Shown here piece after piece: positions 1-64,000 of a stretch of DNA of 64,000 nt (position 1 is its first letter; the number at the start of each line of letters is the position of its first letter). A program made the translations under genes and the position numbers. The stretch covers positions 806,001-870,000 of the forward strand of contig CM061248.1 in the NCBI GenBank assembly GCA_022605425.2, written 5' to 3'. A model generated the notes under the pieces. That model was not told the DNA's origin, searched no databases, and saw only the letters and a list, made by a program, of their open reading frames with translations. This DNA comes from Hamiltosporidium tvaerminnensis FI-OER-3-3 (taxonomy: Eukaryota; Fungi; Microsporidia).

Positions 1-1926
1 TTTTTGATATTCTCTTTTATGGGAATATAAAAGAGACTGATTCTAAATAACCCGTAATTCTTTTAAAAAATGACATATATATTTGTCGTAACCTCTCTCG
101 AGACAGCTAGACAAAAGGTATCTGCTATAGATACTGGATCCATCTTTTAAAAAAAAGGGTTTGTTGACCCGTGTAACCAAGGAATTGTTATTTAAAAGGG
201 AAAGTCTATTTATATTATCTCTTCAGTTCTGTTGTTTCCTTTCTTCTACCATTGGTGTTTTAAAATAAATATTCTCGATTCCTAGGGAAATACAATAGCC
301 CAAAATATGCAGCAGACTACTACAATATATTTTGCACTTTTCTATTTTGAATATTGTTACTGTCTATGCATATTATAGGTATTATGAATAATGATGAAAA
401 TATGCCAATAAATAGATTTGATATAATTCATGATAACCTATCAAAATTTATCATCTATTTTAATACTGTTACAGTTTATAGTCGCTTGATAAAGTGACGG
501 AAATTTGGTGTTGGCGCTTTTTTGCGATTCTAGCTCGCCAGGTAGCAATGGCTTTTGGTTTATCTCTTGTACAACTTCGTTTTTTTACGAGTTCACGGTT
601 GGTTGATTTCTAGCATATAAGAGTGTTATTTATCAAAAATCTTATTAATTTCATTCTTTTTTAATTGATAGTTATTTTTCTAAAGAATGGAAAGCAAGAT
701 ATATAGATACCGATGAATCATAGCTTCGAATAAAGCTATTGAAATATGCATTCAAGGTTTTTAATACATATATTTTGTACATTGCTTATAAATTTAAAGG
801 ATTATTTAAAAGGTCTAGTGAATGCATATATTACTAGCAAACCACATGTTTTTATATATTCTACGGGGTTGGTATTAGAAATAAACAAGGATTAAAATTA
901 CTGTAAAGTATAAATGTAGTTAATATAGTCTTTAGTATTATATATTTGTTTATTTATTTCGAATCAATTATTTTTTATATTAAATGCTTTTAAAAGATCC
1001 AGTAAACTATTATATTTTTTGAATTTTTTATCCTCTGCAGGTCGGTATTTCTTTGTTGCTTTTGGGAAAATCTAGAGGGTATTCAAGTATGGTTTTAATT
1101 CTCACTTTATGATCTTTTGCTAGTATTAATGTTTATAATTCGGATTTATATAGACCCACTGTAAGCCTAGATCCAAGTTATCTTATTTATTGGTTTGGTC
1201 AAATGCATCATAGTATAGATATAAGAAATCGTTAATATCTTCTTCCCTTCTTCTTGGTGATAGCAATTACCTATTTCAATTTTATCTGAATCTTGCTGGG
1301 TAAAATATGCAATTAAAAACCAACATATTCTAAAACTGGATAGTATCCAGCATGTTAAGGGCCGAATAACTCTGTCTTTTAAAGTCAGTTTATCTATTGC
1401 AATTCATTTTAAAATCCCCAATTTCTATCATTTTTCCCCGTTAAACCTTATTTTTTTACTTTCCATAAACCGTAGGCCGAATTTTATGACGGAAATTTGT
1501 TTTGAATCCAATTTTTTAGTTTTCGATTTTTTTCTTTAAACCTGTTGTAATTAAGGATTATAGAAGATTGACTCATAATACAAGTGGGGTTTATACCTCC
1601 CCCCCCCCGAAATGTATAAACCGATTTTTACAATATTTTTACACACTCTTTGCCAAACAGCTAGTTTTTAATGTAGATATTTTCTTTCACTAAAAATATT
1701 TTAAATAAAAAAAATAAAGATAATTCAAAAAACATGCTTTTGAAAAACCTAGACGAGACCTAAAGTATAAATTACGATCATAATACAAATAATAGATAAT
1801 TTTTGCTGTTTTCTCTAAAAGAGCACTCAATCATTTTAAATATAGAAAATAATTTCTTAGTACTTGTTTTTAATAAAAAAAAGTTCTAATTTAAAAAACA
1901 TAAAAAATTTTAAATATATTTTTTTA
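1..1926 (-). pseudogene. Cassette B' (partial): decayed gene of the B/D/E family, unknown product
   Basis: Minus-strand remnants MFFELSLFFLFKIFLVKENIYIKN* and LDLLKAFNIKNN*FEINKQIYNTKDY; near-identical to 35402-37329. Confidence 0.6.
84..324 (+). mobile_element. Solo LTR (241 bp) in cassette B
   Basis: TG...CA ends with 6/7 inverted termini (TGTCGTA / TACTACA); imperfect 5-bp TSD ATATT/ATATA; absent from paralogue D. Confidence 0.7.
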
Positions 1927-2564
1927 AATTTTTTTATTAAATCCTATTCGCTGTTCTCTAAATCATCTTTATCTGCAGTAATTCCCAAGGATTTTTTTGT
2001 GTTAATAGGGACAATTTTAAGGGGTTGTCCAGCCCCAAAAATTATACATCACTCGTCATTCTCATTTTTCGATAACAAATTTTTGATATTAAGATTTTTT
2101 TCTGGATATTTAAATATACAAATATGTACATTTTTGCCATAATTCGAATATTTATCAAAGAAATTTAGCACTACATTTCTTCTATTCGAGAGTAAAAATT
2201 TCAAAAAGTCATTTAAGATATTTAATATAAATATAATCTTGAAAATGCTTATTGATCTATTATAATGATTTATCAGAAGATGTGATGAGGTTTTTTGTGT
2301 AATAATATTCATAAATTCTATGTCATATTTGTCAAGTAGAATCTGCAAGAGAAATCGAAAGAATAATGTAAGGAATGTTTTCATAAAAAACAATATTACG
2401 TCTGTTTATATAATATTTTTTTAAAACTTGTTTCAGAATTTCTTATCTAAATAACAAATTAGATGGTTTATACATACAAAATTAAAAAAAAGGATAATCC
2501 TATTTGTTTATCATCTATTATTTTATATTTTAAACAAACTTTTTTAAAAATTAAAATGTTAAGT
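1927..2564 (-). repeat. R1, ~640-bp core inverted-repeat unit
   Basis: Shared block from cttaacattttaatttttaaaaaa to ggatttaataaaaaaa (reverse complement); boundaries +/-10 bp. Confidence 0.9.
2049..2393 (-). CDS. R-ORF variant, hypothetical small protein; 2-bp deletion gives a stop 3 codons early
   Basis: ORF track; gacgagtgatg here versus gacgagttggatg in twin R9. Confidence 0.3.
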   Translation of the reverse strand: MFFMKTFLTLFFRFLLQILLDKYDIEFMNIITQKTSSHLLINHYNRSISIFKIIFILNILNDFLKFLLSNRRNVVLNFFDKYSNYGKNVHICIFKYPEKNLNIKNLLSKNENDE

Positions 2565-5500
2565 TTTTAGATAAAAATTTGTTTGAAATGCATGTAATTA
2601 CAGTAAGTTTATTTAATATGTAATACATGACTTTTGAATTTCTATTTTTTCGCTACAAAATTCAATGTAGATTTTAAGGTTAAAAAAATGATTTAATCGA
2701 AATCTAGACAATTAATTATTTTATTCCGTGTAGTTTCTACTTTGAATGAATCTTGAGCTTAAACACCTATAATCTTCTACTAAATAGTAATAAAAAATGT
2801 TTTTTTATTTGAATTGATTTTATATGAGTAACTTACGTTCCGAATGTCGGTTTCTACATTTTTTTGTTGGCCTTATGACATGAAATTCCTACAGTTTTTC
2901 CAATAGAATATATAGATACTAGGTACCGTTTATTGAATTTCAATAATTTTTTCTATAAATTAAAATCCGCTTTTGATATTGTCGTATTTGTTAAAACTAT
3001 ACAAATAAATGTATTATGTTCTAGATGGCTGAAACTTCTAGGAACACAGCTTAAAAATCTTTATATCGAATTAATCTCTTCTTACATGCTTAAATGAATC
3101 TAAAAGTCTTATTAGGTATTAAATCTCATTGATTTTATACAGTTACAGCTCTATAGTGTTCTAGCACAAAAAGAAACTTATATTTTCGTTTATGCTCCTA
3201 AATAAAAAATATCAATTACTTAAATTAGATAAAATGTCTAGATTTTTCTTAGATGCAGTCGTTTTATGGCTCCTTTTACGCTGTAATATTATCTGATGGT
3301 ACAGGGTTGCCGTGCTAAACAATAATATTATATTAAAGAATTTCTAGACTTTCATCAAACAAAACTTCAAAGTATATATTTATTAACCTATAGAGTTTTC
3401 TCAATCGGGTCCAAATTTATAGATTGAATCAGTTATATTAGTCACAAAATTTAGCGCTCACTAGCCTGCATCTTCTTCTATGAAAATTTTAGGAATGGCT
3501 TAAAGTCTTCCCAGGTTAATTTAAATTATTTACACATGACTCTAACTTGATTTTAAGACATAACTTTATCATTTTTTATCTTGAAAGACTTTTAGGAATA
3601 CATTTTTACGCGAAATTCGTTTTATATGTTACTTAAAAATATATTTAAGGCTACACTCAATGTGGAATATTTTCGAACTCGCCTTTTCATTGAGTTTTCG
3701 ATTGACTAAAAAAATTAAGATAAAAAAAGGTAGGAATAAGCCTTCATTTAAATGTTTCTTTTTAAAATATTTCATACCAATGATTTTCGATTTATTGTCA
3801 AACTCACTCTACAACCACAAAAAAACATTCGCATATAAATCACAAAAAATGAAGCAGTGGGACTATTTTAAACATTTAACTATGATTATTGCTAATTCCT
3901 CACTTGTCATATTCTATCAGGCTTCATTATTTTTCTTAGTTCTAATTTTTTTGATCTAAGAAATGCAACGAAGTCAAAAAAAAGGAATTAAAAAATTTGG
4001 TTAAAAAAGATATAGGATATAAGAAAATTGTGAATAAATCGCATGCTTCAATAGAAGAGATTTTAATCCTTCATTTTCTGTCAAATGTAATACATTGTTC
4101 ACAATGAAAAATCAATATGATTTTCGCCATATTGTTTTGCTGTTGCAGCATTTTATGAGAAACCCATCTCTATCATTGCTAGTAAAAAAATTCTCTGGAT
4201 AATCCAAAAGCTTACCATTTTACTTTTTTTTCTTTTATTTGCCTTAGGAATCTTAATTAGTAGAACAAAACACCGTAATTAATTTAAACGAAACCAATTC
4301 AGAAGCATCGTTTTCATAAAAACCACATATTTATCTCAGTATTTATATAATATCGTAAGAAAATATCGATTTTACCCGATATGTTATGCACGATTTTAGA
4401 AATTTCTTCAGCGAATTACAGGCGATCTTTTTATTTGTATTTCTCAGATATTCTCAACATAGAGCTTCGTAGATATTTTTAAAAAGTCATATATTTTCTC
4501 TTTAGTTCTCTTTATATGTTATAGCAATTTTGTTAAGTGCCTAATCTAAGTTAGCTATTAGACAAGCTCGATCGATGTTATTGCCAATCACTCTATCTTT
4601 ATAGCCAGACTCATTTGAAATCATTGCAAGCAAGCTTACAATTGTTTAATTACACCTCACCACTTTCATTTGTTTTATTCGTTCCCTGCTCTTTGATAGA
4701 AAAAGGAGTGTTACAAGTGAAAATTTTTTTTGTTTATTTACAAACTCTTCTCAGTTATCGGTTCTTAGGTTATCCAGCTTTAAATGAAAAAAATAGGATT
4801 TTAAAGCGCATAAGCCTTAATAGATGCCTTTTTTTATCGTATCGAAATTAAAACTTCGTGTTTATATTCAGAATTTGTAAAATCCATCAAAAAACGTCTG
4901 TTATTTTCCGTACTTACACTTATCAACAAGATCTTTCAGAATTATTTCCTTATCATAGAGCTCCTTTTTGTTCAAATCGCATGATTATGCCTTAAAGACC
5001 GTTGATATTGGTCATCATAGCTCGTTCAACCGAATTTAATGTTTTTTTTCAGAAACTTGCATTATTTTTAGTATTATTTCCTAAAATATTCTTATTGCGT
5101 TATTATAACATAGAATTTAAGAAGTAGAAAGAATCTTAACTTGCTCGGCTTTATTACGATACCTTTGCTTTTTGGATGATGTTTTCAACATCTGTCGTAA
5201 ACAATTCACTAGTTTTGATGTTTATATTCGCGTCTATGCTCGAACCTCGCTTTTCAATTTCGATTAATGTTCTAGTAATTTTCATTATTACAAATTTATA
5301 TTCTTCTAATTCATCATTTGCTACGTTTTATAAAGTCATGTTACCAAAACAAGGTATTTTTTATGCGCAAAAATATTAATATTCACAAAGAAAACAGTAA
5401 ATGAAATTTAGAAAAGTTTAGCCAAAAACAGTACGCATTAAGAATTTTCTTATTTCATATGTATGCTTTTTGTTCTATATGCAATTGGTAGTGTAATAAG

Positions 5501-6868
5501 AAATTTTCTATATGGGTTTACCTATAATATACGACAAAAGCCTAATAAATTGAAAAAAAATCACTGTATAGCATTCTTTTTATTAAATGATATCTTGTCG
5601 CAAATAATTTTTGCTTACAACTATGAACCCAAAAAAGTATAATTTTTGATAATTTGAGATAAGTTAACTAAATTAAAGAAAATATTTATCCTATTTCGTT
5701 TTATTTAACTTTTTTAAATTTCTATATTAATTTGCATTACCAGCGAATTGTAGAATTCTCTACATAAGAACAATTTCAACTAAAGTTTAAAGCAGCATAT
5801 AAAACTCAGTTTCTCAAAACATTATAATTCATAGTTCTTGTGAATAATAGACTAATTCAAATCGATGAAGAACCAAGTTCGAGCTTATGCAAATATTTTA
5901 AAATTGCTGTAAGGGTTTTAGTCAGTCCAATTAATTTTCGAAATTAATAAGGCGAAATTCGAAAGAGCGTATATTATGTTTATGTTATTATTATATTGAG
6001 ATTATGGATTCAAGAAATAGATAAAAGGAGATTAAATAGCTACAAAGATATATTTCAAGGTGTGTTTATACGAGCTAAAATGGTTTTAATAATCTATAAT
6101 CATTGCTTAATGAGAAAATGCTTATCTTCTTTTATAATTGTACATGGAAAATAGTCAATAATCATGTAAGTTTAAGAAAAAAAAACTAATCATATCTACA
6201 AAAGTGAATACTTAGACTTCTGGTTTGCGTGAAACTTGGCAGTTAATAAAAATATATTCATCGAGTTCTAAATTATATGGTGTTTTAACAGTATTAAATG
6301 AATTAGATAAAATATCTTCCAATGCGATTAACATTTATGTAAACTTAGATTCTACTTTTAATTTCGTATAGAAAGTCTTAAACTGTGTAACAAAAGTAAA
6401 CATGAACCTGAAATATAATATATTTTTTTTTCTAAATTTCTAAACCTTAGATTTTTAACAAATAGACGTTCACATTCACACGAAACTTTTATGATCTGAT
6501 AAAATTACCTTTTATAATTTAAATTTTAAGAAAAACTCGTGGGAATCACGTTTCGATAGGTTATGGAAATGATTGACATAAAATTGTAGGGAAAAGCATT
6601 TGATCAGCAAATATATGAAATTCTAGTAAATTTCATATTAGTGGTACAATTTATTAGATTTTTAACACCATTAGGGTTTAAGCTGTTTATAATTAAAAAA
6701 TCTATAAAATATAGCTTATATGTGTCTTAATTTTGATCAAATCATTTTTTTAACCTTAAAATCTACATTGAATTTTGAAGCGAAAAAATAGTAAGTTAGA
6801 AATCAGGTATTACATATTAAATAAACTTACTGTAATTACATGCATTTCAAACAAATTTTAGCTAAAAG
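2565..6868. pseudogene. Cassette A: two convergent decayed paralogues, possibly LRR-like
   Basis: The two ends align with each other (acacagcttaaaaatctttatatcgaattaa ~ acacagtttaagactttccatacagaattaa). Remnant KDF*EYIFTRNSFYMLLKNIFKATL at ~3584-3658 matches KEFWKCIFRKK-SFYKPLKHTFKATL in C'. Confidence 0.55.
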
Positions 6869-7508
6869 ACTTAACATTTTAATTTTTAAAAAAGTTTGTT
6901 TAAAATATAAAATCATAGACGATAAACCAATAGGATTATTCTTTTGTTTAATTTTGTATCTATAAACCATCTAATTTGTTATTTAGATAAGAAATTCTGA
7001 AACAAGTTTTAAAAAAATATTATATAAACAGACGTAATATTGTTTGTTATGAAAACATTCCTTACATCATTCTTTCAATTTTTCTTGCTGATTATACTTG
7101 ACAAATATGACATAGAATTTATGAATATTATTACACAAAAAACCTCATCACATCTTCTGATAAATCATTCTAATAGATCAATAAGCATTTTAAAGATTAT
7201 ATTGATATTAAATATATTAAATGACTTTTCGAAATTTTTACTCCCGAATAGAAGAAATGCAGTACTAAATTTCTTTGATAAGTATTTAAATTATGGCAAA
7301 AATGTACATATTTGTATATTTAAGTATCCAGAAAAACATGTTAATATCAAAAATTTGTTACCGAAAACTGAGAATGACGAGTTGAATGTATAAATTTGGG
7401 GGCTGGACAACCCCTTAAAATTGTCCCTATTAATACAAAAAAATCCTTGGGAATTAATGCAGATAAAGATGATTTAGAGAAGAGTGAAGAGGATCTAATA
7501 AAAAAATT
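6869..7508 (+). repeat. R2 core unit
   Basis: Same block, + orientation. Confidence 0.9.
7040..7393 (+). CDS. R-ORF, hypothetical small protein with a hydrophobic, signal-peptide-like N-terminus (first ATG is codon 4, MKTFLT...)
   Basis: 117 codons, open in nearly all copies despite AT-richness; no recognised family; may be the 5' part of a longer decayed gene. Confidence 0.35.
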   Translation: MFVMKTFLTSFFQFFLLIILDKYDIEFMNIITQKTSSHLLINHSNRSISILKIILILNILNDFSKFLLPNRRNAVLNFFDKYLNYGKNVHICIFKYPEKHVNIKNLLPKTENDELNV

Positions 7509-10359
7509 AACAAAACATTTTAACCTTATATTTTTTTGTGACTTAGAAACAATTTTTTTTATAATTACACTTGTAAAAGCAATTATTTTCTACATATAAA
7601 ATGATGTGGTGCTCTTTTAGAGTAAAATAGCATAAATTATATATTATTTGTATTATGATCATAATTTATACTTTAGGTATCGTCTTGGTTTTTCAAAAAC
7701 ATTTTTTCGGCTTTATCTTTGTTATTTTTTATTTAAAATGTATTTACTGGAAAGAAAATATCTACATTAAATACTAGCTTTTGGAAAAGAGTGTTAAAAT
7801 TATTGTAAAAATCGGTTTATAGATTTCGGAGTGATAAAAACCACACTTTTATTATGAGTAAATCCTCCATAATCCTAAATTACAACAGGTTTAAAGAAAT
7901 ACATCGAAAACTAAAAAATTGGATCGAAAACAAATTGCCGTCGTAAAATTCGGCGGACGGTTTATGTAAAGAAAAAAAAATAAGGTTTAACCGGTAAAAA
8001 TGATAGAAATAAAAAATTTAAAAAGAATTGCAATAGATAAACTGACATTAAAAGACAGAGTTATTGGGCCTTTAACATGTTGGATACTACCCAGTGACGG
8101 AATATGTTGGCTTTTATTTGTTCATTTTACCCAGCAAGATTCAGATAGGATTGGAATCGGTAGTCGCTATCACTAAGAAGAAGGGAAGAAGATATTAACG
8201 ATTTCTTGAAGTAATACTATGATGCATTTAACTAAAGCAATAAATAAGATAATTTGGAACTAGGCTTAACATGGGTCTATATAAATCCGAATTATAAACA
8301 TTAATACTAGCAAAAGATTATAAAGTGAGAATTAAAACCATACTTAAATACCTTTAGATTTTCCCAAAAGCAACAAAGAAATACCGACCTGCAGAGGATA
8401 AGAAATTCAAAAAATATAATAGTTTTCTGGATCTTTTAAAAGCATTTAATATAGAAAATAATGGATTCTAAATAAATAAACAAATATATAATACAAAAGA
8501 CTATACTAACTACATTTAAACTTTACAGTAATTTTAATCCTTGTTTATTTCTAACACCAACCCCGTAGAATATATAAAAACATGTGGTTTGCTAGTAATA
8601 TATGCATTCACTAGACCTTTTAAATAATCCTTTAAATTTATAAGCAATGTACAAAATATATGTATTAAAAACCTTGAATGCATATTTCAATAGCTTTAGT
8701 CGATGCTATGATTCATCGGTATCTATATATCTTGCTTTCCATTCTTTAGAAAAATAACTATCAATTAAAAAAGAAGGAAATTAATAAGATTTTTGATAAA
8801 TAACACTCTTATATGCTAGAAATCAACCAATCTTGAACTCGTAAAAAAACGAAGTTGTACAAGAGATAAACCAAAAGCCATTGCTACCTGGCGAGCTAGA
8901 ATCGCAAAAAAGCGCCAACACCAAATTTCCGTCACTTTATCAAGCGACTATAAACTGTAACAGTATTAAAATAGATGATAAATTTTGATAGGTTATCATG
9001 AATTATATCAAATCTATTTATTGGCATATTTTCATCATTATTCATAATACCTATAATATGCATAGACAGTAACAATATTCAAAATAGAAAAGTGCAAAAT
9101 ATATTGTAGTAGTCTGCTGCATATTTTGGGCTATTGTATTTCCCTAGGAATCGAGAATATTTATTTTAAAACACCAATGGTAGAAGAAAGGAAACAACAG
9201 AACTGAAGAGATAATATAAATAGACTTTCCCTTTTAAATAACAATTCCTTAGTTACACGGGTCAACAAACCCTTTTTTTTAAAAGATGGATCCAGTATCT
9301 ATAGCAGATACCTTTTGTCTAGCTGTCTCGAGAGAGGTTACGACAAATATATATGTCATTTTTTAAAAGAATTACGGGTTATTTAGAATCAGTCTCTTTT
9401 ATATTCCCATAAAAGAGAATATCAAAAATAGAATCGTAGCGACCCTCTTAAATCCTAAATAATAGTATTTGGGACAAAAAAATTTCAGCCAAGTGTTTAG
9501 AATATATATTAAAATCTGTTTTAATCGGATTATGAAGCGTCTTATGTTAAAGAATTGGCATATGCTACGAAATAAATCTGGTTAGTGTGCTTCTTTTATA
9601 TAAAAAAATGATTTCAATTTTAAAAAAGAATTAAAAGTAAATCTATTCAGAAATACTCTATACACCACAATTTTATTAATAGTTAAGTCTGGACTATATC
9701 TGATTTCAAATTACAAATATATACCGATATATTTTTATGAAAAAGAAACCGAATTTAAAATACCACTTGCTGTCTAAATAACTCGACACAACTTCTAAAT
9801 ATAATCGACGAAAGAAAACCAAAAAGTTTATACGTTTTTAGAAAGAAAAAACTAATATTATATGGTAAGGAACGGAAAAAATCTAGTGTGTAATAACGTA
9901 GTATGCTATTGATTGCATATTAGCAAAATTATCATATAAAGGCGGTACATATACATAGGAATATATATTTATAAAAAGCACTCAAAAATAGACTTAGAGG
10001 TTTCGATTGTTCAATTAAGGAATTTGAGTAGCTTGCTCTTGCCATTGAAAGTCAAAGTAGAAATGAATTCTTATAATAATAATGGCAGTCATACTGAAAC
10101 AAAAATAGAATATATTCATTTGAAAAATCCCAACTAAAAAGCAGAATTAAAAAGATATTTTATATTCATAAATTAATTATGAAAAAAATATATCTAAATA
10201 TTCGTGAGAAATAGAATCACGTAATATTAAAAAAAATATTTTAAATCGAAAAAGAAAGCATTGGAAACAAAGCAAAGGCGAGATAAAACCAAGCCTAGAA
10301 TAAAATTTATGATGGATTTTTAAATGAGAAACAAATAAAACTTTAAATTTTTTTTAAAT
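7509..10359 (+). pseudogene. Cassette B: decayed B/D/E-family gene
   Basis: Reverse complement of the B' copies; LDLLKAFNIENNGF*INKQIYNTKDYTNYI* at ~8427-8520. Confidence 0.6.
9105..9345 (-). mobile_element. Solo LTR copy in B
   Basis: Reverse complement of 84-324. Confidence 0.7.
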
Positions 10360-10999
10360 TTTTTTTTATTAAATCCTCTTCACTGTTCTTTAAATGATTT
10401 TTATCTGCATTAATTCTCTAAAGGATTTTTTGTGTTAATAGGGACAATTTTAAGGGGTTGTCCAGCCCCAAAAATTATATATTAAATTCGTCATTCTCAT
10501 ACTTCGGTAACAAATTTTTGATATTAACATGTTTTTCTGGATATTTAAATATACAAATATGTACATTTTTGCCATAATTTAAATATTTATCAAAGAAATT
10601 TAGTACTACATTTCTTCTATTCGGGAGTAAAAATTTCGAAAAGTCATTTAAGATATTTAATATAAATATAATCTTAAAAATGCTTATTGATCTATTATAA
10701 TGATTTATCAGAAGATGTGATGAGGTTTTTTCTATAATAGTATTCATAAATTCTATGTCATATTTGTCAAGTAGAATCTGCAAGAAAAATTGAAAGAATA
10801 ATGTAAGGAATGTTTTCATAACAAACAATATTACGTCTGTTTATATAATATTTTTTTAAAACTTGTTTCAGAATTTCTTATCTAAATAACAAATTAGATG
10901 GTTTATACATACAAAATTAAACAAAAGAATAATCCTATTTGTTTATCGTCTATTATTTTATATTTTAAACAAATTTTTTTAAAAATTAAAATGTTAAGT
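10360..10999 (-). repeat. R3 core unit
   Basis: Same block, - orientation. Confidence 0.9.
10475..10828 (-). CDS. R-ORF variant
   Basis: ORF track; protein identical to the 45882 copy. Confidence 0.35.
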   Translation of the reverse strand: MFVMKTFLTLFFQFFLQILLDKYDIEFMNTIIEKTSSHLLINHYNRSISIFKIIFILNILNDFSKFLLPNRRNVVLNFFDKYLNYGKNVHICIFKYPEKHVNIKNLLPKYENDEFNI

Positions 11000-12631
11000 T
11001 TTTGATAAAAATTTCTTAAAAGTAATTTTTTTAATTACAGCAAGGTAATTTATTTATGCCAAATATGATCTTCGACTTTCATTTTTAGGCTACAAAATCT
11101 AAGGTGGATTTTAGGTTTCAATAATGAATCTATGTTTATATTCATTCATCTAATTATTTTTACCTATGTATTTTTTAGCGTTTTTCTGAATTATGAGCAA
11201 ACTTAGGAAAGCATCTAACAGTAGACCATTGAATTGCTTTCATTCTGACCTAATATATTCGAGTTATATTATGTTTGTTAAAGAAAATTTTTCTAGCTTT
11301 TTCTGTAATCTATGACACGTAATTCTCTTGGGTTTTTCAATAAACTATATATCATACTAGGTAACTTATATGATACCTTAAAATTTTTCATTTAACTATG
11401 AAATTCTGCTTTTTTAGAAACCATAGTTGAGAAATTAAGTAAATGAACATATTATATTCCATCCTATAAATAATTTTTTTTGGAATAGTTTGAATTCTTT
11501 TTACAAAATATAAAGTAAATTAAAAGGATTAAATATTCGCAAAAGCCTGGTTAGATATTTTATTTCATTTACTATATACTAATTTGATATACTATATACA
11601 CAAAACCACCCAAATCATTTTTATTTTTTTTTGTGATTATCACTCTTTAACGCGCAAAATATTTATATTTTCTCATAAACTTTGTTTTTTTTTCAAATTA
11701 AGGAGCATTGTTAAGTATAATTACATTTGCACTTCTGCAAAAAAGCACAGCTATCTCTCGTTCAAAAATCACCTTAAAATATTTAAACTTCTTTGACTAA
11801 ATCTAGTATGTAATATATATTGAATTTTTATAGTTTTGTAACCGATAGTTTGCGTCATTAATATATATCACAATGACAATATTAGCGACTTCTAATTTAA
11901 TCTATAGTATGAAAAGTTATTAGATATGACTTAAACTTCTGTACAAGAATTATAAAATTTGCTTAAAAACGAAAATAATTATTTCAATAAGTTAATTTTG
12001 CCAAATTTTGTAAAATGATTTTATATTATACGGTTTTGCAAAAAGAGAGTTTTATATGTTGAATAACCACATATAAACTTTTTGGTGTATAATGTTTTGA
12101 TAATATACCGGTTGAGGCTATTAAATATAGAAATCGAAATAAGTTAATATGAAAAAAAGATTATAAATATTTGCATGTAATTAAATCTTTATCTAAGTAA
12201 GCAGAAAACAAATTCTTTAATTTTATTCAAGAAATGCAAGACAAGAATTATTTGCGACGGAGGTATTATATGATTAAAAAATCTAACATATTGTTTGGAA
12301 TTTTGAATTTTTAGAAGGTTCCTGTTGATCATTATCAAAATCATTAGGAACCCATTCGCGTTTCACAACCAAATTACACACGGAATAAAAATTATTAAGT
12401 AGATAATGCTTTTATACTAAGCTTTCTTATACTGAAAGTTTCTATTTTTTTGCCAACTTTAATTTTTGCGGGAAAAAATATATTATATTTTTAACACTAC
12501 AAAATGAATTATGACAAATATATAATCAGTAGACTTAAAATTATAGTAATTTGCCTTTCAAAATGAGCCGCAACAGAAAATGGGGTTTTAAAAAAGAGCA
12601 GCTGATTTACGTATAGAAACTGGCAAGATAT

Positions 12632-12870
12632 TGTCGTACCCTCTCTTGAAACCCCGGTTAAAAGCTATCTTTGATAGACAGGCCCTATCTTTTAGAATAA
12701 AAAGTTTGTCAACCCTTAAATCTAAAGAATTGTTTGTATAAAGGGTTTTATTTTGGGAATATTCCAGCTCTTCCGTTCATTTCTTTCATCTAACATCAGG
12801 TTAAATAAAATATAATTTTATGTTTAATTAGAAAATACAATAATCTATTTTTATGTAGTAAAATACTGCG
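12632..12870 (+). mobile_element. Diverged solo LTR of the same family in cassette C (239 bp)
   Basis: Starts tgtcgtaccctctc and aligns end to end with the B LTR; ends tactgcg; absent at the homologous site of A' (~31190); no clear TSD. Confidence 0.6.
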
Positions 12871-15113
12871 TTTAAATACGAATGATCTAAAATCATTGTT
12901 AAAACAGATTCTAATTATGCAAGCAAGGTAAGATTTTTACTTTCTACACATCTTCATAGTCATATTGAAGCAGAAAGCAATGCAACGGGAAAGTGTAGAA
13001 AAATGCGGCGAGTTAGGTAAAAAAAAATATCAATGAAATTTATTGAACAGGCTAAGATTGACCAAAATAACATATTTTGAGACGAATTAAGTAATTCGGA
13101 AAAAAATACGCTTAAACCTAAGAAAGAAGTTATAGATTTGGTTATATGCTTAAGTAATTAGGATATATGATGGATTTTGATTAATTATATAAATTTTGCT
13201 TCTAAAACTGAGATTTAATTTTGATATCATTGAAAAAAAAGCTGTCAAGGCTGCAAACGTGTTTAAAATCCTATTTTCTTTGATGTGCGCTTGGTATATT
13301 ACGAACAGAAAATGGAAGAAAGTTTATAAACGAACAAGATTGAATATGTATACTATGAGTTTTCATTTATTACTAAAATGGCAATACATTCATACCACCA
13401 AGGGCATGTGAAGAGATTCTAATTAAACAATTATATGCAAGCTTGCAATTTTTTTGAGAAATGTGGATTGATTTGTAGAAAAGAATCGGACAAAGCTACA
13501 CGCACACTGAGAAGATCAGTTAAAAAACTCTAATATAGGTATTATAAGGCATATGAGATAAACACTTCAATACTAAGTAGATACAATCAGTAAAGGGCAT
13601 TCATGTATTTCTAAAGTAAAAGAATATCTGGAAAATACAAATAAACTATTATAATGCCATTTAATTAAGACCAAGTCGATATTGAGCATGCGATATCTAG
13701 TAAAATCGAAATTTTCTAAGGCCTTACTTTAATATTGTAGCAAATATATAGATCATACGAAAAATGATGTGTATGCAAGATTTTTCTTAAAATATTCATC
13801 TGGTTATTAATACTACTAAGGGGCGTTTTCGATTAAAATTAAAAGACGAAAATAGAAGGCAAAATAGTAAGCTTTAATAAGATAAAAGTTAGGAAATCTG
13901 TTATAAGATGTGTTAGGAATGGCTTTCTAATAAAATTTGCTACAGCAAAAAATATTTTTTTTAGATTGCATAAAATGTATGGTTGTGACGAATTATTCAA
14001 TCTGAATATCAAAATGAATCGTTAAAATCTTATTTATTAAAAACCCTGATTTTTCTTTAGTATTAGTATTTCTTATCACCTTTCTATTTCAATTTCTTAA
14101 TAACTGCTTTTCTTTTTTTAACTTGTTTGCATTTCTTAACATATAAAAACTTATAAATCAAGAAAATAAGACACCATAGAATAGCTTCAGAAAAGAATTT
14201 ATGTCCAATATTTGATTTAAACATGTAGAATTGTTTTAATCTATATTTTTTAACTTTATATGCGAATAATTTTTTGTGATTTTTAATAGGTTTGACAATA
14301 AATATAGGTCTGTGGGGTAAATTTTTTTAAACGAGAATATACTCATTCACTGCTTAATTTGAGCTCTTTTTTGTCTTTGATTTTTAATCTAACTGTACAA
14401 GTTATGCAGCTGATAAATTAAAAAATATTTTACAGAGCGTAGCCTTAAATGTGTGTTTGAGTGTTTTATAAAACGATTTTTTTCCTAAAAATGCATTTCC
14501 AGAACTCTTTAAACGTAAAAAAATAAAAATTCGTGTTAAAAACCAAGTTACAGTTATTAGAATATATTATAAATCGACCTGTATAGGCCTTAAACCCATT
14601 TCAAAAATTTCCGTAGAATAAAAATGCAATTAGATTCAGCTAATGATTTTTTTTATATTTATGATGCAAAATATATATACCATAGCTCGAATAACAGAAT
14701 TTAATAATTTAATGAATATTTACTTAAGATATTGAGTTAAAAAAGTATAAGAAATTCTTTTATGTTAATTTCACCAGAGACTCTTTTGCACCTAGGCAAG
14801 ATTTTAACTTGACGGGTGTAATAGAATCAACTGGATTCTTCGAAATCTTAGACATATTATCTAATTTAAGTCATTGGCAATTTGATATGTAAGAAACCTA
14901 GTCGAAAATTAAATGTCGTTTATAAATGCTAAGAGTATAAGGGGGGTTTTAACATTATAGAATAAATAAAATGTTTAACTTGATTTTGTTTATTGGATCC
15001 CTAACAATTTAAAGTGTTTCGAATTATATAATTCTAAACTTTAACCTCAAGCCTTTACACAACTAGAGTACAGTAACGTAATTACATAATTTCTATAAAT
15101 ATGATTATTTCAT

Positions 15114-15848
15114 TGTTCAGTGGTGGAGGGAGAATCACTACATAAAAAACTTTCTGCTTGGCAATGAGTGTGTAAAACTGGTGTGAAGATCATTGTTTGG
15201 ATTTTTGGTGGAAATACAACCACACTACATCTTCGGTTGTTCCATGGGAGTTGTTATGAAGAGGAGAGTTCTAAGAAAAGGAGAAACTTTTTCTACAAAT
15301 TTATTTGTAGTTTTTTATGTAACCAGATTGCAGACCGCGGCTGAACATGTAGGTAATTGCCATATAAAAGCATGGAAATCTAGCCTTGCTCACTCGGGTT
15401 AGAAGACTTAGCGCCTGGGAGATATAAAAATAAAACCATTTAAAGCTGGGTGAGCTAAGTAGCAGGTTATACCTGTTGGTATGACATTGCACTGTCTAGG
15501 TTGACCCCATGTAAATCTCTGAAATATATCTTAGCTAGAAGTTTATTGGGCTAAGAAATTTAAAGTAAGTGGGAATGCTGCATAGTCTTGGGGGAGCCCA
15601 GGTGGGGCTTCGGGCTCTGATCACACTCCATGCAACGGACATTAACGAAATCCGGGCAACTGCCTCGCCTATTAATTAGGTTCTACACACCTGGTAGATG
15701 GTAGGCTTTGGGACGTAGGTATCGGAGGGGTTACTGATGAGTATTGAGGTAACAGTTATTTATGTTAAACCTAGAACTGCGTTAATGTCATGAAAACAAA
15801 TATAACACTTGCTACTATTGTAAAAAGATGTGATATTTTTAAATAAAG
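15114..15848 (+). mobile_element. 735-bp GC-richer non-coding insertion (SINE-like / structured RNA retrocopy), allele alpha
   Basis: Perfect 6-bp TSD TTTCAT (15108-15113, 15849-15854); absent from paralogue A; ends AAATAAAG; multiple internal stems; strand inferred. Confidence 0.7.
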
Positions 15849-16266
15849 TTTCATAAGTCAGAATTTTTAATTATATGAAAATGATTCGCTATTTCTTATA
15901 GTCCCTAGTGTTATAATTACTCTATAGAAAAATTTCAAAGCGATTATAGACCATGGATTACGGCCATAAACAGAAAAAAATATATTTAAACAGTAGAGAA
16001 CTCAAAACCGATACATCAGAATCAAAAAAATATTTAATGGTTAAATATTAGAAAAATTTAGAGTTTATGTCTTACTTCTATTTATACATCAATAATAAGG
16101 GTAATATAATGTAATTTATAAGTTAAAAAACAAATAATTTCTTGATATTTGAGATAAAGTAGCATTTTCTGATCTCTAAGCCTTGAAAGTCGAAAATTAT
16201 ATATGACATAAATAAATTACCTTGCTGTAATTAAAAAAATTACTTTTAAGAAATTTTTATCTAAAA

Positions 16267-16906
16267 ACTTAACATTTTAATTTTTAAAAAAGTTTGTTTA
16301 AAATATAAAATAATAGACGATAAACAAATAGGATTATTCTTTTGTTTAATTTGGTATGTATAAACCATCTAATTTGTTATTTAGATAAGAAATTCTGAAA
16401 CAAGTTTTAAAAAAATATTATATAAACAGACGTAATATTGTTTGTTATGAAAACATTCCTTACATCATTCTTTCAATTTCTCTTGCTGATTATACTTGAC
16501 AAATATGACATAGAATTTATGAATATTATTACACAAAAAACCTCATCACATCTTCTGATAAATCATTCTAATAGATCAATAAGCATTTTCAAGATTATAT
16601 TGATATTAAATATATTAAATGACTTTTCGAAATTTTTACTCCCGAATAGAAGAAATGTAGTACTAAATTTCTTTGATAAATATTCGAATTATGGCAAAAA
16701 TGTACATATTTGTATATTTAAGTATCCAGAAAAACATGATAATAGCAAAAATTTGTTACCGAAAAATGAGAATGACGAGTTGGATGTATAATTTTTGGGG
16801 CTGGACAACCCCTTAAAATTGTCCCTATTAACACAAAAAATCCTTTAGAGAATTAATGCAGATAAAAATCATTTAAAGAACAGTGAAGAGGATTTAATAA
16901 AAAAAA
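16267..16906 (+). repeat. R4 core unit
   Basis: Same block, + orientation. Confidence 0.9.
16438..16791 (+). CDS. R-ORF variant
   Basis: ORF track. Confidence 0.35.
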   Translation: MFVMKTFLTSFFQFLLLIILDKYDIEFMNIITQKTSSHLLINHSNRSISIFKIILILNILNDFSKFLLPNRRNVVLNFFDKYSNYGKNVHICIFKYPEKHDNSKNLLPKNENDELDV

Positions 16907-19502
16907 TTTAAAAAAAATTTAAAGTTTTATTTGTTTCTCTTTTAAAAATCTATCATAAATTTTATTCTAGGCTTGGTTTTATCTCGCCTTTGCTTTGTTT
17001 CCAATGCTTTCTTTTTCGTTTAAAATATTTTTTTTTAATATTACGTGATTCTATTTCTCACGAATATTTAGATATATATTTTTTCATAATTAATTTATGA
17101 TTATAAAATATCTTTTTAATTCTGCTTTTTATTGATTATTATTCAAATGAGTATATTATAGTGTTTTTTTTGTATGATTATTTTAATTATAATAATTTGT
17201 CCCATATTGACTTCCGAGAGCAATATTTAGCGCCTCGCATTTTTTAATTGATTAATTAAAATGTATAACTGTAGTTTTGCGTTCTTTGGTTAAATATATG
17301 TTTATATCCATACGTATATGTACATACTTTAAATTGTCTTTATGTGAATGTGTAAAAAATTGCATACTATGTTTTTAAATATTAGATTCTTTCCGTTTAA
17401 TGAAATAAAATATTGATGTTTTAATTGACGAAATGTATAACCTTTGGTTTTCTTTGATCGACTATATTTAGAAGTTATTTAGAGTTATTTAGAGAGCAAT
17501 AGATATTTGAATTCAAAGTCTTTTAAAAAAAATATCGTTATATATTGATAATTTTATATCAGATTATAGTTTGGGATTAACTATCACTAAAATTTATGTA
17601 ATTAGAGTATTTCTGAATAAATTAACTTAAATTCTTTTTGAAAGTGAAAATTTTATTTTTAAAAATGAGAAGCTTTATGATTACCGGTTTTGGTAGTAAA
17701 GTAGCGAATTTTTTCAGAATAAGGCGCTTATAAGTCGATTAAAACGGTTTTTAATGTATCTTTTAAATTTACACCCTTTTCGTCTCGAATACATATATTT
17801 TAGAATTTAAACGGGTCTCTAGTTACTGTCTTCGATATTCTCTTATATAGGAATCTAACAGAGAGTAATTCTAAATAATCGGTATTTCTTTTTAAAATAA
17901 CTGATAATATTTTTTCGGTTTTCGAATTTTTATATTTGTTACAGTCTACTTTTATAATAGATATTATAAATAATCACGGATAAAATAGGCCATCGAATAA
18001 ATGGGAAATAATTTATGATAATTTATTAAAATTAGTAGTTCAAATAAATAGTGTTATGTTTCTATTAGTCGCTCCATAAGCGACAGACATTTGACAGGGC
18101 AGCTTTTAGGAATCCCGGCTCGCCAATTAGAATTTTTTTTGCTTTTTTTTTACGATCCACGTTTTTTTGGGAGTTTACAGTTGATTAAGTTTTTGATTTT
18201 TCAGGTTTAATTATTCAAAATTGTTTTAAGTTCTTTTTTTTTTTTAATTTCTTGTTATTTTTCTGACGAATAGAAATCAAAATATATAGTTGCCCTTTAG
18301 ATTATATCAACTAAAGCTTTTGAGTTTGCCTTTAAAAGGGTTTGCCTTAATAAATTTAAATACATTGCTTATTAATTTACAGAATTATTCATATTACCCA
18401 GAAAATCTGTATATTAGTATAAACCTATTTATTTTCTATATTTCACGGGTATAATATTAATAATACACAATGATTCTAATTTCCGAAACTATAAAAGCAG
18501 TTAGTATGATCTTTGGGAATATATCGTCGTTCTTTCATTCTTAATAAATTATTTTTTATATTAAAGGCTTTTATAAGAGCCATATAAATATTTAATATTA
18601 TAAATTTTTTAGACTCTGCGGTTCATATTTCATTGATTCTTTTGAAAAATTCAAGAAGGTGTTTAAATAAAGTTTTAATCCACACTTTGTGATCTTTTAA
18701 TTCATTTAATGTTAATAATATGAATATATACATAGACCACCAGTAAGCCTGAATCCTATGTATCTTATGTATTTTTCTGATTAATTGCAATCTGTATTAC
18801 TTCAAAATTTAGTTAATATCTTCTTTATTTCTTCTTCATGATAGTACCTACCCATTCTAGACCACTTTTAATCATTGATGTTGAAAATAAACAAATTTAA
18901 ATCAGAAAACTCTGTCATTGTTGAGTGGTTATGACATTCATTAGTTTATTCCTCTATCTTATAAAGTCTGTATTTTTAGTTACCCTATTTCAAAATTTCA
19001 AGTTCATCTTTTTCTCCGTCAAACTCTATACTTTTTTGTTTCATAAGTTTTAATCCGAATTCCACGAAAGGAAATTTGTTTTAAATCCAGTCCTGTGGTT
19101 AGGATTCGGGTATTTAGATCTGTTGTAATTTAGTAAAATAGAGATTGCCTCCCAGAATAAGTATGGTTTATATCCTACCAAAATGTATACAAATATTTTT
19201 ACAATAATTTTACACAATCATTACCAAGCAGCCTGTTTTTAAAGTGGTTGTTTTCTTTCCACCTAAAACATCTTAAATAAGAAAAAACAAAGTAAATTCA
19301 GAAAATACATTTTTTGAAGAAGCTAGACGAGATCTAAATTATTGATTACAATCATAGTACAAACTATAGATAAATTGTGCCATTTTACTCTAAAAAGAGT
19401 TCTCAATCATTTTAAATATAGAAAATAATTTCTTAGTACTTGTTTTTAATAAAAAAAAGTTCTAATTTAAAAAACATAAAAAATTTTAAATATATTTTTT
19501 TA
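16907..19502 (-). pseudogene. Cassette D: diverged paralogue of B lacking the solo LTR; spacer of the 18.2-kb palindrome
   Basis: gatattctcttatataggaatctaacagagagtaattctaaataatc ~ B gatattctcttttatgggaatataaaagagactgattctaaataacc; remnant MALIKAFNIKNNLLRMKERRYIPKDHTN. Confidence 0.6.
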
Positions 19503-20142
19503 AATTTTTTTATTAAATCCTATTCGCTGTTCTCTAAATCATCTTTATCTGCAGTAATTCCCAAGGATTTTTTTGTGTTAATAGGGACAATTTTAAGGGG
19601 TTGTCCAGCCCCAAAAATTATACATCCAACTCGTCATTCTCATTTTTCGGTAACAAATTTTTGCTATTATCATGTTTTTCTGGATACTTAAATATACAAA
19701 TATATACATTTTTGCCATAATTCGAATATTTATCAAAGAAATTTAGTACTACATTTCTTCTATTCGGGAGTAAAAATTTCGAAAAGTCATTAACTATATT
19801 TAATATAAATATAATCTTGAAAATGCTTATTGATCTATTATAATGATTTATCAGATGATGTGATGAAGTTTTTTCTGAAATAGTATTCATAAATTCTATG
19901 TCATATTTGTCAAGTAGAATCTGCAAGAGAAATTGAAAGAATAATGTAAGGAATGTTTTCATAACAAACAATATTACGTCTGTTTATATAATATTTTTTT
20001 AAAACTTGTTTCAGAATTTCTTATCTAAATAACAAATTAGATGGTTTATACATACAAAATTAAACAAAAGAATAATCCTATTTGTTTATCGTCTATTATT
20101 TTATATTTTAAACAAACTTTTTTAAAAATTAAAATGTTAAGT
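19503..20142 (-). repeat. R5 core unit
   Basis: Same block, - orientation. Confidence 0.9.
19618..19971 (-). CDS. R-ORF variant
   Basis: ORF track. Confidence 0.35.
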   Translation of the reverse strand: MFVMKTFLTLFFQFLLQILLDKYDIEFMNTISEKTSSHHLINHYNRSISIFKIIFILNIVNDFSKFLLPNRRNVVLNFFDKYSNYGKNVYICIFKYPEKHDNSKNLLPKNENDELDV

Positions 20143-20560
20143 TTTTAGATATAAATTTCTTAAAAGTAATTTTTTTAATTACAGAAAGGTAAATTATTTA
20201 TGTCATATATGATTTTCGACTTTCAAGGCTTAGAGATCAGAAAATGCTACTTTATCTCAAATATCAAGAAATTATTTGTTTTTTAACTTATAAATTACAT
20301 TATATTACCCTTATTATTGATGTATAAATAGAAGTAAGACATAAACTCTAAATTTTTCTAATATTTAACCATTAAATATTTTTTTGTTTCTGATGTATCG
20401 TTTTTGAGTTCTCTACTGTTTAAATATATTTTTTTCTGTTTATGGCCGTAATCCATGGTCTATAATCGCTTTGAAATTTTTCTATAGAGTAATTATAACA
20501 CTAGGGACTATAAGAAATAGCGAATCATTTTCATATAATTAAAAATTCTGACTTATGAAA

Positions 20561-21293
20561 CTTTATTTAAAAATATCACATCTTTTTACAATAGTAGCAA
20601 GTGTTATATTTGTTTTCATGACATTAACGCAGTTCTAGGTTTAACATAAATAACTGTTACCTCAATACTCATCAGTAACCCCTCCGATACCTACGTCCCA
20701 AAGCCTACCATCTACCAGGTGTGTAGAACCTAATTAATAGGCGAGGCAGTTGCCCGGATTTCGTTAATGTCTGTTGCAAGAGTGTGATCAGAGCCCGAAG
20801 CCCCACCTGGGCTCCCCCAAGACTATGCAGCATTCCCACTTACTTTAAATTTCTTAGCCCAATAAACTTCTAGCTAAGATATATTTCAGAGATTTACATG
20901 GTGTCAACCTAGACAGTGCAATGTCATACCAACAGGTATAACCTGCTACATAGCTCTCCCAGCTTTAAATGGTTTTATTTTTATATCTCCCAGGCGCTAA
21001 GTCTTCTAACCCGAGTGAGCAAGGCTAGATTTCCATGCTTTTATATGGCAATTAACTACATGTTCAGCCGCGGTCTGCAATCTGGTTACATAAAAAACTA
21101 CAAATAAATTTGTAGAAAAAGTTTCTCCTTTTCTTAGAACTCTCCTCTTCATAACAACTCCCATGGAACAACCGAGGATTTAGTGTGGTTTTATTCCCAC
21201 CAAAAATCCAAACAATGATCTCACACCAGTTTCACACACTCATTGCCAAGCAGAAAGTTTTTTATGTAGTGATTCTCCCTCCACCACTGAACA
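20561..21293 (-). mobile_element. Same element, allele beta (733 bp)
   Basis: ATGAAA duplicated at 20555-20560 and 21294-21299. Confidence 0.7.
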
Positions 21294-23537
21294 ATGAAAT
21301 AATCATATTTATAGAAATTATGTAATTACGTTACTGTACTCTAGTTGTGTAAAGGCTTGAGGTTAAAGTTTAGAATTATATAATTCGAAACACTTTAAAT
21401 TGTTAGGGATCCAATAAACAAAATCAAGTTAAACATTTTATTTATTCTATAATGTTAAAACCCCCCTTATACTCTTAGCATTTATAAACGACATTTAATT
21501 TTCGACTAGGTTTCTTACATATCAAATTGCCAATGACTTAAATTAGATAATATGTCTAAGATTTCGAAGAATCCAGTTGATTCTATTACACCCGTCAAGT
21601 TAAAATCTTGCCTAGGTGCAAAAGAGTCTCTGGTGAAATTAACATAAAAGAATTTCTTATACTTTTTTAACTCAATATCTTAAGTAAATATTCATTAAAT
21701 TATTAAATTCTGTTATTCGAGCTATGGTATATATATTTTGCATCATAAATATAAAAAAAATCATTAGCTGAATCTAATTGCATTTTTATTATACGGAAAT
21801 TTTTGAAATGGGTTTAAGGCCTATACAGGTCGATTTATAATATATTCTAATAACTGTAACTTGGTTTTTAACACGATTTTTTGTTTTTTTACGTTTAAAG
21901 AGTTCTGGAAATGCATTTTTAGGAAAAAAATCGTTTTATAAACCACTCAAACACACATTTAAGGCTACGCTCTGTAAAATATTTTTTAATTTATCAGCTG
22001 CATAACTTTTACAGTTAGATTAAAAATCAAAGACAAAAAAGAGCTCAAATTAAGCAGTGAATGAGTATATTCTCGTTTAAAAAAATTTACCCCACAGACC
22101 TATATTTATTGTCAAACCTATTAAAAATCACAAAAAATTATTCGCATATAAAGTTAAAAAATATAGATTAAAACAATTCTACATGTTTAAATCAAATATT
22201 AGACATAAATTCTTTTCTGAAGCTATTCTATGGTGTCTTATTTTCTTGATTTATAAGTTTTTATATGTTAAGAAATGCAAACAAGTTAAAAAAAGAAAAG
22301 CAGTTATTAAGAAATTGAAATAGAAAGGTGATAAGAAATACTAATACTAAAGAAAAATCAGGGTTTTTAATAAATAAGATTTTAACGATTCATTTTGATA
22401 TTCAGATTGAATAATTCGTCACAACCATACATTTTATGCAATCTAAAAAAAATATTTTTTGCTGTAGCAAATTTTATTAGAAAGCCATTCCTAACACATC
22501 TTATAACAGATTTCCTAACTTTTATCTTATTAAAGCTTACTATTTTGCCTTCTATTTTCGTCTTTTAATTTTAATCGAAAACGCCCCTTAGTAGTATTAA
22601 TAACCAGATGAATATTTTAAGAAAAATCTTGCATACACATCATTTTTCGTATGATCTATATATTTGCTACAATATTAAAGTAAGGCCTTAGAAAATTTCG
22701 ATTTTACTAGATATCGCATGCTCAATATCGACTTGGTCTTAATTAAATGGCATTATAATAGTTTATTTGTATTTTCCAGATATTCTTTTACTTTAGAAAT
22801 ACATGAATGCCCTTTACTGATTGTATCTACTTAGTATTGAAGTGTTTATCTCATATGCCTTATAATACCTATATTAGAGTTTTTTAACTGATCTTCTCAG
22901 TGTGCGTGTAGCTTTTTCCGATTCTTTTCTACAAATCAATCCACATTTCTCAAAAAAATTGCAAGCTTGCATATAATTGTTTAATAGAATCTCTTCACAT
23001 GCCCTTGGTGGTATGAATGTATTGCCATTTTAGTAATAAAAGAAAACTCATAGTATACATATTCAATCTTGTTCGTTTATAAACTTTCTTCCATTTTCTG
23101 TTCGTAATATACCAAGCGCACATCAAAGAAAATAGGATTTTAAACACGTTCGCAGCCTTGACAGCTTTTTTTTTCAATGATATCAAAATCAAAACTCAGT
23201 TTTAGGTGCAAAATTTATATAATTAATCAAAAGCCATCATATATCCTAATTACTTATGCATATAACCAAATCTATAACTTCTTTCTTAGGTATAAAGCGT
23301 ATTTTATTCCGAATTACTTAATTCGTCTCAAAATATGTTCTTTTTGTCAATCTTAGCCTGTTCAATAAATTTCCATGATATTTTTTTTTACCTAACTCGC
23401 CGCATTTTTCTACACTTTCCCGTTGCATTGCTTTCTGCTTCAATATGACTATGAAGATGTGTAGAAAGTAAAAATCTTACCTTGCTTGCATAATTAGAAT
23501 CTGTTTTAACAATGATTTTAGATCATTCGTATTTAAA

Positions 23538-23776
23538 CGCAGTATTTTACTACATAAAAATAGATTATTGTATTTTCTAATTAAACATAAAATTATATTT
23601 TATTTAACCTGATGTTAGATGAAAGAAATGAACGGAAGAGCTGGAATATTCCCCAAATAAAACCCTTTATACAAAAAATTCTTTATATTCAAGGGTTGCC
23701 AAACTTTTTATTCTAAAAGATAGGGCCTGTCTATCAAAGATAGCTTTTAACCGGGGTTTCAAGAGAGGGTACGACA
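23538..23776 (-). mobile_element. Solo LTR copy in C'
   Basis: Reverse complement of 12632-12870. Confidence 0.6.
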
Positions 23777-25407
23777 ATATCTTGCCAGTTTCTATACGTA
23801 AATCAGCTGCTCTTTTTTAAAACCCCATTTTCTGTTGCGGCTCATTTTGAAAGGCAAATTACTATAATTTTAAGTCTACTGATTATATATTTGTCATAAT
23901 TCATTTTGTAGTGTTAAAAATATAATATATTTTTTCCCGCAAAAATTAAAGTTGGCAAAAAAATAGAAACTTTCAGTATAAGAAAGCTTAGTATAAAAGC
24001 ATTATCTACTTAATAATTTTTATTCCGTGTGTAATTTGGTTGTGAAACGCGAATGGGTTCCTAATGATTTTGATAATGATCAACAGGAACCTTCTAAAAA
24101 TTCAAAATTCCAAACAATATGTTAGATTTTTTAATCATATAATACCTCCGTCGCAAATAATTCTTGTCTTGCATTTCTTGAATAAAATTAAAGAATTTGT
24201 TTTCTGCTTACTTAGATAAAGATTTAATTACATGCAAATATTTATAATCTTTTTTTCATATTAACTTATTTCGATTTCTATATTTAATAGCCTCAACCGG
24301 TATATTATCAAAACATTATACACCAAAAAGTTTATATGTGGTTATTCAACATATAAAACTCTCTTTTTGCAAAACCGTATAATATAAAATCATTTTACAA
24401 AATTTGGCAAAATTAACTTATTGAAATAATTATTTTCGTTTTTAAGCAAATTTTATAATTCTTGTACAGAAGTTTAAGTCATATCTAATAACTTTTCATA
24501 CTATAGATTAAATTAGAAGTCGCTAATATTGTCATTGGGATATATATTAATGATGCAAACTATCGGTTACAAAACTATAAAAATTCAATATATATTACAT
24601 ACTAGATTTAGTCAAAGAAGTTTAAATATTCAAGGTGATTTTTGAACGAGAGATAGCTGTACTTTTTTGCAGAAGTGCAAATGTAATTATACTTAACACA
24701 GCTCCTTAATTTGAAAAAAAAACAAAGTTTATGAGAAAATATAAATATTTTGCGCGTTAAAGAGTGATAATCACAAAAAAAAATAAAAATGATTTGGGTG
24801 GTTTTGTGTATATAGTATATCAAATTAGTATATAGTAAATGAAATAAAATATCTAACCAGGCTTTTGCGAATATTTAATCCTTTTAATTTACTTTATATT
24901 TTGTAAAAAGAATTCAAACTATTCCAAAAAAAATTATTTATAGGATGGAATATAATATGTTCATTTACTTAATTTCTCAACTATGGTTTCTAAAAAAGCA
25001 GAATTTCATAGTTAAATGAAAAATTTTACGGTATCATATAAGTTACCTAGTATGATATATAGTTTATTGAAAAACCCAAGAGAATTACGTGTCATAGATT
25101 ACAGAAAAAGCTAGAAAAATGTTCTTTAACAAACATAATATAACTCGAATATATTAGGTCAGAATGAAAGCAATTCAATGGTCTACTGTTAGATGCTTTC
25201 CTAAGTTTGCTCATAATTCAGAAAAACGCTAAAAAATACATAGGTAAAAATAATTAGATGAATGGATATAAACATAAATTCATTATTGAAACCTAAAATC
25301 CACCTTAGATTTTGTAGCCTAAAAATGAAAGTCGAAGATCATATTTGGCATAAATAAATTACCTTGCTGTAATTAAAAAAATTACTTTTAAGAAATTTTT
25401 ATCAAAA

Positions 25408-26047
25408 ACTTAACATTTTAATTTTTAAAAAAATTTGTTTAAAATATAAAATAATAGACGATAAACAAATAGGATTATTCTTTTGTTTAATTTTGTATGT
25501 ATAAACCATCTAATTTGTTATTTAGATAAGAAATTCTGAAACAAGTTTTAAAAAAATATTATATAAACAGACGTAATATTGTTTGTTATGAAAACATTCC
25601 TTACATCATTCTTTCAATTTCTCTTGCAGATTCTACTTGACAAATATGACATAGAATTTATGAATACTATTTCAGAAAAAACTTCATCACATCATCTGAT
25701 AAATCATTATAATAGATCAATAAGCATTTTTAAGATTATATTTATATTAAATATCTTAAATGACTTTTCGAAATTTTTACTCCCGAATAGAAGAAATGTA
25801 GTACTAAATTTCTTTGATAAATATTTAAATTATGGCAAAAATGTACATATTTGTATATTTAAATATCCAGAAAAACATGTTAATATCAAAAATTTGTTAC
25901 CGAAGTATGAGAATGACGAATTTAATATATAATTTTTGGGGCTGGACAACCCCTTAAAATTGTCCCTATTAACACAAAAAATCCTTTAGAGAATTAATGC
26001 AGATAAAAATCATTTAAAGAACAGTGAAGAGGATTTAATAAAAAAAA
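25408..26047 (+). repeat. R6 core unit
   Basis: Same block, + orientation. Confidence 0.9.
25579..25932 (+). CDS. R-ORF variant
   Basis: ORF track. Confidence 0.35.
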   Translation: MFVMKTFLTSFFQFLLQILLDKYDIEFMNTISEKTSSHHLINHYNRSISIFKIIFILNILNDFSKFLLPNRRNVVLNFFDKYLNYGKNVHICIFKYPEKHVNIKNLLPKYENDEFNI

Positions 26048-28888
26048 ATTTAAAGTTTTATTTGTTTCTCATTTAAAAATCCATCATAAATTTTATTCTA
26101 GGCTTGGTTTTATCTCGCCTTTGCTTTGTTTCCAATGCTTTCTTTTTCGATTTAAAATATTTTTTTTAATATTACGTGATTCTATTTCTCACGAATATTT
26201 AGATATATTTTTTTCATAATTAATTTATGAATATAAAATATCTTTTTAATTCTGCTTTTTAGTTGGGATTTTTCAAATGAATATATTCTATTTTTGTTTC
26301 AGTATGACTGCCATTATTATTATAAGAATTCATTTCTACTTTGACTTTCAATGGCAAGAGCAAGCTACTCAAATTCCTTAATGGAACAATCGAAACCTCT
26401 AAGTCTATTTTTGAGTGCTTTTTATAAATATATATTCCTATGTATATGTACCGCCTTTACATGATAATTTTGCTAATATGCAATCAATAGCATACTACGT
26501 TATTACACACTAGATTTTTTCCGTTCCACACCATATAATATTAGTTTTTTCTTTCTAAAAACGTATAAACTTTTTGGTTTTCTTTCATCGATTATATTTA
26601 GAAGTTGTGTCGAGTTATTTAGACAGCAAGTGGTATTTTAAATTCGGTTTCTTTTTCATAAAAATATATCGGTATATATTTGTAATTTGAAATCAGATAT
26701 AGTCCAGACTTAACTATTAATAAAATTGTGGTGTATAGAGTATTTCTGAATAGATTTACTTTTAATTCTTTTTTAAAGTTGAAATCATTTTTTTATATAA
26801 AAGAAGCACACTAACCAGATTTATTTCGTAGCATATGCCAATTCTTTAACATAAGACGCTTCATAATCCGATTAAAACAGATTTTAATATATATTCTAAA
26901 CACTTGGCTGAAATTTTTTTGTCCCAAATACATATTATTTAGGATTTAAGAGGGTCGCTACGATTCTATTTTTGATATTCTCTTTTATGGGAATATAAAA
27001 GAGACTGATTCTAAATAACCCGTAATTCTTTTAAAAAATGACATATATATTTGTCGTAACCTCTCTCGAGACAGCTAGACAAAAGGTATCTGCTATAGAT
27101 ACTGGATCCATCTTTTAAAAAAAAGGGTTTGTTGACCCGTGTAACTAAGGAATTGTTATTTAAAAGGGAAAGTCTATTTATATTATCTCTTCAGTTCTGT
27201 TGTTTCCTTTCTTCTACCATTGGTGTTTTAAAATAAATATTCTCGATTCCTAGGGAAATCCAATAGCCCAAAATATGCAGCAGACTACTACAATATATTT
27301 TGCACTTTTCTATTTTGAATATTGTTACTGTCTATGCATATTATAGGTATTATGAATAATGATGAAAATATGCCAATAAATAGATTTGATATAATTCATG
27401 ATAACCTATCAAAATTTATCATCTATTTTAATACTGTTACAGTTTATAGTCGCTTGATAAAGTGACGGAAATTTGGTGTTGGCGCTTTTTTGCGATTCTA
27501 GCTCGCCAGGTAGCAATGGCTTTTGGCTTATCTCCTGTACAATTTCGTTTTTTTACGAGTTCACGGTTGGTTGATTTCTAGCATATAAGAGTGTTATTTA
27601 TCAAAAATCTTATTAATTTCATTCTTTTTTAATTGATAGTTATTTTTCTAAAGAATGGAAAGCAAGATATATAGATACCGATGAATCATAGCTTCGAATA
27701 AAGCTATTGAAATATGCATTCAAGGTTTTTAATACATATATTTTGTACATTGCTTATAAATTTAAAGGATTATTTAAAAGGTCTAGTGAATGCATATATT
27801 ACTAGCAAACCACATGTTTTTATATATTCTACGGGGTTGGTGTTAGAAATAAACAAGGATTAAAATTACTGTAAAGTTTAAATGTAGTTAGTATAGTCTT
27901 TTGTATTATATATTTGTTTATTTATTTAGAATCCATTATTTTCTATATTAAATGCTTTTAAAAGATCCAGAAAACTATTATATTTTTTGAATTTCTTATC
28001 CTCTGCAGGTCGGTATTTCTTTGTTGCTTTTGGGAAAATCTAAAGGTATTTAAGTATGGTTTTAATTCTCACTTTATAATCTTTTGCTAGTATTAATGTT
28101 TATAATTCGGATTTATATAGACCCATGTTAAGCCTAGTTCCAAATTATCTTATTTATTGGTTTGGTTAAATGCATCATAGTATTACTTCAAGAAATCGTT
28201 AATATCTTCTCACCTTCTTCTTAGTGATAGCAATTACCTATTTCAATTTTATCTGAATCTCGCTGGGTAAAATATACAATTAAAAACCAACATATTCTAA
28301 AACTGGCTAGTATCCAGCATCTTAAGGGCCCATAACTTCGTCTTTTTAAGTCGGTTTATCTATGTCACTTCATTTCAAAATCCCCAATTTCTAAAATTTT
28401 TACCGGTTAAACCTTATTCTTTTTTCTTTACATAAAAATTCCGCCGAATTTTACGACGGCAATTTGTTTTCGATCCAATTTTTTAGTTTTCGATGTATTT
28501 CTTTAAACCTGTTGTAATTTAGGATTATGGAGGATTTACTCATAATAAAAGTGTGGTTTTTATCACTCCGAAATCTATAAACCGATTTTTACAATAATTT
28601 TAACACTCTTTTCCAAAAGCTAGTATTTAATGTAGATATTTTCTTTCCAGTAAATACATTTTAAATAAAAAATAACAAAGATAAAGCCGAAAAAATGTTT
28701 TTGAAAAACCAAGACGATACCTAAAGTATAAATTATGATCATAATACAAATAATATATAATTTATGCTATTTTACTCTAAAAGAGCACCACATCATTTTA
28801 TATGTAGAAAATAATTGCTTTTACAAGTGTAATTATAAAAAAAATTGTTTCTAAGTCACAAAAAAATATAAGGTTAAAATGTTTTGTT
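26048..28888 (-). pseudogene. Cassette B' (mosaic allele)
   Basis: Reverse complement of 7509-10359 with a patch resembling the 1-1926 allele. Confidence 0.6.
27052..27292 (+). mobile_element. Solo LTR copy in B'
   Basis: Matches 84-324. Confidence 0.7.
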
Positions 28889-29528
28889 AATTTTTTTATT
28901 AAATCCTCTTCAATCTTCTCTAAATCATATTTATCTGCATTAATTCCCAAGGATTTTTTTGTATTAATAGGGACAATTTTAAGGGGTTGTCCAGCCCCCA
29001 AATTTATACATTCAACTCGTCATTCTCATTTTTCGGTAACAAATTTTTGATATTAACATGTTTTTCTGGATACTTAAATATACAAATATGTACATTTTTG
29101 CCATAATTTAAATATTTATCAAAGAAATTTAGTACTGCATTTCTTCTATTCGGGAGTAAAAATTTCGAAAAGTCATTTAATATATTTAATATCAATATAA
29201 TCTTAAAAAAGCTCATTGACCTATTATAATGATTTATCAGAAGATGTGATGAGGTTTTTTCTATAATAGTATTCATAAATTCTATGTCATATTTGTCAAG
29301 TAGAATCTGCAAGAGAAATTGAAAGAATGATGTAAGGAATGTTTTCATAACAAACAATATTACGTCTGTTTATATAATATTTTTTTAAAACTTGTTTCAG
29401 AATTTCTTATCTAAATAACAAATTAGATGGTTTATAGATACAAAATTAAACAAAAGAATAATCCTATTTGTTTATCGTCTATTATTTTATATTTTAAACA
29501 AACTTTTTTAAAAATTAAAATGTTAAGT
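28889..29528 (-). repeat. R7 core unit
   Basis: Same block, - orientation. Confidence 0.9.
29004..29357 (-). CDS. R-ORF variant
   Basis: ORF track. Confidence 0.35.
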   Translation of the reverse strand: MFVMKTFLTSFFQFLLQILLDKYDIEFMNTIIEKTSSHLLINHYNRSMSFFKIILILNILNDFSKFLLPNRRNAVLNFFDKYLNYGKNVHICIFKYPEKHVNIKNLLPKNENDELNV

Positions 29529-32500
29529 CTTTTAGCTAAAATTTGTTTGAAATGCATGTAATTACAGTAAGTTTATTTAATATGTAATACCTGATTTCTA
29601 ACTTACTATTTTTTCGCTTCAAAATTCAATGTAGATTTTAAGGTTAAAAAAATGATTTGATCAAAATTAAGACACATATAAGCTATATTTTATAGATTTT
29701 TTAATTATAAACAGCTTAAACCCTAATGGTGTTAAAAATCCAATAAATTGTACCACTAATATGATATTTACTGGAATTTCATATATTTTGCTGATCAAAT
29801 GCTTTTCCCTACAATTTTATGTCAATCATTTCCATAACCTATCGAAACGTGATTCCCACGAGTTTTTCTTAAAATTTAAATTATAAAAGGTAATTTTTCA
29901 TTCGATCATAAAAGTTTCGTTAAAATATGAACATCTATTTGTTAAAAATTTTAGGTTTAGAAATTTAGAAAAAAAAATATATTATATTTCAGGTTCATGT
30001 TTACTTTTGTTACACAGTTTAAGACTTTCCATACAGAATTAAGAGTACAATCCAACTTTAAATAAATGTTAATCGCATTGGAAAATATTTTATTTAATTC
30101 ATTTAATACGGTTAAAACACCTTATAATTTAGAGCTCGATGAATATATTTTTATTAACTGCCAAGTTCACGCATATCAGTAGTCTAATATTTCACTTTTG
30201 TAGATATCTATAGTTTTTTTCCTTAAACTTATATGATTATTGACTATTTTCCATGTACAATTATAAAAGAAGATAAGCCTTTTTTCATTAAGCAATGATT
30301 TTAGATTATTAAAACTATTTTAGCTCTTATAAACACACCTTGAAATATATCTTTGTAGCTATTTAATCTCCTTTTATCTATTTCTTGAATCCATCATCTC
30401 AATATAATAATAACATAAACATAATATACGCTCTTTCGAATTTCGCCTTATTAATTTTGAAAATTTATTGGACTGACTAAACCCCTTATAGCAATTTTAA
30501 AATATTTGCATAAGCTCGAACTTGGTTCTTCATCGATTTGAATTAATCTATTATTCACAAGAACTTTGAATTATAATGTTTTGAGAAACTGAGTTTTAAA
30601 TGCTTCTTTAAGCTTTAGTTGAAATTGTTCTTATGTAGAAAATTCTACAATTCGCTGGCAATGCAAATTAATATGGAAATTTAAAAAAGTTAAATAAAAC
30701 GAAATAGGATAAATATTTTCTTTAATTTAGTTAACTTATCTCAAATTATCAAAAATTATACTTTTTTGGGTTCATAGTTGTAAGCAAAAATTATTTGCGA
30801 CAAGATATCATTTGATAAAAAGAATGCTATACAGTGATTTTTTTTCAATTTATTAGGCTTTTGTCGTATATTATAGGTGAATCCATATAGAAAAATTCTT
30901 ATTACACAACCAATTGCATATAGAACAAAAAGCATACATATGAAATAAGAAAATTCTTAATGCGTACTGTTTTTGGCTAAACTTTTCTTAATTTCATTTA
31001 CTGTTTTCTTTGTGAATATTAATATTTTTACGCATAATTAATACCTTGTTTTGGTACCATAACTGTATAAAACGTAGCAAATGATAAATTAGAAGAATAT
31101 AAATTTGTAATAATGAAAATTACTAGAACATTAATCGAAATCGTAAAACGTTCAAACATAGACGCGGATATAAACATCAAAACTAGTGAAGTGTTTACGA
31201 CAGATGTTGAAAACATCATTAAAAAGGCAAAGGAGATCGTAATAAAGCCGAGCAAGTTAAGATTCTTTCTACTTCTTAAATTCTATGTTATAATAACGCA
31301 ATAAGAATATTTTAGGAAATAATACTAAAAATAATGCAAGTTTCTGAAAAAAAACATTAAATTCGGTTGAACGAGCTATGATGACCAATATCAACGGTCT
31401 TTAAGGCATAATCATGCGATTCGAACAAAAAGGAGCTTTATGATAAGGAAATAATTCTGAAAGATCTTGTTGATAAGTGTAAGTACGGAAAATAACAGAC
31501 GTTTTTTGATGGATTTTACAAATTCTGAATATAAACACGAAGTTTTAATTTCGATACGATAAAAAAAGGCATCTATTAAGGCTTATGCGCTTTAAAATCC
31601 TATTTTTTTCATTTAAAGCTGGATAACCTAAGAACCGATAACTGAGAAGAGTTTGTAAATAAACAAAAAAAATTTTCACTTGTAACACTCCTTTTTCTAT
31701 CAAAGAGCAGGGAACAAATAAAACAAATGAAAGTGGTGAGGTGTAATTAAACAATTGTAAGCTTGCTTGCAATGATTTCAAATGAGTCTGGCTATAAAGA
31801 TAGAGTGATGGGCAAAACCATCGATCGGGCTTGTCTAATAGCTAACTTAGATTATGCACTTAACAAAATTGCTATAACATATAAAGAGAACTAAAGAGAA
31901 AATATATGACTTTTTAAAAATATCTACGAAGCTCTATGTTGAGAATATCTGAGAAATACAAATAAAAAGATCGCCTGTAATTCGCTGAAGAAATTTCTAA
32001 AATCGTGCATAACATATCGGGTAAAATCGATATTTTCTTACGTTATTATATAAATACTGAGATATATGTGATTCGTATGAAAACAATGCATCTGACTTGG
32101 TTTCGTTTAAATTAATTACGGTGTTTTGTTTTACTAATTAAGATTCCTATGGCAAATAAAAGACAAAAAAAAAGTAAAATGCTAAGCTTTTGGATTATCC
32201 AGAGAATTTTTTTACTAGCAATGATAGAGATGGGTTTCTAATAAAATGCTGCAACAGCAAAATAATATGGCGAAAAGCACATATGATTTTTCATTATGAA
32301 CAATATATCACACTTGACAGAAAATGGAGGATTAAAATCTCTTCTATTGAAGCATGCGATTTATTCTCAATTTTCTTATTTCAAATCTCCTTTTTAACCA
32401 AATTTTTTAATTACATTTTTTTTCTTCGTTGAATTTCTTAAATTAAAAAAATTAGAACTAAGAAAAATAATGAAGCCTGATAGAATAAGACAAGTGAAGA

Positions 32501-33831
32501 ATTAGCAATAATCGAAGTTATATGTGTAAAATAGTCCCATTGCTGCATTTTTCGGGATTTATATATGAATGTTTTTTTGTGGTTGTAGAGTGAGTTTGAC
32601 AATAAATAGTAAATCATTGGTATGAAAAATTTTAAAAATAAACATTTAAAGTAAGGCTTATTCCTATCTTTTTTAATCTTAATTTTTTAAGTCAATCGAA
32701 AACTCAATGAAAAGGCGAGTTCGAAAATATTCCAGCTTGAGTGTAGCCTTAAATATATTTTTTAGTAGTACATAAAACGAATTTCGCGTAAAAATGTATT
32801 CCTAAAAGTTTTTCTGGATAAAAAATGATAAATTTATGTCTTAAAATCTTGTATGAGTCATGTGTAAATAATTTAAATTAACCGGGGTGGTCTTTAAGCT
32901 ATTCCTAAAATTTTCATAGAAGAAGATGCAGGTTAGAGTGCGCTAAATTTTTTGACTAATATAGCTTATTCATTCTATAAATTCGGAACCCGATTGACAA
33001 AACGCGATAAGTTAAAAATATATACTTTGAAGTTTTGTTTAAGGAAAGTCTAGAAATTCCTTAATATAATATTATTGTTTAGCACGACAACCCTGTACCA
33101 TCAGATAATATTACAGCGTAAAAGGAGCCATAAAACGACTGCATCTAAGAAAACTCTAGACATTTAATCTAATTTAAGTAATTTATATTTTTTATTTAGG
33201 AACATAAACGAAAATAAAAGGTTTTTTATTGCTAGAAAACTAAAGTGCTGTAACAGTAAAAAATAAATAAGATTTAATACCTCATAAGACTTTTAGATTC
33301 ATTTAAGCATGCAAAAAGAGATTAATTTGATATAAAGATTTTTAAACTGTGTTCTTAGAAGTTTTAGCCATCTAGAACATAATACATTTATTTGTATAGT
33401 TTTAACAAATACGACAATATCAAAAGCGGATTTTAATTTATAGAAAAAATTATTGAAATTCAATAAACGGTACCTAGTATCTATATATTCTATTGGAAAA
33501 ACTGTAGGAATTTCATGTCATAAGGCCAACAAAAAAATGTAGAAACCGACATTCGGAACGTAAGTTACTCATATAAAATCAATTCAAATAAAAAAACATT
33601 TTTTATTACTATTTAGTAGAAGATTATAGGTGTTTAAGCTCAAGATTCATTCAAAGTAGAAACTACACGGAATAAAATAATTAATTGTCTAGATTTCGAT
33701 TAAATCATTTTTTTAACCTTAAAATCTACATTGAATTTTGTAGCGAAAAAATAGAAATTCAAAAGTCATGTATTACATATTAAATAAACTTACTGTAATT
33801 ACATGCATTTCAAACAAATTTTTATCTAAAA
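29529..33831. pseudogene. Cassette A' (inverted, more diverged allele of A)
   Basis: Reverse complement of A; many substitutions in ~32000-33400; remnant MKITRTLIEIVKRSNIDADINIKTSEVF at 31113. Confidence 0.55.
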
Positions 33832-34471
33832 ACTTAACATTTTAATTTTTAAAAAAGTTTGTTTAAAATATAAAATAATAGATGATAAACAAATAGGATT
33901 ATCCTTTTTTTTAATTTTGTATGTATAAACCATCTAATTTGTTATTTAGATAAGAAATTCTGAAACAAGTTTTAAAAAAATATTATATAAACAGACGTAA
34001 TATTGTTTTTTATGAAAACATTCCTTACATTATTCTTTCGATTTCTCTTGCAGATTCTACTTGACAAATATGACATAGAATTTATGAATATTATTACACA
34101 AAAAACCTCATCACATCTTCTGATAAATCATTATAATAGATCAATAAGCATTTTCAAGATTATATTTATATTAAATATCTTAAATGACTTTTCGAAATTT
34201 TTACTCCCGAATAGAAGAAATGTAGTACTAAATTTCTTTGATAAATATTTAAATTATGGCAAAAATGTACATATTTGTATATTTAAATATCCAGAAAAAC
34301 ATGTTAATATCAAAAATTTGTTACCGAAGTATGAGAATGACGAATTTAATATATAATTTTTGGGGCTGGACAACCCCTTAAAATTGTCCCTATTAACACA
34401 AAAAATCCTTTAGAGAATTAATGCAGATAAAAATCATTTAAAGAACAGTGAAGAGGATTTAATAAAAAAAA
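33832..34471 (+). repeat. R8 core unit
   Basis: Same block, + orientation. Confidence 0.9.
34003..34356 (+). CDS. R-ORF variant
   Basis: ORF track. Confidence 0.35.
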   Translation: MFFMKTFLTLFFRFLLQILLDKYDIEFMNIITQKTSSHLLINHYNRSISIFKIIFILNILNDFSKFLLPNRRNVVLNFFDKYLNYGKNVHICIFKYPEKHVNIKNLLPKYENDEFNI

Positions 34472-37329
34472 TTTAAAAAAAATTTAAAGTTTTATTTGTT
34501 TCTCATTTAAAAATCCATCATAAATTTTATTCTAGGCTTGGTTTTATCTCGCCTTTGCTTTGTTTCCAATGCTTTCTTTTTCGATTTAAAATATTTTTTT
34601 TAATATTACGTGATTCTATTTCTCACGAATATTTAGATATTTTTTTTTCATAATTAATTTATGAATATAAAATATCTTTTTAATTCTGCTTTTTAGTTGG
34701 GATTTTTCAAATGAATATATTCTATTTTTGTTTCAGTATGACTGCCATTATTATTATAAGAATTCATTTCTACTTTGACTTTCAATGGCAAGAGCAAGCT
34801 ACTCAAATTCCTTAATTGAACAATCGAAACCTCTAAGTCTATTTTTGAGTGCTTTTTATAAATATATATTCCTATGTATATGTACCGCCTTTATATGATA
34901 ATTTTGCTAATATGCAATCAATAGCATACTACGTTATTACACACTAGATTTTTTCCGTTCCTTACCATATAATATTAGTTTTTTCTTTCTAAAAACGTAT
35001 AAACTTTTTGGTTTTCTTTCGTCGATTATATTTAGAAGTTGTGTCGAGTTATTTAGACAGCAAGTGGTATTTTAAATTCGGTTTCTTTTTCATAAAAATA
35101 TATCGGTATATATTTGTAATTTGAAATCAGATATAGTCCAGACTTAACTATTAATAAAATTGTGGTGTATAGAGTATTTCTGAATAGATTTACTTTTAAT
35201 TCTTTTTTAAAATTGAAATCATTTTTTTATATAAAAGAAGCACACTAACCAGATTTATTTCGTAGCATATGCCAATTCTTTAACATAAGACGCTTCATAA
35301 TCCGATTAAAACAGATTTTAATATATATTCTAAACACTTGGCTGAAATTTTTTTGTCCCAAATACTATTATTTAGGATTTAAGAGGGTCGCTACGATTCT
35401 ATTTTTGATATTCTCTTTTATGGGAATATAAAAGAGACTGATTCTAAATAACCCGTAATTCTTTTAAAAAATGACATATATATTTGTCGTAACCTCTCTC
35501 GAGACAGCTAGACAAAAGGTATCTGCTATAGATACTGGATCCATCTTTTAAAAAAAAGGGTTTGTTGACCCGTGTAACTAAGGAATTGTTATTTAAAAGG
35601 GAAAGTCTATTTATATTATCTCTTCAGTTCTGTTGTTTCCTTTCTTCTACCATTGGTGTTTTAAAATAAATATTCTCGATTCCTAGGGAAATACAATAGC
35701 CCAAAATATGCAGCAGACTACTACAATATATTTTGCACTTTTCTATTTTGAATATTGTTACTGTCTATGCATATTATAGGTATTATGAATAATGATGAAA
35801 ATATGCCAATAAATAGATTTGATATAATTCATGATAACCTATCAAAATTTATCATCTATTTTAATACTGTTACAGTTTATAGTCGCTTGATAAAGTGACG
35901 GAAATTTGGTGTTGGCGCTTTTTTGCGATTCTAGCTCGCCAGGTAGCAATGGCTTTTGGTTTATCTCTTGTACAACTTCGTTTTTTTACGAGTTCACGGT
36001 TGGTTGATTTCTAGCATATAAGAGTGTTATTTATCAAAAATCTTATTAATTTCATTCTTTTTTAATTGATAGTTATTTTTCTAAAGAATGGAAAGCAAGA
36101 TATATAGATACCGATGAATCATAGCTTCGAATAAAGCTATTGAAATATGCATTCAAGGTTTTTAATACATATATTTTGTACATTGCTTATAAATTTAAAG
36201 GATTATTTAAAAGGTCTAGTGAATGCATATATTACTAGCAAACCACATGTTTTTATATATTCTACGGGGTTGGTATTAGAAATAAACAAGGATTAAAATT
36301 ACTGTAAAGTATAAATGTAGTTAATATAGTCTTTAGTATTATATATTTGTTTATTTATTTCGAATCAATTATTTTTTATATTAAATGCTTTTAAAAGATC
36401 CAGTAAACTATTATATTTTTTGAATTTTTTATCCTCTGCAGGTCGGTATTTCTTTGTTGCTTTTGGGAAAATCTAGAGGGTATTCAAGTATGGTTTTAAT
36501 TCTCACTTTATGATCTTTTGCTAGTATTAATGTTTATAATTCGGATTTATATAGACCCACTGTAAGCCTAGATCCAAGTTATCTTATTTATTGGTTTGGT
36601 CAAATGCATCATAGTATAGATATAAGAAATCGTTAATATCTTCTTCCCTTCTTCTTGGTGATAGCAATTACCTATTTCAATTTTATCTGAATCTTGCTGG
36701 GTAAAATATGCAATTAAAAACCAACATATTCTAAAACTGGATAGTATCCAGCATGTTAAGGGCCGAATAACTCTGTCTTTTAAAGTCAGTTTATCTATTG
36801 CAATTCATTTTAAAATCCCCAATTTCTATCATTTTTACCCGTTAAACCTTATTCTTTTTACTTTCCATAAACCGTAGGCCGAATTTTATGACGGAAATTT
36901 GTTTTGAATCCAATTTTTTAGTTTTCGATTTTTTTCTTTAAACCTGTTGTAATTAAGGATTATAGAAGATTGACTCATAATACAAGTGGGGTTTATACCT
37001 CCCCCCCCCCGAAATGTATAAACCGATTTTTACAATATTTTTACACACTCTTTGCCAAACAGCTAGTTTTTAATGTAGATATTTTCTTTCACTAAAAATA
37101 TTTTAAATAAAAAAAATAAAGATAATTCAAAAAACATGCTTTTGAAAAACCTAGACGAGACCTAAAGTATAAATTACGATCATAATACAAATAATAGATA
37201 ATTTTTGCTGTTTTCTCTAAAAGAGCACTCAATCATTTTAAATATAGAAAATAATTTCTTAGTACTTGTTTTTAATAAAAAAAAGTTCTAATTTAAAAAA
37301 CATAAAAAATTTTAAATATATTTTTTTAA
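34472..37329 (-). pseudogene. Cassette B'; spacer of the 35.9-kb palindrome
   Basis: Full-length twin of the cassette at the window start. Confidence 0.6.
35485..35725 (+). mobile_element. Solo LTR copy in B'
   Basis: Matches 84-324. Confidence 0.7.
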
Positions 37330-37969
37330 ATTTTTTTATTAAATCCTCTTCACTGTTCTTTAAATGATCTTTTATCTGCAGTAATTCCCAAGGATTTTTT
37401 TGTGTTAATAGGGACAATTTTAAGGGGTTGTCCAGCCCCAAAAATTATACATCCAACTCGTCATTCTCATTTTTCGATAACAAATTTTTGATATTAAGAT
37501 TTTTTTCTGGATATTTAAATATACAAATATGTACATTTTTGCCATAATTCGAATATTTATCAAAGAAATTTAGCACTACATTTCTTCTATTCGAGAGTAA
37601 AAATTTCGAAAAGTCATTTAATATATTTAATATAAATATAATCTTGAAAATGCTTATTGATCTATTATAATGATTTATCAGAAGATGTGATGAGGTTTTT
37701 TGTGTAATAATATTCATAAATTCTATGTCATATTTGTCAAGTAGAATCTGCAAGAGAAATCGAAAGAATAATGTAAGGAATGTTTTCATAACAAACAATA
37801 TTACGTCTGTTTATATAATATTTTTTTAAAACTTGTTTCAGAATTTCTTATCTAAATAACAAATTAGATGGTTTATACATACAAAATTAAAAAAAAGGAT
37901 AATCCTATTTGTTTATCATCTATTATTTTATATTTTAAACAAACTTTTTTAAAAATTAAAATGTTAAGT
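37330..37969 (-). repeat. R9 core unit
   Basis: Same block, - orientation. Confidence 0.9.
37445..37798 (-). CDS. R-ORF variant; frame stays open ~61 codons past the TAA (to 37259)
   Basis: ORF track entry 37259..37441 is in the same frame, one codon after the stop. Confidence 0.35.
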   Translation of the reverse strand: MFVMKTFLTLFFRFLLQILLDKYDIEFMNIITQKTSSHLLINHYNRSISIFKIIFILNILNDFSKFLLSNRRNVVLNFFDKYSNYGKNVHICIFKYPEKNLNIKNLLSKNENDELDV

Positions 37970-40900
37970 TTTTAGATAAAAATTTGTTTGAAATGCATGT
38001 AATTACAGTAAGTTTATTTAATATGTAATACATGACTTTTGAATTTCTATTTTTTCGCTACAAAATTCAATGTAGATTTTAAGGTTAAAAAAATGATTTA
38101 ATCGAAATCTAGACAATTAATTATTTTATTCCGTGTAGTTTCTACTTTGAATGAATCTTGAGCTTAAACACCTATAATCTTCTACTAAATAGTAATAAAA
38201 AATGTTTTTTTATTTGAATTGATTTTATATGAGTAACTTACGTTCCGAATGTCGGTTTCTACATTTTTTTGTTGGCCTTATGACATGAAATTCCTACAGT
38301 TTTTCCAATAGAATATATAGATACTAGGTACCGTTTATTGAATTTCAATAATTTTTTCTATAAATTAAAATCCGCTTTTGATATTGTCGTATTTGTTAAA
38401 ACTATACAAATAAATGTATTATGTTCTAGATGGCTGAAACTTCTAGGAACACAGCTTAAAAATCTTTATATCGAATTAATCTCTTCTTACATGCTTAAAT
38501 GAATCTAAAAGTCTTATTAGGTATTAAATCTCATTGATTTTATACAGTTACAGCTCTATAGTGTTCTAGCACAAAAGAAACTTATATTTTCGTTTATGCT
38601 CCTAAATAAAAAATATCAATTACTTAAATTAGATAAAATGTCTAGATTTTTCTTAGATGCAGTCGTTTTATGGCTCCTTTTACGCTGTAATATTATCTGA
38701 TGGTACAGGGTTGCCGTGCTAAACAATAATATTATATTAAAGAATTTCTAGACTTTCATCAAACAAAACTTCAAAGTATATATTTATTAACCTATAGAGT
38801 TTTCTCAATCGGGTCCAAATTTATAGATTGAATCAGTTATATTAGTCACAAAATTTAGCGCTCACTAGCCTGCATCTTCTTCTATGAAAATTTTAGGAAT
38901 GGCTTAAAGTCTTCCCAGGTTAATTTAAATTATTTACACATGACTCTAACTTGATTTTAAGACATAACTTTATCATTTTTTATCTTGAAAGACTTTTAGG
39001 AATACATTTTTACGCGAAATTCGTTTTATATGTTACTTAAAAATATATTTAAGGCTACACTCAATGTGGAATATTTTCGAACTCGCCTTTTCATTGAGTT
39101 TTCGATTGACTAAAAAAATTAAGATAAAAAAAGGTAGGAATAAGCCTTCATTTAAATGTTTCTTTTTAAAATATTTCATACCAATGATTTACTATTTATT
39201 GTCAAACTCACTCTACAACCACAAAAAAACATTCGCATATAAATCACAAAAAATGAAGCAGTGGGACTATTTTAAACATTTAACTATGATTATTGCTAAT
39301 TCCTCACTTGTCATATTCTATCAGGCTTCATTATTTTTCTTAGTTCTAATTTTTTTGATCTAAGAAATGCAACGAAGTCAAAAAAAAGGAATTAAAAAAT
39401 TTGGTTAAAAAAGATATAGGATATAAGAAAATTGTGAATAAATCGCATGCTTCAATAGAAGAGATTTTAATCCTTCATTTTCTGTCAAATGTAATACATT
39501 GTTCACAATGAAAAATCAATATGATTTTCGCCATATTGTTTTGCTGTTGCAGCATTTTATGAGAAACCCATCTCTATCATTGCTAGTAAAAAAATTCTCT
39601 GGATAATCCAAAAGCTTACCATTTTACTTTTTTTTCTTTTATTTGCCTTAGGAATCTTAATTAGTAGAACAAAACACCGTAATTAATTTAAACGAAACCA
39701 ATTCAGAAGCATCGTTTTCATAAAAACCACATATTTATCTCAGTATTTATATAATATCGTAAGAAAATATCGATTTTACCCGATATGTTATGCACGATTT
39801 TAGAAATTTCTTCAGCGAATTACAGGCGATCTTTTTATTTGTATTTCTCAGATATTCTCAACATAGAGCTTCGTAGATATTTTTAAAAAGTCATATATTT
39901 TCTCTTTAGTTCTCTTTATATGTTATAGCAATTTTGTTAAGTGCCTAATCTAGGTTAGCTATTAGACAAGCTCGATCGATGTTATTGCCAATCACTCTAT
40001 CTTTATAGCCAGACTCATTTGAAATCATTGCAAGCAAGCTTACAATTGTTTAATTACACCTCACCACTTTCATTTGTTTTATTCGTTCCCTGCTCTTTGA
40101 TAGAAAAAGGAGTGTTACAAGTGAAAATTTTTTTTGTTTATTTACAAACTCTTCTCAGTTATCGGTTCTTAGGTTATCCAGCTTTAAATGAAAAAAATAG
40201 GATTTTAAAGCGCATAAGCCTTAATAGATGCCTTTTTTTATCGTATCGAAATTAAAACTTCGTGTTTATATTCAGAATTTGTAAAATCCATCAAAAAACG
40301 TCTGTTATTTTCCGTACTTACACTTATCAACAAGATCTTTCAGAATTATTTCCTTATCATAGAGCTCCTTTTTGTTCAAATCGCATGATTATGCCTTAAA
40401 GACCGTTGATATTGGTCATAATAGCTCGTTCAACCGAATTTAATGTTTTTTTTCAGAAACTTGCATTATTTTTAGTATTATTTCCTAAAATATTCTTATT
40501 GCGTTATTATAACATAGAATTTAAGAAGTAGAAAGAATCTTAACTTGCTCGGCTTTATTACGATACCTTTGCTTTTTGGATGATGTTTTCAACATCTGTC
40601 GTAAACAATTCACTAGTTTTGATGTTTATATTCGCGTCTATGCTCGAACCTCGCTTTTCAATTTCGATTAATGTTCTAGTAATTTTCATTATTACAAATT
40701 TATATTCTTCTAATTCATCATTTGCTACGTTTTATAAAGTCATGTTACCAAAACAAGGTATTTTTTATGCGCAAAAATATTAATATTCACAAAGAAAACA
40801 GTAAATGAAATTTAGAAAAGTTTAGCCAAAAACAGTACGCATTAAGAATTTTCTTATTTCATATGTATGCTTTTTGTTCTATATGCAATTGGTAGTGTAA

Positions 40901-42272
40901 TAAGAAATTTTCTATATGGGTTTACCTATAATATACGACAAAAGCCTAATAAATTGAAAAAAAATCACTGTATAGCATTCTTTTTATTAAATGATATCTT
41001 GTCGCAAATAATTTTTGCTTACAACTATGAACCCAAAAAAGTATAATTTTTGATAATTTGAGATAAGTTAACTAAATTAAAGAAAATATTTATCCTATTT
41101 CGTTTTATTTAACTTTTTTAAATTTCTATATTAATTTGCATTACCAGCGAATTGTAGAATTCTCTACATAAGAACAATTTCAACTAAAGCTTAAAGAAGC
41201 ATTTAAAACTCAGTTTCTCAAAACATTATAATTCAAAGTTCTTGTGAATAATAGATTAATTCAAATCGATGAAGAACCAAGTTCGAGCTTATGCAAATAT
41301 TTTAAAATTGCTGTAAGGGGTTTAGTCAGTCCAATTAATTTTCGAAATTAATAAGGCGAAATTCGAAAGAGCGTATATTATGTTTATGTTATTATTATAT
41401 TGAGATTATGGATTCAAGAAATAGATAAAAGGAGATTAAATAGCTACAAAGATATATTTCAAGGTGTGTTTATACGAGCTAAAATAGTTTTAATAATCTA
41501 AAATCATTGCTTAATGAAAAAAGGCTTATCTTCTTTTATAATTGTACATGGAAAATAGTCAATAATCATATAAGTTTAAGGAAAAAAACTATAGATATCT
41601 ACAAAAGTGAATCATTAGACTACTGATATGCGTGAACTTGGCAGTTAATAAAAATATATTCATCGAGCTCTAAATTATAAGGTGTTTTAACCGTATTAAA
41701 TGAATTAAATAAAATATTTTCCAATGCGATTAACATTTATTTAAAGTTGGATTGTACTCTTAATTCTGTATGGAAAGTCTTAAACTGTGTAACAAAAGTA
41801 AACATGAACCTGAAATATAATATATTTTTTTTTCTAAATTTCTAAACCTAAAATTTTTAACAAATAGATGTTCATATTTTAACGAAACTTTTATGATCGA
41901 ATGAAAAATTACCTTTTATAATTTAAATTTTAAGAAAAACTCGTGGGAATCACGTTTCGATAGGTTATGGAAATGATTGACATAAAATTGTAGGGAAAAG
42001 CATTTGATCAGCAAATATATGAAATTCTAGTAAATTTCATATTAGTGGTACAATTTATTAGATTTTTAACACCATTAGGGTTTAAGCTGTTTATAATTAA
42101 AAAATCTATAAAATATAGCTTATATGTGTCTTAATTTTGATCAAATCATTTTTTTAACCTTAAAATCTACATTGAATTTTGAAGCGAAAAAATAGTAAGT
42201 TAGAAATCAGGTATTACATATTAAATAAACTTACTGTAATTACATGCATTTCAAACAAATTTTAGCTAAAAG
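37970..42272. pseudogene. Cassette A (second period)
   Basis: Twin of 2565-6868 with A'-type patches. Confidence 0.55.
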
Positions 42273-42912
42273 ACTTAACATTTTAATTTTTAAAAAAGTT
42301 TGTTTAAAATATAAAATCATAGACGATAAACTAATAGGATTATTCTTTTGTTTAATTTTGTATCTATAAACCATCTAATTTGTTATTTAGATAAGAAATT
42401 CTGAAACAAGTTTTAAAAAAATATTATATAAACAGACGTAATATTGTTTGTTATGAAAACATTCCTTACATCATTCTTTCAATTTCTCTTGCTGATTATA
42501 CTTGACAAATATGACATAGAATTTATGAATATTATTACACAAAAAACCTCATCACATCTTCTGATAAATCATTCTAATAGATCAATAAGCATTTTAAAGA
42601 TTATATTGATATTAAATATATTAAATGACTTTTCGAAATTTTTACTCCCGAATAGAAGAAATGCAGTACTAAATTTCTTTGATAAGTATTTAAATTATGG
42701 CAAAAATGTACATATTTGTATATTTAAGTATCCAGAAAAACATGTTAATATCAAAAATTTGTTACCGAAAAATGAGAATGACGAGTTGAATGTATAAATT
42801 TGGGGGCTGGACAACCCCTTAAAATTGTCCCTATTAATACAAAAAAATCCTTGGGAATTAATGCAGATAAAGATGATTTAGAGAAGAGTGAAGAGGATCT
42901 AATAAAAAATTT
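42273..42912 (+). repeat. R10 core unit
   Basis: Same block, + orientation. Confidence 0.9.
42444..42797 (+). CDS. R-ORF variant
   Basis: ORF track. Confidence 0.35.
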   Translation: MFVMKTFLTSFFQFLLLIILDKYDIEFMNIITQKTSSHLLINHSNRSISILKIILILNILNDFSKFLLPNRRNAVLNFFDKYLNYGKNVHICIFKYPEKHVNIKNLLPKNENDELNV

Positions 42913-45766
42913 AAAAAAAAAAATTTAATCTTATTATTTTTTGGTCATTTAGAAACAATTTTTTTTTATAATTACACTTGTAAAAGCAATTATTTTCTAC
43001 ATATAAAATGATGTGGTGCTCTTTTAGAGTAAAATAGCATAAATTATATATTATTTGTATTATGATCATAATTTATACTTTAGGTATCGTCTTGGTTTTT
43101 CAAAAACATTTTTTCGGCTTTATCTTTGTTATTTTTTATTTAAAATGTATTTACTGGAAAGAAAATATCTACATTAAATACTAGCTTTTGGAAAAGAGTG
43201 TTAAAATTATTGTAAAAATCGGTTTATAGATTTCGGAGTGATAAAAACCACACTTTTATTATGAGTAAATCCTCCATAATCCTAAATTACAACAGGTTTA
43301 AAGAAATACATCGAAAACTAAAAAATTGGATCGAAAACAAATTGCCGTCGTAAAATTCGGCGGACGGTTTATGTAAAGAAAAAAAAATAAGGTTTAACCG
43401 GTAAAAATGATAGAAATAAAGAATTTTAAAAAGAATTGCAATAGATAAACTGACATTAAAAGACAGAGTTATTGGGCCTTTAACATGTTGGATACTACCC
43501 AGTGACGGAATATGTTGGCTTTTATTTGTTCATTTTACCCAGCAAGATTCAGATAGGATTGGAATCGGTAGTCGCTATCACTAAGAAGAAGGGAAGAAGA
43601 TATTAACGATTTCTTGAAGTAATACTATGATGCATTTAACTAAAGCAATAAATAAGATAATTTGGAACTAGGCTTAACATGGGTCTATATAAATCCGAAT
43701 TATAAACATTAATACTAGCAAAAGATTATAAAGTGAGAATTAAAACCATACTTAAATACCTTTAGATTTTCCCAAAAGCAACAAAGAAATACCGACCTGC
43801 AGAGGATAAGAAATTCAAAAAATATAATAGTTTTCTGGATCTTTTAAAAGCATTTAATATAGAAAATAATGGATTCTAAATAAATAAACAAATATATAAT
43901 ACAAAAGACTATACTAACTACATTTAAACTTTACAGTAATTTTAATCCTTGTTTATTTCTAACACCAACCCCGTAGAATATATAAAAACATGTGGTTTGC
44001 TAGTAATATATGCATTCACTAGACCTTTTAAATAATCCTTTAAATTTATAAGCAATGTACAAAATATATGTATTAAAAACCTTGAATGCATATTTCAATA
44101 GCTTTAGTCGATGCTATGATTCATCGGTATCTATATATCTTGCTTTCCATTCTTTAGAAAAATAACTATCAATTAAAAAAGAAGGAAATTAATAAGATTT
44201 TTGATAAATAACACTCTTATATGCTAGAAATCAACCAATCTTGAACTCGTAAAAAAACGAAGTTGTACAAGAGATAAACCAAAAGCCATTGCTACCTGGC
44301 GAGCTAGAATCGCAAAAAAGCGCCAACACCAAATTTCCGTCACTTTATCAAGCGACTATAAACTGTAACAGTATTAAAATAGATGATAAATTTTGATAGG
44401 TTATCATGAATTATATCAAATCTATTTATTGGCATATTTTCATCATTATTCATAATACCTATAATATGCATAGACAGTAACAATATTCAAAATAGAAAAG
44501 TGCAAAATATATTGTAGTAGTCTGCTGCATATTTTGGGCTATTGTATTTCCCTAGGAATCGAGAATATTTATTTTAAAACACCAATGGTAGAAGAAAGGA
44601 AACAACAGAACTGAAGAGATAATATAAATAGACTTTCCCTTTTAAATAACAATTCCTTAGTTACACGGGTCAACAAACCCTTTTTTTTAAAAGATGGATC
44701 CAGTATCTATAGCAGATACCTTTTGTCTAGCTGTCTCGAGAGAGGTTACGACAAATATATATGTCATTTTTTAAAAGAATTACGGGTTATTTAGAATCAG
44801 TCTCTTTTATATTCCCATAAAAGAGAATATCAAAAATAGAATCGTAGCGACCCTCTTAAATCCTAAATAATAGTATTTGGGACAAAAAAATTTCAGCCAA
44901 GTGTTTAGAATATATATTAAAATCTGTTTTAATCGGATTATGAAGCGTCTTATGTTAAAGAATTGGCATATGCTACGAAATAAATCTGGTTAGTGTGCTT
45001 CTTTTATATAAAAAAATGATTTCAATTTTAAAAAAGAATTAAAAGTAAATCTATTCAGAAATACTCTATACACCACAATTTTATTAATAGTTAAGTCTGG
45101 ACTATATCTGATTTCAAATTACAAATATATACCGATATATTTTTATGAAAAAGAAACCGAATTTAAAATACCACTTGCTGTCTAAATAACTCGACACAAC
45201 TTCTAAATATAATCGACGAAAGAAAACCAAAAAGTTTATACGTTTTTAGAAAGAAAAAACTAATATTATATGGTAAGGAACGGAAAAATCTAGTGTGTAA
45301 TAACGTAGTATGCTATTGATTGCATATTAGCAAAATTATCATATAAAGGCGGTACATATACATAGGAATATATATTTATAAAAAGCACTCAAAAATAGAC
45401 TTAGAGGTTTCGATTGTTCAATTAAGGAATTTAAGGAGCTTGCTCTTGCCATTGAAAGTCAAAGTAGAAATGAATTCTTATAATAATAATGGCAGTCATA
45501 CTGAAACAAAATTAGAATATATTCATTTGAAAAATCCCAACTAAAAAGCAGAATTAAAAAGATATTTTATATCCATAAATTAATTATGAAAAAAATATAT
45601 CTAAATATTCGTGAGAAATAGAATCACGTAATATTAAAAAAAATATTTTAAATCGAAAAAGAAAGCATTGGAAACAAAGCAAAGGCGAGATAAAACCAAG
45701 CCTAGAATAAAATTTATGATGGATTTTTAAATGAGAAACAAATAAAACTTTAAATTTTTTTTAAAT
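42913..45766 (+). pseudogene. Cassette B (second period)
   Basis: Twin of 7509-10359. Confidence 0.6.
44513..44753 (-). mobile_element. Solo LTR copy in B
   Basis: Reverse complement of 84-324. Confidence 0.7.
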
Positions 45767-46406
45767 TTTTTTTTATTAAATCCTCTTCACTGTTCTTTAA
45801 ATGATTTTTATCTGCATTAATTCTCTAAAGGATTTTTTGTGTTAATAGGGACAATTTTAAGGGGTTGTCCAGCCCCAAAAATTATATATTAAATTCGTCA
45901 TTCTCATACTTCGGTAACAAATTTTTGATATTAACATGTTTTTCTGGATATTTAAATATACAAATATGTACATTTTTGCCATAATTTAAATATTTATCAA
46001 AGAAATTTAGTACTACATTTCTTCTATTCGGGAGTAAAAATTTCGAAAAGTCATTTAAGATATTTAATATAAATATAATCTTAAAAATGCTTATTGATCT
46101 ATTATAATGATTTATCAGAAGATGTGATGAGGTTTTTTCTATAATAGTATTCATAAATTCTATGTCATATTTGTCAAGTAGAATCTGCAAGAAAAATTGA
46201 AAGAATAATGTAAGGAATGTTTTCATAACAAACAATATTACGTCTGTTTATATAATATTTTTTTAAAACTTGTTTCAGAATTTCTTATCTAAATAACAAA
46301 TTAGATGGTTTATACATACAAAATTAAACAAAAGAATAATCCTATTTGTTTATCGTCTATTATTTTATATTTTAAACAAATTTTTTTAAAAATTAAAATG
46401 TTAAGT
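45767..46406 (-). repeat. R11 core unit
   Basis: Same block, - orientation. Confidence 0.9.
45882..46235 (-). CDS. R-ORF variant
   Basis: ORF track. Confidence 0.35.
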   Translation of the reverse strand: MFVMKTFLTLFFQFFLQILLDKYDIEFMNTIIEKTSSHLLINHYNRSISIFKIIFILNILNDFSKFLLPNRRNVVLNFFDKYLNYGKNVHICIFKYPEKHVNIKNLLPKYENDEFNI

Positions 46407-48037
46407 TTTTGATAAAAATTTCTTAAAAGTAATTTTTTTAATTACAGCAAGGTAATTTATTTATGCCAAATATGATCTTCGACTTTCATTTTTAGGCTAC
46501 AAAATCTAAGGTGGATTTTAGGTTTCAATAATGAATCTATGTTTATATTCATTCATCTAATTATTTTTACCTATGTATTTTTTAGCGTTTTTCTGAATTA
46601 TGAGCAAACTTAGGAAAGCATCTAACAGTAGACCATTGAATTGCTTTCATTCTGACCTAATATATTCGAGTTATATTATGTTTGTTAAAGAAAATTTTTC
46701 TAGCTTTTTCTGTAATCTATGACACGTAATTCTCTTGGGTTTTTCAATAAACTATATATCATACTAGGTAACTTATATGATACCGTAAAATTTTTCATTT
46801 AACTATGAAATTCTGCTTTTTTAGAAACCATAGTTGAGAAATTAAGTAAATGAACATATTATATTCCATCCTATAAATAATTTTTTTTGGAATAGTTTGA
46901 ATTCTTTTTACAAAATATAAAGTAAATTAAAAGGATTAAATATTCGCAAAAGCCTGGTTAGATATTTTATTTCATTTACTATATACTAATTTGATATACT
47001 ATATACACAAAACCACCCAAATCATTTTTATTTTTTTTTGTGATTATCACTCTTTAACGCGCAAAATATTTATATTTTCTCATAAACTTTGTTTTTTTTT
47101 CAAATTAAGGAGCTGTGTTAAGTATAATTACATTTGCACTTCTGCAAAAAAGCACAGCTATCTCTCGTTCAAAAATCACCTTGAATATTTAAACTTCTTT
47201 GACTAAATCTAGTATGTAATATATATTGAATTTTTATAGTTTTGTAACCGATAGTTTGCATCATTAATATATATCCCAATGACAATATTAGCGACTTCTA
47301 ATTTAATCTATAGTATGAAAAGTTATTAGATATGACTTAAACTTCTGTACAAGAATTATAAAATTTGCTTAAAAACGAAAATAATTATTTCAATAAGTTA
47401 ATTTTGCCAAATTTTGTAAAATGATTTTATATTATACGGTTTTGCAAAAAGAGAGTTTTATATGTTGAATAACCACATATAAACTTTTTGGTGTATAATG
47501 TTTTGATAATATACCGGTTGAGGCTATTAAATATAGAAATCGAAATAAGTTAATATGAAAAAAAGATTATAAATATTTGCATGTAATTAAATCTTTATCT
47601 AAGTAAGCAGAAAACAAATTCTTTAATTTTATTCAAGAAATGCAAGACAAGAATTATTTGCGACGGAGGTATTATATGATTAAAAAATCTAACATATTGT
47701 TTGGAATTTTGAATTTTTAGAAGGTTCCTGTTGATCATTATCAAAATCATTAGGAACCCATTCGCGTTTCACAACCAAATTACACACGGAATAAAAATTA
47801 TTAAGTAGATAATGCTTTTATACTAAGCTTTCTTATACTGAAAGTTTCTATTTTTTTGCCAACTTTAATTTTTGCGGGAAAAAATATATTATATTTTTAA
47901 CACTACAAAATGAATTATGACAAATATATAATCAGTAGACTTAAAATTATAGTAATTTGCCTTTCAAAATGAGCCGCAACAGAAAATGGGGTTTTAAAAA
48001 AGAGCAGCTGATTTACGTATAGAAACTGGCAAGATAT

Positions 48038-48276
48038 TGTCGTACCCTCTCTTGAAACCCCGGTTAAAAGCTATCTTTGATAGACAGGCCCTATCTTTTA
48101 GAATAAAAAGTTTGTCAACCCTTAAATCTAAAGAATTGTTTGTATAAAGGGTTTTATTTTGGGAATATTCCAGCTCTTCCGTTCATTTCTTTCATCTAAC
48201 ATCAGGTTAAATAAAATATAATTTTATGTTTAATTAGAAAATACAATAATCTATTTTTATGTAGTAAAATACTGCG
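48038..48276 (+). mobile_element. Solo LTR copy in C
   Basis: Matches 12632-12870. Confidence 0.6.
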
Positions 48277-50518
48277 TTTAAATACGAATGATCTAAAATC
48301 ATTGTTAAAACAGATTCTAATTATGCAAGCAAGGTAAGATTTTTACTTTCTACACATCTTCATAGTCATATTGAAGCAGAAAGCAATGCAACGGGAAAGT
48401 GTAGAAAAATGCGGCGAGTTAGGTAAAAAAAAATATCAATGAAATTTATTGAACAGGCTAAGATTGACCAAAATAACATATTTTGAGACGAATTAAGTAA
48501 TTCGGAAAAAAATACGCTTAAACCTAAGAAAGAAGTTATAGATTTGGTTATATGCTTAAGTAATTAGGATATATGATGGATTTTGATTAATTATATAAAT
48601 TTTGCTTCTAAAACTGAGATTTAATTTTGATATCATTGAAAAAAAAGCTGTCAAGGCTGCAAACGTGTTTAAAATCCTATTTTCTTTGATGTGCGCTTGG
48701 TATATTACGAACAGAAAATGGAAGAAAGTTTATAAACGAACAAGATTGAATATGTATACTATGAGTTTTCATTTATTACTAAAATGTCAATGCATTCATA
48801 CCACCAAGGGCATGTGAAGAGATGTAATTAAACAATTATATGCAAGCTTGCAATTTTTTTGAGAAATGTGGATTGATTTGTAGAAAAGAATCGGACAAAG
48901 CTACACGCACACTGAGAAGATCAGTTAAAAAACTCTAATATAGGTATTATAAGGCATATGAGATAAACACTTCAATACTAAGTAGATACAATCAGTAAAG
49001 GGCATTCATGTATTTCTAAAGTAAAAGAATATCTGGAAAATACAAATAAACTATTATAATGCCATTTAATTAAGACCAAGTCGATATTGAGCATGCGATA
49101 TCTAGTAAAATCGAAATTTTCTAAGGCCTTACTTTAATATTGTAGCAAATATATAGATCATACGAAAAATGATGTGTATGCAAGATTTTTCGTAAAATAT
49201 TCATCTGGTTATTAATACTACTAAGGGGCGTTTTCGATAAAAATTAAAAGACGAAAATAGAAGGCAAAATAGTAAGCTTTAATAAGATAAAAGTTAAGAA
49301 ATCTGTTATAAGATGTGTTAGGAATGGCTTTCTAATAAAATTTGCTACAGCAAAAAATATTTTTTTTAGATTGCATAAAATGTATGGTTGTGACGAATTA
49401 TTCAATCTGAATATCAAAATGAATCGTTAAAATCTTATTTATTAAAAACCCAGATTTTTCTTTAGTATTAGTATTTCTTATCACCTTTCTATTTCAATTT
49501 CTTATTAACTGCTTTTCTTTTTTTAACTTGTTTGCATTTCTTAACATATAAAAACTTATAAATCAAGAAAATAAGACACCATAGAATAGCTTCAGAAAAG
49601 AATTTATGTCTAATATTTGATTTAAACATGTAGAATTGTTTTAATCTATATTTTTTAACTTTATATGCGAATAATTTTTTGTGATTTTTAATAGGTTTGA
49701 CAATAAATATAGGTCTGTGGGGTAAATTTTTTTAAACGAGAATATACTCATTCACTGCTTAATTTGAGCTCTTTTTTGTCTTTGATTTTTAATCTAACTG
49801 TACAAGTTATGCAGCTGATAAATTAAAAAATATTTTACAGAGCGTAGCCTTAAATGTGTGTTTGAGTGTTTTATAAAACGATTTTTTTCCTAAAAATGCA
49901 TTTCCAGAACTCTTTAAACGTAAAAAAATAAAAATTCGTGTTAAAAACCAAGTTACAGTTATTAGAATATATTATAAATCGACCTGTATAGGCCTTAAAC
50001 CCATTTCAAAAATTTCCGTATAATAAAAATGCAATTAGATTCAGCTAATGATTTTTTTTATATTTATGATGCAAAATATATATACCATAGCTCGAATAAC
50101 AGAATTTAATAATTTAATGAATATTTACTTAAGATATTGAGTTAAAAAAGTATAAGAAATTCTTTTATGTTAATTTCACCAGAGACTCTTTTGCACCTAG
50201 GCAAGATTTTAACTTGACGGGTGTAATAGAATCAACTGGATTCTTCGAAATCTTAGACATATTATCTAATTTAAGTCATTGGCAATTTGATATGTAAGAA
50301 ACCTAGTCGAAAATTAAATGTCGTTTATAAATGCTAAGAGTATAAGGGGGGTTTTAACATTATAGAATAAATAAAATGTTTAACTTGATTTTGTTTATTG
50401 GATCCCTAACAATTTAAAGTGTTTCGAATTATATAATTCTAAACTTTAACCTCAAGCCTTTACACAACTAGAGTACAGTAACGTAATTACATAATTTCTA
50501 TAAATATGATTATTTCAT

Positions 50519-51251
50519 TGTTCAGTGGTGGAGGGAGAATCACTACATAAAAAACTTTCTGCTTGGCAATGAGTGTGTGAAACTGGTGTGAGATCATTGT
50601 TTGGATTTTTGGTGGGAATAAAACCACACTAAATCCTCGGTTGTTCCATGGGAGTTGTTATGAAGAGGAGAGTTCTAAGAAAAGGAGAAACTTTTTCTAC
50701 AAATTTATTTGTAGTTTTTTATGTAACCAGATTGCAGACCGCGGCTGAACATGTAGTTAATTGCCATATAAAAGCATGGAAATCTAGCCTTGCTCACTCG
50801 GGTTAGAAGACTTAGCGCCTGGGAGATATAAAAATAAAACCATTTAAAGCTGGGAGAGCTATGTAGCAGGTTATACCTGTTGGTATGACATTGCACTGTC
50901 TAGGTTGACACCATGTAAATCTCTGAAATATATCTTAGCTAGAAGTTTATTGGGCTAAGAAATTTAAAGTAAGTGGGAATGCTGCATAGTCTTGGGGGAG
51001 CCCAGGTGGGGCTTCGGGCTCTGATCACACTCTTGCAACAGACATTAACGAAATCCGGGCAACTGCCTCGCCTATTAATTAGGTTCTACACACCTGGTAG
51101 ATGGTAGGCTTTGGGACGTAGGTATCGGAGGGGTTACTGATGAGTATTGAGGTAAAAGTTATTTATGTTAAACCTAGAACTGCGTTAATGTCATGAAAAC
51201 AAATATAACACTTGCTACTATTGTAAAAAGATGTGATATTTTTAAATAAAG
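50519..51251 (+). mobile_element. Same element, allele beta (733 bp)
   Basis: TTTCAT at 50513-50518 and 51252-51257. Confidence 0.7.
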
Positions 51252-51669
51252 TTTCATAAGTCAGAATTTTTAATTATATGAAAATGATTCGCTATTTCTT
51301 ATAGTCCCTAGTGTTATAATTACTCTATAGAAAAATTTCAAAGCGATTATAGACCATGGATTACGGCCATAAACAGAAAAAAATATATTTAAACAGTAGA
51401 GAACTCAAAACCGATACATCAGAAACAAAAAAATATTTAATGGTTAAATATTAGAAAAATTTAGAGTTTATGTCTTACTTCTATTTATACATCAATAATA
51501 AGGGTAATATAATGTAATTTATAAGTTAAAAAACAAATAATTTCTTGATATTTGAGATAAAGTAGCATTTTCTGATCTCTAAGCCTTGAAAGTCGAAAAT
51601 CATATATGACATAAATAATTTACCTTTCTGTAATTAAAAAAATTACTTTTAAGAAATTTATATCTAAAA

Positions 51670-52309
51670 ACTTAACATTTTAATTTTTAAAAAAGTTTGT
51701 TTAAAATATAAAATAATAGACGATAAACAAATAGGATTATTCTTTTGTTTAATTTTGTATGTATAAACCATCTAATTTGTTATTTAGATAAGAAATTCTG
51801 AAACAAGTTTTAAAAAAATATTATATAAACAGACGTAATATTGTTTTTTATGAAAACATTCCTTACATTATTCTTTCGATTTCTCTTGCAGATTCTACTT
51901 GACAAATATGACATAGAATTTATGAATATTATTACACAAAAAACCTCATCACATCTTCTGATAAATCATTATAATAGATCAATAAGCATTTTCAAGATTA
52001 TATTTATATTAAATATCTTAAATGACTTTTCGAAATTTTTACTCTCGAATAGAAGAAATGTAGTGCTAAATTTCTTTGATAAATATTCGAATTATGGCAA
52101 AAATGTACATATTTGTATATTTAAATATCCAGAAAAACATGTTAATATCAAAAATTTGTTACCGAAGTATGAGAATGACGAATTTAATATATAATTTTTG
52201 GGGCTGGACAACCCCTTAAAATTGTCCCTATTAACATAAAAAATCCTTTGAAGAATTAATGCAGATAAAGATGATTTAAAGAAGATTGAAGAGGATTTAA
52301 TAAAAAAAA
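51670..52309 (+). repeat. R12 core unit
   Basis: Same block, + orientation. Confidence 0.9.
51841..52194 (+). CDS. R-ORF variant
   Basis: ORF track. Confidence 0.35.
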   Translation: MFFMKTFLTLFFRFLLQILLDKYDIEFMNIITQKTSSHLLINHYNRSISIFKIIFILNILNDFSKFLLSNRRNVVLNFFDKYSNYGKNVHICIFKYPEKHVNIKNLLPKYENDEFNI

Positions 52310-54907
52310 TTTAAAAAAAAATTCAAAGTTTTATTTGTTTCTCATTTAAAAATCCATCATAAATTTTATTCTAGACTTGGTTTTATCTCGCCTTTGCTTT
52401 GTTTCCAATGCTTTCTTTTTCGATTTAAAATATTTTTTTTTAATATTACGTGATTCTATTTCTCACGAATATTTAGATATATTTTTTTCATAATTAATTT
52501 ATGAATATAAAATATCGTTTTAATGCTGCTTTTTATTGATTATTATTCAAATGAGTATATTATAGTGTTTTTTTTTGTATGATTATTTTAATTATAATAA
52601 TTTGTTCTATATTGACACCCGAGAGCAATATTTAGCGCCTCGCATTTTTTAATTGATTAATTAAAATGTATAACTGTAGTTTTGCGTTCTTTGGTTAAAT
52701 ATATGTTTATATTCATACGTATATGTACATACTTTAAATTGTCTTTATGTTAATGTGTAAAAAATTGCATACTATGTTTTTAAATATTAGATTCTTTCCG
52801 TTTAATGAAATAAAATATTGATGTTTTAATTGACGAAATGTATAACCTTTGGTTTTCTTTGATCGACTATATTTAGAAGTTTTTTAGAGTTATTTAGAGA
52901 GCAATAGATATTTGAATTCAAAGTCTTTTAAAAAAAATATCGTTATATATTGATAATTTTATATCAGATTATAGTTTGGGATTAACTATCACTAAAATTT
53001 ATGTAATTAGAGTATTTCTGAATAAATTAACTTAAATTCTTTTTGAAAGTGAAAATTTTATTTTTAAAAATGAGAAGCTTTATGATTACCGGTTTTGGTA
53101 GTAAAGTAGCGAATTTTTTTAGAATAAGGCGCTTATGGTCGATTAAAACGGTTTTTAATGTATCATATAAATTTACACCCTTTTCGTCTCGAATACATAT
53201 ATTTTAGAATTTAAACGGGTCTCTAGTTACTGTCTTCGATATTCTCTTATATAGGAATCTAACAGAGAGTAATTCTAAATAATCGGTATTTCTTTTTAAA
53301 ATAACTGATAATATTTTTTCGGTTTTCGAATTTTTATATTTGTTACAGTCTACTTTTATAATAGATATTATAAATAATCACGGATAAAATAGGCCATCGA
53401 ATAAATGGGAAATAATTTATGATAATTTATTAAAATTAGTAGTTCAAATAAATAGTGTTATGTTTCTATTAGTCGCTCCATAAGCGACAGACATTTGACA
53501 GGGCAGCTTTTAGGAATCCCGGCTCGCCAATTAGAATTTTTTTTGCTTTTCTTTTACGATCCACGTTTTTTTGGGAGTTTACAGTTGATTAAGTTTTTGA
53601 TTTATCAGGTTTAATTATTCAAAATTGTTTTAAGATCTTTTTTTTTTTTTAATTTCTTGTTATTTTTCTGACGAATAGAAATCAAAATATATAGTTGCCC
53701 TTTAGATTATATCAACTAAAGCTTTTGAGTTTGCCTTTAAAAGGGTTTGCCTTAATAAATTTAAATACATTGCTTATTAATTTACAGAATTATTCATATT
53801 ACCCAGAAAATCTGTATATTAGTATAAACCTATTTATTTTCTATATTTCACGGGTATAATATTAATAATACACAATGATTCTAATTTCCGAAACTATAAA
53901 AGCAGTTAGTATGATCTTTGGGAATATATCGTCGTTCTTTCATTCTTAATAAATTATTTTTTATATTAAAGGCTTTTATAAGAGCCATATAAATATTTAA
54001 TATTATAAATTTTTTAGACTCTGCGGTTCATATTTCATTGATTCTTTTGAAAAATTCAAGAAGGTGTTTAAATAAAGTTTTAATCCACACTTTGTGATCT
54101 TTTAATTCATTTAATGTTAATAATATGAATATATACATAGACCACCAGTAAGCCTGAATCCTATGTATCTTATGTATTTTTCTGATTAATTGCAATCTGT
54201 ATTACTTCAAAATTTAGTTAATATCTTCTTTATTTCTTCTTCATGATAGTACCTACCTATTCTAGACCACTTTTAATCATTGATGTTGAAAATAAACAAA
54301 TTTAAATCAGAAAACTCTGTCATTGTTGAGTGGTTATGACATTCATTAGTTTATTCCTCTATCTTATAAAGTCTGTATTTTTAGTTACCCTATTTCAAAA
54401 TTTCAAGTTCATCTTTTTCTCCGTCAAACTCTATACTTTTTTGTTTCATAAGTTTTAATCCGAATTCCACGAAAGGAAATTTGTTTTAAATCCAGTCCTG
54501 TGGTTAGGATTCGGGTATTTAGATCTGTTGTAATTTAGTAAAATAGAGATTGCCTCCCAGAATAAGTATGGTTTATATCCTACCAAAATGTATACAAATA
54601 TTTTTACAATAATTTTACACAATCATTACCAAGCAGCCTGTTTTTAAAGTGGTTGTTTTCTTTCCACCTAAAACATCTTAAATAAGAAAAAACAAAGTAA
54701 ATTCAGAAAATACATTTTTTGAAGAAGCTAGACGAGATCTAAATTATTGATTACAATCATAGTACAAACTATAGATAAATTGTGCCATTTTACTCTAAAA
54801 AGAGTTCTCAATCATTTTAAATATAGAAAATAATTTCTTAGTACTTGTTTTTAATAAAAAAAAGTTCTAATTTAAAAAACATAAAAAATTTTAAATATAT
54901 TTTTTTA
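52310..54907 (-). pseudogene. Cassette D (second period, same orientation as the first D)
   Basis: Twin of 16907-19502. Confidence 0.6.
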
Positions 54908-55547
54908 AATTTTTTTATTAAATCCTATTCGCTGTTCTCTAAATCATCTTTATCTGCAGTAATTCCCAAGGATTTTTTTGTGTTAATAGGGACAATTTTA
55001 AGGGGTTGTCCAGCCCCAAAAATTATACATCCAACTCGTCATTCTCATTTTTCGGTAACAAATTTTTGCTATTATCATGTTTTTCTGGATACTTAAATAT
55101 ACAAATATATACATTTTTGCCATAATTCGAATATTTATCAAAGAAATTTAGTACTACATTTCTTCTATTCGGGAGTAAAAATTTCGAAAAGTCATTAACT
55201 ATATTTAATATAAATATAATCTTGAAAATGCTTATTGATCTATTATAATGATTTATCAGAAGATGTGATGAGGTTTTTTGTGTAATAATATTCATAAATT
55301 CTATGTCATATTTGTCAAGTATAATCAGCAAGAGAAATTGAAAGAATAATGTAAGGAATGTTTTCATAACAAACAATATTACGTCTGTTTATATAATATT
55401 TTTTTAAAACTTGTTTCAGAATTTCTTATCTAAATAACAAATTAGATGGTTTATACATACAAAATTAAACAAAAGAATAATCCTATTTGTTTATCGTCTA
55501 TTATTTTATATTTTAAACAAACTTTTTTAAAAATTAAAATGTTAAGT
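54908..55547 (-). repeat. R13 core unit
   Basis: Same block, - orientation. Confidence 0.9.
55023..55376 (-). CDS. R-ORF variant
   Basis: ORF track. Confidence 0.35.
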   Translation of the reverse strand: MFVMKTFLTLFFQFLLLIILDKYDIEFMNIITQKTSSHLLINHYNRSISIFKIIFILNIVNDFSKFLLPNRRNVVLNFFDKYSNYGKNVYICIFKYPEKHDNSKNLLPKNENDELDV

Positions 55548-55965
55548 TTTTAGATATAAATTTCTTAAAAGTAATTTTTTTAATTACAGAAAGGTAAATT
55601 ATTTATGTCATATATGATTTTCGACTTTCAAGGCTTAGAGATCAGAAAATGCTACTTTATCTCAAATATCAAGAAATTATTTGTTTTTTAACTTATAAAT
55701 TACATTATATTACCCTTATTATTGATGTATAAATAGAAGTAAGACATAAACTCTAAATTTTTCTAATATTTAACCATTAAATATTTTTTTGATTCTGATG
55801 TATCGGTTTTGAGTTCTCTACTGTTTAAATATATTTTTTTCTGTTTATGGCCGTAATCCATGGTCTATAATCGCTTTGAAATTTTTCTATAGAGTAATTA
55901 TAACACTAGGGACTATAAGAAATAGCGAATCATTTTCATATAATTAAAAATTCTGACTTATGAAA

Positions 55966-56700
55966 CTTTATTTAAAAATATCACATCTTTTTACAATAGT
56001 AGCAAGTGTTATATTTGTTTTCATGACATTAACGCAGTTCTAGGTTTAACATAAATAACTGTTACCTCAATACTCATCAGTAACCCCTCCGATACCTACG
56101 TCCCAAAGCCTACCATCTACCAGGTGTGTAGAACCTAATTAATAGGCGAGGCAGTTGCCCGGATTTCGTTAATGTCCGTTGCATGGAGTGTGATCAGAGC
56201 CCGAAGCCCCACCTGGGCTCCCCCAAGACTATGCAGCATTCCCACTTACTTTAAATTTCTTAGCCCAATAAACTTCTAGCTAAGATATATTTCAGAGATT
56301 TACATGGGGTCAACCTAGACAGTGCAATGTCATACCAACAGGTATAACCTGCTACTTAGCTCACCCAGCTTTAAATGGTTTTATTTTTATATCTCCCAGG
56401 CGCTAAGTCTTCTAACCCGAGTGAGCAAGGCTAGATTTCCATGCTTTTATATGGCAATTACCTACATGTTCAGCCGCGGTCTGCAATCTGGTTACATAAA
56501 AAACTACAAATAAATTTGTAGAAAAAGTTTCTCCTTTTCTTAGAACTCTCCTCTTCATAACAACTCCCATGGAACAACCGAAGATGTAGTGTGGTTGTAT
56601 TCCCACAAAAAATCCAAACAATGATCTTCACACCAGTTTTACACACTCATTGCCAAGCAGAAAGTTTTTTATGTAGTGATTCTCCCTCCACCACTGAACA
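55966..56700 (-). mobile_element. Same element, allele alpha (735 bp)
   Basis: ATGAAA at 55960-55965 and 56701-56706. Confidence 0.7.
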
Positions 56701-58941
56701 ATGAAATAATCATATTTATAGAAATTATGTAATTATGTTACTGTACTCTAGTTTTGTAAAGGCTTGAGGTTAAAGTTTAGAATTATATAATTCGAAACAC
56801 TTTAAATTGTTAGGGATCCAATAAACAAAATCAAGTTAAACATTTTATTTATTCTATAATGTTAAAACCCCCCTTATACTCTTAGCATTTATAAACGACA
56901 TTTAATTTTCGACTAGGTTTCTTACATATCAAATTGCCAATGACTTAAATTAGATAATATGTCTAAGATTTCGAAGAATCCAGTTGATTCTATTACACCC
57001 GTCAAGTTAAAATCTTGCCTAGGTGCAAAAGAGTCTCTGGTGAAATTAACATAAAAGAATTTCTTATACTTTTTTAACTCAATATCTTAAGTAAATATTC
57101 ATTAAATTATTAAATTCTGTTATTCGAGCTATGGTATATATATTTTGCATCATAAATATAAAAAAAATCATTAGCTGAATCTAATTGCATTTTTATTCTA
57201 CGGAAATTTTTGAAATGGGTTTAAGGCCTATACAGGTCGATTTATAATATATTCTAATAACTGTAACTTGGTTTTTAACACGAATTTTTATTTTTTTACG
57301 TTTAAAGAGTTCTGGAAATGCATTTTTAGGAAAAAAATCGTTTTATAAAACACTCAAACACACATTTAAGGCTACGCTCTGTAAAATATTTTTTAATTTA
57401 TCAGCTGCATAACTTGTACAGTTAGATTAAAAATCAAAGACAAAAAAGAGCTCAAATTAAGCAGTGAATGAGTATATTCTCGTTTAAAAAAATTTACCCC
57501 ATAGACCTATATTTATTGTCAAACCTATTAAAAATCACAAAAAATTATTCGCATATAAAGTTAAAAAATATAGATTAAAACAATTCTACATGTTTAAATC
57601 AAATATTAGACATAAATTCTTTTCTGAAGCTATTCTATGGTGTCTTATTTTCTTGATTTATAAGTTTTTATATGTTAAGAAATGCAAACAAGTTAAAAAA
57701 AGAAAAGCAGTTAATAAGAAATTGAAATAGAAAGGTTATAAGAAATACTAATACTAAAGAAAAATCTGGGTTTTTAATAAATAAGATTTTAACGATTCAT
57801 TTTGATATTCAGATTGAATAATTCGTCACAACCATACATTTTATGCAATCTAAAAAAAATATTTTTTGCTGTAGCAAATTTTATTAGAAAGCCATTCCTA
57901 ACACATCTTATAACAGATTTCCTAACTTTTATCTTATTAAAGCTTACTATTTTGCCTTCTATTTTCGTCTTTTAATTTTTATCGAAAACGCCCCTTAGTA
58001 GTATTAATAACCAGATGAATATTTTACGAAAAATCTTGCATACACATCATTTTTCGTATGATCTATATATTTGCTACAATATTAAAGTAAGGCCTTAGAA
58101 AATTTCGATTTTACTAGATATCGCATGCTCAATATCGACTTGGTCTTAATTAAATGGCATTATAATAGTTTATTTGTATTTTCCAGATATTCTTTTACTT
58201 TAGAAATACATGAATGCCCTTTACTGATTGTATCTACTTAGTATTGAAGTGTTTATCTCATATGCCTTATAATACCTATATTAGAGTTTTTTAACTGATC
58301 TTCTCAGTGTGCGTGTAGCTTTGTCCGATTCTTTTCTACAAATCAATCCACATTTCTTAAATAAATTGCAAGCTTGCATATAATTGTTTAATTACATCTC
58401 TTCACATGCCCTTGGTGGTATGAATGTATTGCCATTTTAGTAATAAAAGAAAACTCATAGTATACATATTCAATCTTGTTCGTTTATAAACTTTCTTCCA
58501 TTTTCTGTTCGTAATATACCAAGCGCACATCAAAGAAAATAGGATTTTAAACACGTTCGCAGCCTTGACAGCTTTTTTTTTCAATGATATCAAAATCAAA
58601 ACTCAGTTTTAGGTGCAAAATTTATATAATTAATCAAAAGCCATCATATATCCTAATTACTTATGCATATAACCAAATCTATAAGTTCTTTCTTAGGTAT
58701 AAAGCGTATTTTATTCCGAATTACTTAATTCGTCTCAAAATATGTTCTTTTTGTCAATCTTAGCCTGTTCAATAAATTTCCATGATATTTTTTTTACCTA
58801 ACCCCGTATTTTTTGACACTTTCCTGTTGCATTGCTTTCTGCTTCAATATGACTATGAAGATGTGTAGAAAGTAAAAATATTCACTTGCTTGCATAATTA
58901 GAATCTGTTTTAACAATGATTTTAGATCATTCGTATTTAAA

Positions 58942-59180
58942 CGCAGTATTTTACTACATAAAAATAGATTATTGTATTTTCTAATTAAACATAAAATTAT
59001 ATTTTATTTAACCTACTGGTAGATGAAAGAAATGAACGGAAGAGCTGGAATATTCCCCAAATAAAACCCTTTATACAAAAAATTCTTTATCTTCAAGGGT
59101 TGCCAAACTTTTTATTCTAAAAGATAGGGCCTGTCTATCAAAGATAGCTTTTAACCGGGGTTTTAAGAGAGGCTACGACA
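58942..59180 (-). mobile_element. Solo LTR copy in C'
   Basis: Reverse complement of 12632-12870. Confidence 0.6.
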
Positions 59181-60807
59181 ATATCTTGCCTGTTTCTATA
59201 TGTGAATCGGCTGCTCCTTTTTAAAACCTTATTTTCTGTTGCGGCTCATTTTGAAAGGCAAATTACTATAATTTTAAGTCGACTGATTCAATATTTGTCA
59301 TAATTCATTTTGTATTGCTAAAAATATAATATATTTTTTCCCGCAAAAATTAAAGTTGGCAAAAAAATAGAAACTTTCAGTATAAGAAAGCTTAGTATAA
59401 AAGCATTATCTACTTAATAATTTTTATTCCGTGTGTAATTTGGTTGTGAAACGCGAATGGGTTCCTAATGATTTTGATAATGATCAACAGGAACCTTCTA
59501 AAAATTGAAAATTCCAAACAATATGTTAGATTTTTTAATCATATAATACCTTAGTCGCAAATAATTCTTGTCGTGCATTTCTTGAATAAAATTAAAGAAT
59601 TTGTTTTCTGCTTACTTAGATAAAGATTTAATTACATGCTAATATTTATAATCTTTTTTTCATATTAACTTATTTCGATTTCTATATTTAATAGCCTCAA
59701 CCGGTATATTATCAAAACATTATACACCAAAAAGTTTATATGTGGTTATTCAACATATAAAACTCTCTTTTTGCAAAACCGTATAATATAAAATCATTTT
59801 ACAAAATTTGGCAAAATTAACTTATTGAAATAATTATTTTCGTTTTTAAGCAAATTTTATAATTCTTGTACAGAAGTTTAAGTCATATCTAATAACTTTT
59901 CATAATATAGATTAAATTAGAAGTCGCTAATATTGTCATTGTGATATATATTAATGACGCAAACTATCGGTTACAAAACTATAAAAATTCAATATATATT
60001 ACATACTAGATTTAGTCAAAGAAGTTTAAATATTTTAAGGTGATTTTTGAACGAGAGATAGCTGTGCTTTTTTGCAAAAGTGCAAATGTAATTATACTTA
60101 ACACAGCTCCTTAATTTGAAAAAAAAACAAAGTTTCTGAGAAAATATAAATATTTTGCGCTTTAAAGAGTGATAATTACAAAAAAAAATGATTTGGGTGG
60201 TTTTGTGTATATAGTATATCAAATTAGTATATAGTAAATGAAATAAAATATCTAACCAGGCTTTTGCGAATATTTAATCCTTATAATTTACTTTATATTT
60301 CGTAAAAAGAATTCAAACTATTCCAAAAAAAATTATTTGTAGGATGGTATATAATATGTTCATTTACTTAATTTCTCAACTATGGTTTCTAAAAAAGCAG
60401 AATTTCATAGTTAAATGAAAAATTTTAAGGTATCATATAAGTTACCTAGTATGATATATAGTTTATTGAAAAACCCAAGAGAATTACGTGTCATAGATTA
60501 CAGAAAAAGCTAGAAAAATTTTCTTTAACAAACATAATATAACTCGAATATATTAGGTCAGAATGAAAGCAATTCAATGGTCTACTGTTAGATGCTTTCC
60601 TAAGTTTGCTCATAATTCAGAAAAACGCTAAAAAATACATAGGTAAAAATAATTAGATGAATGAATATAAACATAAATTCATTATTGAAACCTAAAATCC
60701 ACCTTAGATTTTGTAGCCTAAAAATGAAAGTCGAAGATCATATTTGGCATAAATAAATTACCTTGCTGTAATTAAAAAAATTAATTTTAAGAAATTTTTA
60801 TCTAAAA

Positions 60808-61448
60808 ACTTAACATTTTAATTTTTAAAAAAGTTTGTTTAAAATATAAAATAATAGATGATAAACAAATAGGATTATCCTTTTTTTAATTTTGTATGTA
60901 TAAACCATCTAATTTGTTATTTAGATAAGAAATTCTGAAACAAGTTTTAAAAAAATATTATATAAACAGACGTAATATTGTTTGTTATGAAAACATTCCT
61001 TACATTATTCTTTCAATTTTCTCTTGCAGATTCTACTTGACAAATATGACATAGAATTTATGAATATTATTACACAAAAAACCTCATCACATCTTCTGAT
61101 AAATCATTATAATAGATCAATAAGCATTTTCAAGATTATATTTATATTAAATATCTTAAATGACTTTTCGAAATTTTTACTCCCGAATAGAAGAAATGTA
61201 GTACTAAATTTCTTTGATAAATATTTAAATTATGGCAAAAATGTACATATTTGTATATTTAAGTATCCAGAAAAACATGATAATATCAAAAATTTATTAC
61301 CGAAAAATGAGAATGACGAGTTGGATGTATAATTTTTGGGGCTGGACAACCCCTTAAAATTGTCCCTATTAAAACAAAAAAATCCTTTAGAGAATTAATG
61401 CAGATAAAGATGATTTAAAGAAGATTGAAGAGGATTTAATAAAAAAAA
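60808..61448 (+). repeat. R14 core unit (last of the array)
   Basis: Same block, + orientation. Confidence 0.9.
60978..61332 (+). pseudogene. R-ORF variant with a +1 frameshift in the N-terminal T-run (real or sequencing error)
   Basis: tttcaattttctcttg versus tttcaatttctcttg; ORF track starts only at 61024. Confidence 0.4.
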
Positions 61449-62464
61449 ATTTAAAAAAAATTTAAAGTTTTATTTGTTTCTCATTTAAAAACCCATCATA
61501 AATTTTATTCGGGGCTTTTTTTTATCTTGGGTTTAAATGTTTTTCTATTATTTAGGGCTTTACTGTGTTAATTTCTTGCTTTCATTTTTGATACTTTTTA
61601 ATATTTTTAGCAAATGATTTAATTTAACTCTGTTTTCTAGAATAGAAGTGTGGTAATTCAGTGAATGCTTTTTAATGTTTCTTTATAATGTTGAATTGTT
61701 TAAATGAAGATTTCATAGAGTTTTTTCTGTCCTATCTCTTAAAGGTTTAATTTATACACCTAATATCATGGAAAATAGGTAGTAAAGCCAATTTATTTTT
61801 TGATCCACGTATTCTTCTTACTGTATTTATGCGTATTTTCTACTAAATCCATGTCTATATGGATACGTGTATGTAAAGCCTTCTGAAGTATACTGTAACT
61901 CCTAAGTAAAAGTGGCATAAAATCATATTACAAAAGGTTTTATTTACCTTTTTACACCATAAGAAAGTATGATAATCAATATAAAGAGCAAATGTTTATA
62001 TTTTTTCTTCGATAATATTTATAAGTTTTGTAGAGTTGATTTAGGCAGAAATGTAATAATTGATATTTAGTATTTCTTGTGAAAAAAACCATATCAGTCT
62101 ATATGCAAAAAAGAAATCAGATGATCTTCTGGTGTTACAATATTCAAACATAACTAGTTTAAGAATTTTGAAAAGATGAGTTCAAATGGTTTTTAAATGT
62201 GTGAAATATTGCATAGAAGAGAATACTATCACTGTTTGCTTTTGTTGATAAAGTGTGAGGCTTCTATATATAACTCCCTAAATTTTCGGTTGGTTACAGT
62301 TGAAAAAATTATCTAAATAAGTGTTATACTTCCTTCTATAACAATATCATGATATTCAGAATTTAAGACAATCTCTCGTTTTTACGGTTTTAGATTATTT
62401 TAACAAATATTAGAAAGAAGGCTCCTTTAACTAGCTTATAATTTTTTCTTGATATTGCTTTTAC
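61449..62464 (-). pseudogene. Cassette E: third, most diverged B/D paralogue, cut off at the hAT element
   Basis: actgtatttatgcgtattttctactaaatccatgtctatatggatacgtgtatgta ~ D actgtagttttgcgttctttggttaaatatatgtttatatccatacgtatatgta; further colinear matches to ~62400. Confidence 0.6.
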
Positions 62465-64000
62465 TATTTGGTTTTTAACCAGGGGTACGGGAAAGTATTT
62501 TTTGAAGGTGCGAAATTTCCCCGTCAAAAGCCTAATATCGGACACAAATTATGATTCTCTGTTTTTTACGACAAAATACAAATATTTCGGGACATGAGAA
62601 TAAGGTAAAGAAATATGTACATGTAGGTTTTCTTTGATATGCTTAATAACACAACACACACAGACAATCGTTCTCATTGTTATTCTGATGCATATTAGCC
62701 CAATACATTGACTTATTCCAAGACGAAGATCTCATTTTTTTCTCATTGTCTGTGTCTAAAAATGCGGGTCTTGGGAATTTAGATGAGAGTCCTCTTTATA
62801 AAGAATACGTTTAAACATTTATACATTTGATTTTTAACACTATTGGCCGATTATACATTCTTAATTGATCAATGACATACGCCGAAAGGATATGTTGGCC
62901 TTAAAACATAGGTAATTTTCTCATTAATTGTAAACATATTTTTTTTTTAAAATTATAGAATTTTTGTCTTGAAACAGTTTAATTGATCATTTTGGATCAT
63001 CTATCTCAAAAACTGGTTTGCAACGAAATTTATGCTAATCATGTATTCACTTGTAAACAGAAAAAGAATAGTACGAAACTACTCATGCATTTTATGTTCC
63101 AAGATATTTTAAAGACCTAATACAAAACTATCAAAGTTATTAGAGATTTCAACGTTCTATATGGTAATATATGTACGAAAACATGAACATCTTGAAGTAA
63201 AAAACTTCGTTTTGGTTCCGGAGGTATCATTCAAAAATCGATCGGGTCTACAATCTAAACCCCGCTGTTAGAATAATCTTATCGCGTGACATAAATGTCT
63301 GCAGGTAAAAAAATATCCCCGAAATCGCTTGAGGAATTTTAAACCGTGCAAATTATACAACTTAAACATTAAAAATCAAGCAAATAATACACACTAGCAG
63401 ATTTTGTTCCCGAATGATTTAATTCCTTCGCGAGTTTAAGATCTCTGTACCAATAGATTTCTGCTGATAATATAAGACATAAAAGTAATCATTAAAAATA
63501 ATATACGATTTAAATTGTAAACTGATGTTGTTAGATTTCAGCCGGCCGATGGTATTTGTATGATATGTAAGAGAAGTAGAAATTATTGAAGAATTGCTAG
63601 TTTACGAGCAAATGAAGTTCACTCCGAGAGTAATTGATGTTTTCAACCACATCAAAGCTTTTTTTTACATTTCCATTATTATTGAACTTAATTATCTCAA
63701 TTTGCACGAATGGAGTTTAGCAATTTTATGCAAAAGTGCTGAATTTACAAACATGATGAGCATAATTACTGCATTTTACATCACATTCACTTGCGTGTAA
63801 AACTTCGCCAGAAACGTTAAAATATCATCTCATTTTTTGTCATTTTCATCTAAATAATAGCCGTGGAAAAGCTTCACTTCATTGCATTTTTCGTTTCCCA
63901 TGTGAAGAAATCGTTGCTAGTCATACCGTGCTTCCTTATTCTATCTAAGTAGGATCTTCCTTTTAAGTCCGTATGTCTTGCTGGTTTTTTAAATTACGAG
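62465..64000 (+). mobile_element. Degenerate hAT (Buster group) DNA transposon, runs off the window
   Basis: Homology of E to B/D stops at tggtttttaaccaggggtacgggaaa, which resembles a decayed Buster-type left end; transposase remnant lies downstream. Confidence 0.7.
63004..64000 (+). pseudogene. hAT/Buster transposase pseudogene (ZBED5/ZBED8/FAM200-like), many stops and frameshifts
   Basis: Ordered remnants: HVFTC...CILCSKIF (BED-like finger), LE*SYRV, QILFPNDLIPSRV*DL, TDV, MVFV*YVREVEIIEELLVYEQMKFTPRVIDVFNHIKAFF, YCILH/HSLACKTSPETLK (CxxH motif), CEEIVASHTVLPY...FFKLR. Confidence 0.85.

Follow-up and report, generated by a model that had tools for sequence, protein, structure and literature searches.

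At a locus of Hamiltosporidium tvaerminnensis, a microsporidian parasite of water fleas, long inverted repeats (R) alternate with spacers, which raises the question of whether the repeats are sites at which the intervening DNA is shuffled or have another nature. An earlier, sequence-only reading of the 64 000 nt stretch analysed here (the window) regarded R as a dedicated recombination hub producing many structural isomers, in the manner of a shufflon. The analysis points to a different answer: the locus is probably an array of genes in palindromic arrangement, which grew through successive inverted and unequal duplications and whose copies are kept alike by gene conversion.

The architecture underlying the earlier reading was reproduced. 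Self-BLAST located 14 copies of R in the window, between about 1.9 and 61.5 kb and in strictly alternating orientation (Table 1). Because three further copies upstream of the window join these 14, the array comprises 17 copies over about 72 kb, in mid-contig (C3, 796-867 kb of 1444 kb). The R core is 665 bp long, from 200 bp before an ATG to 15 bp past an AATAAA hexamer, and mean pairwise identity between cores was 95.2 % (range 92.3-100), matching the earlier estimate of roughly 95 %. Spacers A, B and C are found in either orientation and spacer D in one only; orientation switches at R and nowhere else, as had been described. Identity at aligned sites was about 61 % for A versus C and about 72 % for B versus D, and the right boundary was about 60 % alike to the B and D spacers over 1 kb (E about 1e-46; best shuffled control 7e-6), close to the 60-70 % given earlier for the cassettes. 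The two B-like spacers were 95-96 % identical to B. Spacer A is an ancient inverted duplication within itself, its two ends being 59 % alike. A dispersed 730 bp element is present in spacer C. No conserved ORF longer than 100 aa was found in the spacers.

Table 1. Positions of gene units, spacers and other features within the window
Feature	Position	Strand	Details
Spacer A	2585-6848	+	Head-to-head; more copies 29549-33811 (reversed), 37990-42252
Spacer C	11020-16246	-	Head-to-head; paralogue of A; more copies 20163-25387, 46427-51649, 55568-60786
Spacer B	7513-10354	-	Tail-to-tail; more copies 26053-28884, 42917-45761
B-like spacer variants (E1/E2)	1-1922 and 34477-37324
Spacer D	16912-19498	+	Tail-to-tail; centre of palindrome with 15 kb arms; second copy 52315-54903
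Switch point in spacer copy B2	27342-27527		Before, B1-like; after, like the array's first tail spacer
Right boundary	61454-62470	+	Paralogue (about 60 %) of the first kilobase of the tail spacers; single-copy, unconverted
R1 gene unit	1923-2584	-	ORF 2049-2384, 111 aa; stop earlier than in other copies
R2 gene unit	6849-7512	+	ORF 7049-7393 (114 aa); 3' element at 7399; AATAAA at 7497
R3 gene unit	10355-11019	-	ORF 10475-10819
R4 gene unit	16247-16911	+	ORF 16447-16791
R5 gene unit	19499-20162	-	ORF 19618-19962
R6 gene unit	25388-26052	+	ORF 25588-25932
R7 gene unit	28885-29548	-	ORF 29004-29348
R8 gene unit	33812-34476	+	ORF 34012-34356
R9 gene unit	37325-37989	-	ORF 37445-37789
R10 gene unit	42253-42916	+	ORF 42453-42797
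R11 gene unit	45762-46426	-	ORF 45882-46226
R12 gene unit	51650-52314	+	ORF 51850-52194
R13 gene unit	54904-55567	-	ORF 55023-55367
R14, last gene unit	60787-61453	+	As assembled, a frameshift near the start closes the frame after 17 codons
Family-specific 3' element (example)	7399-7427	+	G4-CT-GGACA-A-C4-N6/8-TGTCCC, 5 nt after stop

The whole pattern reduces to one 15 kb inverted duplication (1896-16936 versus 34501-19472, 97.1 % identity) inside one 35.4 kb direct duplication (1-26115 versus 35402-61527, 98.8 % identity). Palindrome arms extend for 15 kb at 97.1 % around spacer D and for 9.2 kb at 93 % around the B-like spacer. Spacer orientations are periodic, without shuffling: they match in all eight of the spacer pairs related by the 35.4 kb period, and the head spacers alternate strictly.

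The layout and conservation of R indicate that it is most likely a whole transcription unit rather than a non-coding hub. It consists of about 200 bp of upstream DNA, a 114-codon ORF with a hydrophobic N-terminus, a GC-rich 3' element and AATAAA. The ORF is kept in 16 of 17 array copies and is stop-free in five deep lineages (the C3 array, C16, C9, the C12 array and a C12 single copy), with 2-15 stops in each of the other five frames; a neutral frame would survive with a probability of 0.12 at 9 % lineage divergence and 0.02 at 18 %. No in-match stop was found in any of 20 copies on contig C12. Between lineages, dN/dS was 0.37-0.71. The selection signal within the array was weak, with variable sites distributed 17/17/16 by codon position and pN/pS of about 0.64. 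AATAAA lies 98-106 nt past the stop in every lineage, at the end of R homology, and this hexamer marks 3' ends in H. tvaerminnensis (PMC10542269). The proposed hub therefore coincides with a conserved, apparently protein-coding unit, which argues against a dedicated recombination site. Hydropathy suggests that the R protein is probably secreted or membrane-anchored; no known domain was found in it, and AlphaFold2, with a 12-sequence alignment, gave a low-quality model of three helices (mean pLDDT 52). The array genes are absent from the protein collection and the public annotation, and RNA run X24 contained no reads of the organism. Alternative genetic codes (tables 4, 6, 10, 15, 16 and 29) yielded no coherent long genes, the long frames seen everywhere under the ciliate code being due to low GC, and Rfam and tRNA scans gave no matches.

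Genes of the R type number 39 in the H. tvaerminnensis genome. A second inverted array, of 18 genes at 30 % amino-acid identity, is located on contig C12 (10 kb read as sequence, the remainder placed by coordinates), and unpaired single copies occur on C9, C16 and, twice, C12. An alternating 700 bp repeat at 1.12 Mb on C3, of which 20 kb was inspected, proved unrelated to R. Two longer relatives on contig C15 are annotated genes, and two relatives are annotated as proteins in H. magnivora. No relatives outside Hamiltosporidium were found in Pfam, in searches of 5.8 billion and 1.84 billion proteins or in the ESM Atlas; as judged from these searches, the family is restricted to the genus.

The earlier claim that R is homogenised far faster than its flanks was borne out, with a synonymous divergence (pS) of 0.05-0.08 between R copies in old contexts versus 27-39 % in spacers; for solitary copies, pS was 0.21-0.32. 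In a four-gamete test, 2240 of 5995 site pairs were incompatible, corresponding to at least 21 exchanges in 800 bp, spread over all of R without focus on the 3' motif. Since R is mosaic and about 5-fold less diverged than the oldest flanks, gene conversion and crossovers within it are supported. Several mosaic alleles are identical one period apart (R0=R8, R-1=R7, R3=R11), a recurrence that random polishing noise would not yield. Sharply bounded patches of allele sharing were also detected in the spacers.

In the palindromic gene array that we favour, R would comprise a gene of a Hamiltosporidium-specific small-protein family, the promoter-proximal DNA, the 3' UTR element and the polyadenylation signal. 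The first step would have been an ancient inverted duplication giving a head-to-head pair, of which spacers A and C retain a faint self-complementarity. Opposed gene copies would then have undergone homology-driven repair or template switching, from which larger palindromes arose around tail spacers B and D and the B-like one; one 35.4 kb period would be a recent addition. As the spacers drift, patchy gene conversion would maintain a similarity of about 95 % and a mosaic make-up among the gene units. Inverted copies could in principle recombine and so invert a spacer; such events appear to be spaced on an evolutionary or population time-scale and to rely on general recombination of the Rad51 type (Rad51-family genes are present in the genome), without a programmed switch.

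Palindromic gene amplicons under concerted evolution include sex-chromosome palindromes, inverted Hsp70 pairs and silkmoth chorion gene pairs. The locus shares with them long inverted arms that carry the (putatively expressed) genes around a spacer, over-similar mosaic paralogues, patchy homogenisation that is strongest in or near genes, and copy number change via unequal exchange. What sets it apart is that 17 units alternate strictly, that the repeat at each change of orientation is the gene, and that palindromes of three or more different ages can be seen nested in one another. On the pattern of DUP-TRP/INV-DUP rearrangements (PMC11293582), the 35.4 kb increment can be broken down into a left block that is duplicated, a middle (half of B, R3 and C) that is triplicated and inverted, and a duplicated spacer D flanked by a pair of inverted repeats; the sizes sum to 17 + 2 x 7.6 + 3.1 = 35.3 kb and B2 is a clean chimera. 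Unlike in that system, the second junction is a long homology without microhomology. Spacer copy C2 has patches found only in C4, and R6 has a 3' deletion and 5' variants in common with the array's first copy, upstream of the window; these allele marks would fit a direct unequal crossover followed by conversion equally well. Inverted repeats also seed arrays of unit, spacer, inverted unit and spacer in Leishmania, where the repeats are non-coding and the products often extrachromosomal (PMC4028189), and in yeast ODIRA inverted triplications, which involve short, closely spaced repeats and an origin (PMC4689423). Here, in contrast, the junction repeats are 665 bp genes, the spacers between them are 2.5-2.8 kb and the array is stably chromosomal.

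The same array could instead undergo frequent recombination between inverted copies, so that one clonal infection would contain many isomers and mosaic proteins; this is rather unlikely. General recombination between long inverted repeats underlies the Ogataea/Komagataella MAT flip-flop and HSV isomers, and any inversion here would use the same route. The substrates exist (17 inverted 665 bp repeats 2.5-5 kb apart), the 16 intact copies encode 13 distinct proteins, and samples apparently differ in copy number. Upstream flank types U1 and U4 are each paired with two downstream types, so exchanges inside R have occurred. However, under free flipping the agreement of all eight period-equivalent spacer pairs would have a chance of 1/256, or about 1/8 from alternation alone if the 35.4 kb duplication is discounted. 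Of the six new pairings of upstream and downstream flanks that would be possible with D2 or U2/U3, four do not occur, and no strand-changing joint was listed among the short-read contigs of three DNA runs, none of which spans R with both flanks. Neither the orientations nor the lack of a recombinase match (below) supports the many-isomers claim. Unlike the MAT flip-flop, the locus has no evident expressed versus silent position, and because each gene has its own proximal upstream DNA in R, a flip would mainly reshuffle alleles.

It is also improbable that the newest 35.4 kb direct duplication of an otherwise real array is an assembly artefact, from joined haplotypes or an over-expanded repeat, with about 9-13 true genes. 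Large tandem multicopy repeats were the chief obstacle to the assembly (PMC10542269), the species is diploid (PMC10845963) and several period pairs show differences of just 0.07-0.18 %. Contig depth, a rough measure of copy number, placed spacer C at about 2.7-3 times single copy in two runs, against four assembled copies. On the other side, in run X5 the C4-type allele was at 1.0 times and the remaining spacer-C alleles at 2.1 times single-copy depth, which requires more than two spacer-C copies on average, and the period junction carries its own chimeric spacer, B2. In a related organism, contig depth suggested about five spacer-C copies, with R at about 23-fold. Array copy number probably varies between isolates.

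A true shufflon, in which a dedicated recombinase would invert cassettes at a short site in R, is very unlikely. In the R64/IncI shufflon, Rci acts at sfx sites on pilV (10.1101/2024.10.25.620183, PMC5430464), and the resemblance lies in several segments, each between oppositely oriented repeats. In line with the earlier remark that the window holds no recombinase gene, it has no ORF of at least 120 aa, and a search for the tyrosine and serine recombinase families Phage_integrase (PF00589) and Resolvase (PF00239) gave no match in the genome, with positive controls. Rather than short crossover sites at segment ends there is 665 bp of homology with exchanges throughout, and the entire ORF is within R, so that no fixed gene takes alternative coding ends from the cassettes. 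The candidate site would be the GC-rich dyad after the stop, a 16 nt element with G4/C4 arms that varies hardly at all among the 39 family copies and is found at no other place in the genome. It is kept at unpaired copies too, always 5 nt past the stop, as expected of an mRNA element. It can be drawn as an H-type pseudoknot; folding restricted to nested pairs did not outperform shuffled sequences (z -0.4 to +0.9) and pair counts gave no compensatory change. Stop-codon readthrough into a conserved extension was rejected, since one extra base within the element shifts the frame in the C12 family, and so was a Helitron 3' end, as there is no CTRR terminus and homology continues beyond.

Equally remote is a reading of R as a non-coding repeat, such as a small non-autonomous mobile element, with an incidental ORF: solitary copies on C9, C16 and C12 and the lack of a known domain would suit it, but those copies carry kilobases of flanking spacer homology, like segmental duplications, the frame is retained at 30 % amino-acid identity, and the boundaries match a promoter and poly(A) signal.

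The shufflon reading is thus corrected to that of a gene family, unannotated, with 39 copies known only from Hamiltosporidium, two inverted arrays, mosaic members and a seemingly variable copy number. Its 3' element may act as a regulatory RNA structure. It is a speculative and improbable suggestion that the locus actively diversifies, with clonal flipping making mosaic secreted or surface proteins that face Daphnia and a conserved 3' pseudoknot controlling translation or stability; if true, the microsporidian would have a system akin to antigenic variation without need of a recombinase. Inverted duplication contributes to genome expansion in this large-genome microsporidian, and loci of this kind readily suggest themselves as candidate host-interaction genes in a much-studied model of host-parasite coevolution.

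Self-BLAST of the window detected 14 repeat (R) copies of 750–830 bp each in strictly alternating orientation between 1.9 and 61.5 kb, and a genome search located three more upstream, giving 17 copies over ~72 kb of contig 3. The core common to all copies was 665 bp, with a mean identity of 95.2 %. Two classes of spacer were distinguished. One comprised A (4.0 kb) and its paralogue C (5.0 kb), ~61 % alike at aligned sites; the other comprised the paralogues B (2.8 kb), D (2.5 kb) and a B-like variant, with B and D ~72 % alike. The sequence-only reading was therefore correct in describing alternating R copies and paralogous spacers; two large duplications (see table) were absent from it. The genome assembly comprised 21,638,905 bases in 17 contigs, with 26 % GC in the window, and the published assembly of Hamiltosporidium tvaerminnensis, a diploid microsporidian that parasitizes Daphnia (PMC10845963), has 21.64 Mb, 17 contigs and 26.6 % GC (PMC10542269). 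A dispersed element within C was 93–95 % alike to many genome-wide copies (1381 first-look candidates), had no obvious terminal inverted repeats and entered C later than the A/C split.

Coordinates of features in the window, at other examined loci (L) and in the assembly (G000; C1 and C12 are contigs)
Feature	Position	Detail
Inverted duplication	1896-16936 vs 34501-19472	97.1 %
Direct duplication	1-26115 vs 35402-61527	98.8 %
3' element	7399-7427; all 39 family copies	5 nt after stop
3' element, H. magnivora	L018:305-334; L019:392-421	both loci
Dispersed ~730-bp element	15090-15855; also 20558-21321, 50491-51254, 55963-56728	within C
Two adjacent, inverted 730-bp copies	L002, window coordinates about -15530 to -13810	left of array
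Dispersed 250-bp repeat in B	about 9080-9350	recurs ~1.8 kb upstream of 8 C12 family genes
LUQ84_3615, contig 15	L012:4850-5665(+)	271 aa
LUQ84_3613, contig 15	L013:4147-4986(-)	279 aa
H. magnivora gene model P0004	L019:117-3491	family ORF joined to distant exon
C12 array	G000:C12:1797830-1944668	mixed orientation
Rad51-family inverted pair	G000:C1:1488211-1488942(-), 1502204-1502935(+)	equal scores, 13 kb apart

An ORF of 111–114 codons was found in 16 of 17 R copies; R14 had a frameshift near the ORF start in the assembly. The frame was kept in solitary copies on contigs 16 and 9 (65–68 % amino-acid identity) and in 20 copies on contig 12 at ~30 % identity (stops inside the match, 0 of 20). 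In five deep lineages the R frame contained no stop and each of the other five frames had 2–15; in simulations, the survival of a neutral frame was 0.12 with each lineage 9 % diverged and 0.02 with each 18 % diverged. Variation between lineages was lowest at the second codon position (92/62/91, P=0.03), and dN/dS was 0.37–0.71. The only database relatives of the R protein were two H. magnivora proteins (80–92 % to the contig 12 type). Two hydrophobic stretches, at the N-terminus and near residues 45–60, suggest that R proteins are secreted or membrane-anchored. Between R copies with unrelated flanks, identity was 92–100 % over the ORF and the ~200 bp preceding the ATG, and it dropped just past an AATAAA located 98–106 nt after the stop in every lineage. 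AATAAA lies ~20 nt upstream of mRNA 3' ends in H. tvaerminnensis (PMC10542269). The limits of R match a predicted transcription unit; on this reading the intergenic spacers are head-to-head in the case of A and C and tail-to-tail in that of B and D.

A GC-rich 16-nt motif occurred 39 times in the genome, always 5 nt past a family member's stop codon and never elsewhere (reversed control, 0). This 3' element was conserved although family protein identity falls to 30 %. With TGTCCC a few bases on, the motif could be drawn as an H-type pseudoknot (4 and 5 pairs); 72 of 72 cells pair, and the sole helix change, seen in two lineages, puts U in place of C across from G. As no compensatory change was found in these helices, the pseudoknot is offered as a hypothesis. 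Longer relatives on contig 15 (LUQ84_3615 and LUQ84_3613) had an internal repeat of ILKKTLFEI type, and the element was not matched in them at one mismatch. The P0004 model is probably mis-spliced, since a normal stop followed by the 3' element is present in its DNA at about 385–421.

Synonymous divergence was 0.05–0.08 between R copies whose flanks are 57–70 % alike, and 0.21–0.32 for solitary copies. The four-gamete test failed for 2240 of 5995 site pairs across the 17 copies, at least 21 exchanges being needed in 800 bp, and the upstream flank types U1 and U4 were each paired with two downstream types. Some mosaic alleles recurred identically one period apart (R0=R8, R-1=R7 and R3=R11, R0 and R-1 lying upstream of the window), which argues against random polishing noise. 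Sharp allele-sharing patches were also present in spacers. The 16 intact copies encode 13 distinct proteins, and within-array variation was even over codon positions (17/17/16), suggesting relaxed or diversifying selection within the array.

A weak self-complementarity persists in spacer A (59 % over 870 bp, E=4e-26), suggesting that the array began with an inverted duplication that placed two genes head to head. At the right boundary is a single-copy sequence paralogous (60 %) to the first kilobase of the tail spacers. Palindromes would later have formed around B (an old one, with A and C as arms), around the B-like spacer (93 % between arms) and around D (97 %). The most recent increment, of 35.4 kb, can be read in two ways. 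A DUP-TRP/INV-DUP event (PMC11293582) would account for sizes that add up and for a clean switch in spacer B2 (26053–28884), which resembles B1 before the interval 27342–27527 and the first spacer after it. The alternative, direct unequal crossover of the first gene with the last and then conversion, would explain marks common to R6 and the first copy and patches common to C2 and C4. The contig 12 array contained 18 intact members within 147 kb, including five pairs arranged head to head, each with the same 6.6-kb spacing; one pair, read as DNA, had inverted arms of 1165 bp (96.3 %). Identical proteins were encoded in opposite orientation in different pairs, at 1840023(+) and 1932496(-). The second array thus shows inverted amplification to be a habit of the family.

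The stretch was found in 20 runs of seven studies, and C, R and the boundary were all present in contigs of three DNA runs. By rough figures, C depth relative to single-copy flank was ~2.6–2.8 in runs X14 and X5 and 5.1–5.8 in X16, where one R contig reached 23-fold; in X5 the C4-type allele was at 1.0x and other C alleles at 2.1x single copy. X16 is a related organism (flank 1.1 % different), probably H. magnivora. These depths show that the array is real and multi-copy, and suggest copy-number differences between samples. A mean of three copies of C would be compatible with heterozygosity for arrays of 17 and 9 genes, or with an assembly that is partly over-expanded.

The sequence-only reading had also proposed a shufflon-like locus with R as a dedicated recombination hub, and this was not supported. 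The eight head spacers alternate strictly, which makes each tail spacer the centre of a palindrome. Spacer pairs one 35.4-kb period apart had the same orientation in 8 of 8 cases, expected by chance at 1/256 under free flipping since duplication and at ~1/8 from alternation alone, with the 35.4-kb duplication discounted. The order differs from the one expected of segments that invert independently. Neither Phage_integrase nor Resolvase was matched in the genome (controls positive in 14 of 14 and 12 of 14 genomes). Three Rad51-family genes were present, and a gene of this family occurs as an inverted pair. A live diversifying system is unlikely. The array fails the testable features of a shufflon; in its workings it resembles palindromic amplicons and amplification mediated by inverted repeats. 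It is probably a palindromic array in which an unannotated gene for a small protein evolves in concert, and its architecture is real and striking.
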